Of a DNA stretch of 64,000 bases, positions 1 through 64,000 are shown in pieces. Source of the DNA: Candidatus Dojkabacteria bacterium (GTDB taxonomy: Bacteria; Patescibacteriota; Dojkabacteria; SC72; JAHDCA01); NCBI GenBank assembly GCA_030583845.1, contig CP129478.1, positions 215,175 to 279,174 on the forward strand, written 5' to 3'. How positions within the stretch are numbered: the stretch's first letter is position 1; the number at the start of each line of letters is the position of its first letter. The notes under the pieces are model-generated. The model worked only from the letters and a program-made list of their open reading frames with translations. It searched no databases and was not told the origin of the DNA. Made by a program: the position numbers and the translations under genes.

Positions 1-1584
1 GGATGCTCTGCCCTTGCGCCTCAAGCACAGTTGCAACAGAGTTTTGCAAAATATATTGCAATCTTGGTCCCCAAGATGTGCCGAACTGCTTCTTAAATAC
101 CTCCACTACGCCATCAGCTACCAGATCTCGCTGGCTTGGGTCGTCTAATTCGAGTAGGTTGAAGCCGATCGGATGGTCAATGTCAGAGGGATCGAAATAG
201 ACCACATCGTTCATGCGGTTTGGCGGGATATAGTTGAGGAGATCCTCGATATCTTGGCCGTGTGGGTCTATGAAGCAAGCACCATCGCCGTGCAGGATAT
301 CTGAGATAAACATATTTTTGAATGTTGAAGATTTGCCCACGCCTGTCTTACCCAGCAGGTACATATGCTTGCGGCGGTCGGCTCTCTTGATCCCGAACTC
401 TACGCGCTCGCCTCTATAGTCGGTCTCTGCGAATATGCTGACGTCGTCGTTGAATGTTGGGAGGTTCATTGGTGGCTCGGCCTTGCGAGCGCGGCTCCAG
501 TTGATATTTGGTGTCTCAACTGAGTTGTTTGGGAGGTGGAATACTGAGGCCAGCTCTTCGATATTGACGATGTCGAACGGCTCGGCTGGCATGTGTCGCT
601 TGAGGTAATCGTTGTAGATCTCTTCGCCGGTCTTCTCCGGAGTTGCATGGGTGAAACTGTTTAGGTGGGCGGTTGTGAACTGCTTGAAGCTGGCCACCAC
701 ATCTCGAAGTAGCTGCTCGGATAGGAAATTATCGGTAGACTTAGCGACGATCCTGATCTTGATCTCGAAGCCTGGCTTCAGCATCTTCTCTTCGATCTGT
801 CTCAATTCTTCATCTTGGCCAGGAGCAAGCTTTACAACCTCTTTTGCAGGCGATTTGCCATCAGCCGAAGTGCGCCCCAAAGTTGAAAATGCCCTACCCA
901 TATCCTTGAAGAACTGCTCAAGCAGCGTCGGACCGCCAGCAGGGTCTTTCCCCTCTTTGATCGCACTTATATATGTCTTTGATTCAGCCTGCCAATAATC
1001 CGAGACTGGTCTAGCAATCAGCTGTACCCACACCTCTTCCCCCTCTTTTAGCTCTGACATAGCGCTGGTGATTGAAGCCAGTGGATCTACCTCAAAGCTT
1101 CTGAATGTCTTGATTGGAAAAATAAAATCTTTCGTCAGCTCGACCTCACCAGTGGTAACAAATGCCTGATATGGCTGCCCGCTAGATAGTGTTGCTGGGA
1201 GCGGTTTCTGAGTGTAATCTTGCACATACGCAATATTGGCGTTTGGATACTGTGCATATATCTGACCCTCGATAAATTTGGTGAGGTGTTGGGGGCACAC
1301 GATGTAAAATTTCAGTCCATCGTTATAAGTAGACACCATCTCGAATGCAATCATGTCTAGTGATTTCTTGGAGTCTCTAACAATACCGTGAATTGAAGCG
1401 AACATCTGCTCCGCTGCGAGCGGTGTTTTATCGTTTTCTCTAGGGACCAAAACCTGCATCATGACAGGGTTTCGGATTTCCTCAAATACTTCGATTTCTT
1501 CTGAGGGGCGGCTTCTTCCGTATAGCAGTGCAAAAATGCTGAATCCAACCGCAAATACGAACAGTATTGCCCAGAATAATGTCA
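1..1584 (-). CDS. Partial (runs off window) P-loop ATPase of type IV secretion / conjugation type (VirD4/TraG- or VirB4/DUF87-like), N-terminal TM helix
   Basis: Not in the ORF track because there is no stop within the window. My own translation of the minus strand from ATG (complement of 1582-1584) is open to position 1. It gives MTLFWAILFVFAVGFSIFALLYG (TM helix), then a Walker A KHMYLLGKTGVGKSSTF, then FIDPHGQDIEDLLNYIP, typical of conjugative coupling/DUF87 ATPases. Confidence 0.55.
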
Positions 1585-1597
1585 TAGTGGTTACATT

Positions 1598-1647
1598 CTA
1601 GCAAATAAAGTGTCAGCCCGACAGCGGTTGCACCGCCATCGGGCTGA
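1598..1647 (-). terminator. Putative rho-independent terminator downstream of the LCP gene
   Basis: A 10-bp perfect stem gtcagcccga (1611-1620) / tcgggctgac (1638-1647). On the minus strand it is followed by ACTTTATTTG (T-rich). Confidence 0.45.
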
Positions 1648-1688
1648 CACTTCTAGGGCGTCCCGGACCAGGGCTGCCCCATTTCATA

Positions 1689-2936
1689 TCATTTCACATC
1701 TTTGCCTAAGACGACCACGATATCCCCGGTAGTCAAAAAGTGCGGCCGACTCTCTACAACTACGATCTCATCAACCTCTTTAAAAGCTGCATCCGCCACA
1801 ATGGCCTTAACTACCTCGAGCGAATCGTCATATTTCTCAGGCGAGCTTATATATAGAGTGCTCTTATCATATAGCTCTACGGCGTTATCTACGCGTATCA
1901 CCTCGATCCCCGCGTTATCAAACCGCCTTGCATACTTACCTGCCAATCCAGACACCTCAGACCCATTAAACACCTCGATCTTTGTTTGCTCTTTCTGCAC
2001 ATCTTTCTTCCTTACTAGCTCCCTATATTCCGCAATTTTCGCATCTACTTCCTGGAAACCATATACATATATAGTCTTCCCGATCGGTAATGCCTCTTCC
2101 ACAACGCCCCATTCCCCACTCACCTCAATTATCTCTACAGAGCCGCTATCAATCAAAGCATTAAATTTATTTGATTCCGACCAGATATTTACAAATGAGT
2201 AGCTAGATAAAGTGTGCTGAAATAGATTCTCAGCAGAGCTTGCATTAAAGAAGAGGTTTATTCGTGAAAATGTATCTAATAATGTATGGATATTTTGAGC
2301 ATCACCCTCTGCTACCAGCTTGTTGTTGCTAATCTCCTGCATATGCTGAAATGCACCAGGCTCAAACCATATATAATCGTCAATCTCCATTGCTAGATTA
2401 TTTTCTAGCTCATGCAAGGCCAATTGATACGGATTCTCAGGTGCTACAATTTTGCTTAAATATAAGAGATCAGCCAATTTATACTTTGACTCTATTCCAT
2501 CTGAATATGGCTCCATATATACCCAGCCAGGTATATAAATAACCATTCCTTTACCACTCTCAGTATTGAGCAGCATATAAGAGACAAAGCTAATGTGCGT
2601 CTCTTGAGAATCATCCTCAATAATTAGTGCAACACGCTGGACCTCCTTCTCCCTCTCGATATCAATTATTGAGGCGTTTTGACCCCTCACAACGTCCCCT
2701 ACCTCAACATTCCTATAAAAGCTGGCAAAGTCTACTACTTTATAGATCAGGAACAGTACGGGAACAATTAGGATCAATTTGGGAAGCAGCTGTAGATACC
2801 TGTTTGCAGATTTAGTGCTCTTGGCCGCAGGTCGTCTTCCGGGCTCAACCGTCCTTCGAGTACTTGCTTCTCTTTTCTGGTTTTTCCTTTTTGAAACTTT
2901 CGGACTCATAGTTAAAAATATCGTAAACGGTGCCAC
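1689..2936 (-). CDS. LCP (LytR-CpsA-Psr) family cell-envelope protein with a LytR_C-like C-terminal domain
   Basis: 415-aa ORF. It has a basic N-terminus plus a TM helix. The C-terminal segment KIEVFNGSEVSGLAGKYARRFDNAGIEVIRVDNA matches the LytR_C pattern (VLNGTGVxGLAxxxxxxLxxxGFxV). The central region has an LCP-like layout. Confidence 0.55.
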   Translation of the reverse strand: MAPFTIFLTMSPKVSKRKNQKREASTRRTVEPGRRPAAKSTKSANRYLQLLPKLILIVPVLFLIYKVVDFASFYRNVEVGDVVRGQNASIIDIEREKEVQRVALIIEDDSQETHISFVSYMLLNTESGKGMVIYIPGWVYMEPYSDGIESKYKLADLLYLSKIVAPENPYQLALHELENNLAMEIDDYIWFEPGAFQHMQEISNNKLVAEGDAQNIHTLLDTFSRINLFFNASSAENLFQHTLSSYSFVNIWSESNKFNALIDSGSVEIIEVSGEWGVVEEALPIGKTIYVYGFQEVDAKIAEYRELVRKKDVQKEQTKIEVFNGSEVSGLAGKYARRFDNAGIEVIRVDNAVELYDKSTLYISSPEKYDDSLEVVKAIVADAAFKEVDEIVVVESRPHFLTTGDIVVVLGKDVK

Positions 2937-3245
2937 TCTACAACCACCCCATAGCGGTCAACTTCTGTATTTACTCGGCTTTAACCTCCCAATTTCGCGC
3001 ATTTTTCTCTGTTATATAATTATTACGGTAATTAACCCACGCTACCCAACTAATTAGCATATGCACCAATTCAAACAGCTTTGCTCATTTTTGATGATTA
3101 AATAATTTTTACAGGATATGACATATGGATATATTTATTACCCTGTACAATCATCGCTCATACAAAGGAGATTTGTGACAGGTTGATACAATCCAACGTT
3201 ATAGACCCCAATGCACTCCCTCGAGAGACAAGAGCTGCTCTTGCC

Positions 3246-4286
3246 TCAATTTTCAAGACCTATATGATTATCCTTCAGGATATACTCAACGGGATTGCCC
3301 GCTAAATCAGTAAAGTTTATGTAGATAGATCGAAGACCCATTTTTCTCCTATCGCTGGCATCTCCATACATCCTATCTCCTACTATTCGATAGCCCAGGT
3401 AGAGCAATGAAGCCCTGATCTGGTGCATTCTACCTGTGTGTATCCTTATTAGTACAGCATTTTCATTCAATGCGAAGAATGAGCTAACAGCATGCCGTTC
3501 TTTGGTAATTGCGCTTTCAGTCTGACCCTTAGCCTCATTAAACTTCATCTTTCTTCTATCACCGCTATCACGCCCAATGTAGCCCGAAAGCTTATAGACC
3601 CCTTCATCTTCATTATCTGCAATTAGTGCCGCGATACCTTCATCAAGCCCATGCTCCTCGTCACCCTTCATTAACTGCGAAGATGCCCTACCCCCAAGTG
3701 GCTCCACACTTGCCAGATAGATCTTTACTACTTTATGGCTCTCGAACTGCGACTTTAGATTGAGCTGTGATTCCCGTGTTTTGGCAATAACCATAACTCC
3801 TGAGACATCTCTATCCAGCCTGTGGACGATTCCTGCGCGCTCCACACGAATATCATACTCACCCTTTTCTTCAAGATATTGCCTTACCCAATTGGCGATT
3901 GTGCCCTTCTTGACGGCCAAAGTTGGGTGCACTAGCACTCCCTCCGGCTTATCGATCACCAGATATTCAGCAGTTTCAGCCACAATGTCCAGCCTGCCAC
4001 TTTCTGGCTCAATATTGCCCAGTACATCGGCTGCTTCTACCTGCTTTTGAAGTACAGCACGCAACCCTTCCCAATCAACCTCTACCCTATCTCCTGGCTC
4101 GATCTTATAAGCAAGCTTTACTGGGATGCCATTCACCCTCAATAGCTTCTCACCCAGTGCTTTCTGCAGCATGGTGCGAGATAAGACGGCCGAGATCTCT
4201 TGCGGCAAAGCCTTCCTAGCCTCTTCGAGCAGCACCTTGTCGATCCGCTGCCCTACATGATTGTCACCTATCTGCAAAATTTCCAT
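3246..4286 (-). CDS. rluD: RluA-family 23S rRNA pseudouridine synthase (RluD-like, S4 domain N-terminal)
   Basis: HRLDRDVSGVMVIAKT catalytic motif (HRLDxxTSG). The N-terminal S4-like segment is GQRIDKVLLE. Confidence 0.8.
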   Translation of the reverse strand: MEILQIGDNHVGQRIDKVLLEEARKALPQEISAVLSRTMLQKALGEKLLRVNGIPVKLAYKIEPGDRVEVDWEGLRAVLQKQVEAADVLGNIEPESGRLDIVAETAEYLVIDKPEGVLVHPTLAVKKGTIANWVRQYLEEKGEYDIRVERAGIVHRLDRDVSGVMVIAKTRESQLNLKSQFESHKVVKIYLASVEPLGGRASSQLMKGDEEHGLDEGIAALIADNEDEGVYKLSGYIGRDSGDRRKMKFNEAKGQTESAITKERHAVSSFFALNENAVLIRIHTGRMHQIRASLLYLGYRIVGDRMYGDASDRRKMGLRSIYINFTDLAGNPVEYILKDNHIGLEN

Positions 4287-4322
4287 TGGTTAGAGCTGCT
4301 ATCCGGCTTCAAGGCGATGCCT

Positions 4323-5171
4323 TTAGCGCGGTTTAATCTTAATCGATTGATTCAATGTAATCGTCCTATCCTTCCCCATTGATAGGTCTGGCTGAGGTGG
4401 GGCAACTTCACCCCGTCGCACATCAAGCAGAAAAATCATAAGCATGAATGCCGAGAAAGCCAGTGTCGCATAAACATGGACCTTGTCCACCGTAGAGATA
4501 TCCTGACTCAAGAATATATACCCTATGAGGATTGTAGAAAGCACCAGATAGATCGCCGAGAATAGATCCATCATCTTCTCAAGCTTCAACTTATCTCTCC
4601 TGTAAAGCATTCTCAAGACACCGCGTAGTGACCAGAAGAGCAGGAAGAACGCCAAAAGATAAAGCCCGTAATTAACCACCTCGTTTGACTGGATGAAATA
4701 GCCATACACAAAAAGCGTACCACCCAGCATCATATTAGCCGACGCCAGCACTGTGTACATCATCTCTTTCCATCTCCACTTTTTGAAAATCACCACATAT
4801 AGGTAGTTGATCACGAGAAATGCAAAGTACATCGGAATAAAGAGGAATCCACCATCCCATATCTGCAAGACTCTCCAAGGCATTGCCCTGAAGAAATAGA
4901 TATTCTCACCATATTTCTCATACGGTAGCCAAAACCAGTAGCTATAGATGAAGCTTTTCCAGTTGGTCAACAGGAACATGAAGCGCCCCCAAAGGATCAT
5001 GGCTATGGTCGTCACAAACCATTGGTCGAAGATGGCGTTGCGGTTTTTGTTTGCCCGCATGCTTTCGTACCAGAAGAAAAGCAGCGCAATGAGGTAGACT
5101 ATTAGAAGCACCGTGAGGAACCCGAGACTTTGAAAGATTTTGTTAATGAATTCTGTGTTAAGTAGCTCCAT
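4323..5171 (-). CDS. Polytopic Trp/Tyr/Phe-rich membrane protein, possibly prolipoprotein diacylglyceryl transferase (Lgt)-like
   Basis: 282 aa with at least 6 hydrophobic helices. The QIWDGGFLF segment resembles the Lgt WxGGxSFHGG region. The assignment is weak. Confidence 0.3.
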   Translation of the reverse strand: MELLNTEFINKIFQSLGFLTVLLIVYLIALLFFWYESMRANKNRNAIFDQWFVTTIAMILWGRFMFLLTNWKSFIYSYWFWLPYEKYGENIYFFRAMPWRVLQIWDGGFLFIPMYFAFLVINYLYVVIFKKWRWKEMMYTVLASANMMLGGTLFVYGYFIQSNEVVNYGLYLLAFFLLFWSLRGVLRMLYRRDKLKLEKMMDLFSAIYLVLSTILIGYIFLSQDISTVDKVHVYATLAFSAFMLMIFLLDVRRGEVAPPQPDLSMGKDRTITLNQSIKIKPR

Positions 5172-5194
5172 TTATGGGTAAATAATATCATATA

Positions 5195-5323
5195 AAAGCT
5201 CCAAGACCCATTCCACTTACGTGGCTCTTTCTAACTGTGAATGTTTATTATGATTATACTTTTGACCTTGCTTCAGGTAATAAAGTCACAGAGCCAAGTA
5301 ATTGTCATGGGTCTTGGAGCTTT
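5195..5323. repeat. 17-bp perfect inverted repeat (aaagctccaagacccat / atgggtcttggagcttt) enclosing about 95 bp
   Basis: Arms at 5195-5211 and 5307-5323 are exact reverse complements. It lies between two minus-strand genes. Confidence 0.6.
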
Positions 5324-5350
5324 ACTGAATGAGCCACCTGAGCGGAGAGA

Positions 5351-6157
5351 TTACCTGCGCTTTTTCTTGCGTTTTTTACGTTTATCCTTCTTCTTTTTGC
5401 TCTTGGTGAATTGTGTGTCAATCACAACACGGCCATTCAGCTCGGTCGCCTCTTTAGCCTCCGCTACAGCAGCTGGCCTCTTCCTCATGCCAAAGGTTCT
5501 GCGCATAAACCTATCAACCATCTTGCCAACCACCATTACCTTCGCGATCACCCAGTTGCCGATCGAAGCTGCGATGCTTGTCTGGCGAGCGTAGCGAGCC
5601 TTCTTGCTCTCAACATGCTCAACCGCCTCCTGTGCAGACTCCTCGATGCTCTTCTCCATCACCTCTTGGCTAATTACCTCTTCTACAGGAGCCCTACGGT
5701 CTCGAGCCTGGAATGCGCAGTAAGGACAAAACTTCCAATATCGATTGATCATCTCATTGCACTGCTCGCATGGGACATTGATTGCATTGCCACACTGCGG
5801 GCACGAGTTAAACTCTGGTCTCAACTGGTAGCCACAACTAACACAATCTCTCAGGTCTGCAGTTTCAAAAATCAGGTATCGTCTCTCAAGATCCATCCAG
5901 TAAATCTGCTCGATAGTAAACTTCGGCCTGATTACGAGATAGATGATGAGCCCGATATAGCTTAGGAGTGTCACAAGCAGTAGACTGCCGATTCTGAAAA
6001 ATAGATTGGTCGATCGCTGTGAAGCATCATTCCACACCCAGAAGATATAGAATACCCAGAGTAGTACCAACCCAACCCCTATAGTATAGATGAGGGCATT
6101 GTAATTGACCTGTGCATTCCCCTCAAGGAAGCCCAGCAGAAACTGTTCGAAGTCCAT
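5351..6157 (-). CDS. Membrane protein with a double zinc-ribbon (CxxC x4) and a poly-Lys/Arg C-terminal tail
   Basis: Two TM helices, then CVSCGYQ...CPQCGN...CEQCNE...CPYC, ending KKKKDKRKKRKKKRR. Confidence 0.5.
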   Translation of the reverse strand: MDFEQFLLGFLEGNAQVNYNALIYTIGVGLVLLWVFYIFWVWNDASQRSTNLFFRIGSLLLVTLLSYIGLIIYLVIRPKFTIEQIYWMDLERRYLIFETADLRDCVSCGYQLRPEFNSCPQCGNAINVPCEQCNEMINRYWKFCPYCAFQARDRRAPVEEVISQEVMEKSIEESAQEAVEHVESKKARYARQTSIAASIGNWVIAKVMVVGKMVDRFMRRTFGMRKRPAAVAEAKEATELNGRVVIDTQFTKSKKKKDKRKKRKKKRR

Positions 6158-6206
6158 AATTTCTAAAAATAATCTTAACCGTATTAAGCAGTTTTGTGGG
6201 GCAATA

Positions 6207-6290
6207 TGGTCGAGGAGGGAGTCGAACCCTCACACTATTGCTAGCACGGGATTTTGAGTCCCGCGTGTCTGCCAGTTCCACCACTCGACC
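6207..6290 (-). tRNA. tRNA-Leu (anticodon CAA), class II with a long variable arm
   Basis: The reverse complement GGTCGAGTGGTGGAACTGGCAGACACGCGGGACTCAAAATCCCGTGCTAGCAATAGTGTGAGGGTTCGACTCCCTCCTCGACCA folds by hand as follows. Acceptor 7 bp, D-stem 3 bp, anticodon stem CGGGA/TCCCG with loop CTCAAAA (U33, C34A35A36). The variable arm has a 3-bp stem and a GCAA loop. T-stem GAGGG/CCCTC with a TTCGACT loop. The discriminator is A, and CCA is not encoded. Confidence 0.85.
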
Positions 6291-6364
6291 TTAATATCTA
6301 CAAACAGCTGGTGTGCTAAAAAGCTCGCCAGACGGCTTATTTTACGATAAAGCCACGCCATTGT

Positions 6365-6386
6365 CCATGCCGCTAACCTGTAGTGC
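6365..6386. repeat. Copy of the GCCGCTAACYTATAG palindromic-repeat family (F orientation), between tRNA-Leu and dnaB
   Basis: tccatgccgctaacctgtagtgc. A partner in R orientation lies at 6527-6541 (ctatgagttagcggc) and overlaps the dnaB stop codon. Confidence 0.6.
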
Positions 6387-6526
6387 AATATTTGTGAACT
6401 ATGCAGATCCCCTATTTGTAGAAACAACGCAAAACGACTGGATAGAGTAACAAGACTTCATTAAATCCTGTGGCAACAGGCAAATGTGGCTTTGCCGGGC
6501 TATCTCCTAGCCTACTCAGAAACACA

Positions 6527-7849
6527 CTATGAGTTAGCGGCTCCGCGATAAATATTTCGGAAACTCGCAATATCCTTTACCCAAGCCAGTTCAATGATGC
6601 CAGTAGGACCGTTACGATGCTTTGCTACGAATAGATCCCCTACCCCCTTGCGCTCAGTATCCGGATTCCAGCTCTCCTCACGGTCGATAAACATTACCAC
6701 GTCAGCATCCTGCTCGATCGCTCCCGATTCGCGCAGGTCAGATAGCTGTGGCCGACGCGTGTTGCGGGTCTCAATCGCACGCGATAGCTGAGACAGAGCT
6801 ATAACAGGCACCTCAAGCTCACGAGCGATATTCTTCAATCCCTGCGAGATCATCGATACCTCCTGCGTCCTACCCTCTTTGGTCTCGGCACGCATAAGCT
6901 GCAAGTAGTCCACCATTATAATGTCGAGTCCACGCTCCAATGCCAATCGGCGGGCCTTGGTTCGCACCTCGTTGATACTTTGCCCCGGCTTATCGTCGAT
7001 GAAAATATCAGCCTCAGAGAGCACACCCATCGCGTCGGCCAGTTTTAGCAGCTTCTCGTCGTTAATCTGACGGGTTCGCAATTCCCAAAACGGGATGCCT
7101 GCCTGCATAGCCACGATACGGTCGATAATCTGCATCGAGCCCATCTCCAATGAGAAATATGCGCACCGCTTCTTCTCCGATATCGCCGCATGCCTCAAGA
7201 AATCCAGCGACAACGAGGTCTTACCGACTGACGGCCGTGCGGCCAAGATTATCAGATCCGACTGTTGGAAGCCGCCAAGAAGCGCATCAAGATCCTTGAA
7301 ACCTGTTGACACACCCCGCACGGCCGAGTCCCCATCGGCCTTCTCAGCGCGCTCATAGGCATCTTTCAACAGGTCCTTGATATGTACGAAATTGGTAGTA
7401 ACCCCCTGCTCCGCCACTCCAAATAGCATCTGCTCCGACTTATCCATCACATCCTGCACCGTGATCTCCTCATTAAACGCATACTCGGCAATCTTGGCCG
7501 AGGTCGAGATCAGCTTCCTTCTCATCGCATTCCCTTTCACAATCTTGGCATACTCCTCCGCATGCGCCGCGGTCGGCACAAACGACACTAGATCTGTCAG
7601 ATATGCTCGTCCACCTACTTTCTTTAGCTGCTTCTTGCTCTTTAATTTGTCAGTCAATGTGACCAGGTCGATTGGGAGCCCCTCTTCAAACAGCTCGAGT
7701 ATGCTGGCATATATCTGCATATGGCGCTCCTCGTAGAAGTACTCGGGCAACAGTATTCCGGCAACATTGATCACTGCGTCCTTGTCGAGGAGCATTGAGC
7801 CTAGGACGGACTTTTCTGCTTCGCTGTTTTGTGGTGGTATCTTTTCCAT
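6527..7849 (-). CDS. dnaB: Replicative DNA helicase DnaB
   Basis: The N-terminus PPQNSEAEKSVLGSMLLD is classic DnaB. Walker A GARPSVGKTS is present, as is the C-terminal RecA-like domain. There is no intein. Confidence 0.95.
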   Translation of the reverse strand: MEKIPPQNSEAEKSVLGSMLLDKDAVINVAGILLPEYFYEERHMQIYASILELFEEGLPIDLVTLTDKLKSKKQLKKVGGRAYLTDLVSFVPTAAHAEEYAKIVKGNAMRRKLISTSAKIAEYAFNEEITVQDVMDKSEQMLFGVAEQGVTTNFVHIKDLLKDAYERAEKADGDSAVRGVSTGFKDLDALLGGFQQSDLIILAARPSVGKTSLSLDFLRHAAISEKKRCAYFSLEMGSMQIIDRIVAMQAGIPFWELRTRQINDEKLLKLADAMGVLSEADIFIDDKPGQSINEVRTKARRLALERGLDIIMVDYLQLMRAETKEGRTQEVSMISQGLKNIARELEVPVIALSQLSRAIETRNTRRPQLSDLRESGAIEQDADVVMFIDREESWNPDTERKGVGDLFVAKHRNGPTGIIELAWVKDIASFRNIYRGAANS

Positions 7850-7952
7850 ATTTATTTGGTAAATGCATTCGGGTCACGAGAGTTTGTGAGGACACTTGCG
7901 AAGAACGTGGCCGAACAAATTCTCATGACCCGATAATATCAGGTGAAAGCGG

Positions 7953-7971
7953 TTAATGAAAGTTTCATTAA
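7953..7971. promoter_or_regulatory. 19-bp perfect palindrome TTAATGAAAGTTTCATTAA upstream of dnaB (candidate operator)
   Basis: An exact 9-1-9 palindrome about 105 bp upstream of the dnaB start. Related TTAATGA inverted motifs recur at the nrdA, prfA and prmC starts. Confidence 0.35.
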
Positions 7972-8120
7972 ATAAATAGAGATCCACCCACCCTGCTTTA
8001 CTGAAGTATGGATAGAGTTAATCTAGTTGGGTTGAATTATTGATAATGTGTCCTATTTCCAGAGACTCTACCAAACTGAAACTTTCCCCGCAGCCATAGC
8101 GTTTGTGGCGGCGCAATACG

Positions 8121-8149
8121 TTGACATTTCAGACCCATAGTGGTATAAT
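8121..8149 (+). promoter_or_regulatory. Consensus sigma70-type promoter (TTGACA-17 bp-TATAAT)
   Basis: TTGACA at 8121-8126, a 17-nt spacer, TATAAT at 8144-8149. It would give a leader of about 210 nt before the lipoprotein gene at 8368. That gene has a good SD (AAGGAG) 8 nt upstream of its ATG. Confidence 0.5.
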
Positions 8150-8367
8150 ACTCCAGCTTAATTCGATTGGAATTATAGCTAGGAGTGCCCCATTTTGAGG
8201 TCTCCTGTTCATTAACAATCGAAGAACGCAACTTTTGAACACATTCTCCTTTAAGAAGTTTTGCAGTCCTAATTTGGGCCTTTATTACCCTATCGCTTGG
8301 TAGGGTGATAAAAGCCCAAAATTTAGAGGCTGAAACAAAAAAATGGCGAAAGCCAAGGAGATAACCA

Positions 8368-9105
8368 ATGTTACGCTTTTTCTTTTACACTTTTTTACTG
8401 TTGATACTGATAGGGTGCGTCAACACGCCGGAAACGATAGAAGTGACCCGCGTGGTTACCGAAACTGTCGTGGAGATAGAGATCGAGGAAGTGACCCGTG
8501 TGATTACTGAAACTGTCGTGGAGATAGAGATCGTGGAAGTCACACCGACTGTTTCTCCCACAGAGGAAGCTCCCGGGTTTATTCTGAGTAGAGATGCGGT
8601 CGTGTACGCACTGGATGGACAACCATTCAAGATAATGGAGGAAGGGACAGAGTTTAACTCAGATCCAACCAGCTGTAGTCGAACTGATCCACAGTTTGCA
8701 GTTAGCTGGTGGATACAGATCGAAGGCTATTGGCTCGACACCAATGCATTCTCGACAGGATACGACGCTTGTGACAACCTTCAAAAAATCGAGTTCCAGC
8801 CCAAAGGCGCTGAATGGCGGATGCAGGAAACATCTACATTAGATGTATACGTTATTCGGAATAACGTATACATAACTAATGATGGTAGTCACCTCCAGAA
8901 TGGATCCCGATTTTACTTTGGCGGCAGTGTTGGAAACATTCACAACGTGCAAAGCGACCGTATGGCCTCCTTCCAGTTAATCAATGAGGAAAAAGGTAGC
9001 TTCCAGTATGACTACAGATTTCCGCGAGAGTGGAGCATTGGCTGGACAGAGCTGTTTGACTTTGCTGTTTATGAGCTAACCGGCCAACTGTCCCCAGAAG
9101 GGTAA
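8368..9105 (+). CDS. Secreted lipoprotein (lipobox LIGC) with a 16-aa tandem repeat
   Basis: Signal peptide MLRFFFYTFLLLILIGC. The repeat is EVTRVVTETVVEIEIE x2 plus a partial copy. Confidence 0.6.
   Translation: MLRFFFYTFLLLILIGCVNTPETIEVTRVVTETVVEIEIEEVTRVITETVVEIEIVEVTPTVSPTEEAPGFILSRDAVVYALDGQPFKIMEEGTEFNSDPTSCSRTDPQFAVSWWIQIEGYWLDTNAFSTGYDACDNLQKIEFQPKGAEWRMQETSTLDVYVIRNNVYITNDGSHLQNGSRFYFGGSVGNIHNVQSDRMASFQLINEEKGSFQYDYRFPREWSIGWTELFDFAVYELTGQLSPEG
8440..8547 (+). repeat. 48-bp tandem direct repeat (2.2 copies) inside the lipoprotein gene
   Basis: gaagtgacccgcgtggttaccgaaactgtcgtggagatagagatcgag is repeated with a few substitutions at 8440 and 8488, and a partial third unit starts at 8536. 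Confidence 0.8.
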
Positions 9106-9214
9106 AACAAACAAGTGTTCGAAGGTAAAAGCCTCAATATTGGCCCGAGGAGGACCAAATGCTTCCGTTAGGAGCCAAACCAGGTTAGACCTGTCAAAGC
9201 TTTTAGCGTTCTTC

Positions 9215-9258
9215 GAATACATCTATGCACTCAAACAATTGAGCGTATAGATGTATTT
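9215..9258. terminator. Bidirectional terminator-like nested hairpin between convergent genes
   Basis: gaatacatcta...tagatgtattt (11-bp stem) enclosing ctcaaacaattgag. It sits between the lipoprotein gene (+) and the MBL-hydrolase gene (-). Confidence 0.45.
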
Positions 9259-9286
9259 CCTACAATCATGAAAACCAACCGGCAAA

Positions 9287-9934
9287 CTACCCCAACACAA
9301 TCACCTCAACCGCCTTCTCCTCTCCCCCACCCTTCACAACCTTCAAGCTCTTCTCATTCTTCACATGTGTATAGCCAAAATGCTTCACAAAATCATCCAC
9401 ACTCTTCAAGCTATCATACGGTGCTTTCAAGCCATCCACCTTGTAGGCTGATGGCACAAGATATGTAGGGTCAACATAGTTGATTATCTTCTCAATCTTA
9501 TCGTACGAAATAAGCGTTTCACCATCTCCGATTGGCAAGATCAATACATCTACATCACCCTCAATCTTCTTAAACTGGTCTACGTCGATGCTGTTGTCGC
9601 GCGCGCCGATATAGACCAAGCGCAGATCTTTGCGGGCCAATATATATGTATTTGTACCTTCAAAGCGCCTTACCAGTACACCACCCAGCTCGTAGTCGCC
9701 AGGGTTATTGATCTCAAAAATATTCTCGCGGTTGCTTGGGCTGATCTTTTTAAAGCCTGCTTCTGCTAAGATATTCTCTTTCCCGAGGTTCTCGTCGCCG
9801 GTGATCAGTACTGCATCGCCCGTGGTTGAGCCAATTTTTAGACCGGCTGCTTCTGTGCGGAGCGGATCTGTAATAAAGTCGACCTCTCTGAACGAGATCT
9901 TAAATGATGTGAATCCTAGTGATTTGATCGTCAT
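9287..9934 (-). CDS. MBL-fold metal-dependent hydrolase (UPF0173/YtkL-like)
   Basis: MTIKSLGFTSFKISFREVDFITDPL...DAVLITGDE matches the small beta-lactamase-fold hydrolase family that begins MKITWLGHS..ILIDP. Confidence 0.55.
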   Translation of the reverse strand: MTIKSLGFTSFKISFREVDFITDPLRTEAAGLKIGSTTGDAVLITGDENLGKENILAEAGFKKISPSNRENIFEINNPGDYELGGVLVRRFEGTNTYILARKDLRLVYIGARDNSIDVDQFKKIEGDVDVLILPIGDGETLISYDKIEKIINYVDPTYLVPSAYKVDGLKAPYDSLKSVDDFVKHFGYTHVKNEKSLKVVKGGGEEKAVEVIVLG

Positions 9935-10014
9935 TGTATTGTCTTTCTAGCAAGTAATTTATCTTCCGACCAACCCTTAATTCATCATTCGTAGCTTTAG
10001 CGAAGAATGATAAG

Positions 10015-10839
10015 TTAGCGAGATGCCCTTTTGGCGATTAAATTTATGGTCGGTTCATCCGGCACAGCAGTTATAACAAGTCGATTGGCGGCTGTCCAGA
10101 GCGGAGTGCAGGTGTATAGCGTCAAAATCGGCTCACTGCTGCTATCCTCAACCTCTACTGCACTTGGCCTTACGACCTTACTATCCTTAGCGATATATCT
10201 ATACCTATCACCCTTCCAATACACGATTATCTCATCGCCTGCCTGCACCTTGTCGAGATGATAGAAAGATCGCCCACCATCCAGATAGCTAAATCTATGT
10301 GCAGTAAGAATTGTGTTGCTGCCTTTGTTCGGTGTACTACCATTTGGACGGATCCACGCTCCTTTGTCGAGCGCCTTGTCAGTTGTGCCCTCTACTATGT
10401 CCATGTCTACGCCGATTGATGGGATAAGGACTATGTCATCTTTATAGTAGTCGCTCTGCTGATTTTTTCCTTTGAGCGAGAGCTGGTAATCTCTTCCCTG
10501 CTCTTCTCCTCCGTCGTCGTTGGCGCGGTTGTCGTACTCTTTGCCTGTCAGGCTGTTGAGGTAGTAGTTGAGTGATGGTGCGAGTGGTGCAAGTATGAGG
10601 TAAAGCGAGATAATCACGATGAGCGCAAGCGCGATGTTTGTGAGTGTTCCTTTATGGCGTATGGAGAAACTTGGTGCCTTAATCCGAGGCATATCGAAGC
10701 TTGGTTTTCGCATGTTGAAACGCCTATCTTTTGACTTGGATAGTGCTGCTACCCTAGCGCTACTTACACCTGTGCTTATTGAGCTGTTGATTAAATTACG
10801 ATTCTCCATATATTTCATTGCAATTCTAGCACAAATCAA
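10015..10839 (-). CDS. Sortase family transpeptidase
   Basis: TM anchor present. The catalytic His region is ILTAHRFSY and the TLxTC motif is LTLYTCTP. Confidence 0.75.
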   Translation of the reverse strand: MICARIAMKYMENRNLINSSISTGVSSARVAALSKSKDRRFNMRKPSFDMPRIKAPSFSIRHKGTLTNIALALIVIISLYLILAPLAPSLNYYLNSLTGKEYDNRANDDGGEEQGRDYQLSLKGKNQQSDYYKDDIVLIPSIGVDMDIVEGTTDKALDKGAWIRPNGSTPNKGSNTILTAHRFSYLDGGRSFYHLDKVQAGDEIIVYWKGDRYRYIAKDSKVVRPSAVEVEDSSSEPILTLYTCTPLWTAANRLVITAVPDEPTINLIAKRASR

Positions 10840-10897
10840 GGCAGCCCTGAGTAGGCCGTCCCGGGTCAGGGACGCCCTGTTTGGGGCTGAGCCATGC

Positions 10898-11125
10898 TTA
10901 CTTGATCAAGCCGACACTGCTATCGAGAGCCTTGAGGATCTCGGAGCGGATCTGCTGCTTAATAATCTCAAGCTTGGCGCTTTCAAGCGAAGAAATGACT
11001 GCCTGGAGCTGGATCACTACTTTTTGCACATCTTGCTCTTCTTTCACCATATGCTCGACCGCTTTTAGCTGGCCAGATGCACGGCTTAGCCTTTCACTTA
11101 TTGTGGATGGGCCTTTCTTGGGCAT
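10898..11125 (-). CDS. CsoR/RcnR/FrmR-family (DUF156) small helical regulator lacking the canonical Cys/His metal ligands
   Basis: 75 aa. ERLSRASGQLKAVEHMVKEEQDVQKVVIQLQAVISSLESAKLEIIKQQI follows the CsoR-family pattern (RLxRIEGQxRGVxxMVEEDRYCxDxLxQIxAV) but has no Cys. Confidence 0.5.
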   Translation of the reverse strand: MPKKGPSTISERLSRASGQLKAVEHMVKEEQDVQKVVIQLQAVISSLESAKLEIIKQQIRSEILKALDSSVGLIK

Positions 11126-11162
11126 TTATACCAGGGGACAAGGTTATATATCAGCGATCTTA

Positions 11163-11178
11163 ATACCCCGCGGGGTAT
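11163..11178. promoter_or_regulatory. 16-bp perfect palindrome ATACCCCGCGGGGTAT, candidate CsoR-type operator
   Basis: It lies 38 bp upstream of the regulator ATG. On the minus strand it sits in the spacer between a TTGACA and a TAAGAT hexamer. Known CsoR/RcnR operators are G/C-tract palindromes of the TACCC-N-GGGTA type. Confidence 0.4.
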
Positions 11179-11280
11179 ATGTCAACTCACTTGCAGACAT
11201 GTGATTTATATATGCAAATATGGAATTTAAACGGATTTATAGATTGCGCATCGCCCTACCCTCTGATATAATCACCCCGT

Positions 11281-11610
11281 ATGAAAAAAGATATCCATCC
11301 AAAATATAGCCACAACGTCAAAGTAACTTGCTCATGCGGCAACACATTTATAACAGGCTCAATCCTTGAGGAGATCAAGACAGAGCTCTGTTCAAATTGC
11401 CATCCTTTCTACACTGGTGAGCAGAAGATTGTTGACACAGAGAACCTCGTTGCCAAATTCGAAGAGAAGCGAGCCAAGGCTAGCACATCATTCCGCTCAA
11501 AGAAGCAGAAAATGGCTGAGCGAAAGAAAAAGCTCACAAAGCTCAACGAGAAATCAGAGGCCTCACAAGGTCTTACACTCAAAGATCTTCTTGCCGGTTC
11601 AGGCAAATAG
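11281..11610 (+). CDS. rpmE: 50S ribosomal protein L31 (Zn-ribbon form) with a Lys-rich C-terminal extension
   Basis: MKKDIHPKY...CSCGNTF...[10 protein letters not shown]. An extended -10 (TGaTATAAT) lies only 9 nt upstream of the ATG, so the transcript is probably leaderless. Confidence 0.9.
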
Positions 11611-11730
11611 TTACACTTCCTTATTGTATGCGGCCATTTAGTTGGTGAATCAAGGGCTTTTGGCATATAATTCAGTGGTTTTAATCTGCCCTACTACGCT
11701 TTAGTAATATTTTAGCTTCATGAAATTTTA

Positions 11731-12825
<1,095 letters not shown>

Positions 12826-12842
12826 ACTTTCATTAGGTTTTA

Positions 12843-13781
12843 ATGAAATCTCACCAGGGCTCCCCTACCCCATATAGATTTAATTCCACACCGGAAGAGC
12901 TTAAGCTGCTGCTCCACGCAAAAAGCGTTCTAGAGTCTAAACATTATCTCGACACTGATCGAATTGCTCGTGAGATTGTTGAATTTTGCAAGGGCGATGG
13001 ATTAGCGGTTTACGAGACTCTTGACCGCATTAAGCAAGATGAGCCATGGGAGTATATCCAGGGCTGGACATTTTTTTCTGGCCACAAATTTATAGTCAAC
13101 TCTTCTGTCTTAATCCCTCGGCCCGAAAGTGAGCAGCTAGTTGAGCTGATGTTTAATGAAGTTAAAAATTTCATTAAACCCGCCAGGGAGAAAGGCAGAA
13201 TAAACATTATAGATATAGGTACAGGCAGCGGCTGCATAATCACCTCCATTTTCATTAAACTGAGACAGGAACTTCCTCAAGAGCAGTTTAATGAACTTAA
13301 CTTTTATGCGATCGACATTAGCGAAGATGCTCTAGAGGTAGCAAAAAGCAACGCTGCGCTTAATGAAATAGCTAGAGATAGCATTACTTTTATCCACTCG
13401 GATCTGCTTAGCCGAGCAACAAGCATTGACTTCACCCTACCAACATTTATTGTAAGCAACCCGCCATATGTGACCAGCGCTGAGTTTGAGGAGGCAGACA
13501 AGTCAGTGACCCAGTACGAGCCAAAGATAGCGCTCGTCGCTGATGAGGAAGGTCTACAATTTTACCGAAGAATAGTTAATGAAATTAATGAAAAGTCTAT
13601 CAAAATTATATCGGTAATATTTGAGACATCCCCATCAGTCGTAGATGGTATCCTTAATCTACTGCTCAAGACAGATCTAAGCGGTGAGTCTGTAAAAGAT
13701 ATCTACGAAAAAGAGCGATTTGTCGTCGCAAGAAATAGATCTACTCAACCCGTTGGCCCTATACCCTCACCAGTAGATTAA
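12843..13781 (+). CDS. prmC: Release-factor glutamine N5-methyltransferase PrmC/HemK
   Basis: NPPY motif (VSNPPYV) and an SAM-binding DIGTGSGCI. It is immediately downstream of prfA. Confidence 0.85.
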   Translation: MKSHQGSPTPYRFNSTPEELKLLLHAKSVLESKHYLDTDRIAREIVEFCKGDGLAVYETLDRIKQDEPWEYIQGWTFFSGHKFIVNSSVLIPRPESEQLVELMFNEVKNFIKPAREKGRINIIDIGTGSGCIITSIFIKLRQELPQEQFNELNFYAIDISEDALEVAKSNAALNEIARDSITFIHSDLLSRATSIDFTLPTFIVSNPPYVTSAEFEEADKSVTQYEPKIALVADEEGLQFYRRIVNEINEKSIKIISVIFETSPSVVDGILNLLLKTDLSGESVKDIYEKERFVVARNRSTQPVGPIPSPVD

Positions 13782-13828
13782 ATCATGAAAACTGACAACT
13801 CCTGCACCAATCTGTTATCATTTCACAT

Positions 13829-15280
13829 ATGCAAACTGTAAGCTTCATAATACTGACAACCCTCTTCCTAACGATTGTTGTTGGCTCGCTTCCTACAATC
13901 TATCAATTCCAGACACAAGACCATATGCTTTATCGCATCCTCAGAAGGGGTGATAATCGTCTCGGCCTGATCCCGTTTAAGCTCCCTGCAAAGAGCACGC
14001 ACAACCTGATCATCTTTGGATTAGCAGGCCTTGCAAATCTCGCGACATATCTATTCTTGCTGCAAAATGAAGCCATAGATAGCTATCTCCATCTTGCAGC
14101 AATTACTATTGTCTGGGCACTACTTGGCAAGCTCTATCTCCTACTTGCTTTAGTTGCAAGTAATTTTATAGCGAATATAAAGCGCAGCAAGCAGATTGCT
14201 TCAGCAAGGCAGAGGTTAGCTCAATTTCCGGATTTACAGGTGATCGGAATCACAGGATCGTATGGCAAGACTTCTGTGAAAGAAAATATCGCGCAGATAC
14301 TCGCGACAAAATTTAAAGTCGCTAAAACTCCCAGCAACAATAACACCCTTCTAGGACATGCACTAGCCATACTTCACCAGCTCAAAAGTGACGACCGGTA
14401 CTTAGTCGCCGAGTATGGTGCTTATCGAAAAGGCGAGATCAAAGAGATGGTCGAGCTCTTACCACCCAAATTCGCCGTACTGACCGGCTTGGGCAATCAA
14501 CACCTAGAGCTTTTTGGCTCGCAAAGGAACCTAATCGAGGCCAAATCAGAGCTATTCCAGAAGCTACCTGAGGATGGAGTCGCATATCTTAACTGTGACA
14601 CGGCTCACTACTCGGAAATCCTACCCCTGATTAAAGGGAGAAAGATCACCTACTCTCTCGAAGATCGCTCGGCAGATCTATATGCTAGTGAGATTGTTGT
14701 CGATATAAAAACCAAATCTTCATTTAAGGTCGAATATAAAGGGAATCATTATGAATTTGAATGCGAGGTGTTGGGCAAGCATAATATCTTAAATCTTTTA
14801 CCTGCAATTGCGATTGCTCTCGACTTAGGAATGAGCCAGAGTGAGATTCAAGATGGACTTAATGCCCTAACCGCACCGAAAGAGAGATTAAATCTGGTTG
14901 ATTTAGGCAGTATAAAACTGCTTGATGATAGCTACAATTCCAGCTTTGAGGGCTTCTTGGCAGCACTAGATGTAATGCAGCAAATAGGTGGCGACCTACA
15001 CATTGTATCGCGAGGGCTACTAGAGCTCAGTGGAGATAAAGAGGAAATATATGCAAAACTCACAGCCCAGATAAACAAAACTGGTGCGACATTGTGGACC
15101 ACTGACTCATTCTTCTTTAAGTATGAGCTGCAAAACGGAAAGCATTATAATAGTGAGGAGAAGCTGTATGATGAGCTAAGCAAGAGCCTCGGCAATCAGA
15201 GCGTCTTGCTCATCGAAGGCAGAGTAAATCCGGCATTAAAAGAGAAATTCTTGAGCCAGTACAGAGCGAAGGCAAATTAA
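13829..15280 (+). CDS. Mur ligase family protein (MurF-like) with an unusual N-terminal multi-TM extension
   Basis: About 130 aa of hydrophobic helices precede the Mur ligase P-loop VIGITGSYGKTS. The central and C-terminal Mur ligase domains follow. Confidence 0.6.
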   Translation: MQTVSFIILTTLFLTIVVGSLPTIYQFQTQDHMLYRILRRGDNRLGLIPFKLPAKSTHNLIIFGLAGLANLATYLFLLQNEAIDSYLHLAAITIVWALLGKLYLLLALVASNFIANIKRSKQIASARQRLAQFPDLQVIGITGSYGKTSVKENIAQILATKFKVAKTPSNNNTLLGHALAILHQLKSDDRYLVAEYGAYRKGEIKEMVELLPPKFAVLTGLGNQHLELFGSQRNLIEAKSELFQKLPEDGVAYLNCDTAHYSEILPLIKGRKITYSLEDRSADLYASEIVVDIKTKSSFKVEYKGNHYEFECEVLGKHNILNLLPAIAIALDLGMSQSEIQDGLNALTAPKERLNLVDLGSIKLLDDSYNSSFEGFLAALDVMQQIGGDLHIVSRGLLELSGDKEEIYAKLTAQINKTGATLWTTDSFFFKYELQNGKHYNSEEKLYDELSKSLGNQSVLLIEGRVNPALKEKFLSQYRAKAN

Positions 15281-15309
15281 GAAGATAAATTAATCTGGAG
15301 CGACAATTC

Positions 15310-16368
15310 ATGGTGCAAGAGATAAATGATGAAGCTAAATATAGACAGCTTTGGGATGAGCTCCAGCTCAGCATCCTCCAATCATGGGAATGGGGAGATC
15401 TAAAGCAACCACTCTGGCAGCCGCTTCGTCTAGTTGTAGACGATTATCCGATCACTGTGCTGCTGAGGAAAGTCCCAGTATTGAGCGGGAATATCGCCTA
15501 TATTCCAAGACCTTTTACAGACCTAGATAGCTCCACTGAGAAACTAAATTCAATCTTGACACAGCTTATCGCATTTCTAGGCAGTGAGAACTCAAGTAAG
15601 CATAAGCTGGTCCACCTAATGATCGACCCGGAGCTGTATTCAGAAGAGTCACAGAGAATTTTCAACGAGCTTGGCTTCAAGCTAAGCGAGCCAGTCCAGG
15701 CACGGTGCACCAACCTTCTCAGCCTTGAGCCGAGCGAGGAAGAGCTCCTACTCGGTGTCAGAGAATCGAGCAGGCGCAACATTAAAAAAGCCGTTAAATC
15801 AGGTTGCACCGTAGAGACACACACCACGGGCGATGCAATTGAACGATTCTTGAAGGTGATGCACTCTATCAATGTCCGCAACGCATTTGTTAAGCAGCAA
15901 GATCCATATTTCAGAAAATTGTGGGAGATCTCAGACGGTAAGCTATTTAAATTATTTATCGTCACACACCAGGGAAATGATGTAGCTACATGCCTAGTTG
16001 GACATAACAGAGTCAGGCTTTCCGACCTTTATGTAGGCGTCACCGACGCCGGCAAAGCGGTAAACGCCGGACATTTGATGAAGTGGGAAAGCATCTTAGA
16101 TGCAAAACGGAGTGGATACAAAGTGTATGACCATTGGGGTGTCGCGAAGCTACTCAAAACCGAGTATGAAGGCCACCCTACACGTGAGATGTTTGACCCG
16201 AAAGATAAGCTGGCATATCTCTCAGAATTCAAATTCAGCTTCGGCGGTGAGTATATGGAGTACTTAAAACAGCAGCTTTATGTCTTTGACAATTTAAGAT
16301 ACCAATCGTACAAGTTATTGGATAAAGGAAGGGTCGCTGCATTGCAAATAAGCAAACGATTGCGATAA
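15310..16368 (+). CDS. FemAB-family aminoacyl-tRNA-dependent peptidoglycan bridge transferase (GNAT fold)
   Basis: N-terminal SILQSWEWGDLKQ (FemX-like FLQSxEWxxFK). Size 352 aa. A tandem paralogue follows. Confidence 0.6.
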   Translation: MVQEINDEAKYRQLWDELQLSILQSWEWGDLKQPLWQPLRLVVDDYPITVLLRKVPVLSGNIAYIPRPFTDLDSSTEKLNSILTQLIAFLGSENSSKHKLVHLMIDPELYSEESQRIFNELGFKLSEPVQARCTNLLSLEPSEEELLLGVRESSRRNIKKAVKSGCTVETHTTGDAIERFLKVMHSINVRNAFVKQQDPYFRKLWEISDGKLFKLFIVTHQGNDVATCLVGHNRVRLSDLYVGVTDAGKAVNAGHLMKWESILDAKRSGYKVYDHWGVAKLLKTEYEGHPTREMFDPKDKLAYLSEFKFSFGGEYMEYLKQQLYVFDNLRYQSYKLLDKGRVAALQISKRLR

Positions 16369-16392
16369 GTAAAATTTCACACACTACTCGAC

Positions 16393-17409
16393 ATGAGATT
16401 TGAAATAGTTGAAAACGGCGCGCTTTGGGATGAATTTGTGTTACGCCACAAAGAAGCGACTTTCCTTAACTCATGGACATGGAGCCAGTTTGAGAAGACT
16501 CTCGGGCATCAATTCCTGAATTACGGTGTTTACGATAATGATCAGTTGGTAGGTGTGCTACCAATCTCAGTTCTAAAAGCAAAACGAGGTGCCTACTTGC
16601 ACCTAAGACACTCACCAATTCTTGATTGGAGCAATGAGGTGGTCGTGAAAGAGACTATGGAGTTTCTTCGAGGGCTAGCAAAAGAGCATAAGGCACTTTT
16701 TGTAAGAATGAGTCCCCTACTCTCACTATCCGAAGCAAATAACCAGCTCCTCAAAAAGCACGGATTAGTGCCATCTCTCACCCACAACTTCGATGCCGAA
16801 AACACATTGAAAATCGATATCACGAAATCAGAAGAGGAGCTCCTGATGGAGATGAGAAAAAATACTCGTTACTCTATCAGACAAGCTCAGAAGCAGGGCG
16901 TCATAGTTGAGATCTACGACGATCTTCAGCATTTCGATCTCTTTTGGGAGATCTTCATCGATGGAGTCAAAAGGAATCATTGGGTTGCTTTCTCCAAAGA
17001 GTATGTGAAAACTGAGCTAGAGGTGTTTCTGAAGCAAGACCAGGCAAGGCTATTTATCTCATACTTGGACGGCAAGGCTATCTCAGCTGCTATCTTCATT
17101 TTCTTTAACGGCAAAGTCGCCTACCACCATAGCGGCTCACTTTCAGAGTATCGCAATGTCCCTTCAACCTACCTACTCATTTGGGAGGTGATCAGATATG
17201 CAAAATCCCGCGATTTCAAGCTGTGTGACCTGTGGGGAGTCTCTCCTGCCGATCAGCCCAACCATCCATGGTACGGCCTATCACTGTTCAAGCGCGGATT
17301 TGGTGGCTTCCAAGTGGATATGGTGCACGCACACGACCTGATTGTAAGCCCACTTGCCCACCTGACGAGGTATTACGAGATGTATGAAAAGAAGAGGCGC
17401 GGTCATTAG
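16393..17409 (+). CDS. FemAB-family peptidoglycan bridge transferase (second copy)
   Basis: FLNSWTWSQFEKTLG N-terminal motif. Size 338 aa. Confidence 0.6.
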   Translation: MRFEIVENGALWDEFVLRHKEATFLNSWTWSQFEKTLGHQFLNYGVYDNDQLVGVLPISVLKAKRGAYLHLRHSPILDWSNEVVVKETMEFLRGLAKEHKALFVRMSPLLSLSEANNQLLKKHGLVPSLTHNFDAENTLKIDITKSEEELLMEMRKNTRYSIRQAQKQGVIVEIYDDLQHFDLFWEIFIDGVKRNHWVAFSKEYVKTELEVFLKQDQARLFISYLDGKAISAAIFIFFNGKVAYHHSGSLSEYRNVPSTYLLIWEVIRYAKSRDFKLCDLWGVSPADQPNHPWYGLSLFKRGFGGFQVDMVHAHDLIVSPLAHLTRYYEMYEKKRRGH

Positions 17410-17514
17410 CCTCTATTCTATTCACCACACGAAGCATTTCCTAACCGCCGAGAATTATACCCTGATGAAAACTTCTGATAGAGATGAGAGTGCGTTCTCC
17501 CAGAACTCGAATCT

Positions 17515-18507
17515 TTACTCAGAAGTTTTCCCGCCCTTAGCATTCACCTCATAGTTGGTGTTGATAGTCTCAAAGAAGTTCACCAGCTCCAAAGTATCTG
17601 AGGCTGTAGCCATCCATTTTGCAGGATTTGTTACCCCATATTCTGGTTCCAGACCGAGCTCTTCAAGCCTGCGGTCAGCTACATACTTAATGTAGCGCGA
17701 GATATATTCGGCGTTTAAGCCAATTATGCCATTAGGGATAAGCTCTTTGTTGTACTGCTCTTCCAGCTCCACAGCATGTGTGATCATCCCGCGGACATCC
17801 TTGATGAACTGATCGGTAATAATTTCTGGATGCTCATCTAATATTTCTAGTATCAGATAGATGCCGAACTTCAGGTGCAAGCTCTCGTCACGCAATGTCC
17901 ACGCAATCAGTGATCCAAAATTCCTTAACAGATTTCGCTGGCGGAAGCTCAACGCGAACAGGAAGCCTCCATAGAACCAGATCCCCTCGGTAATAATGTT
18001 TGTAGCGATGATATTCTTAACAAACTCTTGAATTCCCGCTACCGATTCAATATCTATATCACCATTTCTCAAGGCGTCGACATGCTTCAGCAGATACTCT
18101 TCTTTCGCTTTTAATGTTGGTACATTTGCGTGCGAGCCGAATGCGCGCTTACGATCGATTGGGAATGTCTGCATAATATACTCAAAGCAGAGCGAGTGAT
18201 TAACTTCTTCCCACATCTGACGAGTCAGATACATGATCACCTCAGGAGCTGATAGAAATGGCATCATTCCTCGTGTGATTGACTGATTTACTCGGAACTC
18301 TCCTGGGTTAAAAAAGCCTAGAAATAGCTCAAAAGCCTCTTTTTCTTCGTCTGTCATCTTCTTCCAGTCGGCGAGGTCTTCCATGAGTGGGACCTCGTGT
18401 GGGAACCAAGTGTTTGCAATACCTTGCTGCACAAGGTCGTATGCCCACTGGTATTTAATCTTATCCAGCTGCGGATCATCTGTTAACTTTAACTTTTTTA
18501 ATATCAT
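17515..18507 (-). CDS. nrdB: Ribonucleotide reductase class Ia small subunit (R2)
   Basis: Ferritin-like di-iron radical protein. The C-terminal tail matches the R1-binding region. It is adjacent to nrdA. Confidence 0.9.
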   Translation of the reverse strand: MILKKLKLTDDPQLDKIKYQWAYDLVQQGIANTWFPHEVPLMEDLADWKKMTDEEKEAFELFLGFFNPGEFRVNQSITRGMMPFLSAPEVIMYLTRQMWEEVNHSLCFEYIMQTFPIDRKRAFGSHANVPTLKAKEEYLLKHVDALRNGDIDIESVAGIQEFVKNIIATNIITEGIWFYGGFLFALSFRQRNLLRNFGSLIAWTLRDESLHLKFGIYLILEILDEHPEIITDQFIKDVRGMITHAVELEEQYNKELIPNGIIGLNAEYISRYIKYVADRRLEELGLEPEYGVTNPAKWMATASDTLELVNFFETINTNYEVNAKGGKTSE

Positions 18508-18529
18508 TTTTATTTTTACTAAATTTACC

Positions 18530-18578
18530 CCTAGCCGCTAACTTATAGCGAGTGTCTCACTATAAGTTAGCGGCTAGG
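18530..18578. repeat. 49-bp perfect palindrome of the GCCGCTAACYTATAG family, between the nrdA stop and the nrdB start
   Basis: cctagccgctaacttatag - cgagtgtctca - ctataagttagcggctagg. The arms are 19 bp and the loop 11 nt. Confidence 0.85.
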
Positions 18579-18603
18579 CAATTATACCTTAAAACTCCTT
18601 ACC

Positions 18604-21486
18604 TTAAGCACAAGAGTCACACGCTGCCCTCTCGATCGGGTCGATCGGGCATGCTTTGAACAGCTGCTGGAAATTCTGCTTCTTCTCAGCCACACTACTC
18701 TTCGTGGCAATCTCCTTTTCCATCTTCTCTTCGGCAACTTCACCCTCAGACAGGTGGAGCTGTACCTCAGCTTCTGCTTCAATCACCGCATCCTCTTCGT
18801 GAAACCGATTTTGAGAGCCAGTTCCACGCGATGCTGTCGAATCTTGCTCTTCAACCTCACTATCGTCGGCCTTCTCGACCTTCACCCGACCAAACCCTGG
18901 CTTCTTCTCTGTCGATGTGCCTGCAGGCTCGGACTTCTCAGATCTCTTAGATCCAAAGCCTTTCTTATCCGAATTAGCACTACCATCTGAGCCCTCAGCA
19001 CTGTCCTTTGCTGCTACCTCGCTACCCTTTTCCTCTGCCCTACCCGAGCTCGTACCAGTGCCAGTTTCACCATCATCAGATGAGCTAGACATGCCGAAGC
19101 CCTTCTTTCCAACCAAAGATTTAGCTTTGTTTACCTTTACCGAGCTCTGTTCTGCGGTGTGACGAGGCTTCATGTGCAGATAGTAGGTAGTCTTCAATCC
19201 ACGCCTCCATGCCTCGATATACACTTCGACATTCTCTTCTGGGTCGCGACTCTCAAGATACATGTTTCGGCTCATTGCCTGGTCGATCCATTTCTGCGAT
19301 CGAGAGGCTACCTCGAGGAATGCGAGCGGAGAGATCTGGAAACATGTTTTGTACACTTCTTTCAAGCTGTCTGGGATCGCATCAATTTCTGAAATCTCAC
19401 CCTGATTTTCAAGAAGCTCTTCCTTCACATCATCCCAGATTCCGAGCTCTTTCAGAGCATTTACAAGGTTGAGGTTGATATCCAAAAACTTACCATTCAT
19501 GGTGGTACGGCTGAAGATCAAGGCAAATCTTGGGTCGATGCCTGGTGAAGTACCAGCTGTCAAAGATGAGTTGCCGTTTGGTGCGATCATCATGGTTGTA
19601 GCGTTTCGCACACCATTCTTCACTCTCTCCCTCAGCTTATCCCAATCAAGTCTAGTCGTGCGATTCTGTCGTACTGTCACACCTCGGTCGTTCTCCAAGA
19701 TCTCAATGGTGTCAAAAGGCACATAGCCACGTGACCACATCGAGCCGTTGAAGTTAGGATATTTGCCACGCTCGTCGGCCAGATCGCAGCTATAAGCGAT
19801 ACTTTCGTAGCTCACAAACTCGGTCAAAATATCAACAACTTCATACGCCTCCTCGCTATCGTATGCATAGCCGAAGATTTCATAAAGCTCGGCTAGTCCC
19901 ATAATTCCCAAGCCAACCGCGCGGTTATTCAGGTCAGAGTGCTCCGCCTCTTTGACAGGGTGCATGCCGACATCGATCAGGTTGTCGAGGTGGCGCATAC
20001 CGATCTTTACAGTCTCTTTGAGCTTATCCCAATCTACTGATTCCATATTTTCCTCTACACTGCCACCGAATTTCGTCTTCGAGAAGTCAATATGCCGTGG
20101 TAGGTTGATATATGCCAAGTTACATACAGCGATATTATCCTTATCTTGTGGCAAGCATACCTCGGTGCACAGGTTGGAGTTGTGGATTGTGCCTGTGTTA
20201 TTGTTCAAAGCGCGGACGTTGATTGTATCTTTGAATGTAATCCAAGGGTGCGAAGTAGACATGAGCATGGTGACAATTGCCTGCATCTGCTCTTTGGCTG
20301 GCACCTTCTTAAATACCCGCAGCTCACCTGCTTCAGCCTTCTCTACATACTCTAGATACTTCTTAGAGAAGTCAGAGCCATACAATTCTGTTAATTCCAT
20401 CGTCTCTGCAGGATCAAACATATACCAATCCTCATTATTAATGACTCGCTTCATGAATTCATCAGAAATATACACGGCGGTGTCGGCGATTCGGGTTCTT
20501 CGGTACTCGTCACCTGCATTTTGTCGCAGGTCGAGGAAATCATAGAAGTCGATATGCCAGTTCTCCATGTAGATAGCGACTGCGCCCTTCTTCTTGCCTG
20601 CACGGGCGATAGCAGCCACTGTAGCGTCCATAATGTTGGCAAATGGGATTGGGCCAGATGAGAAGGTGTTGTTAGTCTTAATTGGTGATCCCTCGGCTCG
20701 CAGCTTGGTGATGCCGATACCGATACCGCCAGTACCCTTTGAGATCAGGCCGATATTGGTTATATTTTCGAAAATATGCTCAATAGTGTCATCCGTATTG
20801 AGCAAGAAGCAGTTTGCTAAAGTTGGCCATACAGTGCCCGCGCCGATCATTGTCGAGCCACCTGCGGTATACTCCTTGCGAGAAAGCCTATTGTAGAACT
20901 GCTTTGCATACTTGGTAGGCTCTTCCTCTGACAGCGACATCCCCATCGCTACCCGCATCCACATAAATTGTGGTGTCTCTCGCACAACTGTCGAGCTACG
21001 GTGCTTCACCATGTAGCGATTCATAGCTGTTGAGAGTCCTAGATATGTGAAATCCTCGTCACGGCTTGGGTATAGCTCAAGTGCAAGCTCGTACAGGTTG
21101 AAGCTTGACACCATCTTCTTGTCGAGCAATCCCTCTTCTACTCCCCACTCTATATATTTAACGAAACTCTCTCGATACGCCTTGTCGAAATCTTCACCCT
21201 GGTATTCTGTGACCGTAGTGAGATAGATTTTTGTTAAAAGGAGTCTTGTGCCAACCTTGTCGTAATCCGGGTCGTTTTGGATATTCTGAATAGCAACGAG
21301 GATAAGCGAGTCGATCAATGCCGCCTCGTCCATGCCTTCAAATACTGTGAGTTTTACCTCATCAAAGATGGTTTGAATGAACTCATCTTTCTTTTCGAGA
21401 TCCATACAGTGATACTCGATAAACTGCTGCAGCTTCTGATCATTGATTGGAAGCAGATTGTTGTACAGATCTACAGGATTTTTCAT
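18604..21486 (-). CDS. nrdA: Ribonucleotide reductase class I large subunit (R1) with a roughly 180-aa low-complexity insertion before the C-terminal Cys pair
   Basis: Active-site SNLCTEVCLPQ. The C-terminus is ...AACDSCA. Between them lies a Gly/Ser/Glu/Lys-rich tract (KKGFGMSSSSDDGETGTGTSSGRAEEKGSE...). Confidence 0.95.
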   Translation of the reverse strand: MKNPVDLYNNLLPINDQKLQQFIEYHCMDLEKKDEFIQTIFDEVKLTVFEGMDEAALIDSLILVAIQNIQNDPDYDKVGTRLLLTKIYLTTVTEYQGEDFDKAYRESFVKYIEWGVEEGLLDKKMVSSFNLYELALELYPSRDEDFTYLGLSTAMNRYMVKHRSSTVVRETPQFMWMRVAMGMSLSEEEPTKYAKQFYNRLSRKEYTAGGSTMIGAGTVWPTLANCFLLNTDDTIEHIFENITNIGLISKGTGGIGIGITKLRAEGSPIKTNNTFSSGPIPFANIMDATVAAIARAGKKKGAVAIYMENWHIDFYDFLDLRQNAGDEYRRTRIADTAVYISDEFMKRVINNEDWYMFDPAETMELTELYGSDFSKKYLEYVEKAEAGELRVFKKVPAKEQMQAIVTMLMSTSHPWITFKDTINVRALNNNTGTIHNSNLCTEVCLPQDKDNIAVCNLAYINLPRHIDFSKTKFGGSVEENMESVDWDKLKETVKIGMRHLDNLIDVGMHPVKEAEHSDLNNRAVGLGIMGLAELYEIFGYAYDSEEAYEVVDILTEFVSYESIAYSCDLADERGKYPNFNGSMWSRGYVPFDTIEILENDRGVTVRQNRTTRLDWDKLRERVKNGVRNATTMMIAPNGNSSLTAGTSPGIDPRFALIFSRTTMNGKFLDINLNLVNALKELGIWDDVKEELLENQGEISEIDAIPDSLKEVYKTCFQISPLAFLEVASRSQKWIDQAMSRNMYLESRDPEENVEVYIEAWRRGLKTTYYLHMKPRHTAEQSSVKVNKAKSLVGKKGFGMSSSSDDGETGTGTSSGRAEEKGSEVAAKDSAEGSDGSANSDKKGFGSKRSEKSEPAGTSTEKKPGFGRVKVEKADDSEVEEQDSTASRGTGSQNRFHEEDAVIEAEAEVQLHLSEGEVAEEKMEKEIATKSSVAEKKQNFQQLFKACPIDPIERAACDSCA

Positions 21487-21937
21487 TAATTTTTAATGAA
21501 ATAGATTAAATATATGCGGGCAGAATTCATGAAATTTTCACATTCATACTGATCCCTGGGGTTCAATATATCGAAATCAGGCCTGAGGCGTAACCCTGTT
21601 TTATAAAATTTCATAAAAGTGCTAAGAAAGACCTCTGCGGTAAGGAAGGCGTTAAAGACGAACAATCAACCCCCTCATTTCGTCGATCTTGCTGATCTCA
21701 CAGGCAATTTAAAATAGACATAGGTTGCTTTCTAGATTACCTTCAAGAAATTTTTAAATAGAGATACACCATCCATACTAGACGACTGTTTTAAGCGGCA
21801 TTGATAGCAGATATTGTTATCAGACAAATGACATACCACAACCACTTGTATTTTCTTGAATGATTCTTGAAATTAAAAAACATGCCACAAATATATGTGT
21901 TCATGATGAGGTATTACTCTTCCCTAGTGCGAGATAA

Positions 21938-23098
21938 TTACTGTTTAAGCTCTATCTTCGGTGCGAGGGCTCGTAATTGTTCTGTAAACATATCAAAGCC
22001 GTCTACAAGGGTGTGTTGCATCTCCGATTGTAGGATATCTGGATCGAGGTGTGCTCGGCTAGATAACATAAGCTCAGGAATCAACAGCGTAGCAGATTCT
22101 ATTATTGGGGGCGTAGCTTCAACTATATCCTTGTATGCGGTCCAAGGGAATTGACGCCCAGCAATCCTAAACGTTCCCCGAACAGGATCTATATCCATCA
22201 CAAAATCATCCGAGTAGGTGCCTCCAAAAAAGTATCTACCTTCCGAAGTCTTGCAAGCAGTAAACCTTCCTGGTCTGCCATACTCCCTGTACTGAGGAAT
22301 GTCCACAGCTGGTACTATAAGATCATATGAGCCATGGTAACCTAACTGAGGACCCTTATGGAGCATATTGTAATTGTTTCTGAAATAGTCATGCCTATCT
22401 GGAACGACATTATCACCAAAAGGTGCTGCAAATGGAAATCTCATAAGTGAAGTCAAAACCCGAATACCTTTAAATTTCAGCCCACCACCAGTTGAACTGC
22501 TCCATACGGACATAACACCTACTTTCATATCGGAGTCCGGTCTGATCAGACAATGCATACTGGCAGCAGAAAATACCTCTCCATCTACAAGGTTAACTTC
22601 AAAAACATGTTCCCCTCCATTATCCCCTTCAGAGGAATAACCCTGTAATTTGCTCATTCCTCCTGCTTCGCGCATAACAATTCTGGATTGACCATCGGTC
22701 GGATCAATTCTAATACCATAAAACCCCGTGTGATAAAGCGATGGATGTTTGGGAATCCTTTGCCAAATCACCCCAAGATTGTTTTCATTACGCGGATAAG
22801 TGTCATACTCATGAGAATCTAACTCTGGCACGATCAACACACCACCACTTGCTGTTGACTCTGCAGCATATAAAGCCAAAACTGCATTATAAGTCTCATT
22901 GAACCCTTGAGAATATATGTACTTCATCGATAGATCACCCTCAAACTGCTCTAGCTGAGGGAACTGCAACAAAGCATCTCTAAAAAAACGAGTTTGTTCA
23001 TTGCTGGGTACCTCACATGTCTTGACCATAGGATTAGCAAAATAGCTATATAGGGAGATTATATCACTGTACCACCCTATAGTATAGTGATGTGTCAT
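21938..23098 (-). CDS. Hypothetical protein (386 aa), no recognisable motif
   Basis: A long ORF in a coding-dense context. It lies upstream of htrA on the same strand. Confidence 0.4.
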   Translation of the reverse strand: MTHHYTIGWYSDIISLYSYFANPMVKTCEVPSNEQTRFFRDALLQFPQLEQFEGDLSMKYIYSQGFNETYNAVLALYAAESTASGGVLIVPELDSHEYDTYPRNENNLGVIWQRIPKHPSLYHTGFYGIRIDPTDGQSRIVMREAGGMSKLQGYSSEGDNGGEHVFEVNLVDGEVFSAASMHCLIRPDSDMKVGVMSVWSSSTGGGLKFKGIRVLTSLMRFPFAAPFGDNVVPDRHDYFRNNYNMLHKGPQLGYHGSYDLIVPAVDIPQYREYGRPGRFTACKTSEGRYFFGGTYSDDFVMDIDPVRGTFRIAGRQFPWTAYKDIVEATPPIIESATLLIPELMLSSRAHLDPDILQSEMQHTLVDGFDMFTEQLRALAPKIELKQ

Positions 23099-23253
23099 AG
23101 GCCTGCTTAACTAAATAGCAATTGACTGGTTCTTGTGACAAATAGATTCAATCCCTAAACAGAAGGATTTTCGCAAATATCAATCGGTGCGTGAAACCAA
23201 CTCCGCCTTCCCCAAGTCGCACTTTGCAAGTGCGACTTGGGCTTGGATCTCCT

Positions 23254-24537
23254 CTAAGCCTCGCCCAAAGTCACCTCTACCTCGACCTCTTCCCTGTCCC
23301 GTACGATCGTCAAAACGATCTTATCACCAGGCTTATAACTCTGAAGAATCGATACAAATGAACCGTCAATCTCAACACCGTCAATCTTCGTAATTAGATC
23401 TCGCCTCAACACCCCTGCATCGGCTGCTGGACTACCCTCGGCGACATCAACAACTAGCACCAGAGGATTATAGTTACGGTCATATACAACCTCATACTGG
23501 ATTCCAAGGTACCCTTTTACAAATTTCCCATACTTCCTATACTCGTCGATTCTCTGCTTCACCCTATTTATCGGCAGAGCAAAAGAGATATTGTCAGCAC
23601 CGGAAGTAGTTGCGAAGTTAACACCTACCACCTCACCCTGTGTATTGAGCAGTGGACCTCCCGAATTACCAGGATTCACCGATGCATCAGTTTGGATTAC
23701 ATCCTCATAAGTCTTCACTGTGCCAAAGAAGCTTTGACTACCGGTCTCAACTGATCTGTTTAGTCCGCTTACAACACCTTTTGTCACACTGCCTGCATAT
23801 TCACCAAGCGGCGTACCAATCGCAACTACCGTCTGTCCAACGACCAAGCTATCCGAATTACCCAGATCCATAGCATTTAAGTCCGTTGCATTAACTTCTA
23901 GCAGAGCTATGTCGTTTGCATCGTCGGTAGCAATATTCTCGACATCGTACTCCTGTCCATCGCTGGTGATTACCTTATATTCGACTGTACTGTCTGCAAC
24001 CACATGCTGGTTTGTGATAATCAAGCCACTTGGATCAACTATAAAGCCTGACCCGATATTGCTGCTGTCATCAACTACACCCTCTTCTGCATCAAAGCTC
24101 ACTCTTGAGACAGCGATTGTCACCACTGATGGCATGCTTTCTTCAACTACATTTACCACCAGCTCCTCTTCGCTTGTCCCTGGAATAAATTCGCTCACCT
24201 CTTCTTCGATTTCAACTGGTGCATCTCTACTTGTTAATTCAATGCCGAGCCGCTCCAAGTTATCACCAAATCGAGGGTATAGTCGTGGATAGTAGTAAAA
24301 GCCAAGTGCGGAGCCCACGGCGAATATACAGAGCAAGAAGAAGATCACGAATATACAGCCCATAAACATTCGTGCCAGACGATTTCCTCGCCTCGGCTTG
24401 CTCTTCGCAGCAACAGTTGCCGGAACCTCCTCTGTCATCAATGCCTCGACCCCCTTTTCAATCTCTTTCTCTGACATCTTCTCAATCTTTGGCACTTCAT
24501 TGCTCTTCTTCTCTTCCATTTTTGGACACTCTAACAA
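23254..24537 (-). CDS. htrA: HtrA/DegP-family serine protease with an N-terminal TM anchor and a C-terminal PDZ domain
   Basis: Catalytic triad context: TNQHVV, NDIALLEV, GNSGGPLLN. A PDZ-like segment follows. Confidence 0.8.
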   Translation of the reverse strand: MLECPKMEEKKSNEVPKIEKMSEKEIEKGVEALMTEEVPATVAAKSKPRRGNRLARMFMGCIFVIFFLLCIFAVGSALGFYYYPRLYPRFGDNLERLGIELTSRDAPVEIEEEVSEFIPGTSEEELVVNVVEESMPSVVTIAVSRVSFDAEEGVVDDSSNIGSGFIVDPSGLIITNQHVVADSTVEYKVITSDGQEYDVENIATDDANDIALLEVNATDLNAMDLGNSDSLVVGQTVVAIGTPLGEYAGSVTKGVVSGLNRSVETGSQSFFGTVKTYEDVIQTDASVNPGNSGGPLLNTQGEVVGVNFATTSGADNISFALPINRVKQRIDEYRKYGKFVKGYLGIQYEVVYDRNYNPLVLVVDVAEGSPAADAGVLRRDLITKIDGVEIDGSFVSILQSYKPGDKIVLTIVRDREEVEVEVTLGEA

Positions 24538-24548
24538 TTAATTTATTC

Positions 24549-25898
24549 TTACCTAAGCTCCTCAAGAGCTTTCTCTAGCTGTGGATCCTCACCTGCTTTA
24601 AATTGCTCATCGGAGATCTCTACAACAATATCTGGCTCAATTGGATTGTCGGTATTGAGCCAAGTGCCGTCAGGAAGCAACCACTTAAGCACAGTAATAT
24701 GCAGGCTTGATCCGTCTGGATAATCAATAATCGACTGGGCTGTCCCTTTTCCATATGTATTTACACCGATGACTGTGGCTCGTCCCGACTGCTGCAATGC
24801 ACCCGACAATATCTCAGATGCTGATGCGCTACCCTCATTTACAAGCACAACCATAGGGATATCGGTAAATCTACCCTCACGGTCGGCGACATACTCATCT
24901 CGTTGGCCAGCTCTATCTTCCTGCATTGCGATCACCTTCCCCTTCCCTACAAACTCTTCGGCGGCGTAAACAGCAGCATCGAAGAAGCCACCTGGATTGC
25001 CGCGCAGGTCCAAGATAATGCCTTTAGGATTCTTCTCTTCAATCTCGCTTATCGTCTGATCCCATATTTTCACCCAATCTGCCAACGATGCCTCTGTAAA
25101 CCTCGATAGGTCTATGACATAGATTCCAGATTCCTCTGATTCTTCGTAGCTCATGCTTGGCACAGTGATATCGCCACGGGTAATAGTCATCTCGCGATTC
25201 TTCCCTTCGCTCGCTCGATAGATCTCAATCTTCACATCTGTTCCTGCTTCACCTCGGATCTTCAATACAACATCATATATAGTGTCATTGCTCTTGATCT
25301 CTGTATCATCGACAGCGAGAAGTATATCTCCTGCCTTCAATCCGGCAGCCTCTGCTGGCGAGCCATCCAGAGGCGAGATTACAACAATTCTATTATCTCT
25401 ATATCCTAATTCTGCACCTATGCCCGAGAAATAGTTACCCGCTGAGCCTTTGGTGAATGCCTCTGTCTCTTCTGGGTCTAGGAAAATCGTCGCAGGATCC
25501 CCATATGAGTTCACCATTCCTTTGATAGAGCCGTAGAACATCTCTTTCTCGTCTACAGACATCTCATCGACATAGTCATACTTCATAGTGTTCCAGATTT
25601 TCCAGTACATGTCGAAATCCAGGGCGTTTTTGCCTGAGGTTGTCAGATTGCCCCCATCATCGTTGGTATCGCCAGTGAAATCAAAAAGCTTGCTGCCGCT
25701 GGTTGAGCTCTTGATGGACTCAGAGCTCCAGACACGCCCCGTCATCAAGCCGACAGCAAAAACCGAGACAACAAGGATTGCGATACCAACCCCGAGCCTC
25801 ACTTTATCTAATCCGTCGCTGCTTGCAGAAGAGACTTTAATCTTTTTTGGTGATTGTTCTGATTTAGTTGGATGATGTGATTGCTTCTCGGAGCTCAT
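24549..25898 (-). CDS. ctpA: Carboxy-terminal processing peptidase (S41 family) with a PDZ domain
   Basis: GIILDLRGNPGGF S41 motif and a TM anchor. Confidence 0.8.
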   Translation of the reverse strand: MSSEKQSHHPTKSEQSPKKIKVSSASSDGLDKVRLGVGIAILVVSVFAVGLMTGRVWSSESIKSSTSGSKLFDFTGDTNDDGGNLTTSGKNALDFDMYWKIWNTMKYDYVDEMSVDEKEMFYGSIKGMVNSYGDPATIFLDPEETEAFTKGSAGNYFSGIGAELGYRDNRIVVISPLDGSPAEAAGLKAGDILLAVDDTEIKSNDTIYDVVLKIRGEAGTDVKIEIYRASEGKNREMTITRGDITVPSMSYEESEESGIYVIDLSRFTEASLADWVKIWDQTISEIEEKNPKGIILDLRGNPGGFFDAAVYAAEEFVGKGKVIAMQEDRAGQRDEYVADREGRFTDIPMVVLVNEGSASASEILSGALQQSGRATVIGVNTYGKGTAQSIIDYPDGSSLHITVLKWLLPDGTWLNTDNPIEPDIVVEISDEQFKAGEDPQLEKALEELR

Positions 25899-26004
25899 TA
25901 CATATACATATAAAAATTATTCCACGCTTCCTGTTTGGGAAATTACACAGTTAACGTCAAGATTATCAGTTGCTATATTAACAGAAATTTAACATCCATT
26001 AAAA

Positions 26005-27045
26005 CTACCTGGTGCTGACTAGCCGATCCTTATTTACCAAGACAGAAGTGCCACTGCTCCCATCCGGCATAAGTGCGACATATTTCTCATCATCACCCTC
26101 ATAATCCAGCACCTTACCTGCCAGCGCATAGCTGTCGATATCGTGTGATGAGACGCGTGCTCCTTCAATCAGCCGCGGGTAGAAATTAGCCTTAACATCC
26201 TTCGGCCTGACGGCAGAGTCAAAAATATAGAGTGCGCGACCCTTCAGATCCACCCGCACCCATTCCCCTACATTCTTCTCAATCATTTCAAAATACTCTT
26301 CGTCGGACTTAATATGCCCGTACCCTCTTAGCACAACCACTGGAATTCCCAGCTCGATTATTGCCTCAATATCGGCAGAGTAAGCGATTATCGCCTCGCA
26401 ACCCTTCTTGTACAGCTCGGTTATAAGCTTCCTATGATAGTGCTGACCCACAAACACAATCTTTCCCTCATAATCCTCTTCCAGATTGGCCGGCGATGGC
26501 ACCTCATGGTCGGTAACAATCGAGTGAAGCACACCTGTGACCTGTGAAAAGTTCTCAATATCGTGGAATCCTTCAATATCAAAGATAGGCACCTTCACTG
26601 CCTCGCTCTTGATATAGATTCCGGAATTTAGCACCACCTCTTCAACCTCACCGTTGACAGGGCTATCGAACAGGATCCGATTTGCCTCAGAGAGAATATC
26701 GATATATCCCATATCCAGCCTTCGGAGACTTACAATCCCATCCGATCCTGCGATCAGTCTCTTGGTCACCAACCCACCAGATGTGAGCTTCTCAGCCAGC
26801 AGCTCACCCTCCATTACATACTCGCCCCCTACCCTGCCTACATACTCTGCCGACTTCTGCACCTGCACGCCCAACGCCTTCGGTATATAATGCGACTCGA
26901 CTATCTTCTTTCGCTCCACTGAATAAAGCTTGTCACCTTTCTTTAATTTGTCGCCGCTTTTGACATACAGCTCGGCACTCCCCTCTACTTCGATAAAGAG
27001 AGTGGCCTGCTCTACGATTTTGAATTTGCTGATTGCTCTATTCAC
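26005..27045 (-). CDS. Hypothetical protein (346 aa)
   Basis: An ORF overlapping the upstream gene by 8 bp, so probably an operon. I recognise no motif. Confidence 0.4.
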   Translation of the reverse strand: MNRAISKFKIVEQATLFIEVEGSAELYVKSGDKLKKGDKLYSVERKKIVESHYIPKALGVQVQKSAEYVGRVGGEYVMEGELLAEKLTSGGLVTKRLIAGSDGIVSLRRLDMGYIDILSEANRILFDSPVNGEVEEVVLNSGIYIKSEAVKVPIFDIEGFHDIENFSQVTGVLHSIVTDHEVPSPANLEEDYEGKIVFVGQHYHRKLITELYKKGCEAIIAYSADIEAIIELGIPVVVLRGYGHIKSDEEYFEMIEKNVGEWVRVDLKGRALYIFDSAVRPKDVKANFYPRLIEGARVSSHDIDSYALAGKVLDYEGDDEKYVALMPDGSSGTSVLVNKDRLVSTR

Positions 27046-28441
27046 CGATCCAGCTGCTAATCTTATTCTTGTTCACACGGTAATCAGGTCCGTAAACCAC
27101 AGGCTTATATCTCGCGTCTACAACTATTCTATCAATCTGCAACTTCTCTTTCGCCGAATGCCACATAAATCCCTCACCTTTCCTACTACTTTTCTTCTCA
27201 CCTCCACTCATGCCTAGGAGGCTGCCACCCTCGATGTAAGCTCCCTTTACGAAGTCTCCGTCTATCACATACTCTTCCTTGGGCAGGTCTATATTCGCAA
27301 TTGAAGAAGCCAGAGCATATACAGTCTTTTCTCCAGTCCCCTTAGTAGTAATATTTGCCATAAATACAGTTTTCTTCTCTTCCGGCCTGCCTGGTATATC
27401 CGGCGCGAACAATCGCTCCATCCTCTCTGTAATCTGGCCAAGCGTGACAATGTAATATTTAGCATTCACGCCCTCAATAAACTCATCCGCAAGGGTAAAA
27501 ACCTCATAATTACTACTAAACATTACATCAAAGCTGCCGCGAAGCTGAAGACCATCAAGAATTGCAAGGTATGTCTGATCTGATTTCAGCATCGAAGGAA
27601 TTCCACCAGTAATAATGAGCAGCGTAGGCTTCTGACCTTGTCCCATCCCATCAAACAGCTTGGCGCTGTTAAACATCGATAGTAGCTGCACGGTAGCATA
27701 TGAACGGAGAATATCGAGCAGATTCCTGTTAGAAGTAGATGCATATCGATCACACACTAGGTTTGCCCACTGGTTGTAGACTACACTTCCCTCCGGATCT
27801 ACAGTCGCAAAGGCCTTCAGGCGAGCATCCTTCAGCTTCTCGATCAACGCCCGATTTGAATCCCAGCTAATCTTTGAATGCGCAGAATCCCATGGTTTAT
27901 CGTGAATATCAGCCAGATTTGCGGATCGCGTCTTCTCGTTTACCTTGCTTCGGAAAATCTCAAACTTATGCAGGTTTAGGTCGATTAGCAGTGCATCACG
28001 ATACCCCAACCTTATCGCCAGCTTTGAGAGCAAATCTCGCCCCTTCTTGTTATCCAATACTTCGACGATAACTTCCGGGAAATAGCCGTGAATAGCATTA
28101 ATGCTCTTACTTCTCTCCTCCAGGTTGCCATCGAATACAAATCTAATTGCGGAGACGCCCTCTCCCTCATCTTCAAACTCTCTCACCTTCCCCATCGAGA
28201 ATTTCGAGAAGCTATTCTCAAGAAACTCCCATTCAAATTTGTCACCCAATTTCTGCAGATACTCGAGCCAGAAGTCGTACTCACCAACTGGATCGTTCTC
28301 CCAATCAATCACCGTGAAATCATTAAATGTATATGACCTATCTATTTCGTAGTGCGAATAGGCAAAAGTGGCGTGCAACCCATATCGGTTGGCGTAGATC
28401 GAGAGAAACGCGTTTTTTTCGAGCAGGGAGAGTCTTCCCAC
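27038..28441 (-). CDS. Hypothetical protein (467 aa), possibly an actin-fold ATPase
   Basis: LLIITGGIPSMLKS resembles the FtsA/actin phosphate-2 motif (VLTGGGA). The call is weak. Confidence 0.35.
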   Translation of the reverse strand: MGRLSLLEKNAFLSIYANRYGLHATFAYSHYEIDRSYTFNDFTVIDWENDPVGEYDFWLEYLQKLGDKFEWEFLENSFSKFSMGKVREFEDEGEGVSAIRFVFDGNLEERSKSINAIHGYFPEVIVEVLDNKKGRDLLSKLAIRLGYRDALLIDLNLHKFEIFRSKVNEKTRSANLADIHDKPWDSAHSKISWDSNRALIEKLKDARLKAFATVDPEGSVVYNQWANLVCDRYASTSNRNLLDILRSYATVQLLSMFNSAKLFDGMGQGQKPTLLIITGGIPSMLKSDQTYLAILDGLQLRGSFDVMFSSNYEVFTLADEFIEGVNAKYYIVTLGQITERMERLFAPDIPGRPEEKKTVFMANITTKGTGEKTVYALASSIANIDLPKEEYVIDGDFVKGAYIEGGSLLGMSGGEKKSSRKGEGFMWHSAKEKLQIDRIVVDARYKPVVYGPDYRVNKNKISSWIGE

Positions 28442-28489
28442 GGCAGTCGCTCATGATGTTAATACGTACTAAGGATATCACATTAATAG

Positions 28490-28540
28490 ACCATGCCGCT
28501 AACTTATAGTGCGTCCCGCACTATAAGTTAGCGGCATGGT
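28490..28540. repeat. 51-bp perfect palindrome of the GCCGCTAACYTATAG family
   Basis: accatgccgctaacttatag - tgcgtcccgca - ctataagttagcggcatggt. Confidence 0.85.
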
Positions 28541-28559
28541 TCTGAGTAAACGAAAACGG

Positions 28560-28883
28560 TTAGGCCTCTACTGCGACATATGGCAAAAGTGCCATGTATC
28601 GAGCTCTCTTAATAGCCTGTGCTAACTCTTTCTGATGCTTGTGACATACACCTGACTTCTCAGTGGAGATGATCTTGCCACGAACCGAGGTGAATTTCTT
28701 CAACTGGTAAACATCCTTGTAAGACACATGTCCTACACCACCTTCACAGAGTGGGCACTTCAAATTGAGGTTTACCCTCTTGCGCCTTCTGTGAGACCCA
28801 CGGTCATCACCAGCTCGCTCGTCCGAGCTCTTATCTTCAAAGTTGCCACCTTCTGTGCTTGTTTTAATTTCTTCAACAGCCAT
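28560..28883 (-). CDS. rpsR: 30S ribosomal protein S18
   Basis: CPLCEGG...YKDVYQLKKFTSVRGKIISTEKSGVCHKHQKELAQAIKRARYMALLPY. Confidence 0.9.
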   Translation of the reverse strand: MAVEEIKTSTEGGNFEDKSSDERAGDDRGSHRRRKRVNLNLKCPLCEGGVGHVSYKDVYQLKKFTSVRGKIISTEKSGVCHKHQKELAQAIKRARYMALLPYVAVEA

Positions 28884-28910
28884 ATCAAATAGAACTAAAT
28901 AAATTAACGA

Positions 28911-29399
28911 TTAGAAAGGTAGATCATCTTCGATCGGATCGGTATCTGCAGCTGGCTCATCAGCAAAATCATCTGCTGGAGCCGAGCTACTTGCTCCTCC
29001 GTTATCATCTGATGCGGCAGCGCCATTATCATTTGCGGCTCCGCCTGCTCCACCACTCTTTCCCTTGCTATCTAGTAAGATCATGTCAGAAATTCTGATC
29101 TCAGTCTTATATTTTGTCTGACCATCTTCACCTTCCCATGACCTTGTGTTCAATTCACCCTCGACATAGATCTTCATCCCTTTTGCGAGGAGCTGCTGGC
29201 AGATCTCTGCCATTTTGTTCCATGCAACTAGATTGTGGAACTGTGTTGACTCCTGGGCATTTCCATCTGCATCTTTCCAAGACTTGTTTGTCGCCAAGCC
29301 GAAGGTAGTTACAGCTGTGCCGTTGCCCGTGTATCGGGTCTCCGGGTCACGTGTAAGATTACCGATCAGCATAACCTTATTTAGCGAACGTACTGACAT
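28911..29399 (-). CDS. ssb: Single-stranded DNA-binding protein
   Basis: OB fold starting VMLIGNLTRDPETRYT. Gly-rich linker. Acidic C-terminal tail IEDDLPF. Confidence 0.9.
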   Translation of the reverse strand: MSVRSLNKVMLIGNLTRDPETRYTGNGTAVTTFGLATNKSWKDADGNAQESTQFHNLVAWNKMAEICQQLLAKGMKIYVEGELNTRSWEGEDGQTKYKTEIRISDMILLDSKGKSGGAGGAANDNGAAASDDNGGASSSAPADDFADEPAADTDPIEDDLPF

Positions 29400-29465
29400 T
29401 TAATTAAACTGACAATTTAACTTACCTTTATCTTAAACTAGAAACATTAAAAATTTCTGAAATTT

Positions 29466-29867
29466 CTAAACTTCTATCTCTTTCTTCTTAATCGCAAGGT
29501 TTTTCTCATCTTTATGCTCAACCTTGACGACCATGAAGCGAAGAATCTCCTGCTTGAGGCTTAGCTGCCTTTTCAATTCGGCAACATCCTCAGGCTTCAT
29601 ATTGAGCACGTAGAGGATATAGTAACCCTCGTTATGACCCTTGATCTTGTATGCGAGGTATCTTTTACCCCACACGTCGGTATCAACCAGCTCTCCACCC
29701 ATCTCGGTGACTGTGGAAATAACGTTCTTGTGAATCGTTTTTCGCACGTCATCAGGAAGCAGAGGCTTCAAGGCCATCATTAGCTCATATTTTTGCATCT
29801 TCTCAGCCATGAACCTTCGTCCAAAAATCAAATTAAATCCTTTCCAGAGGCGAAAGAATTGTATCAA
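29466..29867 (-). CDS. rpsF: 30S ribosomal protein S6 (the true start is probably the internal MAEKMQKYE near 29810)
   Basis: YELMMALKP...GKRYLAYKI S6 signature. Operon order is rpsF-ssb-rpsR. Confidence 0.85.
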   Translation of the reverse strand: MIQFFRLWKGFNLIFGRRFMAEKMQKYELMMALKPLLPDDVRKTIHKNVISTVTEMGGELVDTDVWGKRYLAYKIKGHNEGYYILYVLNMKPEDVAELKRQLSLKQEILRFMVVKVEHKDEKNLAIKKKEIEV

Positions 29868-29945
29868 ATATCATTATACTCCTCAATAGCTGTGTGGGAC
29901 AAATATTTTTCGGGTATTTCGCGGCAAAACGATGTCGAAAGCAAG

Positions 29946-29992
29946 GGAGCCTCACATACGGGGTTACGGTTGAAAAATACATATGTGAGGCT
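29946..29992 (-). terminator. Hairpin with a 12-bp perfect stem (gagcctcacata / tatgtgaggctc), putative terminator after the 30000-30605 gene
   Basis: Perfect inverted repeat with a 23-nt loop. It is followed by a weak T-tract on the minus strand. Confidence 0.35.
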
Positions 29993-29999
29993 CTAAAAT

Positions 30000-30605
30000 C
30001 TAGAAGGCAGGCTGTGGGGTGCGTATGAGACGCTTGAAAAATAAGATTAGCAGGACCGCGATCGGTATGGCCGCTAGCACAACCGCTAATCCAGGAAAGA
30101 ATTTCTCCTTGCCGCGCTCATTGCAATTACGTGCGACTCCCTCCGAGCCTAGCGGACTTTGCCATAACCACTCCGCACCTCCATCATATTCCTCACCACC
30201 TAGGCTAGTGAGGAAAAATCCGTTGCTAATCTCCAACAGACCGGATGAGCCCCGAAAGTACTCGAATACTCCGGCCTCGACCAGTGGGGGGAACGCAGTT
30301 GCCTTTATCGGGTTTATGATAGATAAACTCGGACTTGAACTCATATTTTCGATAATGGCAGATACTGCTTCAGCGCAGCCAACCAGCTCTACGTCCAATC
30401 CCACCTCATTGCTGATCACCGAGACCAGCAAAATCTTCCCACTCCAGGGTCCACTCATGAACCCTCGAAGGAAGGTGATGGTTGCTGGCTCTTGCGAGCT
30501 GGCAACCCCAATAAAAACTGAAAGGCACAGCATCAAAGCCGCGCCAAGAACAAAAAACAGTTTGCGCTTCATACGATCTCCTTTTGTAACCCCGACAAAG
30601 GGCAT
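30000..30605 (-). CDS. Secreted hypothetical protein (signal peptide MKRKLFFVLGAALMLCLSVFIGVASS)
   Basis: ORF with an N-terminal signal peptide. The probable start is the internal Met at residue 12. Confidence 0.4.
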   Translation of the reverse strand: MPFVGVTKGDRMKRKLFFVLGAALMLCLSVFIGVASSQEPATITFLRGFMSGPWSGKILLVSVISNEVGLDVELVGCAEAVSAIIENMSSSPSLSIINPIKATAFPPLVEAGVFEYFRGSSGLLEISNGFFLTSLGGEEYDGGAEWLWQSPLGSEGVARNCNERGKEKFFPGLAVVLAAIPIAVLLILFFKRLIRTPQPAF

Positions 30606-30745
30606 TACCCACTCTCAGCATTACAAAAGGAAATCAACGGCTCGATTGCTATATTTTCAAAGAACAAAAACACCCGTAATACACGGATATATACGTTGGA
30701 ACGATATTAAGGAAACATTAAGCACACAACATGGGAAATCCCGCC

Positions 30746-31864
30746 CTACCCCTTCGTCGAATGAATCAACACATAATCACCATCCCGCACCAGATAATCC
30801 CTACCCTGCGACCTAAACAATCCAGCCTCCTTCACAGCATTAATCCCACCCTTCTCTACTATATCCATTACATTTGCAACGTCCGCAGTCACAAAATTAT
30901 CAGACAGATCGGTATGAATTACCCCAGCAGCCTCTTTTACAGTTGCGCCAGATCGGATCGACCAGGCATTACACTCTTTTGAACTGCCGGTATAGAAAGT
31001 AATCAGTCCTAGACGCTCAAAGCCTTTTCGGATAATATCCTCGATCTGCACAGGTGTCTCAGGCAGTAAAGCTAGATATTCAGTTTTTTCAGCCTCATCC
31101 ATCTCCGACAGCTCGCCAATCATCTTCACATCTACCTCGAGTATAAAATCTTTATGATCCTCTCCTAGATACTCAAGCACTTTAGCCTTCCAATCAGCGC
31201 GCAGCTGCTCGTCAGCACCCTCCTGCACATTTAGCAGGAAGATTCGTGGCTTATTAGTAAGCAGCCATAGATTTTTGAATTCCTCTTCAATTTTTTCATC
31301 CACTTTGAAATCAATCGCTGGCTTCCCTTCACCCAGAGATTCCATCAGCCCATCCAAAGCTTGCAACAGCCTTTCTGCATCTCCATCACCTACGCGCGCC
31401 TTTTTATTTACCTCATGTCGCTTCTTCTCAACTGTTTCAAGGTCTTTCAAAATCAGCTCTGACTGCACGATCTTAAAATCTTCTAACGGGTCAATTCGCT
31501 CATATACATGGGAAATAGTAGAGCTTGAGAAGCTGCGGATTACATACATTACAGCGTTTACCTCGCGGATATGAGATAGAAATTGGTTACCTAGCCCTTC
31601 ACCTTTTGACGCACCTTTAACCAATCCAGCGATATCTACATATTGAATTGCAGATGGGACTATTTTCTCAGCCTTGAAGAATTCCGACAATTTGGCGAGT
31701 CTCTCATCCGGGACCTCAACTATTCCAACATTCTTATCTATCGTGCAGAATGGGAAATTCTCAGCCGGCACAGCCTTTTTTGTTAAAGAATTGAACAGTG
31801 TTGACTTGCCTGCATTTGGGAGGCCAACTATACCTATTGATAATGAATGTGATCTTGTTACCAT
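30746..31864 (-). CDS. ychF: Ribosome-binding ATPase YchF (Obg-family GTPase with a TGS domain)
   Basis: IGIVGLPNAGKSTLFN...NFPFCTID. C-terminal TGS domain. An R-oriented repeat motif directly abuts its ATG. Confidence 0.9.
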   Translation of the reverse strand: MVTRSHSLSIGIVGLPNAGKSTLFNSLTKKAVPAENFPFCTIDKNVGIVEVPDERLAKLSEFFKAEKIVPSAIQYVDIAGLVKGASKGEGLGNQFLSHIREVNAVMYVIRSFSSSTISHVYERIDPLEDFKIVQSELILKDLETVEKKRHEVNKKARVGDGDAERLLQALDGLMESLGEGKPAIDFKVDEKIEEEFKNLWLLTNKPRIFLLNVQEGADEQLRADWKAKVLEYLGEDHKDFILEVDVKMIGELSEMDEAEKTEYLALLPETPVQIEDIIRKGFERLGLITFYTGSSKECNAWSIRSGATVKEAAGVIHTDLSDNFVTADVANVMDIVEKGGINAVKEAGLFRSQGRDYLVRDGDYVLIHSTKG

Positions 31865-31879
31865 GCCGCTAACCTATAG
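31865..31879. repeat. GCCGCTAACCTATAG repeat copy immediately abutting the ychF start codon
   Basis: On the minus strand the sequence reads CTATAGGTTAGCGGC followed directly by ATGGTAACA (ychF Met-Val-Thr). Confidence 0.7.
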
Positions 31880-32065
31880 CGCGGAGCCATACTGGAAAAT
31901 ATGTGACTCCTACTTCTAAATTTACAGCGCAAGTATAACATATGCTCAATGGATTGTGCCGCCACGCTCTAACCGTGCGTATACTTAATCTAGTAGTGAA
32001 GTTTTAATGAAAAATTCGCAAAGTGGTCGTTAACCATATTATTGTATCTGGCCAACTATATATGC

Positions 32066-32125
32066 TTGCTCATTAATTATGGTTAATGAGCCGTGAAATG
32101 CTGCACATTATAAGTTAGCGGCTTG
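32066..32125. repeat. Left 60-bp inverted repeat flanking the transglutaminase-like gene (contains the R-oriented family core)
   Basis: ttgctcattaattatggttaatgagccgtgaaatgctgcacattataagttagcggc. Its reverse complement matches 34021-34085 at about 57/60 positions. Confidence 0.85.
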
Positions 32126-32160
32126 AGATACTCTCACTTTGCGAATACAATATTAATCAT

Positions 32161-34029
32161 ATGATCAAGCGACTAAACCGCACAAAGTTAATATCACTCT
32201 TTGCACTACTACTTCTTGTTGCTACAAATTACCTTCCTCTACCACGAGCATACGCCTCAAACGGCACTTCGACTGACTTTCATGTGAGCGATAGCTATAT
32301 CTTGGTATATGAAGAGGGTCAAGAGTACATCACTGTTAGCGAGAAGCTCACTATCGAGGCATTTAATGAAAACTACAAATTGCCTGCTGGCACTACACAG
32401 CAATTTATAATCCACGACTTCCTGATTAACAGCGACCCTGCAGAGAGAGAATTTAAGCGGAACTCACTAACTGTCACCGATAGCAGAGGCAATCAGCTAT
32501 CTCCACAGCTCACCGAGATCGATGCAGGCCTCCAATTTGCTATCACTACGCCATACGACATCACCACAGAGAGAGATTACTCAGTCACAATCGAATTTGA
32601 CACACATGAGCTGGTCAACCTAAATGGCAATATCATCAACTTCTACATCCCGGGCATCCCAGCCGATACCGAGCTCAAGACCGTCAACAAAAATAATGGC
32701 GTCACCTTCACCTATGATTATGACGCCGAGCTAAGCATCCCTGATAGCCTGCCACAGGCAAGCTATGTTGCCCCACGTGAGATTTCTACTACTGAATTGG
32801 GCGGCTCACGAGTTTTCAAGCTAGATACAGAAGACCGACTCGGCGAGACTGGATGGATTCAGATCGGCACGGAGCAGTTCTACTACTTCAAAATGGTTCA
32901 GCGTACGCCAAAAACTGACCTACTTATACCCCCTGGGGTAAACGATTACACCGAATATCTCTCTACCAATATATACCAGCTCCCTCTGCCCCGTACCTAT
33001 GCCGAGACCGATCAGGAGGTATACTTTTCGGATCTTTCGCCCAAGCCATCAAGGATTGAGATAGACGACGAAGGGAATGTGATCGGATATTTTGAAGTGC
33101 CGGCCAATCAGAATGGAGAGATCAAAATTGAAGGGTATATCACACTGAAAAGCGAGAGCCAGAATGAGATCCCAAGCGTTGAGCTAGATGCCTATTTAGA
33201 GAGTGTCCGCAATAACCCTGCCCTAGAGCAGTACACCCGATCAGATAGATATTGGGAGTCGGACAGTGATGAGGTGATGGGAATTGCTGCCGAGCTAGCC
33301 AAGGATAAAACCACCCTTTCAGAGCTAGTGCGCACCGATTATGAATATATCGTCGAGACTTTCGATTATAGTTACGAGAAGGTTGAGGGTGAGAACAAAA
33401 GACTTGGTGCGGTTGCCGCGCTTAATGGCTCAGAGGCTGTATGCATGGAGTATGCCGATGCACTGATTGCCATATTGAGGGCACAGGGTGTCGCTGCCAA
33501 GGCTGCTGTCGGATATGGCAACGACCCAACAGGCGCCGAGAACAGCATCGGACTCGAAGAAGCAACCGAGCAGAATATCGCCCACCAATGGGTACAGGTA
33601 TGGATACCAGAATATGGTTGGCTCTCACTCGACCCTACCTGGGGAGAAAGCGGACGAGTCTACATAGGTGGCAATCTAGACCATATCCTCTGGTACACGA
33701 TAGGAAATTCAAGCCAGGACTACATAGGCACAGCACTTAGCAGTGCCGACAATATTAGCTCTGAGTCATTTGAAAACTACGACCTCTATCTGCAAGCCCT
33801 ACCAAAAGGAAGCATCCCAGAAATTAGCCAGCTCATTCAGGTTGACCAGCTGACCTCTCAGTTCTCAGCAGATGACGATGCCTTTTCAAGCTATCTGAAG
33901 ACCACACCTTTAGGGAAATCAATCGTGATCATTGCGCCAACCTGTGCAATGCTGCTTTTCACATTTCTGATAGTGACCGTAGCAGTAAGGATGGCGAAAA
34001 AGTATTTAATCGTTCACTCCCCCCGCTAA
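32161..34029 (+). CDS. Transglutaminase-like (papain-fold Cys protease/transglutaminase core) surface protein with N- and C-terminal membrane anchors
   Basis: Core SEAVCMEYADALIAILRAQG (Cys), HQWVQVWIPEYGWLSLDPTWG (His/Asp). N-terminal signal/TM and C-terminal TM. Confidence 0.7.
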   Translation: MIKRLNRTKLISLFALLLLVATNYLPLPRAYASNGTSTDFHVSDSYILVYEEGQEYITVSEKLTIEAFNENYKLPAGTTQQFIIHDFLINSDPAEREFKRNSLTVTDSRGNQLSPQLTEIDAGLQFAITTPYDITTERDYSVTIEFDTHELVNLNGNIINFYIPGIPADTELKTVNKNNGVTFTYDYDAELSIPDSLPQASYVAPREISTTELGGSRVFKLDTEDRLGETGWIQIGTEQFYYFKMVQRTPKTDLLIPPGVNDYTEYLSTNIYQLPLPRTYAETDQEVYFSDLSPKPSRIEIDDEGNVIGYFEVPANQNGEIKIEGYITLKSESQNEIPSVELDAYLESVRNNPALEQYTRSDRYWESDSDEVMGIAAELAKDKTTLSELVRTDYEYIVETFDYSYEKVEGENKRLGAVAALNGSEAVCMEYADALIAILRAQGVAAKAAVGYGNDPTGAENSIGLEEATEQNIAHQWVQVWIPEYGWLSLDPTWGESGRVYIGGNLDHILWYTIGNSSQDYIGTALSSADNISSESFENYDLYLQALPKGSIPEISQLIQVDQLTSQFSADDDAFSSYLKTTPLGKSIVIIAPTCAMLLFTFLIVTVAVRMAKKYLIVHSPR

Positions 34030-34085
34030 CTCATAATGCGCAGCATTTCACGGCTCATTAACCATAATTAATGAGCAAGTATAGT
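34021..34085. repeat. Right 60-bp inverted repeat flanking the transglutaminase-like gene (F-oriented core overlaps its TAA stop)
   Basis: ccccgctaactcataatgcgcagcatttcacggctcattaaccataattaatgagcaagtatag. It contains the internal palindrome ctcattaaccataattaatgag. Confidence 0.85.
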
Positions 34086-34118
34086 GCGATCTAGCCCATA
34101 TGGCAGCAGCTGGTCGGA

Positions 34119-35636
34119 CTACTGCTTATACACAAACAGCTTCTCCATATTCAGCGCCTCAATACCGGTATCAAGCCGCTCTCCACTCGTGGCATAGATA
34201 GTTAGCAACAGTTCGCCCTTTTCTACCTTATCGCCAGCTGTTTTATGCAAATACACGCCAGCCTCTTTGATAAATGGATTGCCAAGCGCGCGCGATATCT
34301 TCACAATCTCCTTGTTATCGACGAAATCTATTATGCCATCTCTTTCTGCCATAAATTTCTGCTCATAATCACCAATCTTGATCTCCTCGGATGTTTTCTT
34401 GCCAGGCGCACCCTGAGCCATAGCTATCTCCCAGAACTTTTCTGCGGCTTCACCCGAATCTAGCTTCTGCAATGCTGCTCTTCTACCCTCACCTACTGGC
34501 ACTTTCTCTGTCAATTCAAGCAGTACACCCGCCATGTCGACAGCTGTTTCCTCGAGCTTCATAGGCCGCTCTGGATGGCGCTCAAATACTTGCAAAATGT
34601 CGCGGACCTCGAGGGCTGGACCAATACCATAGCCATCTGGTGCAACCACCCGCCTAGTGTATGTTTCGCACTTAATTCCAACTTTGGCAAAGAGCTTCTT
34701 AAACTCTGTGCTGAGAAATTCAACATCATCTGGCTTCTCAACCTTAGTGCCTGGGCCATATGGGATATCGATCACAATATGAGTGATACCCATTGAGACC
34801 TTCTTAGCAATGATACTGACTAACAGCTTCTGGAAAGATTGGACATGGAGGCCACGCTCTACTCCAATCAGTACATCATCAGCTGGTGATAATCTCAAGG
34901 CTCCACCCCAGATCATAAATGCCCCTGTTTTCTTGATAATCTCATACAGCTCTTCATTGGTATGGGTCATCGGCATGATTACCTCAAGGATGTCGGTAGT
35001 ACCAGCAGGAGTTGTAATGGCTCGGGTAGATGTATTTGGGATGACCAATCCGTGAGCGGCGATTATTGGCACAAGGATCGGAGTTATGCCTTTTGCTGCC
35101 ACACCACCGATCGAGTGCTTGTCGACAACCATATTTCCATTCTCCTTTACATTCCTGAAGTCGAGTACATCACCTGCCTTCGCCATTCCATGGATTGTTG
35201 CCAACACCTCTTCCTCGTCAAACCCTGGGTTGAAGAAGGTCGCCATAAAGTAGGCAATCTCAACCTCACGTATCTTTCGGTCTGAGATATCCTGGGTAAT
35301 TACCTCTAGCTCGTGTGCACTGAGCTTGCTGCCAAGAAGCTTCTTCTTGATATACTCAAGCGATTCTGGGCGGTCAATAATTGTAATCGTGATCGTATCT
35401 CCCTGATGGATTCCATAGCGTGACCAGATATCCTCGTTTATGCCCACATGCCCTTCTGGGACTACACTGTCTGTAACCTCAACGACTACATATAGCACCA
35501 CATCATTTTGAAATGAAAATGAGACTATGTCGCCCTTATTGATGCCCTCTTTTCGCGCATCGTCGGCATTTAATAACACTTCGAGCTCATTTCCTGTCTC
35601 GACATCTAAATTGTTGCTCTTCAAATATAACGCCAT
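34119..35636 (-). CDS. AMP phosphorylase / thymidine phosphorylase family (archaeal-type, with an N-terminal extension domain)
   Basis: 505 aa. DeoA-type core (HSIGGVAAKGITPILVPIIAAHG...TTPAGTTD) plus the roughly 90-aa N-terminal domain typical of AMP phosphorylases. It is adjacent to the eIF-2B-like isomerase. Confidence 0.7.
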   Translation of the reverse strand: MALYLKSNNLDVETGNELEVLLNADDARKEGINKGDIVSFSFQNDVVLYVVVEVTDSVVPEGHVGINEDIWSRYGIHQGDTITITIIDRPESLEYIKKKLLGSKLSAHELEVITQDISDRKIREVEIAYFMATFFNPGFDEEEVLATIHGMAKAGDVLDFRNVKENGNMVVDKHSIGGVAAKGITPILVPIIAAHGLVIPNTSTRAITTPAGTTDILEVIMPMTHTNEELYEIIKKTGAFMIWGGALRLSPADDVLIGVERGLHVQSFQKLLVSIIAKKVSMGITHIVIDIPYGPGTKVEKPDDVEFLSTEFKKLFAKVGIKCETYTRRVVAPDGYGIGPALEVRDILQVFERHPERPMKLEETAVDMAGVLLELTEKVPVGEGRRAALQKLDSGEAAEKFWEIAMAQGAPGKKTSEEIKIGDYEQKFMAERDGIIDFVDNKEIVKISRALGNPFIKEAGVYLHKTAGDKVEKGELLLTIYATSGERLDTGIEALNMEKLFVYKQ

Positions 35637-35691
35637 TCGCTAAATGTATAGCATTTAGATTAAAATTTTCAAAGTGACATTGACTACCATG

Positions 35692-36636
35692 CTAGAAAAG
35701 CCATTTATACTCTCGCTGTATCGCACGTTCGATCTCATCTGGCTTAAGCACACCTAATTCAGTTATATATCCTGTGATAAATTCTTTGTTAATCAGCTCA
35801 AACGATGGATTTACAAGCTTCAAGCCAGCAGGAGCCTCTTTCCACACCTCGCTTGCCTCTCGCATCTCAATCTCAGGTGGCTTGTAGGCAGTGGTTACAT
35901 CTGTCTTCAACACACTCCCAACGACATATAATGGCTTGCTCGCATAATAAGCGGCAAGCGCCACTCCCCAGCTGCCGATCTTATTAATCGCATCACCCTT
36001 CATGCTTATCTCATCACAGCCTGTAAAGATCACATCAATCTCGTGGCTCCCTCGACCGATGATGTAAGACTCGGCTGAACTATCTACAATCATTGTGGTA
36101 TCGACACCGCCTTCAACCAGAGCCTTCGCCGTGAGCCTACCCTGCATCAACGGTCGCGTCTCAGTGCATACAGCCTTAAATCCTGGAACACGTTTGGCAT
36201 GCTGAATGATCAGCCCCTCAACAGTAGATGAATGGCAGTGAGTCAGCACCTCGTTTACATCTGTACCAAGCAGCTCAAGTCCGTTCTGGGTTATCTTCTG
36301 CTTTGACTCTTCGATAAACTTGAGGAACTCATCGGCGAGCTGTCCAACCTTATCTTTCGCCTCATTTATATCGTGTAGATCGGCGTTTTCGATCCTCAGC
36401 ATATGCATGACAAACTTAAGACCGTTTTTTGCCAAAGGCTCATTCGGCCTCGCTTGTGATAGCCGTACACCTACTCGCTCTACCTCTGAGAGGAATATTG
36501 GCACATCGTTATCTCCATTATAATCTTTGGCAAAAAGCTTCAGGCCCTCAAATGTGGCAATCGCGACATTGGTTGCCCCTTGGATCTTTACATCTTTGAT
36601 ATCTTGCTCAATCTGTTCAATGCTACTGTATTCCAT
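35692..36636 (-). CDS. eIF-2B alpha/beta/delta-like protein, probable ribose-1,5-bisphosphate isomerase
   Basis: VIFTGCDEISMKGDAINKIGSWGVALAAYYASKPLYVVGSVLK, characteristic of the eIF-2B/MtnA/R15P isomerase family. Its position next to the AMP phosphorylase favours R15P isomerase. Confidence 0.65.
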   Translation of the reverse strand: MEYSSIEQIEQDIKDVKIQGATNVAIATFEGLKLFAKDYNGDNDVPIFLSEVERVGVRLSQARPNEPLAKNGLKFVMHMLRIENADLHDINEAKDKVGQLADEFLKFIEESKQKITQNGLELLGTDVNEVLTHCHSSTVEGLIIQHAKRVPGFKAVCTETRPLMQGRLTAKALVEGGVDTTMIVDSSAESYIIGRGSHEIDVIFTGCDEISMKGDAINKIGSWGVALAAYYASKPLYVVGSVLKTDVTTAYKPPEIEMREASEVWKEAPAGLKLVNPSFELINKEFITGYITELGVLKPDEIERAIQREYKWLF

Positions 36637-36638
36637 TG

Positions 36639-38132
36639 TTAATCAAGCTCTACAACTTCATTTAGATACGGCACATATGATTTCAGCTGTAGCTCCTCGG
36701 TAATGTTTGCGGCAAAACCCATCGCTATGCTCTCCTCACCATGCATCACAAATACTGTCTTGGGCGAGTGACCGAAGCCGCGCAACCAGTACCGGAGATC
36801 TCGTGAATCCGCGTGCGCCGAAAATCCGCCCAATGTGTGTACCTGTGCCCTTACATCCACTTCCCGACCCTTTATCCTCACAACCGGCTCACCATCAACA
36901 ATCCTTCGTCCTAGCGTCCCTTTTACCTGATACCCAACGAAAACAATATGGGTATTCTTCTTCTCAATATTGTTTGCGAGGTGGTGGACAATTCTTCCAC
37001 CGTTACACATGCCTGAGCCGGCTAATATGACGATGCCGTTCAGTCCAATAAGTCGCCTTGACTCATCTGCACTCTCTACAGTGTGGAAGCCCTCGAAATG
37101 AAAAGGATCATCGCCTTTTTCAAGCAATCTGCGTGCATCCTCATCATAGAATGTTGGGTATTTACGGAATACTTCTGTAGCCTTCATCGCCATAGGGCTG
37201 TCGAGATATACTTCGAGGCCGCTCAATAGCTTGTTTTCAATTGCTACATTTAATTCGTAGATTATCTCCTGCGCTCGCTCTATTGCAAATGTAGGGATCA
37301 AGATATTTCCACCATCTTTCTGTGCGTCCTTAATTACTTTTAGAAACTCTTTTACCGTCTCATCCTTGCTCTTGTGGAGGCGGTTGCCATATGTCGACTC
37401 AATCAGCACATAGTCGGCCTCGCGCAGCATATCTGGATCTCGCACAATTCTCTGTCCCTGCTGACCCAAGTCACCCGAGAACACAATTTTCCTCTGTGTT
37501 CCACTACTGTTTTTTACCCATACTTCGAATATTGCCGAGCCCAAGATATGCCCTGAGTCTCGCATTCTAAACTCTAAACCGTCACGAAGCACCACTGAAT
37601 TTCCAAATGGGTAGATATCGAATAGTCCCATCGCTTTTGTCACATCCTCAGTTGTGAAGAGTGGCTCTTTATTTTCGTAAAGACTACCCTCCTCTGCGTG
37701 TGGCCAATATGAGTTGCCATTCGTTTTTTGGCTGCCACCCTTTCCATATCCTTGCTGGTCGGCATAGTAATGCTCTTCAGACTCTCGCTTCTGGCGGGTA
37801 AGCCATCTTTGATACTCCTCTTCCTGTAGGTTTGCTGCGTCCATGAGCACAATCTCGGCAAGATCGCGAGTTGGCTGGGTCGAAATAATCCTACCTTTGA
37901 AGCCTTTGCGTACAAGCTGAGGAACCCTACCACAATGGTCAAAATGGGCGTGAGTTAGTAGCAGATACTCGATCTCCGCAGGATCAAATGGGAAATCCTC
38001 CCGGTTAAGCTGATCCAGCTCGTCCGAGCCTTGAAATGCACCGCAATCTACAAGTATCTTGGTATATCCGAGGTCTAGAAAATAGCACGAGCCTGTTACT
38101 GTCCTTGCGGCGCCACAAAACTGTATCTTCAT
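36639..38132 (-). CDS. beta-CASP family MBL-fold ribonuclease (RNase J / CPSF73-like)
   Basis: The N-terminal KIQFCGAARTVTGSCYFLD...ILVDCG fits the CPSF/RNase J pattern. HAHFDHCG is present. Size about 500 aa. Confidence 0.65.
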   Translation of the reverse strand: MKIQFCGAARTVTGSCYFLDLGYTKILVDCGAFQGSDELDQLNREDFPFDPAEIEYLLLTHAHFDHCGRVPQLVRKGFKGRIISTQPTRDLAEIVLMDAANLQEEEYQRWLTRQKRESEEHYYADQQGYGKGGSQKTNGNSYWPHAEEGSLYENKEPLFTTEDVTKAMGLFDIYPFGNSVVLRDGLEFRMRDSGHILGSAIFEVWVKNSSGTQRKIVFSGDLGQQGQRIVRDPDMLREADYVLIESTYGNRLHKSKDETVKEFLKVIKDAQKDGGNILIPTFAIERAQEIIYELNVAIENKLLSGLEVYLDSPMAMKATEVFRKYPTFYDEDARRLLEKGDDPFHFEGFHTVESADESRRLIGLNGIVILAGSGMCNGGRIVHHLANNIEKKNTHIVFVGYQVKGTLGRRIVDGEPVVRIKGREVDVRAQVHTLGGFSAHADSRDLRYWLRGFGHSPKTVFVMHGEESIAMGFAANITEELQLKSYVPYLNEVVELD

Positions 38133-38215
38133 CCTGAATCGGGCAGTTAAATTATATTTCAGCCTGTTTAATCTGATACAGTTTATATTAGGTTTGCTGG
38201 TATGGCAAACCTCAG

Positions 38216-38230
38216 GCCGCTAACTTATAG
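38216..38230. repeat. GCCGCTAACTTATAG repeat copy (F) with an extension similar to the 60-bp IR
   Basis: gccgctaacttatagtacgaagtatttcacggtgcaatgc aligns with ccgctaactcataatgcgcagcatttcacggctcatt from the right IR. A partner in R orientation lies at 38451-38466. Confidence 0.7.
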
Positions 38231-38422
38231 TACGAAGTATTTCACGGTGCAATGCTTACAATAAATGGGCACGGATAGTGCACAATAGTTTATGGCAGCA
38301 GATTGTAATTTAGTATTAGGTAGCGACTAGAATTGAGTGTGGTAGACTGTAGCCAGAATTAAATAATTTAACTAAGACCGCACAGTCTTGGCTATAATAA
38401 GCCGTTATATTGCACAATTATC

Positions 38423-39340
38423 ATGACAAACACGCCAAGAAGCACTTCGCCTTATAGGTTAGCGGCACAGATCGAGAGAGTTGCGGTGATCTATACCTTC
38501 GCCGCACTCCTCTTTCCAATTCTGGCTGTGCTGCTCAGCTATCACTCCTTCTATTTCGATCTCTTCTCGCACTTCCAACTTCAATACTCCGTCATCTGGC
38601 TGATTTCGGCTCTTGTCATGGTGTTACTCAAATTTTACAGAGAGGCTTTTGCCTTTATATTCTTCATTTTGGCGTTCAGCATGCCACTCATCTACCCTTC
38701 TACCTTCGCATCGGCCCCAATTTACAAGCCCGAAATATACTTCATGAATACCAACGCCTTCAGGACAGAGGCAGAATACCGCCAGATGGCCAATTACATA
38801 TCTAGCTATCGCCCAGCCAAAATCGCGCTAGTCGAAGCGCACGACGATGTGGTTGAAGAACTTGTTCAAAAAGGCTACCCACTCCAAACCAGCTATACTC
38901 GTGGGGCACTCTCATGCGCAATACTATCTGAAGAAGTGCCAATAAGGAGCACAGTTATTCAAGCCACAGAATACCCTATCTGCTACGCGCAATATGCCGA
39001 CTACCACTTAATCGTGGTACACCCGATTCCACCGCTCAATCCACATAACTTCGAGCGGGAGAAACGCTACTTTACATATATAGAAGAGATGATTGAAGAG
39101 CTTGATAGCCGTGATGAGCGCTTCGTGCTGGTTGGCGATTTCAACTCTACCTCTTATTCGCAACTATTTTCAAATAGCTTCCATGACTATTTCGTACAGA
39201 ATAATTACAGCTGGAACAGCGGCTCACTGCTAACCATCCCCATCGACCATGCGATGTCGAATAGTGAGATCAATGTAACCATGGGAGACACAGTTTTCTC
39301 TGATCACCGAGGGTTATTTGTGGAAATAGATCAAGATTAA
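38423..39340 (+). CDS. Endonuclease/exonuclease/phosphatase (EEP) family membrane protein. The true start may be the in-frame GTG at about 38486.
   Basis: VLVGDFNSTSY...IDHAMSN...FSDHRGLFVEI EEP motifs. N-terminal TM helices. The repeat motif cttataggttagcggc lies inside the first 15 codons of the ATG-started ORF. Confidence 0.6.
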   Translation: MTNTPRSTSPYRLAAQIERVAVIYTFAALLFPILAVLLSYHSFYFDLFSHFQLQYSVIWLISALVMVLLKFYREAFAFIFFILAFSMPLIYPSTFASAPIYKPEIYFMNTNAFRTEAEYRQMANYISSYRPAKIALVEAHDDVVEELVQKGYPLQTSYTRGALSCAILSEEVPIRSTVIQATEYPICYAQYADYHLIVVHPIPPLNPHNFEREKRYFTYIEEMIEELDSRDERFVLVGDFNSTSYSQLFSNSFHDYFVQNNYSWNSGSLLTIPIDHAMSNSEINVTMGDTVFSDHRGLFVEIDQD

Positions 39341-40812
39341 GCTGGCTGAGTGTCTAGATATTTTCTGGCCTCATCGATTAGCGCCTCTTTGGTATTTAGG
39401 ATCGGGTCGTCCAGTACTCTCTCCAGAAGATGATTCAAGATTTTACCCAATTGTGGCCCCTTCTCTACCCCAAGCTGCTCCATCAGGTCATGACCGGTGA
39501 TCTCCAGGTCAGAGATTTTTAGCGCCATGTCTTTCTCCCGTACCTCTGAGATTCTTAGCTGCAGCTCGGCTATCTCATCCGGATTGAATGCCGACATCGG
39601 ATTAGACGAGGCATCGGCGATGCGCAATGCGAATAGGTCGTCTAGGTTCTCGTCGCCGACCTTTGACATGAAGCGTCGTACCGCCGAATCACTCCACTCG
39701 TGAACTTTGACATGCTCCACCTGCTCTTCACTCATCCCCTCCTGCACATGAGGATAGTAGAACATGTGCCATCTCACCAGCGTGACAGTCTTTTCTATAT
39801 CGCTGTTTGAGAAGCGCATACGCTTCATAATCTGCTTGGTCATCTCGGCTCCTTCGGTGTCATGACCATAGAAATGCCCATCCTTCATATCCTTTCGTGG
39901 TTTCCCGATATCGTGAAATAGTGCTGCAAGCTTAATATTGTCTGGCGCCACATCACAGGTGCGAAGTGAATGCCAATATACATCATCATGATGGAAAAGC
40001 TTCTGCTCAACATCCACTCCCTCAAGCAGCTCAGGGATGAAGATTTCTAACAATCCGGTCTGCCTCATCATCTCGATGCCGACCGATGGCTTCGGAGAGC
40101 CTAAGAGTGTTTTCATAAACTCATCGCGTACCCTTTCCATCGATACCTGCTTTGCCACAGGTAGAGCTTCTTTAATCGCCTCAAATGTCTCAGGATCAAG
40201 CTCGAACTGTAGCTGTGAAGCCAGTCGGCACGCTTTAAATGCACGCAGCCCATCCTCCTTGAATCTCTCAAGCGGTGTGCCAACAGCCTTTACCAATTTT
40301 CTCGAGATATCCCCCATCCCGTCAAACGGATCGTACACTACCCACTCTCGCTCACCCTCATCACCAGATAGCTCTGCAGATGCCAGGTCTATGGCCATAG
40401 CGTTAATTGTGAAATCGCGACGCCCAAGATCCTTATCCAGATCCCCTATAAATTCTACTTTTGAAGGCCAGCGACCATCCACATACTGCTCCTCAGATCT
40501 GAATGTCGTCACCTCTACCTCAAATATTTCACCATGCACGTCTGGCACCAGTGCCGATACCATACCGAAGCGAGCACCAGTAGAGACCGCTTTCGGAAAT
40601 AGCTCTAGCATCTCTTCCGGCTTTGCATCGGTTGCTAGATCCCAGTCATATGGAGTCTTGCCCAGAGCGATATCTCGAATAGCGCCTCCTACCAGATAGG
40701 CCTTATACCCCTCTTTTAGGAGCATTCGCGCTACCTTCTGGACATAGTCCGGAATCTGTGTGGTTAATTTCTGCTCATTCATTAGTAAGTTATCTTCAAT
40801 AAACTTGGGCAA
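39337..40812 (-). CDS. cca: CCA-adding tRNA nucleotidyltransferase with an HD phosphohydrolase domain
   Basis: LVGGAIRDIALGKTPYDWDLATDAKPEE head domain. HD motif LFHDIGKP. Confidence 0.8.
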   Translation of the reverse strand: MPKFIEDNLLMNEQKLTTQIPDYVQKVARMLLKEGYKAYLVGGAIRDIALGKTPYDWDLATDAKPEEMLELFPKAVSTGARFGMVSALVPDVHGEIFEVEVTTFRSEEQYVDGRWPSKVEFIGDLDKDLGRRDFTINAMAIDLASAELSGDEGEREWVVYDPFDGMGDISRKLVKAVGTPLERFKEDGLRAFKACRLASQLQFELDPETFEAIKEALPVAKQVSMERVRDEFMKTLLGSPKPSVGIEMMRQTGLLEIFIPELLEGVDVEQKLFHHDDVYWHSLRTCDVAPDNIKLAALFHDIGKPRKDMKDGHFYGHDTEGAEMTKQIMKRMRFSNSDIEKTVTLVRWHMFYYPHVQEGMSEEQVEHVKVHEWSDSAVRRFMSKVGDENLDDLFALRIADASSNPMSAFNPDEIAELQLRISEVREKDMALKISDLEITGHDLMEQLGVEKGPQLGKILNHLLERVLDDPILNTKEALIDEARKYLDTQPA

Positions 40813-40839
40813 ATTAGCTTGACCCGATCTTACACCAAA

Positions 40840-42264
40840 CTAGAGCAGTACGAAAAGTGCTAACACCAGCCCTATCAAGATTGTCACCAGGAAGATTTGC
40901 ATCAATCTTAAGCGATAAAACTTATCGCCCACCAGCGCTGCGAGCACAATTTTCACTACTAAGTTCACGCTGGCAGCAATAACCAGTACAAATGCACCAA
41001 ATTCATACGTGATCTTATCTCCTACGAGAGTGGCAGTATTTATCGTGACGACATCAAGCCCTAAGACTGAAGATATCATTGTGGATACAACGAATCCCGA
41101 GTCTCCAGCATAATACAACGCTAGACGGGTAAATATTGTAATAACAGCAAATATTGCTCCAAAAACCAACGCCGGCTTTATCTTGAATGGTGAGTCAAAA
41201 TTCAGACCGACAGCCTCGATCTCCTTGCTTTTAGCCTTGCCACTCCGCCTAAACATATGCGTGCTCCAGATGACCCATACAAGCAGAAAGGCTGACATCC
41301 CCATCATAGGGATGAACAGTAGCTTTGCCAATGCTATATCCACAATCATCGCGAGGAAGAGGACACGCACGAAACTTGTCATGTTAGCCATCACAGTAGC
41401 ATTCAGCAGCAGCGTCTTGTCAGACTTAGTCTTTACCCGTGTGCTGCTCTCAGCTAAGGTCTGTGTCGCAACAGTACTTGATACTAGCCCACCAAGAAGC
41501 CCAAGCAGGTTAAGTCCTCTGTTCTTGCCCAAGATCCTGGTCAGGAAGTAACCAACAAAGTTCATGCTCAAAATAAATACCACCACCATCCACCATCTTT
41601 GTGGGTTAAAGATTTCCGACGCCTCAAGTACCTCTACCGACAGATTCTGCGCAATTTGCTCGCCTACCACTGGTATATCTGCGATCCCGTAATAGGCATT
41701 TGGCAGAAACGGCAATATGACAAGCGTAAACAGTATGAATTTCAAGGTGTCCTCTATCTCTTTTTCCGAGAACTTGGCTATCGCGGTCTTTAGCTCTGAC
41801 TTCATAGAAAGAACAACCGCATCGATTACCGCAATGGCGACAACCAGCTTGAGTGGCACATCTGTCGCAAACATGAGCAGAGAGAGCGTGTAAACGAGAA
41901 TAATCGAAAGCTCAGTGGTCAGCCCAAACGAGTTCTTATCAAAATAGTTGAGTACGAATGAAATTATAATGAAAACCATTAAGCCGATGCTTATCGAGAT
42001 CGTTAATGCCTCCAACCCATAATGATATGCAAGCCCCGAGACGGATCCAAGCACGGCGAGCAAGATATATGTCCTTACCCCACCGATATTATCAGCAGGT
42101 ATCGCCGCCTTTATGAAAGGGAATTTACGCCTCGCGTTCTCGGATTTCTTCTGGATCTCCTTTGCCGTCCTTGGATTCTTCCACACACCATCCCGCTCCA
42201 ATCCAAGTAGTGCTCCCAAGCATATTGCCAGTATAAATCTGAAGACTATATCGGTAAGTGTCAT
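40840..42264 (-). CDS. MgtC/SapB-family plus DUF4010-type polytopic membrane protein
   Basis: The N-terminal FRFILAICLGALLGLERD is the MgtC signature. The remainder is a long multi-TM region. Confidence 0.55.
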   Translation of the reverse strand: MTLTDIVFRFILAICLGALLGLERDGVWKNPRTAKEIQKKSENARRKFPFIKAAIPADNIGGVRTYILLAVLGSVSGLAYHYGLEALTISISIGLMVFIIISFVLNYFDKNSFGLTTELSIILVYTLSLLMFATDVPLKLVVAIAVIDAVVLSMKSELKTAIAKFSEKEIEDTLKFILFTLVILPFLPNAYYGIADIPVVGEQIAQNLSVEVLEASEIFNPQRWWMVVVFILSMNFVGYFLTRILGKNRGLNLLGLLGGLVSSTVATQTLAESSTRVKTKSDKTLLLNATVMANMTSFVRVLFLAMIVDIALAKLLFIPMMGMSAFLLVWVIWSTHMFRRSGKAKSKEIEAVGLNFDSPFKIKPALVFGAIFAVITIFTRLALYYAGDSGFVVSTMISSVLGLDVVTINTATLVGDKITYEFGAFVLVIAASVNLVVKIVLAALVGDKFYRLRLMQIFLVTILIGLVLALFVLL

Positions 42265-42343
42265 GAGCAGCTTTGTCGACTAGTTAAATTTCATTAAATT
42301 CATGAAAATCTTTAATTTAATCTATCAGAAAACCGTATCCTCA

Positions 42344-42387
42344 GCCACCCCGCTAACCTATATCACGATATAGGTTAGCGGGGTGGC
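42344..42387. repeat. 44-bp perfect palindrome of the repeat family in the divergent intergenic region (MgtC-like / ppaC)
   Basis: gccaccccgctaacctatat - cacg - atataggttagcggggtggc. Confidence 0.85.
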
Positions 42388-42426
42388 ATTAAGTAAGGCT
42401 TAGCGCTATAATACCAGCGCTAAGAT

Positions 42427-43404
42427 ATGTATCAGCCCAACATGACAGTCGAAAACATCCTAATCGGAGAATCAGTCTATATAGTCGGCCACAAGAAGCC
42501 TGACGTAGACGCAATAGTCTCAGCATACGCCTACCAGGTGTATCGTCACGCGCGCGGAGACTTCAACTATATCGCCGTCCGCTGCGACGAGCCGAATGTT
42601 GTAACCGAATGGGTATTCAAAGAAACGGGATTTAACATGCCGCGACTGGTAGAAGATGTCTCTGGTAAGAAAATCGTGCTGGTAGACCACACAGATCCCG
42701 AGCAGAGACCAAACGGCTGGGAGAAAGCCGAAATTATCGAGGTAATGGATCACCACAAGCTGAAGCTTGAGACCAGCATCCCACCCAAGATCACTATCCG
42801 ACCGTACGGCTCCACTACTACACTTGTTGCAAATAAGTTGCTTCAAACAAATGTAACTATCCGTCCAGAATTCGCGCAGCTGATGCTGTCCGCAATCTTA
42901 GACGACACACTTGCCCTTCGATCCCCTATCACCACACACATTGATAAGAAGGTCGCTGGCGAATTGTCCGCAATCTCGGGCATCAGCGATGTCGACGATT
43001 ATGCCAAGAAGCTGTTCAATAAGAAAGATGTATGGAGCAAGATGAGCGCAGAGAAGATTATTAACACAGATATCAAGAGCTTCGAGATGGGTGGCGTGAA
43101 GATGACAATTACGCAGGCAGAGACGATGGACAACCGGAAATTGAGCAAGCGCGTCCCAGAGCTCCAGAAGGCGCTTGAGAAGCATGCTAAAGCTGAAAAA
43201 CTAGAGCTTGCGATCTTAATGCTTACCGACCTACTGCGCGAAGATGCCATCGTGATCTGTGCAGGCGAGAAAGCTGGAGACCTAGAGAGAATCTTCGGCG
43301 TGCAGCTAGAGAAGGATGGTAGCTTGATAATCCCAGGGATGTTGTCGCGCAAGAAACAGATGGTTCCTCCTCTGGTGAGGTTTTATGGGGAGGTGAAGGA
43401 GTAG
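42427..43404 (+). CDS. ppaC: Family II (Mn-dependent, DHH-DHHA2) inorganic pyrophosphatase
   Basis: VYIVGHKKPDVDAIVSAYAY...VLVDHTD...IEVMDHH matches the family-II PPase N-terminus. Confidence 0.7.
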   Translation: MYQPNMTVENILIGESVYIVGHKKPDVDAIVSAYAYQVYRHARGDFNYIAVRCDEPNVVTEWVFKETGFNMPRLVEDVSGKKIVLVDHTDPEQRPNGWEKAEIIEVMDHHKLKLETSIPPKITIRPYGSTTTLVANKLLQTNVTIRPEFAQLMLSAILDDTLALRSPITTHIDKKVAGELSAISGISDVDDYAKKLFNKKDVWSKMSAEKIINTDIKSFEMGGVKMTITQAETMDNRKLSKRVPELQKALEKHAKAEKLELAILMLTDLLREDAIVICAGEKAGDLERIFGVQLEKDGSLIIPGMLSRKKQMVPPLVRFYGEVKE

Positions 43405-43438
43405 AGTCTACAAGCTTTAAACTTCAGCTAAGCATCAG

Positions 43439-44056
43439 TTATCTTACAGCCTCGTACTTGTCACGCAAGCTCTTAACTACCGACATCACTACCTGATACT
43501 GCTCTGATGTGGTATAGATATGCTCGGTCAGTCTACCAAGTACCATCAATGCTTCAGCTCTGCTAAACCTCAGGTACTCGAAACGATCTAATTGAAGATA
43601 TCGCGGGCCACCAGCATGATTCACTTGAAATATCGGAAGATGAAACTCGTCCTTGCCTTCGGTTTTTTGAGCAAGTGCCAACCCTAAAAAGAGTTGGCCG
43701 TTCATATACTGATCCAGGGTTTCAGTTTCTGATTCAATAGCGCCTATATAAAAACCGATAGTCTGATGTATCCGGTCAGCATTTGCGATTGGAAGACCTC
43801 TAAGTGGTCTGAATTCTCTTACTGCACTAGCATTTGGCTCAGCTAATGCCTTGACAGTGCGAATCTCAGATAGTTGCATTGCATTACCTTGAGCATCTGT
43901 TAGATGAGCAAGATAAACCGCAGTGTGCTCTGGAAACCCCATTCCTATCAGATAATTGTAGCTTTCAGCAGGGGTTGGTATGAATTGGTTTTGTCCTTCA
44001 TTTACTGCACCAGAAACCGCTCCCACCTCACCAGTTTTTTGACCATTAGGATTCAT
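43439..44056 (-). CDS. Hypothetical protein (205 aa)
   Basis: ORF only. Confidence 0.35.
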   Translation of the reverse strand: MNPNGQKTGEVGAVSGAVNEGQNQFIPTPAESYNYLIGMGFPEHTAVYLAHLTDAQGNAMQLSEIRTVKALAEPNASAVREFRPLRGLPIANADRIHQTIGFYIGAIESETETLDQYMNGQLFLGLALAQKTEGKDEFHLPIFQVNHAGGPRYLQLDRFEYLRFSRAEALMVLGRLTEHIYTTSEQYQVVMSVVKSLRDKYEAVR

Positions 44057-44078
44057 TGCTATCTTCTATAAAGTTTAT

Positions 44079-45104
44079 CTACCCATTATACTCCCACACA
44101 GTCAGATCCTCCAATACCTCAATCCCCTTCTCCTGCGGATCCTTACAATCCACATCCACCACCGACAAGAAAGTTCTGTCCGCCGGCACCAAGTTCGTCG
44201 GCCACATCGAGAAGACTACTCCGTTATCAGGCGCCAACACATCTGCATTCCGCCCCTCTCCTACAACATACCTCCAACCTACCCTATCTCCTTTTGCCAC
44301 CCTATCCCCAAGCTTCACCTTTAGGTGGAGCACTGAGGCAACCGACGATCGGACACCGATTCGACGACTGACAACATACTGCTTCTCTGGCACCACGATC
44401 TTCCCTGGGAACATACTGTTGGCGGCTAGGATATTCTGGACTCCGCGAAGAGCCACCTGCTCTAGAGTTGGGTAGATTATCTGCGCACCGCCGATCTCCA
44501 CGGTGATTACCGGCACTTTATAAGTGTTGTTCATGGCGACGGCCATCATATTTAGATCGCCATCACGCTCAATTATGTACTCTGTACCAAAGTAGCGGGC
44601 AAGCTCGCGTGTGCACGATTCGCAATCATCCGCATCGTTCTTATGGATCCGCGCGTGTGGGAGGAACACCGCCCCATCCCCTGCATCATGGATATCGATC
44701 CCCATATTGCACTTCTTGAAGAAATTCTCGACTAGAGATGCTGCGACTACCTCAGAGATACTTTCTTCAATTTCATCTAGATTCTCACCGAACTGACGAT
44801 TTAGATCTTTGCCATCCTCTGGAAGGTTGCGCTCGCCCTTCTTGAAGCCAGTCGGATTTAATAATGGAAATATGTATAGCTCGCCTTTTAATTTGTCGAC
44901 GACATTTGCTTCACGAGCCCACTCGATCACTTTACTGACAGCATATACACCATTTACCTCGTCGCCATGTATCCCTGCGGTGATAAAAAGCTTGCTTCCA
45001 GGCTCTTTGCCCACAAGATGGTAGTACGGGATAGAGATTTCGATTTCATTAAATTTAATGATGTGATTCTTTAATTCCATTAACCAATAGACTATACTTG
45101 GCAA
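44079..45104 (-). CDS. Succinylglutamate desuccinylase/aspartoacylase (AstE/AspA) family zinc hydrolase
   Basis: FITAGIHGDEVNG motif (GxHGxE). Confidence 0.6.
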   Translation of the reverse strand: MPSIVYWLMELKNHIIKFNEIEISIPYYHLVGKEPGSKLFITAGIHGDEVNGVYAVSKVIEWAREANVVDKLKGELYIFPLLNPTGFKKGERNLPEDGKDLNRQFGENLDEIEESISEVVAASLVENFFKKCNMGIDIHDAGDGAVFLPHARIHKNDADDCESCTRELARYFGTEYIIERDGDLNMMAVAMNNTYKVPVITVEIGGAQIIYPTLEQVALRGVQNILAANSMFPGKIVVPEKQYVVSRRIGVRSSVASVLHLKVKLGDRVAKGDRVGWRYVVGEGRNADVLAPDNGVVFSMWPTNLVPADRTFLSVVDVDCKDPQEKGIEVLEDLTVWEYNG

Positions 45105-45129
45105 GAATATATTTCAACCTAACAAGCTG

Positions 45130-46242
45130 ATGCTTGGATGCAGCCGACTTACAAACCTCATACTCACTATTGCCATCGGTATTGTGCTCACCTTTATGAT
45201 CTCCGCAGCGATAATTTCGTATGCCGCTTCGGAGGTGATTAGTGACCGTGAGAAGGTGAAAGAGGCTATCAAGGACGACAAAGTTAAAGAAGATTTCATA
45301 CTATATATACAGGACGAGCTTGATAAGCAGACCGACGGCGACCTCTCATTAATTATTAATGAAGATGCAGCGCAAACAATCTTAGACGATCCTACCGCTG
45401 AGGAGAAAATTGATGAGACTTTAGACCAGCTCGTAGACGACACATATGATTGGCTCGAGGGTGATGCTGATGAGCCAACAATTGTAATCGGACAAAGTGA
45501 TGGCTCTGATGAGACCTTGCTAGAAGAGGAGATTCGAGACAAGCTGGGGCCAGTTGGCGACCTTATCAATTACGATGAGCTAAACGAGGCCTCATCGCAA
45601 TTCCGACTATACGAGGTAAAAGATGATCAGATCAATCAGATCCCGCAGCTCTACCAGACTCTGACCGGCCTTTACAAGAAGCTGCTAATCGGAATCGCCG
45701 TGCTTACTATTGTGTTGCTTCTCTCTGCCCAATCTATCCGCAAAGGCGCCTTCTCACTCGGAATCGTGCTGGCAGCATCTGGAGCCCTAGTGCTATTCAC
45801 TCCACTCTATCTTGAGCGCTCAACCGGTACAGAGCAGACAGTTGCCGAGCAGCTCGACCGGCTCCCATGGCTGGTCAAAACTGTGCTGAACGAATCTGTG
45901 CAGACAGTTAAAGAGATCGAGACGCCCGATTTTGTGAATACATTTGCACTGACACTGTTCGAGGATATTCAGGAAGAGGCTGCTCTCTATGCGAAGCTAG
46001 CGATTGCATTTGGAATTGTGTTGGCGATAGGCACGCAACTCTCGATCAGGCGCACCGAAGCGGAGAACGACTATGACACAGTGAGTCAAGGTAGTGGCGA
46101 TGCGAGGCAATTTATCGGTCAGGGTGGAGATCCATCTCGACGCGTACGAACAATGACTGATGATCAGTATGATGATCCCCGCGACGATATCGATGTTGAC
46201 GAGGATCCAGATGAAGAGCTTGAGCTAGAAGAGGAAGAGTAA
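45130..46242 (+). CDS. Hypothetical membrane protein with a highly acidic C-terminus
   Basis: N-terminal TM, central TM pairs, and a DDQYDDPRDDIDVDEDPDEELELEEEE tail. Confidence 0.4.
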   Translation: MLGCSRLTNLILTIAIGIVLTFMISAAIISYAASEVISDREKVKEAIKDDKVKEDFILYIQDELDKQTDGDLSLIINEDAAQTILDDPTAEEKIDETLDQLVDDTYDWLEGDADEPTIVIGQSDGSDETLLEEEIRDKLGPVGDLINYDELNEASSQFRLYEVKDDQINQIPQLYQTLTGLYKKLLIGIAVLTIVLLLSAQSIRKGAFSLGIVLAASGALVLFTPLYLERSTGTEQTVAEQLDRLPWLVKTVLNESVQTVKEIETPDFVNTFALTLFEDIQEEAALYAKLAIAFGIVLAIGTQLSIRRTEAENDYDTVSQGSGDARQFIGQGGDPSRRVRTMTDDQYDDPRDDIDVDEDPDEELELEEEE

Positions 46243-46274
46243 GAATACTATATCCTTCTCAAATCTAAGGAGCC

Positions 46275-46784
46275 TTATCGCCCTAGAACATTCGCAAGCT
46301 TCATCCGAATTGATCTCACAAGATCATTGTGATACTCGGACATGGATTCCATCTCATTTAATAGTCCACCAATGCTATCCTTATCACGAAGCATCCTTTG
46401 AAAATCGACTACCTGCACAGTCATGAAGTCAAACTCTGGGGCCACCCGATCAGTATCGGTATCAGCATCTGGTATATATAGACCCACTAAGCCATCATCG
46501 GCAACCTCACACGTCAACATGGCGAGAACGAAACTTTGCAGTCCCGGCCTGACTGCTATTTCACGAGAATTGTCATCCGACCATCTGAATTGCACACACA
46601 TGCATACATCTTCCAGTTGCCAAACAAATTCCTCTAATCTGCCCGCATACCGGATTATGGGCTCGTTCCCTCCAAAAAGGTACGTTAGCAACCTACCTCC
46701 TTCTTCGCCTGCCGCTCTGGCACCATCCAATACGCCATAGCTCGGATTTTTTAATATTTCTGCTGAATCTGCCATAGCAATCAC
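46275..46784 (-). CDS. Hypothetical protein (169 aa)
   Basis: ORF immediately downstream of the helicase on the same strand. Confidence 0.35.
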   Translation of the reverse strand: MIAMADSAEILKNPSYGVLDGARAAGEEGGRLLTYLFGGNEPIIRYAGRLEEFVWQLEDVCMCVQFRWSDDNSREIAVRPGLQSFVLAMLTCEVADDGLVGLYIPDADTDTDRVAPEFDFMTVQVVDFQRMLRDKDSIGGLLNEMESMSEYHNDLVRSIRMKLANVLGR

Positions 46785-46838
46785 CCCTTTCCAACTTATT
46801 TACCCGATTCTACACTATGGGTTAGATATCGACAAATC

Positions 46839-48008
46839 CTATCCCACAATATACAGCTCCTCCTCCGCCCGAGTAACTGCTGTATACAACCACCTACTCC
46901 ACTCATCATCACTCATGCTCCTAAACCGCTCCTCAAATAGTATAACCCGCCGCGACTGGCTACCCTGCGCCTTATGCACAGTCAGCGCATACCCAAAATC
47001 AAACAGCTCGCACCTATTGAACAGATACCGCTTCTCGGTGTAATTCAATGTCTGTGGACTATTAAATTGCTCAACTGAGACGAGCCCTTTAAATTGATCC
47101 TCCTCCCCGTCCATCTGGATCTCTGCATAGTAGAAGTCTGCACTCTCATCCTCGAGGTGGGACATCGTGCCAAGCATGCCATTGTAGATCCGCTCTTTGT
47201 GGCTATTGCGGAGGCAGATCACTCTATCGCCCGGCTGTGGCAACGACGAGTCAAAGCCCAAAAAGCCCCGGATATGTGAGTTTAGCCTAATACGGGTGTT
47301 ATTGTAGCCGCAAAGCACCAGAGTCTCGTCATTGTACATCGCTAGCCAATCCTCGATCTGGTCGCGCACATCATCTTCCTGTCGTGAGATTTTTTGGACG
47401 ACAGGAGAGTATTTGCCGGCGGCGATCTGACCTTTCTCACGAGCCTCAATCGAGAGCGCAATAATTGGGTTCTCTCTGGCCTGTCGGTGGATTTCATTAA
47501 GTTTTAATATAGGAGACTGCATCAAATTGAAGCTTCCCTTGATCGGTGGCAGCTGCCCATGATCACCAACAGCTATGATGGGGATCATATAGGAGGTTAA
47601 GTCTTTCCAGATCGACTGATCGACCATAGAGGCCTCATCTACAATAATAAGGTCGGCCTCTATATCTTCCCGCAGCTCCCATCCTATGATTTCATCCTTA
47701 TCGTCCACCATCGGTGAGTAGATCAGTGAGTGAATTGTCGATACAGAGTCTTTCGGATAGATAGCCCCCGTTTCTTTTAATTTCCCCTCTAGCACCCTAG
47801 CTGCCTTGCCCGTATATGAGCAGAATGCGACAGCAATACCTTTATGCTGCTTCTCTAGCTCTTTGCGGAAATGGCTTACCAATGTAGTCTTGCCGGTTCC
47901 TGCATAGCCGCCAAGTGTGATGTAAGGCTTATTCCCTTTCTTCCAGTCGAGGAGGGTGTCAGTTATTTTTTTCTGTTCTTCGGTCAGGCTTATCTGCGCC
48001 ATATGCAT
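46839..48008 (-). CDS. RecD/Dda-like SF1 DNA helicase (AAA_30 + UvrD_C_2 type)
   Basis: Walker A GGYAGTGKTT. Walker B IIVDEASMV. AVGDHGQLPPI. C-terminal LTVHKAQGSQ. Confidence 0.75.
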   Translation of the reverse strand: MHMAQISLTEEQKKITDTLLDWKKGNKPYITLGGYAGTGKTTLVSHFRKELEKQHKGIAVAFCSYTGKAARVLEGKLKETGAIYPKDSVSTIHSLIYSPMVDDKDEIIGWELREDIEADLIIVDEASMVDQSIWKDLTSYMIPIIAVGDHGQLPPIKGSFNLMQSPILKLNEIHRQARENPIIALSIEAREKGQIAAGKYSPVVQKISRQEDDVRDQIEDWLAMYNDETLVLCGYNNTRIRLNSHIRGFLGFDSSLPQPGDRVICLRNSHKERIYNGMLGTMSHLEDESADFYYAEIQMDGEEDQFKGLVSVEQFNSPQTLNYTEKRYLFNRCELFDFGYALTVHKAQGSQSRRVILFEERFRSMSDDEWSRWLYTAVTRAEEELYIVG

Positions 48009-48486
48009 AAGTTTCGTTATCTAGTGCAGCGTGATTATACAGCAACTTCGGCGTGCCAAACTGCACACCGACTCCAACCGCATTCCTCGATGTACAAAAC
48101 TTGTGGAGTAACTCTAGAAGCCATTGACAGCTCGGGTCAATTTCAGGAGCCCATCAGGTGCAATGTTTATGCTTCATCGCCTGCTTCCAATCACTACCTT
48201 CAGGCTAACTTCCAATTCCATGCATAGCACAGAACGCCGCCGAGTGATCGATAGCAAATATTAAACAGCCTTGTACCAGCAATATAGAGAATACTTTTTA
48301 CGCCGCTCTGGAGGCGCCAGCAATTCTGCGGATCAAAATAGATGGTTGGTAATTCTTAATGGACTGTGAAACATACTCCACATGAACAACGATTTCATAT
48401 GTGTCCTCGCAGACATATGTGGTGGCTTTTGCATGACGGCGGAATAGGTCGTACAATCCTCAGATCTAAAATTACTGCCCATCAGA

Positions 48487-49134
48487 ATGTTCAACAATCA
48501 AGGGACTATTGTTCCCGAGACCCAAACAGCCACAAATTTCATACAGTACCTAGTGGAATCACAAGGTAAATTCCCAACCCCCGAGTACTTCGCCGAATAT
48601 GCTAGGCTAGCAATACCAGCAGACGAAGACCCGTTTAGATATCAGTGCATAGTCGACGGATATAGATTAGCGCATGAGTCACCAGCAATAGAGTCTCGCA
48701 TCAACTTCATAACGACCCACCAGATCGACTTTAGAGAACTTGCAGAAGAGCTTCCCTTACATCTAGTTGATTATCACCTCGCGATTGCGGGGTTCCTACC
48801 GGGAGTAGAAGATACTACAAGCGGAAGTGCTAGCAAAATCTTCACATCAGGCGCCTATATTACTTCTCTTACCCATGGAAGATTAAGCGCTAGTCCCCTA
48901 CCAATGGCTGGTCTCGACTGCCTGACTGATAGTAAAGACCAGTACTGGGCATTACTCGTAGAAGATATTGGGCTTGGACATGTCGCAGTTCGAGCTTGCA
49001 CAATCTTTGGCCGTAATGAGAACGGATTATACCCTTTACGCAAGTCATCTTTAGGAAATCCACTACAAAGAGCGCACAGAAACAGATACCTGCTTGACCA
49101 CGCCAGAAGAATCAACCAACCACTGGAGTGCTAG
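48487..49134 (+). CDS. Hypothetical protein (215 aa)
   Basis: ORF only. Confidence 0.35.
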   Translation: MFNNQGTIVPETQTATNFIQYLVESQGKFPTPEYFAEYARLAIPADEDPFRYQCIVDGYRLAHESPAIESRINFITTHQIDFRELAEELPLHLVDYHLAIAGFLPGVEDTTSGSASKIFTSGAYITSLTHGRLSASPLPMAGLDCLTDSKDQYWALLVEDIGLGHVAVRACTIFGRNENGLYPLRKSSLGNPLQRAHRNRYLLDHARRINQPLEC

Positions 49135-49531
49135 CCCGATCAGACTTCGCCCGCTCCACCATGATACATCTATCAACCGAGCAGCTCAGACCGAGCTGCT
49201 CACACCTCTTGACCAACTCATCAGATTCGCTTCCCGGCTGAAACCACACCTTCTTGATACCCAGCTTGTCTACCTCATCTACTACGACCATTCCAACCGA
49301 AGCAGGCACCACCATCACCACCACGTCGACCAGCTCCGGACACTCTTCTACACTTGCATACACTTTCTCACCAAGCAGCTCTCCAGCATTCGGATTGATC
49401 GGATACACCTGATATCCACCCTGCTTTAGATCCACGAACACCTTATGCCCATATTTATTCGGGTCGCGCGAGGCACCCACTACGGCATATCTATAGGTCT
49501 TATTTATATAATCTTTGACTTCCATACCCAA
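49112..49531 (-). CDS. CoA-binding domain protein (YccU-like)
   Basis: YAVVGASRDPNKYGHKVF...VYPINP matches the CoA_binding_2 family. Confidence 0.7.
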   Translation of the reverse strand: MGMEVKDYINKTYRYAVVGASRDPNKYGHKVFVDLKQGGYQVYPINPNAGELLGEKVYASVEECPELVDVVVMVVPASVGMVVVDEVDKLGIKKVWFQPGSESDELVKRCEQLGLSCSVDRCIMVERAKSDRASTPVVG

Positions 49532-49535
49532 TAAT

Positions 49536-50855
49536 TTAACGAGTTATTGACCCCTGTACAGTGGATGGATCGTTTATCAGCCCAACAAATAGCAGCACGC
49601 CATTGTTCTTATCATAGATTGTATACACGAACGGCTGGTCGGCTATAAACGCAAATGGCTCATCGTCGAGCCCTACCGAGGTGACATCCACCACCACACT
49701 GGTCACGGCTGCCGCCTCACTCCCCTCCTCATCCACCTGGAGGTATGAGATATGTTGAACTTTAGACACATATAGCTCTGCATCAGAAATTCCACTCAGA
49801 TCCGCCACTCCCTCCCCAAAAGCATCCTCCATACCCATTAGGTTCAAGTAATCGTTTAAGATCAGATCACCGCGGATGGTAAACTTTGGCAATTCTACGC
49901 TGGCTTCCCCTTTTACACTACCAGCTAGTACTGACTCAAATAGCTCATAATTAAAGTCCGCTACTGATCCATCTCCTTTAGGCATAAATAGCCACGACGA
50001 GAGTGACTCATCGGCGTATGGCAGCTCAACCGCACTCCATTCATCTCCATCGAAGTAGTTCAAGTCAAGCTCACCACTGCTCATCATTGGCACCCGAACC
50101 TTTCCACCATTCGCTTTCGTAAAGTCTTTCTCCTCTGTAAGCTCTGGGTCGAACTGGTATTTCCAATCTGCTTTTGTATAGATTGCATTCATCAGTATTA
50201 GATATGTATCGCCACTAAGCTCATCAACCACCTTCGTGATCTTGCCCTTTGTCTTCTCAGATGCCCAGCCATTTATCTCGTCTAGAGTAGAGGCTTGGCT
50301 AAATGGCAGACTGCTAACCAACGCACCATAGTTATCGGTTAACTGGTCCAGATAGCTCTGCTTGATTGGTGCATTCACTCTGTTTTCAGAATTTGCCCAA
50401 AGTGAATTTGCGATGCTGATTTCTGAGCTCTCGCCGCTGCGGTTAAGTGAGGCATTTAGACTCTTATACTGCGCGGCTACCACTGAATCAGCTGAGTTCT
50501 CTATATTTAGCACACTCCATATCTGATCCTTCGTGTCTCCGGCTGCGCCATGTCCCAGCATAGCCAAGGCTGAGTGAATACTTACAGGAGATATAAAGAG
50601 ATTCTCTTCACATGCCTCTTGATCAGAGCTACATATAGCAGCAATAAGCTCGGCCCCGAACTGATTAGATGACTGAGTGATCACCTCTGGCTTCAGATCT
50701 TTGACATCGCTCTGATTACTATTTGGATCTTGTTTATCGCTCACTGGCTCTGCACTTTCTCCCCAAAAAATTACATAGAGGATGATCAGCAATATTGCAA
50801 CGACCGAGATAGAGATAATGATAATAAATCCATATTTTTGTAGAAATGTCTTCAT
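49536..50855 (-). CDS. Serpin (serine protease inhibitor) with an N-terminal membrane anchor/signal
   Basis: The C-terminal FIADQPFVYTIYDKNNGVLLFVGLINDP is the serpin signature (FxxDRPFLFxI...GrvxnP). Length about 400 aa after the signal. Confidence 0.8.
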   Translation of the reverse strand: MKTFLQKYGFIIIISISVVAILLIILYVIFWGESAEPVSDKQDPNSNQSDVKDLKPEVITQSSNQFGAELIAAICSSDQEACEENLFISPVSIHSALAMLGHGAAGDTKDQIWSVLNIENSADSVVAAQYKSLNASLNRSGESSEISIANSLWANSENRVNAPIKQSYLDQLTDNYGALVSSLPFSQASTLDEINGWASEKTKGKITKVVDELSGDTYLILMNAIYTKADWKYQFDPELTEEKDFTKANGGKVRVPMMSSGELDLNYFDGDEWSAVELPYADESLSSWLFMPKGDGSVADFNYELFESVLAGSVKGEASVELPKFTIRGDLILNDYLNLMGMEDAFGEGVADLSGISDAELYVSKVQHISYLQVDEEGSEAAAVTSVVVDVTSVGLDDEPFAFIADQPFVYTIYDKNNGVLLFVGLINDPSTVQGSITR

Positions 50856-50890
50856 TGATTTAGCTATAAATTAATTAGCTTCACAAAGAG

Positions 50891-53800
50891 CTAAACCGTT
50901 ATCTTCTCGATAACAAGCTTCTTGCCAATTACATTGTACTGCTTAGTACGCTTTCTATAAATCCCTTTCGAGAGTGCAGTATCCCCGTCAACCACTCTAT
51001 AGGTTCTTGTAATTATATCGAGCTCATAATCCTTCGCATCCTTGGTGATAAATCGATATCGGCCCAGACTATCTGTCACTCTTCGAGCCACATATGTCTC
51101 TTTACCAACCTCCTTCAAGCCGATATCAATCCCGGCCAATGGGTTCCCATTCTTGTCTACGATCTGGCTATAAAGTGCCGAAGGGACAGCAGCTCGGCTT
51201 ATCAGGATCATAAGTAGTGCTGGCACATAGAGCAGTACAATCGCAAGGTTGAACAGTGAGAACGAGGCAATTAACACCCCGATCGATAGCACAAACCCAA
51301 GCGCAAAGACGCTCCATAGCAACACCTCAAATCCATTCTTAAGCTGGCTGTTAATCTTGGTCTCAAACCTGCTCACGACTGGGACCTTGCCAGAGTCTAG
51401 AGGGATCGAGAGGTCTAGCGACCTTCCTGCCTTAACCTCAATCGGCTCGCCGTGATAGACGTTTACCAACGGGTCATCAACCTTGCCAGTTATAGTCCTT
51501 GATGGGAATATATGATTATTCTTCTGAACTATAAAGCTGTATACACCATCTCTTAGGTCAACTTCGAATACACCAAATACATCTGTAACCGCGGTCGTGA
51601 TCAACCTCTTATTCTGATCATATGCACGAACCAGTGCCCTGGAGACTGGCTCCTTCGTGACAGAGTCATACACGACTCCGAACGGTACTCGTCTCTTCTT
51701 CACTGTGAAAATTGAGATGAAGCTTGAGAGAGTGCTCATAGCCAGATAGTATATGGTGATCGGGTTAAATCCGATCACGCTAGCTAAAGATGTAACCAAC
51801 GCGGTAGGCACAACTATCGCACCGATAGATGCGCTTGTCCTCGCTGTTGGAGCCGGCCGCCTACCGACCCAATTTGCGATATTGTCTAGGATCTCTGCAA
51901 CAGTCAATCTACCAGCCGTCCTATCGTAATTTATGGTCACAGTGGCACGATCACATGCCCCCTCCGTATCGCATATCTCGTATATAAGTGTCGTCGAGTA
52001 GTTTGCACCCTCTACAGCACTGTAAGTAAAAATGTTTCTATCGCTATCAATGTCGACTGCACCAATGCTTGGAGCCTCTATTATCACCAGCGAGTCCCTA
52101 TCCAGATTCCCATCTGGATCCCAGTCATTGTCTAATACATTTAGTACTATATTTCCGGTGCTCAACAGATAGCGATCGTCATTCGCCACTGGAGGATCTG
52201 GGAGCGGCAAAACTGTCATAAAGACAGAGGCTGTGGAGCAGCCAAGAGATATCCTATCACATATAGAGTATTGGAATCTGTCGGTACCGTTGAAGTTTGG
52301 TTCGGGCACATACTCAATTTCGCCACTACTTGGATCGATAAATGCACTTCCGCGAGACGGCTCGGTCGCGATCTCCATCGTGTCAATATTGAGAGCGGCA
52401 TTCGAGGTACCGGTAGTGTCCAAGTCGTTGCTCAATACATTAATTACAACCTCATTGTCCTCTTCTGTTTGCGCATTGTCATCGGTGAGGCCAGGCAAGC
52501 TGATGCCGACACCAACCTGTACAGTCGCATCGCTACAATTCCCGTCTGTATCGCAGATAGTGTAGTCAAAATAATCATATCCTACATACCCAGCGACGGC
52601 GTTATATCTGATAACTCCTCCTCCGAGAAGCTCAACTGTTGCTGCTGTGTTTACAGGTGTCACTGCTATCGCAAGTGAAGCAGGGTCAAGCGCACCCTCT
52701 GGATCGCTATCGTTAGAGAGCACATTTACAGAGCCGCTGCCTGCAACTGGCATCAATATCTCGTCGTCGACCGCAATCGGAGGCAAATTCTCTAATACAA
52801 GAGCTGTATCGCTTACATTTTGAGTTGAGGTCACTGGCGAGGTAGTATCAAGGTAGAAAGCCCGTACTGTGTCCCCACTACTGACTGCAAGCACACCGTT
52901 GTTGCTTTGACTATTACTTCCTGTATAGAGAACAGTACCAAATGTTGTCCTGAATATGCCACTATTTATTGCTGTCTCTGAAAGTAGAATATTTTCAATC
53001 TCGTTCGTCATCTCGTTTCGCAAGGTGATCGGAGCCCGGTCTATTGCAAGCGGGAACAGATTCGCATCGGGCTCGTTCAATGTAATTGTGAGACTATCTG
53101 TTGGCTCGATCTGTAGCTGAGCGATATCTATCGTTGCGAGTGTACCTGCATAATCGAGCTCATAGTGTGCACTGAACTCTGATGAATCCGACAACTGTGT
53201 ACAGCTAGGATTACTACACTCAGTTGCAACAGCAGTGACATACACATAGGATTCCCCCAAAGTTTGCCCAGGAAGTGTGACATTTATACCACTGCTTCCT
53301 TCTGAATTGGTTGTTACTTGAGTATTACCTAGGTACACTCTACCCTCTACATTATTATTTGCCTCAATTGCATCAGACACGTAGAACTCAACAAAGTAAT
53401 TGCTGTTTGGTTTAGAGTTTAGCCCCGCCAAGATCGTAAACTGATCAGTGACCAACGTTCTTGTTGCAGCGATAATCTGCGGAAAGTTCTGCCTCTCGTT
53501 TGCGCCGAGATCAGGATCCTGATAGTCGTTAGGGGTCACACCGTCGTTATCTAGGTCTATACCTATATCACCATTTAGGTAGATAGAATTTTGGCTAAAG
53601 GAAAGGTTTTGAGAGGTGGACTCTAGCGCTATGCCTTTAATTGTATTTGAGAAGATATTGTTGTTAAGGATAGAGATGTTGCTGTTAGTTGCATATACAC
53701 CGTAATTGTTAGCATATATTTCATTGCCCTGTATCAGAGAAGAGTTCGAGGTGCCGACGCTACGGATACCATGTATATTGCCGGCAATCAGATTGCCCGC

Positions 53801-56800
53801 GCCTGTCCCGCCACCAATCTCAATACCGTTTGCATCTACCGAGTAGATACCATTGACTGCTTGGTCTGGCTGAGGATTTGCATTAATAAGTGCTCCGATT
53901 AGGTTTCCTTGAATCCTACTCGTGCTTCCACAGGCACGTACCCTGATGCCGGATTCTCTATAGCCTGCAATCACATTTCTTACTTGTGGAGTTACACCAC
54001 CAACATAGAAGTTCGGCGAGCAACCAGATGGAGAGACCGCATCAATTCCAAAATCAACCTCGCTTGTCTCAAGGCCACTTATATCTGTACCAATAAAACT
54101 AGACTGAACTTGCCCAACATACCCACCGACAATAACGTTGGGAGGAATTGAAGCGTTAGGGCTCAATGCCAACCCTTGGATTGAGATCTGATTACTATCT
54201 GATGCATAGATACAGTATGTTTTCTCGCATGTAATCTGAACTACCGGTTGGCCATTTGGCACAGCAGGATAGACTGCTGTGCCTGCCCTATACCCGCTTT
54301 GGGTTGTAGCATTAAGCACTAGGTCATCTTTCACCTCCGGCAAGTCATAGCTGATACCATACACAGGGCTGTCTAGATAGTAGTGATTAATTGTTGGATT
54401 GATCCTCCACCATCTGATGTCTGGATCTGCATTGCCAGCAAGGCAGTTCACCTCTGTCGCTAGATTATTATAGGTTCCGCTTATTCCGTTATTTACGAAG
54501 GATAAACAGCCTGGGTCATTATTGGGGATATCAAATAGAACCACATCTTCACCTGCCAGAGCATTGGTCTCTGCTACGGCTGCCTCTAGCGTGCACTCTG
54601 GCTCGCTATCAGAGTTTAGCTGTCCTGTATAGCAGATACCATCACCAAGCAAGCTATCACTCAAACTACCTGTAGAATTAACCTCAATCAATCCAGCGCT
54701 ATCAGAAGATGCCAATACAATTGTAGGCGAAAACTCGGAAGTAGCAATCACATCCTGCCCCTCACCACAAGGCAATCCACTGCATTTTGTAGCAGTGGCA
54801 CTGACATAAAACTGCCCTTGGGGAAGTCCAGGCATTACGGAAGAATTGTTGAAGCTCGCATGACCAGACTCGTCTGTAGTTAAGTAGAAGTAATCTAAAT
54901 AGATCTCCCCTTCACCGTGCCCTGAAGGATCTGTCTGATCATTAAAATATAGTACCACCCTGTAGTCTGTATTCGGCTCTGAGTCCAAGACTCCCTCGAT
55001 TATATAAGTATCCTCAAATCTAGCCGCCAGTGACAGAATCGGGAAATTTTGGACTTCATTGGGTCCGCTATCAATATCCTCCGAGTCGTTAAGCGTGACG
55101 CCATCATTCCCGATGTCTATTCCGAGATCGCCACTATCGGTAATCATTGTACCTAGAGCAACGAACCTAGAAGTCGACCCTAAAATCTGTACGCCGTCAG
55201 TCCCTGCACCGGTGATGCTACTCCCAAGATCACCTATGAGACTGGAGTTATTTATAAGAATGCCTGCTAACCCAGTTTCGCTTATACTATTTGCCTCGAG
55301 TGTAACGTATGACGATTGTAGTTCAACTAAATTGATTCCATTCTCGCCAATATCGGTCAAGGTGTTGCCAGCAATTTCGATGTTTCCAGAGCTAGGGCTG
55401 TAGCTCTCATCGACTTTAATACCGTCGGCAACAGTATCACTTATCGTATTATCGAAGATTAACATCTCGGTCACACCTGGGGAATAGATTGAAGCATTAA
55501 TTCCAACCACACTATCCCTAATTTCATTGTTCTCCAGCTCTACATATGTGTCATCATATATATCACTACCCGTACCAACTCCTAAAAATATCCCTGTGTC
55601 GTTATTTTGGATAATGTTAGGCGCTATTTGAGATCCTACATCGTAATCCGCCCCAATCTCTGTATAGAGTGCCACGCCCACGACATTCCCCAAATCGTAC
55701 GTTTCGGTCGAGTCAGTTCCAATAAAGTTACCAAGAATCTGTGCTGACGTTGCCTGCATGTTGACCGCCTTATCTATGCCGCCTATGATATTCCCTTGGC
55801 CGGCCGATGTACCACCGATCTGTAGATTGGTAGAAAACAACGAGACGATGCCATCAGCTGTCGGCACAGAGTTGACTGCATCGACGCCAGGCACGACACC
55901 TATTAGATTACTCCTGACTGTGACGTTCTGAGTGGCCTCAAGATAGACAGCCTCATTGAGTGAGCCTCCTCCTATGACGTTGTTTGTAACCGAGGCACCA
56001 TTTACGCTGGTCATAGATATACCAGTGAATGTACCACCACCAAGACTATTCTCTCCATTTATATCTACACCTATATAGTTATTGCGAATCTGAGGGATCG
56101 TTGAGTCGCTGATAGATATTGCAGTTCCGCCATTTGCATTTATAAGGTTGCGGTCAGACAGCGATACACCACCGATCTGGACATTATCCGTCTCAGAAGC
56201 ATCTATAACTGTTGCTGCTGATGCAACTCCACCCCCTTGTTGTCCAGATGGATCTACCCCAAATATGTTGCACTTAATCTGTACATCATTCGCTTCTGAG
56301 ATCGAGATTGTTGTCGGTGATGCATAATCAAATACAAATCCACGAACAAGTGAGGAATCCAGCAATGCGTATGGTGCGTCGTCTGCCGGACTCAGAAGCT
56401 CAATTACAGGTCGCAAAGGGTTACACGAGGCTCCAGCCTGAGTTGTACCATCCATATGCACTACATCTGTGATGGCACTAGCACCATCTGGGCGCTGTAT
56501 ACTCCACCATTCGATATCAGGATCTGCCTGTGGATCGAGACAGTGAACCCTGGTACCAACTGTTACAGTGCCATCATCAGAATTATCCTGGTATGAGAGA
56601 CACCCTGTGTCACTCCTTGGGATGCTAAATATTGTTGTTTGAAAATCTTCCAGATTGTTTGAGTTAATTATAAACTGGTCTAATGAGCCTTGACCTGTCT
56701 CATTGCTGTTTGTAATTACCACAAAGCTAAATCCAAAATCAGCCCCAGACACCTCTCCGTCAGATAGTGAGATCTGGATTATATGCTCAGCGCTCTCCAG

Positions 56801-59800
56801 CCCTAGGCCAAACCCGTCTGCACTATCAGCAGAAATACCACCAAAACACTCACCTGCACTCTCAAGCACTATCGGATCGCCGTTATCATCCTGACACCAG
56901 GCTCCGACTCCACCATAAGTCTGGTCACCAAGTGAGATGCCCTCTAGATTAGCAAGTGACGTTACCGTAGACGAATCAACCACTAGCCACCCTATCTCTT
57001 CATTTGGTGGCGGGTAGTATGGAGACACCATCTCATAGTAGCCATTATTGTCAGTAACGGCACTAGTTATAAGTGAGTCAGCCACATCTGGAAGTCCGTT
57101 CCCATCGTCTAGATATAACGAAACCTCCACGCCACTTATATCATAACCTCCGGTTATATCTCCATCTCCGTTCTGATCTTCATAAATATTGCCAGATATC
57201 ACCTGACCATCCTCAGTTGGCGTCCCAAACTCAGATGTACTCAATCTGCTACTACATGAGGGATCGCCACAGACAGTTAATGTAGCTGTGACTATTTCGT
57301 ATTGTGGATCTAAGGTTGCAGTTATAGATATCGGGCTAACACCGCTAAAATTGTAGTTACCCGAAGAATTTGTAGTAACATTGCTGCTTCCGAGGTATTG
57401 CCATGCCTCATACGCCTCTCCCTCCTCACTACCGAAAAACTCTATTCGGTGAGTAGTATTTGCAGCCGCCCCTAGAACTTCGCCCCAGATATCCAACTGT
57501 GCTCCATCCTGGTTGTGATAGTACAATGTCGGACTAACCACAGGCGATACGGCAAGCCATTCGATAGTCTCGTCTGTTGGGATCGACCTAATGATATTTT
57601 GGGAGACTGTAACATCAGTCGCATCTTGCGGAATACGTATCCCACGGCCACTACCGCTCGTTGTACTATATTCAATAATGTTTGATTGAATCAGCACATC
57701 ATCAACAGTACCGGTGCTTGGCGGATACAGGTTTATAGAATTTCCACTCGTGGCAGGCCGGATGAAGTGATTGTTGCTGACGATTACATTTGACAGTGAG
57801 TTACCGTTTGTGAACGCAGACCTGATCAGGTTATTGTCGATAAGGAGAGAATCAATCGCTGATGCAGTGATATTTGATAAGTTAGAGTTCAGCTCAAGAT
57901 CACCAGTCACATCGGTTCCGATAAAGTTGCCCACGACCTCATTACCATCTTGATAAATCTGAACTGCTATGCCACCACCGCCAATGATCACATTGCATTC
58001 ACCGATACAATCATCCTCATAGCCGACGACGTTGGCACCTCCTACAAGGTTGTTTCCGGTTGTACCAATTCCAGAAAGGACCACACCCATAGTATCGTTA
58101 CTTCGATTTAACGTCCCACTCTTATCAGTACCGATATAATTGCCTTGGATAAGTGAATCTACCGCATTGTAAAGAAATATACCCTGACTGTTGCCGGAGA
58201 TTATATTTCGCTCTTCTGCTGTGTCTCCACCAACGATTAAGCCACTCAATACTGTAGGGTCACCACCAGTATCGTATTGGATACCTATACCATTCGGGCT
58301 AATGAAGGCAGTATCGCCGTTCGGATCAAGCCCAATTATATTGCACTGGATTACGCTGTTATCAGACCCGATCTCTAGCCGCACCTTGGCTGCACGCGAC
58401 CTGTTAAGCACGAAACCGCGAATTGAGGTGTCAGTGGCAGCCACTGTTAGTCCATAATCCCCAATCTGTAGATTGGTGAAATCTACTTCAACCTTAAGAT
58501 TGGAATCAACGCATGATGTCCCACTCTGAGTGGAAGCATCTAACGACGTAGGATCAAGGATAGCTGGGAGTGGTGTTGAAGGAGCGATGCTCCAATAATC
58601 ATCGGATGTGTCACCAGGGGTACCGTTAAGTGAATAGCCAGAGTCACTGGTAGGGAGCTCAAATGCTATCGAGTCACTCCCTTTTAGCAGATTTGATTCT
58701 TCTATCGCAGCTCTCAGAGTACATTCAGGTTGGTCTTCGCTATTCTGATTTCCAGTATTGCAGTGTCCATCGCCTGGATCTGTATCGATTGCATCACCGG
58801 TCGAGTTAACTATCAGATTGCCAGCATCTGAGACAGCCGGGCTTAGCTCAGATGTATATAAGCTTCCAGTACAGTTAGGTGAATCGCAAAGTGTAGCCGT
58901 CGATGTAAGATATCTCTCACCTACCGCCAAGGTAACCCCAGTAAGCGTGACACCAGGAGTTGTGAAGCTTGTATCACCAGATGAGTTTGTGGTAACTACT
59001 GTTGAGCCTATATATCTACCTGCACCTACCCAGCCGGTTATTGAATCATCGACGAAGAACTCCAATCTGTAACTGCTCGTAGGTGCAGAGTTTAGAGTCC
59101 CTGATACAGTAACTTCCTGACTAACACTATCATATGTATACCCACTAAGTAGCGGATAGTTTTGTAAGTAGTTTGGCCCGACATCTGTATCCTCGGAATC
59201 ATTTGCTGATATGCCATCATTGTTTAGATCAAGATTCAGCACAGAGTTTGAATAGAGAAGATTTTGCGACAGGACGCATTCAGTGTAAGGGTCAGGTCCG
59301 CTACCATTTACGACAAGACCTCGCTGGTTATCTCTAGAGGTATTACGGAAGACATAGCAGCTGTCCGCATTGCCGATCGTAATGCCCGGGCCGCTACTAT
59401 GATTATATACTTCATTATCTATTACTGAGAGTGGCTCAGTTCTTCCTGATGCAGTACTTATTCCTGCGAGAGTGTTCCCATAAATAGTATTACCCAACGG
59501 AGTCGCAAGAGCATCGGGATCTGTACCAATTATTTCTCCGTCGCTATGGTTAATGTGTATACCACTTCCATCATTATTGCGAATTATATTTTTCTGATAT
59601 ATGTTTCCACCACTGCTATCAGAAAATATTCCTCCACTGGCTAAGCCACCTGATCCGGAATCTTCAATGATATTGCACTTTATTTTACTGTAATACCCAC
59701 CATTATGGATCGAAATCCCATGCGATTGCATTTCTGTAATATGTATCCCATATATTTCAACATATTCCCCCTCGATCTCGAATCCAGTTCCACTACCTCC

Positions 59801-62800
59801 AAACCCAGACCCATCGAGAATTATCGGTAGGTTGTAGCTATTACAGCTATTATCGATAATTCCTGCTGGGAGTCCGTTGATTACCAGTATCTCTACAATT
59901 GATGGCAAGGCGCTTCCAGGTAAGATTGTCCAGGTGTCGTCTGTTCCATCGCCAGGAGTACCATTATTTGAATATCCACTATCAGATGTTGGAATGCTAA
60001 AATTTATAAAGTCACCCCCATAAAAAGCATTCGACTCCTCGATCGCAGCTCTAAGTGTACACTCGGGATCTGAGTCGCTGTTGGTGGCACCTGTGAAGCA
60101 TACTCCATCACCAGCATCATCGTCTCCGGCATCGTTAGTCGAATTTACTAGGAATGAAGGTAGAAACACATCACTAAATTCCGATGTTTCTCCATACATG
60201 CCACTCCCTGCGTCAGGGACAAAGGTAGTTGTCGCAGTAATATAGTTTGAATACAGATCACATGGGAATGTATACTGCTGTGGCCCCACACCGAGATGGC
60301 TCAGCGATATTTCTGTACAAGCCAAGCTCTCACCCTCCGACCTACCATTACTATCAATCGAGTTATTTGAATAGATGTTTATGGTATATGTGCCGTCGTA
60401 ATAACCCACTGAATCATAGGGAACATCTAGAGATACAGTAATCTCACCATCTTCGTAGGATAATATCTCTGGTGTATTTAACATATGGTTTCCACCTTCT
60501 TCATCAGTGTCGAGGGAGTCGTTTGGTGTCGCACCTCGGTTTACCTCTTCTGAATCAATCACGGCGTACAGATCGATCCCTTCACCCTCATTATTTGCTA
60601 GGACATTCTCCTCAAGCATGTTCGTCTGACTATTTTCTGGGTAAATATCTGGGTCATAAGCGACCACTGCAATTCCATCTTCGCCATTTTCCTGAATGTA
60701 ATTCGACCCTACAATATTCAGACTGGTGTTATCTGTCGGGTGACCAATAAATACGCCATTGCCTTCATTATTCGAAATCGTATTACTCATAATACGGCTA
60801 TCGGTACTTTCGAGTCTGACTCCGTCACCTCCGTTCCATCTGATGTTGTTGTACTGAGCGTAGACATATGGATAGTAGGTTCCAGTGCTGTCATACGCTA
60901 GGACCAACCCATGTCCGCCGTTGCCGGCGGGAGCAGCATTGATATCTTCACCAATAATATTGTTTGAGAGCCTCTGCCCTGGCCAAGACATATAGTAGCC
61001 CCCAACAATCTCTATACCATTACCTGTGTTGCCTGATATCATATTTTGGCCAGCTTCACCTATTCTCGCATACCCATATCCTGCAACCTCTCTCGTAAGC
61101 AGGATACCGTTCTCTCCATTTGGGATAACTGTCTCGGCATTCTCACCCAGACCAATCACATTTCCGCGGATGTCATAGTCAGCATTATCGACAATGTTGA
61201 TTCCATTTCCATCATTGCCACTCAGAACATTATCAGAGATATGCCCTGTGGATGAACTTGAGTTTTGAATCTCCAGACCATCGCCGCTATTGGGAATAGC
61301 TGTCGTACCTGTAAGATTTGTACCTATGTTATTACAGGTGATAGTTGCGTTGTTGACGTTATCTACAAGGATCCCATCTGCGCCGCTATTATAAATTGCG
61401 AGACCCTTAATTGTCGTATTGGGAGCCGAGATACTGAATGTTGTAAACCGACCATCACCATCTACAGCCACCTTTAAGTCACGGGGTGAGCCACCCAACA
61501 TATCCCCGCAATTGGCTTCAAATACTGTTGTACCATCAATGACTACCGAATCGGTAATCTTCGGGAGATCGTCAGTCAGAACAATTGGGCTTACACCCAA
61601 AACGGTGAAGTGGATATTATCCGATCCTGCCAAGGCATTTGTCTCCTGTATAGCAGCTCTCAGTGTACAGTCATTTATATGCGTATTTGGGTGGGTATCA
61701 CAAAAACCGTCACCGGGAATGAAGTCATCCTCCTCAAAACTAACGTCGACGGTAAAAGTAGAGTTCTCGAGCGGCGTAGAGTAATTGGTAATATAACGCT
61801 TCTGTTCATCTGGCTTGTTTATGACTAACCTTGCAGTTACATATCCACCAGGCTCTGCAGGCGTTACGAGCTCGAAGCTATAGCTACTCTCACCTGTCTC
61901 AGGATTTGTATATGAAACCAGCGGGCTTTGACCAATCAAGGCCCCAATGTTGGTAGCAGGAGTTTTAATATCCTGATCCTCAGTATAGTTTATCTCAACA
62001 GTAGCATCTTCTACATCTTGTTCTGTTAGAGATATGCCCTCGGGCAGAAAGACATTGCCAGTAATTACCTTATTTCCACCTACCCACGCCGCGCTCATGA
62101 CTCGCACCTCAATATTCTCAAGAAGCTCGGCCACCTCCATGGGCTGCTCAACAGGAGGATCCTCTGCAATTGGCTCCTCCTCCACCCCAAGGGTAATAAC
62201 TCCAACCTCATAGTTTATTGCAAGTGATTCAAAGTAGATCTCTTTCTCGCCATCAGACTTCATAAAAGCCTTCACGTATACCGCATCATAGCTTTCTGAG
62301 AATGCTGCGAGACTGCCGTTCACCTCCTGCACTGTGTTTGAGGTAAGAAATCCTGCAGGAGTAAGCACCCACTCTGTGCCGTCATGGTAGTACCAGTCAG
62401 TGCCGTTTGGCGATAGCTGGTAATACACACCCCAAGTTCGAGCATCATCAAACTGTGAAATATCTCCGGTGCTTGTCGCATCGTTATTATGGCTACTTCT
62501 CTCGTAGAAGCTAACCAGCTCCGAGTACTCGACCTTGGTAACAAAAAGAATCTCGGCCGGCTGATCACTATAAAGTGCTGCCGGATCTGCAGGCTCCTGT
62601 ACAACCACTTCTACATTCTCATCGTCAGCCGCATCACCTTCATCCACAACTGGGACATCGCCAGTCTCAGCAATATCTTCAATCGGTGTCTCCACGCTTT
62701 CATCATCTACTTCCGGAGCTGTCTCAGAATCGTCTGTAGATGCACCCAGTACATACTCCATATGCCCCCTATAAGGGCTATTCATTAAATCTTGTGCGGC

Positions 62801-63667
62801 AGCAACTTGCTCGTTTTGCGAGAGATAGATCTTCCCTTCAACTACATCTACTTCCTGTTCAGAATACGACGCATCATTATAGGTCAATATTATCTGCCTC
62901 TCCCGATCGGCAAAGACACTATCAAGTCTCGAGTTAAGGATTGTGACACCGCCAGCTATGTAGATCAGCACCTGCATCAGCACAAAGAACGCAGAGATGA
63001 AGAATGTTGCGAATGTGGGGTAATACCTTACTCGATACTTCCTTAAGTCTTCTCGGTTCTGTACTTCGTTTTCATCTTTCCAGCGCCCGAGGAACAGGTT
63101 AATCAGCAGCAGCCATGAGCTAAGCTGCACCTGAGATGCAAGCCACGCTACTGCATATCCAAATTTTTCAAATCGGTTCTTTGAAGAATCTCTTTTCTTG
63201 ATGTATTGGTCAGCTTTATCGGTGCTGCTCAATGTCTTGTGTGCAGCATTAAGCAGGATGCGGTCAATCTTCGTCTTAGATAAGTTTTCTTTATTTACCC
63301 CTGTGGCTCCAACGAGCGTTTTCTCTATGAAGTCTTTGTCAGATTTGTTGAGGTTGAGAAAGCCCTCAGAAAGCTGATCTTTACCCTCAATAAGGAGGAC
63401 TTTAAGCTTCTGGCCATGGTATCGCGGGTTGCTAACTATAAACTGCGCAAGCTCGGTACCGCTATACTTAGGAAGTGTGGTGTCTAGGATGATAATGTCA
63501 GGGAGAACAACCATCAGGTAGCCTAATCCTTCCAAACCGTTATCCGATGTGAAAATTTTTACATTTCGGTGTGCAAAGTGCTTTAGAAGCAACCCAAGCA
63601 CTTGGCGTACAACGAAATCGTCGTCGATTATGACTATTTTCAACTGATGATCTGTATCCTTGTTCAT
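50891..63667 (-). CDS. Giant 4258-aa protein: N-terminal response-regulator receiver (REC) domain, hydrophobic segments, repeated CSLREA-type / parallel-beta-helix modules, cadherin/VCBS-like repeats, C-terminal TM segments and two CarboxypepD_reg-like domains
   Basis: One uninterrupted ORF. REC: KIVIIDDDFVVRQVLGLLLK...PDIIILDTTLPKYSGTELAQFIV. Repeated D-P-E-C-T-L-R-A-A-I-E-E-x-N motifs, at least 4 copies. NxIxGN beta-helix repeats. VDDE.../VLSNDxDxDG cadherin-like repeats x3. Confidence 0.85.
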   Translation of the reverse strand: MNKDTDHQLKIVIIDDDFVVRQVLGLLLKHFAHRNVKIFTSDNGLEGLGYLMVVLPDIIILDTTLPKYSGTELAQFIVSNPRYHGQKLKVLLIEGKDQLSEGFLNLNKSDKDFIEKTLVGATGVNKENLSKTKIDRILLNAAHKTLSSTDKADQYIKKRDSSKNRFEKFGYAVAWLASQVQLSSWLLLINLFLGRWKDENEVQNREDLRKYRVRYYPTFATFFISAFFVLMQVLIYIAGGVTILNSRLDSVFADRERQIILTYNDASYSEQEVDVVEGKIYLSQNEQVAAAQDLMNSPYRGHMEYVLGASTDDSETAPEVDDESVETPIEDIAETGDVPVVDEGDAADDENVEVVVQEPADPAALYSDQPAEILFVTKVEYSELVSFYERSSHNNDATSTGDISQFDDARTWGVYYQLSPNGTDWYYHDGTEWVLTPAGFLTSNTVQEVNGSLAAFSESYDAVYVKAFMKSDGEKEIYFESLAINYEVGVITLGVEEEPIAEDPPVEQPMEVAELLENIEVRVMSAAWVGGNKVITGNVFLPEGISLTEQDVEDATVEINYTEDQDIKTPATNIGALIGQSPLVSYTNPETGESSYSFELVTPAEPGGYVTARLVINKPDEQKRYITNYSTPLENSTFTVDVSFEEDDFIPGDGFCDTHPNTHINDCTLRAAIQETNALAGSDNIHFTVLGVSPIVLTDDLPKITDSVVIDGTTVFEANCGDMLGGSPRDLKVAVDGDGRFTTFSISAPNTTIKGLAIYNSGADGILVDNVNNATITCNNIGTNLTGTTAIPNSGDGLEIQNSSSSTGHISDNVLSGNDGNGINIVDNADYDIRGNVIGLGENAETVIPNGENGILLTREVAGYGYARIGEAGQNMISGNTGNGIEIVGGYYMSWPGQRLSNNIIGEDINAAPAGNGGHGLVLAYDSTGTYYPYVYAQYNNIRWNGGDGVRLESTDSRIMSNTISNNEGNGVFIGHPTDNTSLNIVGSNYIQENGEDGIAVVAYDPDIYPENSQTNMLEENVLANNEGEGIDLYAVIDSEEVNRGATPNDSLDTDEEGGNHMLNTPEILSYEDGEITVSLDVPYDSVGYYDGTYTINIYSNNSIDSNGRSEGESLACTEISLSHLGVGPQQYTFPCDLYSNYITATTTFVPDAGSGMYGETSEFSDVFLPSFLVNSTNDAGDDDAGDGVCFTGATNSDSDPECTLRAAIEESNAFYGGDFINFSIPTSDSGYSNNGTPGDGTDDTWTILPGSALPSIVEILVINGLPAGIIDNSCNSYNLPIILDGSGFGGSGTGFEIEGEYVEIYGIHITEMQSHGISIHNGGYYSKIKCNIIEDSGSGGLASGGIFSDSSGGNIYQKNIIRNNDGSGIHINHSDGEIIGTDPDALATPLGNTIYGNTLAGISTASGRTEPLSVIDNEVYNHSSGPGITIGNADSCYVFRNTSRDNQRGLVVNGSGPDPYTECVLSQNLLYSNSVLNLDLNNDGISANDSEDTDVGPNYLQNYPLLSGYTYDSVSQEVTVSGTLNSAPTSSYRLEFFVDDSITGWVGAGRYIGSTVVTTNSSGDTSFTTPGVTLTGVTLAVGERYLTSTATLCDSPNCTGSLYTSELSPAVSDAGNLIVNSTGDAIDTDPGDGHCNTGNQNSEDQPECTLRAAIEESNLLKGSDSIAFELPTSDSGYSLNGTPGDTSDDYWSIAPSTPLPAILDPTSLDASTQSGTSCVDSNLKVEVDFTNLQIGDYGLTVAATDTSIRGFVLNRSRAAKVRLEIGSDNSVIQCNIIGLDPNGDTAFISPNGIGIQYDTGGDPTVLSGLIVGGDTAEERNIISGNSQGIFLYNAVDSLIQGNYIGTDKSGTLNRSNDTMGVVLSGIGTTGNNLVGGANVVGYEDDCIGECNVIIGGGGIAVQIYQDGNEVVGNFIGTDVTGDLELNSNLSNITASAIDSLLIDNNLIRSAFTNGNSLSNVIVSNNHFIRPATSGNSINLYPPSTGTVDDVLIQSNIIEYSTTSGSGRGIRIPQDATDVTVSQNIIRSIPTDETIEWLAVSPVVSPTLYYHNQDGAQLDIWGEVLGAAANTTHRIEFFGSEEGEAYEAWQYLGSSNVTTNSSGNYNFSGVSPISITATLDPQYEIVTATLTVCGDPSCSSRLSTSEFGTPTEDGQVISGNIYEDQNGDGDITGGYDISGVEVSLYLDDGNGLPDVADSLITSAVTDNNGYYEMVSPYYPPPNEEIGWLVVDSSTVTSLANLEGISLGDQTYGGVGAWCQDDNGDPIVLESAGECFGGISADSADGFGLGLESAEHIIQISLSDGEVSGADFGFSFVVITNSNETGQGSLDQFIINSNNLEDFQTTIFSIPRSDTGCLSYQDNSDDGTVTVGTRVHCLDPQADPDIEWWSIQRPDGASAITDVVHMDGTTQAGASCNPLRPVIELLSPADDAPYALLDSSLVRGFVFDYASPTTISISEANDVQIKCNIFGVDPSGQQGGGVASAATVIDASETDNVQIGGVSLSDRNLINANGGTAISISDSTIPQIRNNYIGVDINGENSLGGGTFTGISMTSVNGASVTNNVIGGGSLNEAVYLEATQNVTVRSNLIGVVPGVDAVNSVPTADGIVSLFSTNLQIGGTSAGQGNIIGGIDKAVNMQATSAQILGNFIGTDSTETYDLGNVVGVALYTEIGADYDVGSQIAPNIIQNNDTGIFLGVGTGSDIYDDTYVELENNEIRDSVVGINASIYSPGVTEMLIFDNTISDTVADGIKVDESYSPSSGNIEIAGNTLTDIGENGINLVELQSSYVTLEANSISETGLAGILINNSSLIGDLGSSITGAGTDGVQILGSTSRFVALGTMITDSGDLGIDIGNDGVTLNDSEDIDSGPNEVQNFPILSLAARFEDTYIIEGVLDSEPNTDYRVVLYFNDQTDPSGHGEGEIYLDYFYLTTDESGHASFNNSSVMPGLPQGQFYVSATATKCSGLPCGEGQDVIATSEFSPTIVLASSDSAGLIEVNSTGSLSDSLLGDGICYTGQLNSDSEPECTLEAAVAETNALAGEDVVLFDIPNNDPGCLSFVNNGISGTYNNLATEVNCLAGNADPDIRWWRINPTINHYYLDSPVYGISYDLPEVKDDLVLNATTQSGYRAGTAVYPAVPNGQPVVQITCEKTYCIYASDSNQISIQGLALSPNASIPPNVIVGGYVGQVQSSFIGTDISGLETSEVDFGIDAVSPSGCSPNFYVGGVTPQVRNVIAGYRESGIRVRACGSTSRIQGNLIGALINANPQPDQAVNGIYSVDANGIEIGGGTGAGNLIAGNIHGIRSVGTSNSSLIQGNEIYANNYGVYATNSNISILNNNIFSNTIKGIALESTSQNLSFSQNSIYLNGDIGIDLDNDGVTPNDYQDPDLGANERQNFPQIIAATRTLVTDQFTILAGLNSKPNSNYFVEFYVSDAIEANNNVEGRVYLGNTQVTTNSEGSSGINVTLPGQTLGESYVYVTAVATECSNPSCTQLSDSSEFSAHYELDYAGTLATIDIAQLQIEPTDSLTITLNEPDANLFPLAIDRAPITLRNEMTNEIENILLSETAINSGIFRTTFGTVLYTGSNSQSNNGVLAVSSGDTVRAFYLDTTSPVTSTQNVSDTALVLENLPPIAVDDEILMPVAGSGSVNVLSNDSDPEGALDPASLAIAVTPVNTAATVELLGGGVIRYNAVAGYVGYDYFDYTICDTDGNCSDATVQVGVGISLPGLTDDNAQTEEDNEVVINVLSNDLDTTGTSNAALNIDTMEIATEPSRGSAFIDPSSGEIEYVPEPNFNGTDRFQYSICDRISLGCSTASVFMTVLPLPDPPVANDDRYLLSTGNIVLNVLDNDWDPDGNLDRDSLVIIEAPSIGAVDIDSDRNIFTYSAVEGANYSTTLIYEICDTEGACDRATVTINYDRTAGRLTVAEILDNIANWVGRRPAPTARTSASIGAIVVPTALVTSLASVIGFNPITIYYLAMSTLSSFISIFTVKKRRVPFGVVYDSVTKEPVSRALVRAYDQNKRLITTAVTDVFGVFEVDLRDGVYSFIVQKNNHIFPSRTITGKVDDPLVNVYHGEPIEVKAGRSLDLSIPLDSGKVPVVSRFETKINSQLKNGFEVLLWSVFALGFVLSIGVLIASFSLFNLAIVLLYVPALLMILISRAAVPSALYSQIVDKNGNPLAGIDIGLKEVGKETYVARRVTDSLGRYRFITKDAKDYELDIITRTYRVVDGDTALSKGIYRKRTKQYNVIGKKLVIEKITV

Positions 63668-64000
63668 TGGGCAGGTTCAAATACAAGTTTCTCTTTTCAT
63701 ACTAGTATTTTTGCAATACGCTGGCAAGTTTTGGAGAAGATTAAGAGGAGATGAAAAGTGGCTAACCTGTGGAGAAAAATGAGGATTCCATCGAAAAGAG
63801 TTGATCATGCATTCTACAGGCTTGGATTATTGAGGCGCTTTTGAGATCAGTTGGATCTTGAGGGCGCCGCTTCGCGGCATTCACGAGTACCTGCCAATCG
63901 CTCCGCTCTTGGGGTACTTACGGAACAGGGATGGACGCTCGGTCGCTTTGCTCCCTCTCTAGATAGACGAGAAACAGATTGTGCTCGTCTATACGCACCC

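What the first reader, a model, noticed from the sequence alone, without database searches (positions are those of the whole stretch)
6365..42387. Family of intergenic palindromic repeats (core GCCGCTAACYTATAG) with at least 14 half-sites, several overlapping start or stop codons
Exact or near-exact copies of GCCGCTAAC(T/C)(T/C)ATAG and its reverse complement occur at:
- 6368 (F) and 6527 (R)
- 10008 (R, partial)
- 18534 (F) and 18560 (R)
- 28495 (F) and 28521 (R)
- 31865 (F) and 32108 (R)
- 34023 (F)
- 38216 (F) and 38451 (R)
- 42349 (F) and 42368 (R)

Three of these are perfect hairpin palindromes of 44-51 bp with 4-11-nt loops (18530-18578, 28490-28540, 42344-42387). Others form inverted pairs about 145, 230 or 235 bp apart. 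Two 60-bp copies bracket a 1.9-kb gene. Four copies share the extended form CTATARGTTAGCGGCATGG.

Several copies coincide with gene boundaries:
- The R copy at 31865 directly abuts the ychF ATG.
- The dnaB (6527-6541), sortase (about 10008-10022) and transglutaminase-like (34023-34037) genes each end inside a copy, using its CTA/TAA as the stop codon.
- The 38451 copy lies inside the annotated N-terminus of the EEP gene.

This density, about one per 4-5 kb, and the structure resemble REP/BIME, Correia or RPE-type elements, or MITE termini. Because the inner TATAAG resembles a -10 hexamer and copies sit 0-80 bp upstream of gene starts in the matching orientation, a promoter- or operator-like role is an alternative explanation.
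Basis: seen in the sequence. Interest (0 to 1): 0.75.

Follow-up and report, generated by a model that had tools for sequence, protein, structure and literature searches.

The report
Mobile palindromic repeats shared with rRNA insertions
The window, from a tiny-genome Dojkabacteria (CPR) bacterium, carries a real family of hairpin-forming inverted repeats between genes; related genomes gain and lose copies, carry the same repeat at ribosomal RNA helix tips, and in one case wrap it around a small nuclease gene.

Summary
There are 13 clear half-sites of GCCGCTAACYYATAG (10 within one mismatch; 0.02 expected) plus 2 relics. They sit at 8 to 10 loci, all intergenic or within the last or first ~15 codons of genes.

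The window belongs to a Candidatus Dojkabacteria (WS6) genome. In a relative with ~90% protein identity, four window copies are absent, two other copies are present only there, and two sites are shared. The copies are therefore gained and lost.

Short-loop copies are perfect palindromes, with 13 stem positions changed on both sides. Wide pairs always face the same way and enclose unrelated DNA.

The same repeat forms apical parts of rRNA helices in other Dojkabacteria: 16S h6, h10 and h44, and 23S H25, H68 and H98. One 23S copy encloses an intact 86-aa GIY-YIG nuclease gene whose stop lies in the repeat. A 47%-identical homologue from WS6 ends in YRLAG, which is the repeat translated.

Best reading: a MITE/REPIN-like foldback element that occupies hairpin tips, possibly mobilised by the GIY-YIG nuclease. 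It is not a promoter, a terminator or an uptake sequence. It supplies the ychF start codon and the stop codons of three genes (dnaB, the sortase gene and the transglutaminase-like gene). I rate it a new variant of a known kind.

The parts
6365..6545 (.). Wide inverted-repeat unit A, between the dnaB 3' end and the tRNA-Leu promoter. Arms are about 6365-6387 and 6522-6545. The dnaB stop (6527-6529) and its last four codons (AANS) lie in the right arm.
   Evidence: An orthologous unit is present in relatives L006 and L007. The arms are about 85% conserved, the interior only 37%.
10005..10022 (.). Degenerate relic half-site (CTCGCTAACTTATCA on the minus strand) that holds the sortase stop codon at 10015-10017.
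   Evidence: E 0.73, so weak. In relative L006 the sortase gene and the next gene overlap, with no spacer.
18530..18578 (.). Short-loop hairpin copy between nrdA (stop at 18604) and nrdB (start at 18507). Arms are 23 nt. The single mismatch is a G-U pair in the minus-strand transcript.
   Evidence: Absent from the orthologous 46-bp spacer in relative L006.
28490..28540 (.). Perfect 24-nt-arm hairpin copy, 20 nt downstream of the rpsR stop.
   Evidence: The orthologous site in L002 and L003 holds a different subfamily variant (CCCGCTAACCTATAC, 18-nt loop) plus an extra half-site.
31861..32125 (.). Wide unit B, which fills the divergent ychF / transglutaminase-like gap. Its left end (GCGGCATGG on the minus strand) supplies the ychF start codon at 31862-31864. 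Its right 61 nt are repeated, inverted, at 34023-34083.
   Evidence: Absent from relatives L002, L004 and L005. Their YchF starts MSVTR, against MVTR in the window.
34019..34083 (.). Solo end D: a half-site plus a 61-nt subterminal module. It truncates the transglutaminase-like ORF and supplies its stop codon (CGC TAA, 34027-34029).
   Evidence: Absent from L002, whose protein continues ...NSPESGDID.
38212..38470 (.). Wide unit C in the divergent beta-CASP / EEP gap. Its right arm would encode residues ~10-16 (PYRLAAQ) of the EEP ORF if ATG 38423 is the true start.
   Evidence: Absent from L002, where only the proximal 5' leader of the beta-CASP gene is alignable.
42344..42387 (.). Perfect 21-nt-arm hairpin copy (subfamily CCCGCTAACCTATAT) between the divergent MgtC-like and DHH genes. 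A -35-like GTGGCA overlaps its right end.
46812..46825 (.). Relic half-site CACTATGGGTTAG in a 54-nt intergenic gap.
   Evidence: E 0.3, so weak. It matches the right-arm variant seen in rRNA copies of L046.

Best explanation
The repeats are copies of a lineage-specific, non-autonomous foldback element of Dojkabacteria.

The conserved unit is a pair of ~20-nt inverted repeats, (T/G)CCGCTAACYTATAG(Y)(R)CG. The pair encloses anything from a 1-3-nt loop to ~230 bp of unrelated DNA or, in a relative, a small GIY-YIG nuclease gene.

The element occupies or replaces the apical part of existing stem-loops. In the window these are intergenic hairpins. In relatives they include the tips of 16S and 23S rRNA helices.

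Shown:
- The family is real, extragenic and hairpin-forming.
- Copies are gained and lost between genomes with ~90% protein identity.
- Close arm pairs are perfectly symmetric, with changes on both sides.
- The same arms bound rRNA helix-tip insertions and a GIY-YIG ORF.
- Copies supply a start codon and several stop codons.

Inferred:
- The copies spread as DNA.
- The Slx1/YhbQ-like GIY-YIG nuclease is the mobilising enzyme, acting on hairpin or cruciform DNA.
- Close arm pairs are kept perfect by intrastrand template switching or by selection for pairing.
- Most window copies are neutral passengers. They are tolerated because two of three reading frames in either orientation hit a stop inside the repeat, and because only gene-edge or intergenic insertions survive in a genome that is 88% coding.
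For: Enrichment and placement.

Presence/absence against the syntenic relative (Logan SRR28525168_1199 = L002 + L006; YchF 88%, DnaB 91%):
- Window only: the 18530 hairpin and units B, C and D.
- Relative only: L002 15214-15256 and L006 16740-16801.
- Shared sites: unit A and the rpsR-downstream hairpin.
- Independent samples L003 and L007 reproduce the relative's copies.

Further relatives: none in L039 and only 1-2 half-sites in L040, 21 kb each, DnaB 77%.

Symmetry in 8 hairpins: 90.7% of cells paired, 13 pairs changed on both sides, 0 of 500 shuffles as high, and almost no one-sided changes.

Orientation: all four wide pairs face forward-then-reverse.

rRNA copies, all at apical loops:
- L001: 16S h6 and h10.
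- L041: 16S h6.
- L046: 16S h6 and h44, and 23S near model position 225, H25 and H68.
- L047: 16S h6 and 23S H98.
- L045 has the same helices with short UUCG-type tips in their place.

GIY-YIG link:
- L046 15366-15696 is an arm pair around an 86-aa ORF (PF01541, E 4e-13). The GIY, YIG, Arg and Glu motifs are intact, and the stop codon lies in the right arm.
- Homologue P0363/P0512 (47% identical) ends ...SYRLAGWWRAY. YRLAG is CTATAGGTTAGCGGG read in frame 2. That pattern occurs 0 times in 170,000 control residues.
- P0512's longest contig is 23,862 bp, the same length as the longest contig listed for the WS6 bacterium 34_10 YchF and DnaB.
- The nearest solved relatives are Slx1 structure-specific nucleases, weakly (E 0.03).

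Site replacement: L006 has a family hairpin exactly where the window has an unrelated GC-rich hairpin with a T tract.
Against: - No target-site duplication at any window locus, nor at four filled-versus-empty rRNA sites.
- Interiors of the wide forms are unrelated to one another and to the orthologous copy. They therefore do not behave like copies of one MITE master.
- No GIY-YIG gene or transposase lies in the 64-kb window. The rest of the 1.04-Mb genome could not be read.
- The arms are conserved at an orthologous site whose interior has diverged to saturation.
- The 16S h6 copy is conserved across genomes whose ligases are only ~53% identical. Both conservation patterns fit purifying selection on the sequence, meaning a host function, as well as they fit continued activity or gene conversion.
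- GIY-YIG enzymes are not known transposases. The ORF could be a passenger nested in a hairpin loop.
- Intergenic divergence is too high to define exact insertion breakpoints.
Confidence: 0.6

Rival explanations
1. A host-functional RNA module. The hairpin would be a structure recognised by a conserved Dojkabacteria factor, for example RNase III-type processing or protection of mRNA ends. It would be used in rRNA precursors and in intergenic transcripts, kept by selection, and copied between hairpin sites by gene conversion rather than by a dedicated mobile-element enzyme.
For: - The 16S h6 copy keeps CUAACUUAUAG across deeply diverged genomes, in a region that is normally hypervariable.
- The arms are conserved at the orthologous dnaB/tRNA-Leu site while the interior is saturated.
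- In rRNA copies, mismatches are biased toward G-U on the sense strand (24 against 9 A-C, after excluding one misregistered row).
- Several window copies sit just after highly expressed genes or between operon genes: rpsR and nrdA/nrdB.
- One copy replaces a canonical terminator hairpin.
Against: - Copies differ in presence between close relatives, with no sign that the neighbouring genes need them.
- Copies also lie between divergent promoters (42344, B, C), where no 3'-end or operon role applies.
- Intergenic short hairpins show Watson-Crick symmetry on both strands with almost no G-U intermediates, which points to a DNA-level process.
- Intergenic wide pairs show no G-U bias (9 against 9).
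- No T tract follows the stems.
- One copy carries a nuclease gene.
Confidence: 0.2
2. A classical REP/REPIN family, mobilised in trans by a RAYT (IS200/IS605-like Y1 transposase) encoded elsewhere in the genome. Under this reading the GIY-YIG gene is an unrelated passenger.
For: - Extragenic palindromic units occur as inverted doublets that form long hairpins.
- No target-site duplication was found.
- Subfamilies have symmetric variants.

These all resemble REPINs, judged from my general knowledge of REP/RAYT systems.
Against: - There is no conserved 5' GTAG.
- No Y1 transposase domain appears in the window or among the called genes of about 190 kb of related loci.
- Two independent GIY-YIG genes overlap the repeat.
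Confidence: 0.1
3. A promoter, operator or DNA-uptake signal: a protein-binding DNA motif, with TATAAG as a -10 element or the 15-mer as an uptake sequence.
For: - Some copies lie 0-80 bp upstream of starts in the matching orientation.
- The ychF ATG follows TATAGG by 8 nt.
- CPR bacteria are thought to depend on DNA uptake (my general knowledge).
Against: - The hexamers lack the final T of a -10 element.
- Promoter-like sites lie beside the copies, not in them.
- Copies occur in a convergent gap and at 3' ends of genes.
- No half-site lies inside a coding region, although the window is 88.5% coding. That is unlike uptake sequences.
- Several sequence subfamilies coexist in one genome, with both arms changed together.
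- Copies lie inside rRNA genes.
Confidence: 0.05

Closest known systems
REP / REPIN elements with RAYT transposases (Proteobacteria)
   Same: Short extragenic palindromic units. They are often inverted doublets that fold into long hairpins. They have no target-site duplication, form subfamilies within a genome, and sit between genes and after operon genes.
   Different: No 5' GTAG signature and no RAYT seen. The arms can enclose up to 230 bp of unrelated DNA or a GIY-YIG gene. Copies also lie inside rRNA genes.
Correia elements (Neisseria) and other bacterial MITEs (RUP, ERIC, Nezha)
   Same: Terminal inverted repeats of ~20-26 nt. Small and non-coding. Inserted at gene boundaries, where they alter gene ends and expression signals. 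Transcribed copies fold into hairpins.
   Different: No TA or other target duplication and no conserved element body. The sequence is unrelated. The candidate autonomous form encodes a GIY-YIG nuclease rather than a DDE transposase.
Short non-intron insertion sequences, and GIY-YIG-encoding insertions, in CPR rRNA genes (Tsurumaki et al., J Bacteriol 2024, PMC11270868); classical 23S rRNA intervening sequences
   Same: The relatives' copies lie at stem-loop tips of 16S and 23S rRNA, including the classical H25 site, and are mostly under 200 bp. The paper reports that GIY-YIG ORFs lie in insertions resembling neither intron class, at poorly conserved sites.
   Different: The paper's text has no word starting with 'repeat', 'palindrom' or 'inverted repeat'. 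It therefore does not link these insertions to a repeat family dispersed through the genome. The window copies are all outside rRNA.
Rickettsia palindromic elements (RPE)
   Same: Palindromic repeats in a reduced genome that can become part of genes, including RNA genes (from my general knowledge).
   Different: RPEs insert in frame inside ORFs. Here only the terminal codons of ORFs are affected, and the sequence is unrelated.
Mobile GC-cluster palindromes of yeast mitochondrial DNA
   Same: Short palindromic mobile clusters found both between genes and in variable parts of rRNA genes of a small genome (recalled from memory, not tested here).
   Different: Different domain of life and different sequence. 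No nuclease gene is known to be enclosed by them.

Membership tests
MITE | Terminal inverted repeats bounding a short non-coding unit | tested here: met
   Arms of 19-24 nt. Units span 44-265 bp in the window.
MITE | Multiple dispersed copies with insertion polymorphism between related genomes | tested here: met
   8 loci in 36 kb. Four are window-only, two relative-only and two shared.
MITE | Target-site duplication flanking each copy | tested here: not met
   No flanking direct repeats at window loci or at four filled-versus-empty rRNA sites. Some flanks are complementary instead of direct.
MITE | Copies share a common internal sequence derived from one autonomous element | tested here: not met
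   Interiors of A, B, C and the L006 copy are unrelated. Only B-right and D share 61 nt, and C-left shares them at 73%.
MITE | A cognate autonomous element with the same ends that encodes the transposase | tested here: inconclusive
   An arm-bounded GIY-YIG ORF lies in L046, and a second GIY-YIG gene reads into an arm. GIY-YIG is not an established transposase, and none is in the window.
REP/REPIN-RAYT | Extragenic 20-40-nt palindromic units, often as inverted doublets that form a hairpin | tested here: met
REP/REPIN-RAYT | Conserved GTAG tetranucleotide at the 5' end of the unit | tested here: not met
   The conserved outer end is CCGCTAAC. GTAG occurs in one copy only, at 6369-6383.
REP/REPIN-RAYT | A RAYT (Y1 HUH transposase) gene in the genome, flanked by the repeats | not testable with these tools
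   None appears in the window's Pfam scans or in the called genes of related loci. The rest of the 1.04-Mb genome could not be fetched.
Correia element | 26-nt Correia inverted repeat sequence and TA target duplication | tested here: not met
   The arms differ and no TA duplication is present. The Correia consensus was recalled from memory.
rRNA intervening sequence / CPR rRNA insertion | Located in an rRNA gene at the tip of a helix | tested here: met
   Met for copies in L001, L041, L045, L046 and L047. Not met for the window copies, which are all outside rRNA.
rRNA intervening sequence / CPR rRNA insertion | Removed from the rRNA precursor (RNase III) or retained as an expansion | not testable with these tools
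   This needs RNA data. The G-U bias on the sense strand shows only that pairing matters in the transcript.
Intrinsic terminator | GC-rich stem-loop immediately followed by a T tract | tested here: not met
   No family hairpin is listed among the terminator-like sites in 26000-43000. The tails are not T-rich.
Sigma-70 promoter | -10 hexamer with A at position 2 and T at position 6, and a suitably spaced -35 | tested here: not met
   TATAAG and TATAGG lack T6. The scan's strongest promoter-like sites (10 of 12) near copies lie beside them rather than in them, and no such site was found on ychF's strand within unit B.
DNA uptake sequence | Short motif over-represented throughout the genome, including coding regions | tested here: not met
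   No half-site lies inside a coding region in a window that is 88.5% coding. Several subfamilies coexist.

The most novel reading that the evidence does not exclude
This may be a previously unrecognised type of bacterial mobile element. It would be a palindromic foldback unit whose autonomous form encodes only a minimal, Slx1/YhbQ-like GIY-YIG structure-specific nuclease. It would spread by cutting and replacing the tips of DNA stem-loops, such as terminator-like hairpins and the DNA encoding rRNA helix tips. That would explain the origin of the short non-intron insertions that are so common in CPR rRNA genes. In the window's lineage the element would have escaped from the rRNA operon into intergenic DNA.
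Probability: 0.25. Interest if true: 0.8.

Novelty: new variant of a known kind. Interest (0 to 1): 0.6.

Why it matters
CPR bacteria have roughly 1-Mb genomes with very little spare DNA, so an actively turning-over repeat family there is unexpected.

Short non-intron insertions and GIY-YIG-encoding insertions in CPR rRNA genes have been catalogued but left unexplained (PMC11270868). This window links them to a repeat family dispersed through a genome, and to a candidate enzyme. That makes their origin and mobility testable.

There are practical consequences as well. The copies create start and stop codons of essential genes (ychF, dnaB). They change 16S V1 and V9 sequences used for taxonomy and primer design. 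They also break assemblies at perfect palindromes.

Tried and rejected
- Exact hairpin pattern in GTDB representative genomes: one locus only (L001). This gave the rRNA lead but no genome-wide count.
- The same pattern and a 19-mer half-site in JGI metagenomes: 0 hits and 1 chance hit.
- The 15-mer in IMG/VR: 30 single hits at chance level, so no phage link.
- Looking up the window's own genome around DnaB (P0121, 100% identical, on a 1,036,382-bp NCBI contig): not on record. A whole-genome count, the genome's own rRNA operon and any transposase could therefore not be checked.
- Rfam: only tRNA-Leu in the window.
- Pfam on 30 window ORFs: no transposase, RAYT or GIY-YIG. tblastn with the GIY-YIG protein found nothing in the window.
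- Target-site duplications: looked for and not found.
- Shared interiors of the wide forms: none apart from B-right and D.
- Literature searches for palindromic repeats in Dojkabacteria, Patescibacteria or CPR: nothing relevant.
- NCBIfam and PHROGs for the GIY-YIG protein: no family.
- One row of the G-U count (L001 h10) was misregistered and is excluded.


Full report
**1. The observation**

GCCGCTAACYYATAG occurs 10 times at <=1 mismatch. The expectation is 0.02, and none of 100 shuffles reaches 10. Allowing 2 mismatches adds 34022, 42349 and 42368.

A profile built from 27 half-sites recovers exactly these 13. After a clear gap it finds two relics, at 46812-46825 and 10010-10020.

The repeat finder confirms three near-perfect palindromes: 18530-18578, 28490-28540 and 42344-42387. 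It also confirms three wide inverted pairs (6365-6545, 31861-32125, 38212-38470) and a 61-nt, 95% inverted repeat around ORF 32161-34029.

The short forms fold at -40 to -44 kcal/mol, with z about -11. In the wide forms the ends pair over 20-28 nt.

The window is 88.5% coding. Even so, every locus is intergenic or touches only the terminal ~15 codons of a gene. Rfam finds only tRNA-Leu in the window.

**2. Source organism**

The window's DnaB is 100% identical to a protein on a 1,036,382-bp NCBI contig named Candidatus Dojkabacteria bacterium. The gene content fits a CPR genome: sortase, FemAB, Mur ligase and a 4258-aa ORF. That genome could not be fetched.

**3. Turnover between relatives**

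A Logan contig (SRR28525168_1199; L002 plus L006, 38 kb) is syntenic with the window. YchF is 88% identical and DnaB 91%.

- Absent from the relative: the nrdA/nrdB hairpin and units B, C and D. Unit B is also absent from L005, whose YchF is 91% identical.
- Present only in the relative: hairpins at L002 15214-15256 and L006 16740-16801.
- Shared: the dnaB/tRNA-Leu unit and the rpsR-downstream hairpin. The latter is a different sequence subfamily in the relative.
- Independent samples L003 and L007 reproduce the relative's copies.
- More distant relatives (DnaB 77%) have none (L039) or one to two half-sites (L040) in 21 kb each.

At the site downstream of the LytR_C gene, L006 has a family hairpin. 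The window has an unrelated GC-rich hairpin with a T tract at the same place. The downstream TGCTAGAAT promoter is conserved in both.

**4. Effects on genes**

- In the window the ychF ATG is the CATG at the end of unit B, and the protein starts MVTR. Relatives start MSVTR and have their own upstream sequence, including a TGGTATAAT.
- Unit D truncates the transglutaminase-like protein...VHSPR* against ...VNSPESGDID*.
- DnaB gains AANS* where the relative has K*.
- In either orientation, two of the three reading frames meet a stop inside the 15-mer. This can be read directly from the sequence. It explains why genes so often end inside a copy.

**5. Anatomy**

Across eight short-to-medium hairpins from four genomes, 90.7% of stem cells pair. 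Thirteen pairs have changes on both sides, no shuffle out of 500 reaches the observed values, and one-sided changes are almost absent. The variants fall into subfamilies (GCCGCTAAC, CCCGCTAAC, GCCGCCAAC), so a few events probably account for many cells.

Some palindromes extend 3-5 nt beyond the conserved core into unique sequence. Examples are CCTAG/CTAGG and GCCAC/GTGGC.

All four wide pairs face forward-then-reverse. Their arms are only 70-85% symmetric, and their interiors are unrelated to one another.

At the orthologous dnaB/tRNA-Leu site the arms are about 85% conserved. The interior is 37% identical, which is chance level.

**6. The rRNA connection**

The only genome-collection hit to the full hairpin lay inside a 16S gene (L001). 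There the hairpin forms helix 6 (V1), and a second copy forms helix 10. The record title says Saccharibacteria. However, its ligase's named homologues are Dojkabacteria.

I followed the ligase-16S synteny into other genomes.

- L041: the repeat is in 16S h6, with compensatory changes.
- L047: 16S h6 and 23S H98.
- L046: five copies in one operon. They are in 16S h6 and h44, and in 23S near model position 225, H25 and H68.
- L045: has the same helices with short UUCG-type tips instead, which gives filled-versus-empty comparisons. The element replaces the apical stem-loop, and there is no target duplication.
- L045 also has one perfect half-site, at the stop codon of its Xer-like recombinase gene, and a degenerate hairpin in 23S.

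In rRNA copies, transition mismatches favour G-U on the sense strand: 24 against 9, with one misregistered row excluded. Intergenic wide pairs show no such bias (9 against 9). Outside the rRNA operon, the sampled DNA of these genomes holds almost no copies. The window's lineage has about one locus per 4.5 kb over 6-42 kb.

**7. A candidate enzyme**

The H25 copy in L046 (15366-15696) is an arm pair around an 86-aa ORF. The ORF matches the GIY-YIG catalytic domain (E 4e-13) and has the GIY, YIG, Arg and Glu motifs. Its last codons and its stop (RTIS*) are encoded by the right arm.

Among 150 representative homologues, the second closest (P0363/P0512, 47% identical) ends ...SYRLAGWWRAY. YRLAG is the repeat CTATAGGTTAGCGGG read in frame 2. 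The window's EEP ORF reads PYRLAA across its own copy in the same way. The pattern occurs 0 times in 170,000 residues of control proteins.

P0512's longest contig is 23,862 bp. That is the same length as the longest contig listed for the YchF and DnaB of candidate division WS6 bacterium 34_10. This suggests a copy outside rRNA, but I could not fetch the contig. The nearest solved relatives are Slx1 structure-specific nucleases, weakly (E 0.03).

No GIY-YIG homologue lies in the window.

**8. Interpretation**

The best-supported reading is a lineage-specific foldback element, defined by its ~20-nt inverted ends, that comes to occupy stem-loop tips. Most copies are non-autonomous. I take the element-encoded GIY-YIG nuclease as the most likely mobilising activity, but this step is inferred.

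The perfect symmetry of closely spaced arms, set against the imperfect symmetry of widely spaced ones, fits intrastrand template switching at quasi-palindromes or selection for pairing. I cannot separate the two.

The main rival is a host-used RNA module kept by selection. It is favoured by the deep conservation of the h6 copy and of the arms at the shared site. It is disfavoured by the turnover, by copies lying between divergent promoters, and by DNA-like symmetry with no G-U intermediates.

Promoter, terminator and uptake-sequence readings fail their defining features.

**9. Comparison with what is known**

Functionally the family resembles REPINs and Correia-type MITEs, and the relatives' copies resemble rRNA intervening sequences. 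It fails membership tests for each:

- No GTAG and no RAYT seen.
- No target duplication.
- No shared element body.
- No Correia sequence.

A 2024 survey of CPR rRNA insertions reports many short non-intron insertions, and GIY-YIG ORFs in insertions that are neither intron type, at poorly conserved sites. Its text does not mention repeats or palindromes (PMC11270868). I found no paper linking these insertions to a dispersed genomic repeat family.

**10. Verdict**

This is a real, non-artefactual repeat family, seen in independent assemblies from NCBI, Logan and JGI. I rate it a new variant of a known kind, with interest 0.6. The whole-genome count, the window genome's own rRNA operon and the WS6 34_10 contig are the obvious decisive checks that I could not run.

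Noticed in passing
window 11716-11737, 12828-12849, 21481-21502, 47492-47513; also about 42290 and about 31990: A second, unrelated palindromic motif, roughly TTTCATTAA-N-TTAATGAAA. It lies right at the starts of prfA, the prmC-like gene and nrdA, and so could be an operator (families D4 and D12).
   Followed up: no
window 29868-30745: An 878-bp stretch between rpsF and ychF that the syntenic relative L002 lacks (100 bp there). Its overlapping ORFs, 30000-30605(-) and 30019-30816(+), have no Pfam match.
   Followed up: partly
window 7850-9286 and 13829-17409: More window-specific DNA relative to L006. One block holds an ORF (8368-9105) with a 48-nt tandem repeat at 8440-8535 and no Pfam match. 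The other is a Mur-ligase plus two FemAB genes.
   Followed up: partly
window 1608-1652: A canonical terminator-like hairpin (21-nt arms, 90% complementary, followed by TTTATTT). It sits exactly where relative L006 has a family hairpin.
   Followed up: yes
window 50891-63667: A giant 4258-aa ORF with internal ~37-nt repeats spaced 1.3-1.6 kb apart.
   Followed up: no
L043 12333 and L044 8538 (contig ends): Two Logan contigs from different runs both stop at the same base, at the start of 16S V1 (…GTCGAACGGTC). This is consistent with an assembly break at a palindrome or repeat.
   Followed up: no
L047 16666-17184; L046 about 15000-15072: Other rRNA insertions that are not of this family: a LAGLIDADG ORF in the 23S of L047, and a 72-nt insertion near 23S model position 283 in L046.
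   Followed up: no
window 32123-32151, 38208-38180, 42383-42412: Sigma-70-like promoter matches begin within a few bases of the outer ends of three copies. The -35 of the DHH gene (GTGGCA) overlaps the end of the 42344 hairpin.
   Followed up: partly
L001 (CAYZTC010000010.1): The record is titled Candidatus Saccharibacteria. Its DNA ligase's best named homologues are Dojkabacteria, and its 16S resembles the L041 16S, so the label may be wrong.
   Followed up: partly

Follow-up and report, generated by a model that had tools for sequence, protein, structure and literature searches.

The 64-kb stretch of Candidatus Dojkabacteria DNA analysed here (the window) contains the gene of a divergent new miropin-like surface serpin. 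With a probability of about 60%, we consider this protein to be an inhibitory serpin that sits on the outer face of the cytoplasmic membrane of Dojkabacteria (formerly candidate division WS6) and acts as a general shield for envelope proteins. An uncleaved N-terminal transmembrane (TM) helix (N-in, C-out) and an acidic disordered linker of about 25 residues would hold the serpin core outside the cell, where the exposed reactive-centre loop (RCL) would serve as bait for proteases. A serine protease, possibly also some cysteine proteases, attacking at or near Thr392-Ser393 would then be trapped as a covalent acyl-enzyme through insertion of the hinge into beta-sheet A. In this way exposed envelope proteins in general would be shielded against proteases of neighbouring or host microbes, and the giant protein encoded next to the serpin would be one beneficiary among several. 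The serpin would also be transcribed by read-through from the giant gene, in what would be a lineage-specific arrangement and not a dedicated two-gene system. The features of the locus are given in Table 1.

Table 1. Serpin locus and further genes discussed in the text, with their positions in the window.
Feature	Position	Strand	Basis
Serpin gene, 439 aa	49536..50855	-	ORF with ATG start, PF00079, database identity, AlphaFold2, Foldseek
N-terminal TM signal-anchor, residues 10-31, FIIIISISVVAILLIILYVIFW	50763..50828	-	Kyte-Doolittle 3.34, modelled helix 2-31
Acidic disordered linker between anchor and core, residues 32-56	50688..50762	-	pLDDT <50 at residues 37-51
Serpin core domain, residues 62-430	49566..50672	-	Pfam envelope and phmmer against PDB
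Hinge and RCL, residues 376-400, EEGSEAAAVTSVVVDVTSVGLDDEP	49656..49730	-	P15-P8 G[TS]EAAAVT invariant in 117 homologues
Predicted scissile bond P1-P1', Thr392-Ser393	49677..49682	-	Counted from P17 = E376
Spacer, 35 bp, giant stop to serpin ATG	50856..50890	-	No terminator, Shine-Dalgarno or good promoter
Giant envelope protein, 4258 aa	50891..63667	-	Pfam, TM scan; upstream neighbour of serpin
CoA_binding_2 (YccU-like) gene	49112..49531	-	Pfam; downstream neighbour of serpin here and in close relative
HtrA-like gene, Trypsin_2 and PDZ	23254..24537		Pfam
CtpA-like gene, Peptidase_S41 and PDZ	24549..25898		Pfam

Identity and fold of the serpin

The original prediction that this gene encodes a serpin was confirmed by Pfam, as the PF00079 Serpin profile (MEROPS family I4) matched the ORF over its full length (profile positions 2-370 of 370, E 2.5e-95) with 320.3 bits at a cutoff of 27. 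When the protein was compared to the PDB with phmmer, 198 sequences matched at E<=0.001, and the best 60 of these 198 were all serpins or serpin-like. The highest-scoring sequence was conserpin (1.9e-54), while the best natural bacterial protein was miropin of Tannerella forsythia (6.6e-51), followed by tengpin (8.4e-36). The thermopin-type structure 1sng (2.2e-09) surfaced only in a search with the C-terminal fragment. An AlphaFold2 model based on an alignment of 117 homologues reached a pLDDT of 88.8 and a pTM of 0.83. It consists of a helix (residues 2-31), a disordered part (approximately 32-56) and the core, with an exposed loop of low confidence at 384-396; the low pLDDT of this loop indicates that the RCL is flexible and exposed. 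A Foldseek search with the model again placed native miropin first (5ncs_A, E 5.4e-37, TM 0.87 normalised to the target), and the best 50 of the 415 PDB structures found at E<=0.001 were all serpins. The gene thus encodes a genuine serpin, which is probably an active serine-protease inhibitor.

The family assignment as such is routine. A 100% identical protein in NCBI (P0001), encoded on a contig of 1,036,382 bp, is listed as 'serpin family protein [Candidatus Dojkabacteria bacterium]', and automated annotation has therefore already named the gene correctly. No NCBIfam model matched the protein, and Pfam detected neither a dockerin nor any other partner-binding module in it. PADLOC gave no defence-system match for the serpin or for the neighbouring ORFs of unknown function, and PHROGs gave none for those ORFs. 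On the opposite strand no ORF of at least 60 aa overlaps the gene. The GC content of the serpin gene (0.455) and of the giant gene (0.456) equals the mean of the window (0.459), so that there is no compositional sign of recent transfer.

We also searched about 5.8 billion protein clusters for relatives. The only close one was P0002 (52-56% identity), and no sequence outside the clade formed by these Dojkabacteria serpins exceeds 39% identity to them. The accompanying statement that bacterial serpins are uncommon is partly true: among the candidates examined there were 2615 clusters at E<=1e-10, mainly of bacterial or metagenomic origin.

Hinge and reactive-centre loop

The gene had been recognised as a serpin by a C-terminal pattern that was read as hinge and tail. 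The peptide FIADQPFVYTIYDKNNGVLLFVGLINDP is indeed present (residues 403-430), but it represents the s1C/s4B/s5B tail, and the hinge EEGSEAAAVT (376-385) lies just upstream of it. From E376 to T385 the hinge agrees with the consensus described for inhibitory serpins at P17-P8, ExG[TS]EAAAxT (PMC8233489), with Ser at P14 and small residues at P12-P9. The spacing from P15 to P1 is the canonical 15 residues, and from P15 to the PF motif the RCL comprises 31 residues (25-33 in the family). The shutter and breach motifs are intact as well, namely NLFISPVSI (85-93), NAIYTKADW (223-231), LPKF (322-325) and VQH...DEEG (366-378), which we take to be the counterparts of S53/S56, N186/W194, K290 and H334/E342 of alpha1-antitrypsin. 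As judged from its sequence, the protein thus carries every feature of an active inhibitor. A terminator-like hairpin at 49672..49657 was dismissed, as it lies inside the coding sequence (in the RCL codons) and within the expectation from shuffled sequence.

In the HMMER alignment, D390-V391-T392-S393 was aligned to V367-K368-T369-S370 of miropin. The predicted P1 residue T392 thus coincides with the canonical P1 T369 of miropin, and it also aligns with the P1 region of conserpin. A Thr-Ser pair is found at P1-P1' in 112 of the 117 homologues. Asp390-Val391 and Val391-Thr392 are alternative predicted scissile bonds; miropin itself is cleaved at three bonds, V367-K368, K368-T369 and T369-S370 (bioRxiv 10.1101/2025.09.05.674453). 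While the Thr-Ser of the two loops is shared, the V-K that precedes it in miropin is D-V in the Dojkabacteria protein. Since the key Lys368 of miropin is replaced by Val391, trypsin-like enzymes, plasmin and Kgp are unlikely targets. A Thr at P1 is an unusual specificity determinant, and the specificity probably leans towards enzymes that take Val or Thr at P1, either elastase-like or subtilisin-like.

Miropin (PDB 5ncs) belongs to Group T of Spence et al. 2021 (PMC8233489). Its hinge differs from that of the Dojkabacteria serpin by a single residue (GTEAAAVT in miropin, GSEAAAVT here), and both proteins would be surface-tethered, their serpin cores facing outwards. On the other hand, the overall identity is only about 31%, and the Dojkabacteria RCL has two additional residues on the primed side. 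The fact that the consensus-designed conserpin (PDB 5cdx) is the top sequence match in the PDB places the Dojkabacteria serpin near the family consensus, although conserpin is synthetic, has Arg at P1 and has, in the HMMER alignment, an RCL that is 6 residues shorter.

Membrane anchoring

Membrane anchoring of the serpin was predicted correctly. The TM segment is a single hydrophobic stretch of 22 residues with two Lys (+2) before it and a net charge of -4 after it. According to the positive-inside rule this charge distribution predicts an N-in/C-out orientation. There is no Cys before residue 75 and hence no lipobox, and the residues following the helix (WGESA|E) are a poor match to an AXA signal-peptidase site. 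The protein is therefore most likely, as far as its sequence indicates, an uncleaved type II signal-anchored ectoprotein; cleavage by a signal peptidase, if it occurs, would release the serpin rather than anchor it.

Miropin is a surface-exposed lipoprotein for which a shielding of surface proteins from host and bacterial proteases was speculated (bioRxiv 10.1101/2025.09.05.674453). It is attached to the outer membrane of a diderm bacterium, in contrast to the TM helix of the Dojkabacteria serpin, and the lipobox that characterises the miropin-like surface serpins (Group T) is absent from the latter. In nearly all of the 117 homologues a hydrophobic stretch is followed by a Cys, which marks them as lipoproteins. 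A TM helix in place of the lipobox is also found in P0002 and in the serpins of Saccharibacteria (L075) and Nanosyncoccus (L080), so that CPR serpins appear to have exchanged lipid anchoring for a TM anchor. Apart from this shared helix the Saccharibacteria and Nanosyncoccus proteins are only 26-28% identical to the Dojkabacteria serpin. Their hinge is EEGIKAAAIT, with Ile at P14, and by this sequence they may be non-inhibitory. As a category, membrane-anchored prokaryotic serpins have already been recognised (PMC8233489).

The serpin contains only two cysteines, C75 and C82 (50610..50633), which are 7 residues apart and lie within a 3-residue insertion shared only with P0002. It is possible that they are joined in a disulfide specific to this clade, in the domain outside the cytoplasm.

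The giant gene and the local gene order

The giant gene lies on the same strand, and the 35-bp distance to the serpin that had been given for it is exact. Co-transcription of the two genes, which was predicted from this distance, is plausible. The spacer contains neither a terminator nor a convincing promoter, and its RNA fold z-score is -1.03. Promoter-like sites were found inside the 3' end of the giant gene, and these are weak and not more frequent than in shuffled sequence. Read-through from the giant gene into the serpin gene is accordingly a plausible prediction from the sequence. The CoA_binding_2 gene on the other side probably starts with an ATG at 49525, which lies 10 nt beyond the stop codon of the serpin.

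Only 3 of the 32 long ORFs of the window are preceded by a Shine-Dalgarno-like motif in the 25 nt before the start codon, and the genome seems to be largely independent of Shine-Dalgarno sequences. As most genes in the window have none, a missing ribosome-binding site is no argument about gene starts or translational coupling at this locus. The stretch of 333 bp that precedes the giant gene and runs to the window end (63668..64000) is interrupted by stop codons in each of the six frames. No Rfam family was matched near the serpin locus, and in 63668..64000 none even at E<=1.

According to Pfam and the TM scan, the giant protein has an N-terminal receiver domain, TM segments, tandem CSLREA-type right-handed beta-helix modules and Big_9/cadherin-like domains, followed in its C-terminal part by TM segments and CarboxypepD_reg domains. 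The receiver domain (PF00072) covers residues 11-117 (E 1.4e-08) and a TM segment lies near aa 219-237. Such an architecture, in which a cytoplasmic phospho-receiver is joined to a giant ectodomain of beta-helix/cadherin-like type, is unusual. C[ST]L[RE][AE]A motifs occur four times (aa 667, 1203, 1649 and 3025), at the head of the repeated beta-helix modules. A search with one module (aa 640-1135) returned only single-module CSLREA/parallel beta-helix proteins of 400-860 aa and no giants, and the protein looks like a tandem fusion of such modules. The C-terminal membrane module (aa 3900-4258) had no homologues at E<=1e-5, and an exact-sequence look-up of the giant gave no matching record.

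Gene order in the close relative

It had been suggested that the serpin and the giant form a functional pair, and that this would show in a conserved neighbourhood. We therefore compared the window to the contig that carries P0002 (L001, 104 kb), in which the gene order downstream of the serpin matches that of the window over more than 10 kb. The flanking housekeeping genes show 70-87% protein identity, with values of 78% for the RecD-like helicase, 70% for the AstE/AspA-type enzyme, 87% for the DHH phosphoesterase, 76% for MgtC/DUF4010 and 85% for the CCA-adding enzyme; the CoA-binding gene (60%) and a 372-aa protein without assigned function (63%) have orthologues there too. Upstream of the serpin, however, the two contigs differ. 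No giant gene lies beside the L001 serpin; instead, there are ABC_tran and ABC2_membrane genes, of which an ABC transporter permease gene adjoins the serpin, and none of these upstream genes is present anywhere in the 64-kb window. In the 112-bp spacer of L001, a good sigma-70-like site (TTGATA-17-TATACT) is situated 36-59 nt ahead of the serpin ATG. In L001 the serpin thus stands alone with its own promoter-like site, and the giant-serpin junction is specific to the lineage of the window.

The same junction was found on two further contigs of the same species. As one of them (L002) is 99.5% identical in DNA, these contigs are not independent evidence for a pair.

At 52-56% identity, the serpin diverges faster than its flanking genes. 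Divergence from P0002 is distributed unevenly along the protein: identity is 12% in the linker and 47% in the RCL (P7-P8'), but 90% in the hinge and 80% in the C-terminal strands. This pattern would suit an exposed protein with a bait loop that tracks changing proteases.

A variable region was observed at 48481..49145, which could not be aligned to L002 at the nucleotide level, while both sides are 99.0-99.6% identical in DNA. It contains an ORF of 215 aa on the + strand (48487..49134) that has 33% protein identity to its L002 counterpart (E 1e-24) and no Pfam, PADLOC or PHROG match. At this position L001 has a 613-bp gap in which no gene was called. Between the genes of the CoA-binding protein and the RecD-like helicase there seems to be a gene cassette that was replaced or is hypervariable.

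Serpin loci and large neighbours in other prokaryotes

Profile scans with an alignment of P0001 and P0002 yielded 79 loci in GTDB genomes and 56 in JGI metagenomes, in total 135 serpin loci, all at no more than 39% identity. At a few of these a very large gene is close to the serpin. In Marinilabiliales (L014, which equals L083/L084, and L026, which equals L090), the genes of T9SS-sorted giants (at least 3242 aa) terminate 274 bp before the serpin gene and share its strand. At L113, tandem serpins begin 409 bp after the end of an amylopullulanase gene (2293 aa, three SLH domains), and two archaeal loci (L050 and L138) encode surface proteins of roughly 2100 aa at a distance of 1.5 kb upstream. 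At L032 a 2721-aa SprB/PKD T9SS protein is encoded downstream of the serpin in convergent orientation. Without exception these large neighbours are surface proteins; homologues of the giant of the window are not among them. The Marinilabiliales giants were rejected as homologues on a best BLASTP E of 0.37. We also rejected L014 and L026 as independent support for each other, because their serpins are 83% identical and their flanks are syntenic, and count them as one event.

In other phyla, two serpin genes were observed at L113 (10001..12511), L050, L042, L005, L012, L020, L022, L037 and L067, and at least in L113 and L050 they are in tandem on the same strand. The copies at L113 differ in the P-side residues of the RCL, which suggests duplication with diversified specificity.

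These comparisons bear on the proposal that the serpin is a dedicated partner of the giant, co-expressed so as to prevent its cleavage or regulate its proteolytic processing or shedding. The shared strand, the short spacer with neither terminator nor good promoter, the identical arrangement on the two other contigs of the species and the analogous loci with non-homologous partners (L014, L026, L113, L050, L138 and L032) would be expected for such a pair. Against this stand the absence of an adjacent giant from the otherwise colinear L001, where the serpin has a promoter-like site of its own, the single event behind the two Marinilabiliales loci, and the searches from the giant side, which yielded no giant homologues. 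The one informative comparison, in which the adjacent giant is missing, does not support the claim of a functional pair. We regard such a pair as unlikely, and what was called a functional pair as at best a lineage-specific transcriptional arrangement.

A broader proposal is that serpins are recurrently recruited beside very large surface-protein genes in unrelated prokaryotes, as dedicated co-expressed guardians of protease-vulnerable ectodomains. The lineages concerned would be Dojkabacteria with the beta-helix/cadherin giant, Marinilabiliales with T9SS giants, the SLH-anchored amylopullulanase and archaea with Ig-like surface proteins. About 10 frames of at least 1500 aa were found in approximately 1.6 Mb of serpin neighbourhoods. 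Giant genes are usually quoted as roughly 0.2% of genes, and the apparent enrichment near serpins is only a few-fold over this frequency; it is suggestive and provides a lead. A distance-based control for such enrichment was discarded, since loci truncated at their ends bias it in favour of adjacency. The recurrent theme of a serpin next to a large surface gene is intriguing and would fit the precedents of miropin and of the cellulosome-associated serpins of Clostridium thermocellum and Ruminococcus, which are tied to a very large extracellular assembly as proposed protectors. The latter attach by dockerin-cohesin binding, however, whereas the Dojkabacteria serpin has a membrane anchor and no dockerin. 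Recurrent recruitment of this kind is quite unlikely in our view. If true, it would make the serpin a component of the machinery by which a CPR episymbiont with some 1 Mb of genome attaches.

Discussion

The data favour a general shield at the cell surface, and by analogy this idea of protecting exposed surface proteins from proteases would match what has been proposed for miropin and for the cellulosomal serpins. Other targets can be considered. The serpin may regulate envelope proteases of its own cell (the HtrA-like S1C enzyme, other secreted S1 or S8 enzymes) and so limit self-damage, as serpins inhibit enzymes of the chymotrypsin and subtilisin folds and an HtrA-like and a CtpA-like gene are both present in the window, as originally described. 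A link of these two genes to the serpin, on the other hand, has no support beyond their presence about 25 kb away: they are near-universal housekeeping genes without a synteny link to it, and no protease gene adjoins the serpin in the window genome or in L001. To our knowledge, S41 proteases such as CtpA are not targets of serpins. Regulation of the cell's own proteases is therefore very unlikely.

Little credence is likewise given to a role as a symbiosis factor, in which an episymbiotic CPR cell would use its serpin to neutralise proteases of the host bacterium, secreted or in the host envelope, at the site of attachment. An episymbiotic lifestyle is typical of CPR bacteria with genomes near 1 Mb, and the retention of the gene in a small genome (contig of 1,036,382 bp), its surface display and the fast-evolving RCL and linker would fit such a role. 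However, this proposal is drawn from such considerations entirely by inference, and it overlaps with the general shield.

Finally, a non-inhibitory function, e.g. as a chaperone-like or binding protein, is highly improbable: a Thr at P1 is atypical of the well-studied eukaryotic inhibitory serpins, but the small residues at P12-P9, the Ser at P14 and the intact breach and shutter motifs all argue for inhibition, and miropin, the closest characterised relative, is a potent inhibitor that uses the same Thr-Ser bond.

We thus favour a miropin-like inhibitor with a general shielding role. Only few bacterial serpins have been characterised, namely miropin, the siropins, the Bifidobacterium serpin, tengpin and thermopin, and in the searchable literature we found no paper on serpins in Patescibacteria/CPR. 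That a genome of about 1 Mb retains a serpin which is TM-anchored and apparently inhibitory suggests that defence against proteases at the surface matters to these ultra-small, probably host-attached cells.

What the first reader, a model, noticed from the sequence alone, without database searches (positions are those of the whole stretch)
50891..63667. A response-regulator receiver domain fused to a 4,000-aa membrane-anchored beta-helix / CSLREA / cadherin-like giant protein
The 12.8-kb ORF is uninterrupted, so the fusion is not an artefact of the ORF call.

Domain order read from the translation:
- Receiver domain. It opens with MNKDTDHQLKIVIIDDDFVVRQVLGLLLKHF...PDIIILDTTLPKYSGTELAQFIV...KVLLIEG. 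This has the acidic pair after beta1, the phospho-acceptor Asp at the end of beta3 (IIILD), the beta4 and the beta5 Lys (FIEKTL).
- Two hydrophobic segments at about aa 170-235.
- At least four modules that each start with a Cys-containing motif (GDGxCxTG...DPECTLRAAIEExNA...IxFxIP). This is the pattern of the CSLREA-type N-terminal domain of right-handed parallel beta-helix proteins. Each is followed by hundreds of residues of Gly/Asn-rich NxIxGN PbH1-like repeats and an NDSEDxDxGPNxxQNxP segment.
- Three cadherin/VCBS-like Ig repeats (AVDDEILMP...VLSNDSDPEG; NVLSNDLD; NVLDNDWDPDGN).
- A C-terminal region with further hydrophobic segments and two transthyretin-like CarboxypepD_reg-type domains (VTDVFGVFEVDLRDGVYSF; VTDSLGRYRFITKDAKDYEL).

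Receiver domains normally head cytoplasmic response regulators. I am not aware of a described architecture in which one is covalently joined to a giant adhesin-like ectodomain. If real, it suggests phosphorylation-dependent control of a cell-surface or attachment apparatus, or an inside-out signalling tether. No histidine kinase is present in the window.
Basis: partly seen in the sequence, partly recalled or inferred. Interest (0 to 1): 0.85.

Follow-up and report, generated by a model that had tools for sequence, protein, structure and literature searches.

The report
Receiver domain on giant surface protein
A tiny-genome Dojkabacteria bacterium encodes a 4,258-residue surface protein that appears to be pinned in the membrane at both ends, with a two-component receiver domain as its inner N-terminal end; relatives have the same design either fused or split into two adjacent genes, which points to an undescribed link between phospho-signalling and a cell-surface adhesin.

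Summary
The ORF 50891-63667 (-) is uninterrupted and encodes 4,258 aa. Pfam and a fold search confirm an N-terminal receiver (REC) domain. After it come a membrane anchor, five beta-helix modules (four with CSLREA caps), three Big_9/cadherin repeats, and a C-terminal module of hydrophobic segments with two CarboxypepD_reg domains.

The fusion is not an artefact. The identical protein is NCBI WKZ31380.1, from a 1.04-Mb Dojkabacteria contig. The REC plus membrane module defines at least 179 clusters (50% identity) in public data, and half of the 153 sequences examined are 1,000-4,258 aa long.

New findings:
- In relatives the protein is split into two adjacent genes. One encodes REC-TM-jelly-roll. 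The other encodes signal peptide-CSLREA adhesin-C-terminal module. The window protein is their colinear fusion, joined at about aa 636.
- Charge, cysteine and signal-peptide evidence place REC and both CarboxypepD_reg domains in the cytoplasm and aa 254-3939 outside.
- The conserved lysine is K108, not K116. The Thr/Ser switch residue is lost and helix alpha4 is truncated. The Asp-Asp-Asp-Lys pocket is 84-98% conserved.
- No histidine kinase lies nearby.

The function, phospho-dependent coupling between the cytoplasm and a double-anchored adhesin, is inferred and not shown. I rate this a new variant of known kinds.

The parts
50891..63667 (-). Whole gene: 4,258-aa REC-anchored giant surface protein (NCBI WKZ31380.1)
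   Evidence: Single ORF. Identical to P0010/WKZ31380.1, from a 1,036,382-bp Candidatus Dojkabacteria contig. No DNA tandem repeats in the gene.
63699..63727 (-). Promoter-like site, TTGCCA-17-TAGTAT, about 30 nt upstream of the ATG
   Evidence: Consensus scan found 1 site against 0.6 expected. This is weak evidence only.
63302..63643 (-). Receiver (REC) domain, aa 9-122. Acidic pair D15/D16, phospho-acceptor D62, Lys K108. No Thr/Ser at position 94, and alpha4 is missing.
   Evidence: PF00072 at 41.2 bits. PDB phmmer hits are all receiver domains. AlphaFold model has pLDDT 80-91 over the domain. All 50 listed Foldseek hits are response regulators or REC-containing hybrid kinases, probability 1.00. 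Family conservation.
63089..63271 (-). Helical hairpin, aa 133-161 and 165-193. The second helix ('TM1') is marginally hydrophobic, with a conserved face W175/Q179/S183.
   Evidence: AlphaFold helices with pLDDT 88-93. Hydrophobicity sum is +4.9 here and the family median is +1.8, so it is probably not membrane-spanning on its own. Conservation.
63017..63088 (-). Conserved K/R-rich juxtamembrane loop, aa 194-217 (N200, Q203, D207, YRVRYYPT)
   Evidence: Family mean is 5.2 K+R in 24 residues. Motif conservation.
62936..63016 (-). TM2, aa 218-244: the strong membrane anchor, acting as a signal-anchor
   Evidence: Hydrophobicity sum is -0.6 here; the family median is -1.6 and 89% of members are below 0.
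62909..62935 (-). Conserved post-TM motif N-S-R-L-D-S-V-F-A253. Either an interfacial helix or a signal-peptidase-like -3/-1 site.
   Evidence: A253 is Ala in 107 of 110 aligned members, position -3 is V/I/S/A/L/T, and conservation collapses after position 253.
62183..62908 (-). Membrane-proximal extracellular beta jelly-roll, aa 254-495, interrupted by an acidic disordered insert at about aa 300-365. Contains the family-wide YQLSPxGxxWYY motif.
61760..62110 (-). Second extracellular domain of the 'gene-1' part, aa about 520-636. It ends at the fusion junction ...STPLEN|STFTVDV...
   Evidence: Colinear with the 623-aa L011 gene-1 product over aa 9-583, 30% identity. The junction matches the gene-1 C-terminus joined to the mature gene-2 N-terminus.
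60143..61750 (-). Beta-helix module 1, aa 640-1175 (CSLREA cap at aa 667)
58793..60142 (-). Beta-helix module 2, aa 1176-1625 (CSLREA cap at 1203, NDSED segment at 1489)
57218..58792 (-). Beta-helix-like module 3, aa 1626-2150 (CSLREA cap at 1649)
   Evidence: Motif. Similar to modules 1, 2 and 5, at 26-42% identity. No Pfam Beta_helix hit of its own.
56696..57217 (-). Spacer with an SdrD_B-like beta-sandwich, aa 2151-2324
   Evidence: Sub-threshold SdrD_B hit at aa 2160-2212, 23.7 bits against a cutoff of 29.7.
54674..56695 (-). Beta-helix module 4, aa 2325-2998 (degenerate cap GQGSLDQFIINSN, NDSED segment at 2860)
53123..54673 (-). Beta-helix module 5, aa 2999-3515 (CSLREA cap at 3025, NDYQD segment at 3380)
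51893..52789 (-). Three Big_9 / cadherin-like (tandem-95) repeats, aa 3627-3925
   Evidence: Big_9 at 137.7 bits with 3 stretches, plus Cadherin_4 and Cadherin_5. NF012211 at 99.2 bits.
51704..51850 (-). C-terminal anchor region, aa 3940-3988. Two moderately hydrophobic segments, followed by KKRR.
   Evidence: The family mean is 4.2 K+R in the 15 residues after this region.
51368..51703 (-). CarboxypepD_reg-like domain 1, aa 3989-4100. Inferred to be cytoplasmic.
   Evidence: PF13620. K+R is 15.3%, there is no Cys, and both flanks are K/R-rich.
51185..51331 (-). Strong TM hairpin, aa 4113-4161 (TM5/TM6), joined by a short uncharged loop
   Evidence: Hydrophobicity sums are -2.3 and -1.5. The loop carries about 0.2 K+R on average.
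50894..51184 (-). CarboxypepD_reg-like domain 2, aa 4162-4258. Inferred to be cytoplasmic.
   Evidence: PF13620 and PF13715. K+R is 19.2% and there is no Cys.
49536..50855 (-). Serpin gene 36 nt downstream on the same strand. Possibly co-transcribed, but membership of the system is not established.
   Evidence: PF00079 at 320 bits. No terminator-like site in the gap between the genes. Not seen next to relatives.

Best explanation
The gene encodes a real, lineage-specific (Candidatus Dojkabacteria, CPR/Patescibacteria) giant surface protein that most likely has both ends in the cytoplasm.

**Shown, or strongly supported by sequence.**
- An N-terminal receiver domain keeps the phosphorylation pocket (D15, D16, D62, K108). 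It lacks the Thr/Ser switch residue and most of alpha4.
- A helical hairpin and one strong transmembrane helix (aa 218-244) link it to about 3,700 extracellular residues. These comprise a CBM-like jelly-roll, five CSLREA/parallel beta-helix modules and three cadherin-like Ig repeats.
- The chain then re-enters the membrane. It ends in a conserved module: hydrophobic segments, a K/R cluster, CarboxypepD_reg domain 1, a TM hairpin, and CarboxypepD_reg domain 2.
- The protein is a colinear fusion of two units. In relatives these are adjacent genes. Gene 1 encodes REC-TM-jelly-roll-Ig. Gene 2 encodes signal peptide-CSLREA adhesin-C-terminal module.

**Inferred.**
- REC and the two CarboxypepD_reg tail domains share the cytoplasm and work together. 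This rests on a Rosetta-stone argument plus their shared composition.
- The ectodomain is an adhesin or host-contact fibre.

**Most likely mechanism (inference).** Phosphorylation of D62 comes from a kinase encoded elsewhere, from a phosphotransfer protein, or from acetyl phosphate. It changes the packing or oligomerisation of the REC-hairpin-TM module against the C-terminal membrane/tail module. That would switch the presentation, clustering or tension of the double-anchored fibre (inside-out signalling). The same linkage could run in reverse, reporting ectodomain engagement by altering the REC phosphorylation state (outside-in signalling).
For: **The fusion is real.**
- The ORF is intact.
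- The identical protein is in NCBI, from a 1.04-Mb contig.
- Sixteen genome loci and 153 representative proteins carry the same REC plus TM module. Full-length ORFs of 900-2,455 aa are read directly in independent MAGs.
- P0002 aligns over 99% of aa 1-648 and continues into a CSLREA beta-helix.

**REC identity.**
- Pfam scores above the cutoff.
- The PDB sequence search returned receiver domains, and all 50 listed Foldseek hits are response regulators or REC-containing hybrid kinases.
- Across 168 sequences, D15 is conserved at 89%, D16 at 84%, D62 at 98% and K108 at 96%.

**Topology.**
- TM2 is strongly hydrophobic and TM1 is marginal.
- K+R is enriched before TM1, in the TM1-TM2 loop, after TM4, before TM5 and after TM6. 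It is depleted after TM2.
- REC, CPD1 and CPD2 have K+R of 15-19% and no Cys. Residues 256-3925 have K+R of 2.7-4.1%, a net charge of about -400 and all 46 Cys, mostly in close pairs. The same K+R dichotomy holds across the family, 13.4% against 4.1%.
- Split relatives put a classical signal peptide on the adhesin half: L011 gene 2, the L016 574-aa protein, and P0156-P0158.

**Two linked modules.**
- In L011 the two genes are joined as TAAATG. L016 has them in the reverse order. L018 has them within 2 kb.
- The C-terminal module is present in 30 of 76 long members, and another C-terminal TM in 20 more.

**Adhesin-like ectodomain.**
Against: - No phosphodonor was identified. There is no HisKA/HATPase_c in the window. 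None is recorded within 10 kb of four relatives. A crude motif scan of 131,000 aa of neighbouring ORFs found none.
- The receiver lacks the conserved Thr/Ser and most of alpha4. It may therefore not signal like a classical receiver.
- Topology rests on hydrophobicity and charge rules that I implemented myself, not on a trained predictor. Two marginal hydrophobic segments (aa 165-193, and one of 3940-3988) are unexplained.
- Physical REC-CPD interaction is untested.
- About a third of long relatives show no C-terminal anchor.
- The adhesin role is inferred from domain types only.
Confidence: 0.55

Rival explanations
1. Pseudo-receiver. The N-terminal domain is a phosphorylation-independent structural, dimerisation or docking domain. 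It might tether the adhesin to a cytoplasmic partner or set its localisation. No two-component signalling would be involved.
For: - The Thr/Ser switch residue is not conserved, and alpha4 is truncated or absent.
- No kinase lies in the window or near relatives.
- There are several paralogues per small genome, which would need many phosphodonor interactions.
Against: D15, D16, D62 and K108 are kept at 84-98% across 168 sequences that share 50% identity or less. The DTTLPKYSG loop after the acceptor Asp is nearly invariant. Such conservation of the metal and phosphoryl pocket is hard to explain without phosphoryl chemistry, or at least Mg2+ or ligand binding there.
Confidence: 0.22
2. Cleavable leader. 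TM2 plus the conserved ...S-[VI]-F-A253 motif acts as an internal signal peptide cut by signal peptidase I. After export, the REC-TM fragment would be separated from the adhesin, which would stay anchored only by its C-terminal module. REC would then act on export, or as an independent membrane protein, as the 230-290-aa stand-alone family members do.
For: - A253 is Ala in 107 of 110 aligned members. Position -3 is V/I/S/A/L/T, the n-region is K/R-rich, and conservation collapses right after 253.
- Stand-alone REC-TM proteins end at about this point.
- Split relatives use an ordinary signal peptide for the adhesin half.
Against: - The hydrophobic core is about 27 residues long (aa 218-244), which is typical of an anchor and not of a cleaved signal peptide.
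- The putative c-region is 9 residues long and carries conserved Arg and Glu.
- The motif fits an amphipathic interfacial helix equally well.
- Cleavage would give no selective reason for the jelly-roll to be so consistently attached to REC-TM.
Confidence: 0.15
3. Artefact. The REC-coding 5' end is joined to the adhesin gene by mis-assembly, or by a missed frameshift or stop codon.
For: - Relatives exist in which the two halves are separate genes.
- One locus, L013, has a single in-frame stop between them.
- GC3 differs somewhat along the gene, 0.51 at both ends against 0.39-0.45 in the middle.
Against: - The reading frame is continuous.
- The junction lies at about aa 636, not at the REC boundary. 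It reproduces the gene-1 C-terminus joined to the mature gene-2 N-terminus without the signal peptide.
- Independent fused homologues exist: P0002 and P0009, and L003, L004, L005, L009 and L012.
- The source is a 1.04-Mb contig.
- Both termini share the same GC3.
- There are no repeats in the DNA that could mislead an assembler.
Confidence: 0.03
4. All hydrophobic segments span the membrane as three hairpins. In that case the whole 3,700-aa middle region would be cytoplasmic and merely tethered to the membrane.
For: Counting every hydrophobic segment gives 2 + 2 + 2. This satisfies the positive-inside rule at the C-terminal module.
Against: - Homologous adhesin halves carry cleavable signal peptides.
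- The middle region contains 46 Cys, mostly in close pairs, together with CSLREA, cadherin and Big_9 domains. Its K+R is 3% against 15-19% in REC and the CPD domains.
- The TM1-TM2 loop is the most K/R-rich segment.
- TM1 is not hydrophobic enough in this protein.
Confidence: 0.05

Closest known systems
CheY-like receiver domains of two-component response regulators (Pfam PF00072)
   Same: - Same (beta/alpha)-type fold.
- Acidic pair after beta1, acceptor Asp at the end of beta3, and Lys after beta5.
- N-terminal position in the protein.
   Different: - No Thr/Ser at the end of beta4, and alpha4 is truncated.
- It is followed by a helical hairpin and a membrane anchor, not by a soluble DNA-binding or enzymatic output domain.
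- The 'output' is a transmembrane, extracellular protein.
- No adjacent kinase.
CSLREA-capped right-handed parallel beta-helix surface proteins and tandem-95 / cadherin-like repeat proteins (TIGR04214, PF13229, NF012211)
   Same: The ectodomain is built from exactly these modules, which is why NCBI names the protein 'tandem-95 repeat protein'.
   Different: As far as I know, such proteins normally start with a signal peptide, as the split L011 gene 2 does. Here the signal peptide is replaced by a REC-TM-jelly-roll unit. The C-terminus carries a TM/CarboxypepD_reg tail module.
LapD-LapG-LapA inside-out control of a giant adhesin in Pseudomonas (own knowledge; not tested here)
   Same: Same concept: a cytoplasmic signalling domain on a membrane protein governs whether a giant repeat adhesin is displayed at the surface.
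   Different: - LapD senses c-di-GMP through degenerate GGDEF/EAL domains. It acts through a periplasmic protease on a T1SS-exported RTX adhesin in a diderm.
- Here the signalling domain is a receiver. It is covalently or genetically linked to the adhesin. No protease or T1SS is evident, and the organism has a sortase and FemAB-type genes, which suggests a monoderm envelope.
ToxR-like bitopic regulators, and rare membrane-anchored response-regulator outputs (MetOD3; Galperin et al. 2018, PMC5847659)
   Same: N-terminal cytoplasmic signalling domain, a single membrane pass, and an extracytoplasmic C-terminal domain. MetOD3 shows that receiver domains with membrane-anchored outputs do exist in narrow lineages.
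   Different: - ToxR has a DNA-binding domain and no receiver.
[quoted passage not shown]
- No giant ectodomain or second cytoplasmic tail module is reported for either.
Giant multidomain proteins of Omnitrophota and Actinobacteria (West-Roberts et al. 2023 preprint, 10.1101/2023.11.21.568195)
   Same: Very long bacterial proteins. The preprint's domain lists include CheY-like receiver domains and adhesin domains.
   Different: Different phyla and architectures. The passages retrieved from that paper list receiver domains only among shared domains and describe no N-terminal REC with a TM anchor, no CSLREA modules and no CarboxypepD_reg tail.

Membership tests
Response regulator receiver domain (REC, PF00072) | Profile match above the curated threshold | tested here: met
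   35.3 bits on the whole protein and 41.2 bits on aa 1-260, against a cutoff of 30.2.
Response regulator receiver domain (REC, PF00072) | CheY-like alpha/beta fold | tested here: met
   The AlphaFold model shows beta1-alpha1-beta2-alpha2-beta3-alpha3-beta4-beta5-alpha5. All 50 listed Foldseek PDB hits are response regulators or REC-containing hybrid kinases, probability 1.00. Alpha4 is missing.
Response regulator receiver domain (REC, PF00072) | Phosphorylation pocket: acidic pair, acceptor Asp and conserved Lys | tested here: met
   D15, D16, D62 and K108 are conserved at 89%, 84%, 98% and 96% in 168 family members.
Response regulator receiver domain (REC, PF00072) | Conserved Thr/Ser at the end of beta4 (switch residue) | tested here: not met
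   Glu94 in this protein. The family has H, T, S, N, Y or V at this position.
Response regulator receiver domain (REC, PF00072) | Actual phosphotransfer from a histidine kinase, an Hpt protein or a small-molecule donor | not testable with these tools
   No kinase in the window or near relatives. The rest of the 1.04-Mb genome could not be read.
CSLREA-domain / parallel beta-helix surface proteins (TIGR04214 + PF13229) | CSLREA N-terminal cap motif followed by PbH1-type beta-helix repeats | tested here: met
   TIGR04214 at 44.6 bits against a cutoff of 25. Four motifs (aa 667, 1203, 1649, 3025). Beta_helix at 101 bits with 6 stretches.
CSLREA-domain / parallel beta-helix surface proteins (TIGR04214 + PF13229) | Export by an N-terminal signal peptide | tested here: not met
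   The window protein has REC at its N-terminus and an internal anchor instead. The split homologue, L011 gene 2, does have a signal peptide.
Tandem-95 repeat protein (NF012211) / Big_9-cadherin-like repeats | Repeats of about 95 aa matching the NCBIfam and Pfam models above the cutoff | tested here: met
   NF012211 at 99.2 bits against a cutoff of 90, with 3 stretches. Big_9 at 137.7 bits.
Dojkabacteria REC-TM family (unnamed; defined here) | REC with DTTLPKYSG, a helical hairpin with a W-Q-S face, YRVRYYPT, a strong TM, and the ...FA motif | tested here: met
   The window protein scores 344.6 bits against the A1 profile, third best of 1.84 billion representatives.
Dojkabacteria REC-TM family (unnamed; defined here) | C-terminal module: hydrophobic region, K/R cluster, CarboxypepD_reg, 2 TM, CarboxypepD_reg | tested here: met
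   377 bits against the module HMM, but the window protein is one of the three sequences that HMM was built from, so its own score is not independent. The module is shared by 30 of 76 long members and by REC-less neighbours in L011, L016 and L018.
Sortase-anchored (LPXTG) surface proteins | LPXTG-type motif, then a hydrophobic stretch and a short basic tail at the extreme C-terminus | tested here: not met
   No LPXTG motif before aa 3940, and 270 residues with two folded domains follow the K/R cluster. A sortase gene does exist at 10015-10839.

The most novel reading that the evidence does not exclude
Dojkabacteria possess a previously undescribed transmembrane device. A cytoplasmic receiver domain and a pair of cytoplasmic transthyretin-like tail domains clamp the two ends of a giant extracellular beta-helix/cadherin arch. 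Phosphorylation inside the cell would change adhesion to a host or substrate. Conversely, pulling on the arch would change the phosphorylation state of the receiver. This would be a prokaryotic, integrin-like, bidirectional adhesion-signalling machine, and a new output class for two-component signalling.
Probability: 0.3. Interest if true: 0.85.

Novelty: new variant of a known kind. Interest (0 to 1): 0.66.

Why it matters
Receiver domains are textbook cytoplasmic switches that drive transcription factors or enzymes. A large family in which the receiver is the cytoplasmic foot of a giant surface protein would add a new class of response-regulator output. Here the partner is either fused to the receiver or encoded next to it.

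It would also give a first handle on how ultra-small CPR bacteria regulate attachment. These bacteria are thought to depend on contact with other cells, and they have very few regulators.

The split and fused gene pairs, and the conserved cytoplasmic tail module, give concrete and testable partners.

In practical terms, current annotation ('tandem-95 repeat protein', 'response regulator') hides the architecture.

Tried and rejected
- **Exact-sequence contig look-up for the window protein.** Nothing on record. The source was later identified through a cluster look-up.
- **Word-indexed homology search with the C-terminal 333 aa.** No hits. An alignment of the module found only five, small, REC-less, signal-peptide proteins. 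The distribution of the module outside the family therefore remains poorly sampled.
- **K116 as the beta5 Lys.** I rejected it in favour of K108, on family conservation and the AlphaFold strand order.
- **Both N-terminal hydrophobic helices as membrane-spanning.** Rejected on charge, hydrophobicity and signal-peptide evidence.
- **Sortase anchoring of the C-terminus.** Rejected, because there is no LPXTG motif and 270 aa follow the basic cluster.
- **Kinase hunt.** I used Pfam on 40 window ORFs, precomputed Pfam calls around four relatives, and a crude H-box/N-box/G-box regular-expression scan over 21 loci. All were negative. The regular-expression scan is insensitive.
- **Rfam on the GC-rich 63650-64000 stretch.** No match.
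- **Literature searches.** I looked for membrane-anchored response regulators, Dojkabacteria regulators and CPR giant surface proteins. No description of this architecture turned up.

Full report
**1. The observation**

The minus-strand ORF 50891..63667 is uninterrupted and encodes 4,258 aa. Only three sense codons lie upstream of the ATG in the stop-to-stop frame. A promoter-like TTGCCA-17-TAGTAT site sits about 30 nt upstream. The gene has no DNA tandem repeats, and its GC content (0.456) matches the window (0.459).

- Response_reg scores 35.3 bits on the whole protein and 41.2 bits on aa 1-260, against a cutoff of 30.2.
- CSLREA_Nterm scores 44.6 bits against a cutoff of 25. Motifs lie at aa 667, 1203, 1649 and 3025.
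- Beta_helix matches in six stretches, with NosD as well.
- NDSEDxDxGPN segments lie at aa 1489, 2860 and 3380.
- Big_9, Cadherin_4/5 and the tandem-95 repeat model each match; Big_9, Cadherin_4 and tandem-95 give three stretches.
- CarboxypepD_reg matches twice at the C-terminus.

A fifth beta-helix module (aa 2325-2998) has a degenerate cap. The five modules are only 25-42% identical to each other, so they are old duplications and not an assembly artefact.

**2. Where the window comes from**

The protein is identical to NCBI WKZ31380.1, 'MAG: tandem-95 repeat protein [Candidatus Dojkabacteria bacterium]'. It lies on a 1,036,382-bp contig.

The window itself is ordinary chromosome. It carries DnaB, RF-1, a Mur ligase, two FemAB genes, ribonucleotide reductase, HtrA, SSB, S6, YchF, CCA-adding enzyme and a sortase. 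None of the 40 other ORFs scanned has HisKA or HATPase_c. These cover every separate gene-sized ORF of 120 aa or more; the unscanned ORFs in that size range overlap longer ORFs.

**3. The receiver domain**

All sequence hits in the PDB are receiver domains. An AlphaFold model of aa 1-273 was built from a 10-sequence family alignment (mean pLDDT 78, and 80-91 over REC). It gives beta1-alpha1-beta2-alpha2-beta3-alpha3-beta4-loop-beta5-alpha5. All 50 listed Foldseek PDB hits are response regulators or REC-containing hybrid kinases, each at probability 1.00.

Across 168 family sequences:
- D15 is Asp in 89% of members, with Glu in a further 8%.
- D16 is conserved in 84%.
- D62 is conserved in 98%.
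- K108 is conserved in 96%.
- The Thr/Ser position (94) varies (H, T, S, N, Y, V) and is Glu in this protein.

The distance from the end of beta4 to the conserved Lys is 14 residues here and 17-18 in most relatives, against 22 in CheY (own knowledge). This agrees with the model, which lacks alpha4. The domain is therefore a receiver with an intact phosphorylation pocket and an altered alpha4-beta5 signalling face.

**4. It is a family, not a one-off**

A word-indexed search with aa 1-648 found nine relatives. A scan of one genome per species found 16 loci. Most carry Dojkabacteria labels. Others carry submitter labels of Saccharibacteria, Doudnabacteria, Synechococcus or simply 'uncultured bacterium', which I did not verify.

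Reading the ORFs directly gives full-length proteins of 900, 1,498, 1,908, 2,319, 2,319, 2,446 and 2,455 aa. Several more run off their contigs.

An exhaustive profile search of 1.84 billion representatives found 179 clusters at E <= 1e-30 that cover the whole REC-hairpin-TM module. Of the 153 sequences examined (the nine first hits plus the 144 further listed representatives), 76 are at least 1,000 aa long and 37 are at least 2,000 aa. The window protein is the longest.

The conserved N-terminal unit consists of:
- REC with a near-invariant DTTLPKYSG loop.
- A helical hairpin with a conserved W175/Q179/S183 face.
- A K/R-rich loop ending in YRVRYYPT.
- A strongly hydrophobic helix.
- The motif N-[TS]-R-[IV]-E-S-[VI]-F-A.

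**5. The key new result: fused here, split elsewhere**

I built an HMM of the C-terminal module from three sequences, including the window protein. The module consists of a hydrophobic region, a K/R cluster with the GIVYD motif, CarboxypepD_reg, two TM helices, and a second CarboxypepD_reg. The HMM finds the module at the C-terminus of 30 of the 76 long members. Another 20 have some other C-terminal TM helix.

The module also occurs in REC-less proteins encoded next to REC-TM genes:
- **L011** (closed genome OZ246402.1). The 623-aa REC-TM-jelly-roll-Ig gene ends in TAA, and ATG follows immediately. The next gene encodes 1,821 aa. It starts with a classical signal peptide (…FIATSSIHA|ATFTVDS…) and continues with a CSLREA cap, a beta-helix and the C-terminal module.
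- **L016.** A 574-aa protein with a signal peptide and the module precedes a 242-aa REC-TM gene.
- **L018.** This locus is syntenic with window positions 34-45 kb. A 2,473-aa protein carrying the module lies 2 kb from the REC-TM paralogue P0001.

The window protein is colinear with L011 gene 1 over aa 9-583. At aa 636/637 it reads …NYSTPLEN|STFTVDV…CTLRAAIQETN. That corresponds to the gene-1 C-terminus (…LSKPLGN*) joined to the mature gene-2 N-terminus, without the signal peptide.

The giant is therefore a natural fusion of a two-gene unit. By Rosetta-stone logic, the REC-TM unit and the adhesin with its tail module work together.

**6. Topology**

This section is inference from several concordant lines of evidence.

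- **Export.** The adhesin half is exported by a signal peptide in the split forms, and in small REC-less relatives P0156-P0158.
- **Cysteines.** All 46 Cys lie between aa 656 and 3905, mostly in close pairs.
- **Composition.** Residues 256-3925 have K+R of 2.7-4.1% and a net charge of about -400. REC plus linker, CPD1 and CPD2 have K+R of 15.5%, 15.3% and 19.2%, with no Cys. The same K+R split holds across the family, 13.4% against 4.1%.
- **Juxtamembrane charge.** In family averages, K+R is high before TM1 (4.0), in the TM1-TM2 loop (5.2), after TM4 (4.2), before TM5 (4.2) and after TM6 (3.0). It is low after TM2 (1.5, with 2.5 acidic residues) and in the TM5-TM6 loop (0.2).
- **Hydrophobicity.** I used a Hessa-type scale recalled from memory, without position weighting. 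The sums are TM1 +4.9 (family median +1.8), TM2 -0.6 (family -1.6), TM3 +2.6, TM4 +2.2, TM5 -2.3 and TM6 -1.5.

The consistent reading runs as follows:
1. REC is inside the cell.
2. Helix 165-193 is interfacial or re-entrant.
3. TM2 crosses the membrane.
4. Residues 254-3939 are outside.
5. There is one crossing within aa 3940-3988.
6. CPD1 is inside.
7. TM5/TM6 form a hairpin.
8. CPD2 is inside.

The protein would then be a roughly 3,700-residue extracellular arch pinned at both ends.

**7. Mechanism**

Shown by sequence: the architecture, the family, the split/fused relationship, and the conservation of the phospho-pocket.

Inferred: the receiver is phosphorylated at D62 by a donor encoded elsewhere. 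No kinase is recorded within 10 kb of four relatives, and a crude motif scan of 131,000 aa of neighbouring ORFs found none. Phosphorylation would change how the REC-hairpin-TM unit packs or oligomerises against the C-terminal TM/CarboxypepD_reg unit. That would modulate display, clustering or tension of the beta-helix/cadherin fibre. The same linkage could work in the reverse direction.

The rivals are set out separately:
- A phosphorylation-independent pseudo-receiver. I rate this plausible.
- A signal-peptidase-cleaved leader at A253, for which the motif is suggestive.
- An assembly artefact, which is essentially excluded.
- A wholly cytoplasmic giant, which I rate unlikely.

**8. Comparison with what is known, and novelty**

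The parts all belong to known domain families: REC, CSLREA/beta-helix, tandem-95/cadherin-like repeats and CarboxypepD_reg. Database names for members are 'response regulator', 'CheY-like chemotaxis protein' and 'tandem-95 repeat protein'.

I found no paper that describes a receiver domain anchoring a giant ectodomain. The nearest mentions are:
- A rare membrane-anchored archaeal response-regulator output, MetOD3 (PMC5847659).
- A remark that giant proteins of Actinobacteria and Omnitrophota can contain CheY-like receiver domains (10.1101/2023.11.21.568195).

Functionally, the closest analogue I know of is the LapD/LapG/LapA inside-out control of a giant adhesin. This comes from my own knowledge and was not tested here. 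Its signalling domain, envelope type and mechanism all differ.

I classify the finding as a new variant of known kinds. It is a lineage-specific class of response regulator whose output is a transmembrane adhesin, with a conserved cytoplasmic tail partner.

Noticed in passing
window 49536-50855 (-): A full-length serpin gene (PF00079, 320 bits) lies 36 nt downstream of the giant gene on the same strand. No terminator-like site separates them, so it may be co-transcribed. It is not found next to the relatives examined.
   Followed up: partly
window 63850-64000: The last 150 bases of the window, upstream of the giant gene, are 57% GC, against 46% for the window and 39% for the adjacent spacer. 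By eye they look like a structured RNA cut by the window edge. Rfam found no match at E <= 0.01.
   Followed up: partly
L011 9896-17230 (OZ246402.1): The REC-TM-jelly-roll gene (623 aa) and the signal-peptide-CSLREA-adhesin gene (1,821 aa) are in the same frame and are joined as TAA-ATG. P0004, from another sample, also ends at 623 aa, so the split appears to be real.
   Followed up: yes
L013 5370-9581: A 351-aa REC-TM ORF is separated by a single in-frame stop codon from an ORF of more than 1,050 aa that has no signal peptide. This could be a pseudogene, a sequencing error or read-through. I did not resolve it.
   Followed up: no
L016 2299-9013: Four consecutive genes encode signal-peptide proteins of 310-360 aa; the 352- and 359-aa products are clearly paralogous. 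They precede the 574-aa protein carrying the C-terminal module and the 242-aa REC-TM gene. The arrangement looks like an operon for a surface structure.
   Followed up: no
window 34119-45104 vs L018 8420-20277: Gene order is conserved with a JGI contig: AstE/AspA-like, MgtC-DUF4010, CCA-adding enzyme, Exo_endo_phos, beta-CASP, IF-2B and PYNP. In L018, REC-TM paralogues (416 aa and 251 aa) sit at two positions where the window has other genes (a 205-aa ORF plus a DHH protein, and a transglutaminase-like protein). REC-TM genes therefore appear to come and go within syntenic blocks.
   Followed up: partly
L020 10001-12144; L009 6549-13367: REC-TM family genes occur as tandem paralogues: 441 aa followed by 271 aa in L020, and 1,498 aa followed by a second one running off the contig in L009. 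Some MAGs carry family genes on more than one contig.
   Followed up: partly
window 10015-10839 (-), 13829-17409 (+): A sortase gene, and a Mur ligase followed by two FemAB-family genes. These are consistent with a Gram-positive-like (monoderm) wall with interpeptide bridges. The giant protein has no LPXTG signal.
   Followed up: partly
window 50891-63667: GC3 is 0.51-0.52 in the parts inferred to be cytoplasmic (aa 1-255 and 3940-4258). It is 0.39-0.45 in the extracellular part. This compositional difference parallels the K/R and Cys dichotomy.
   Followed up: no
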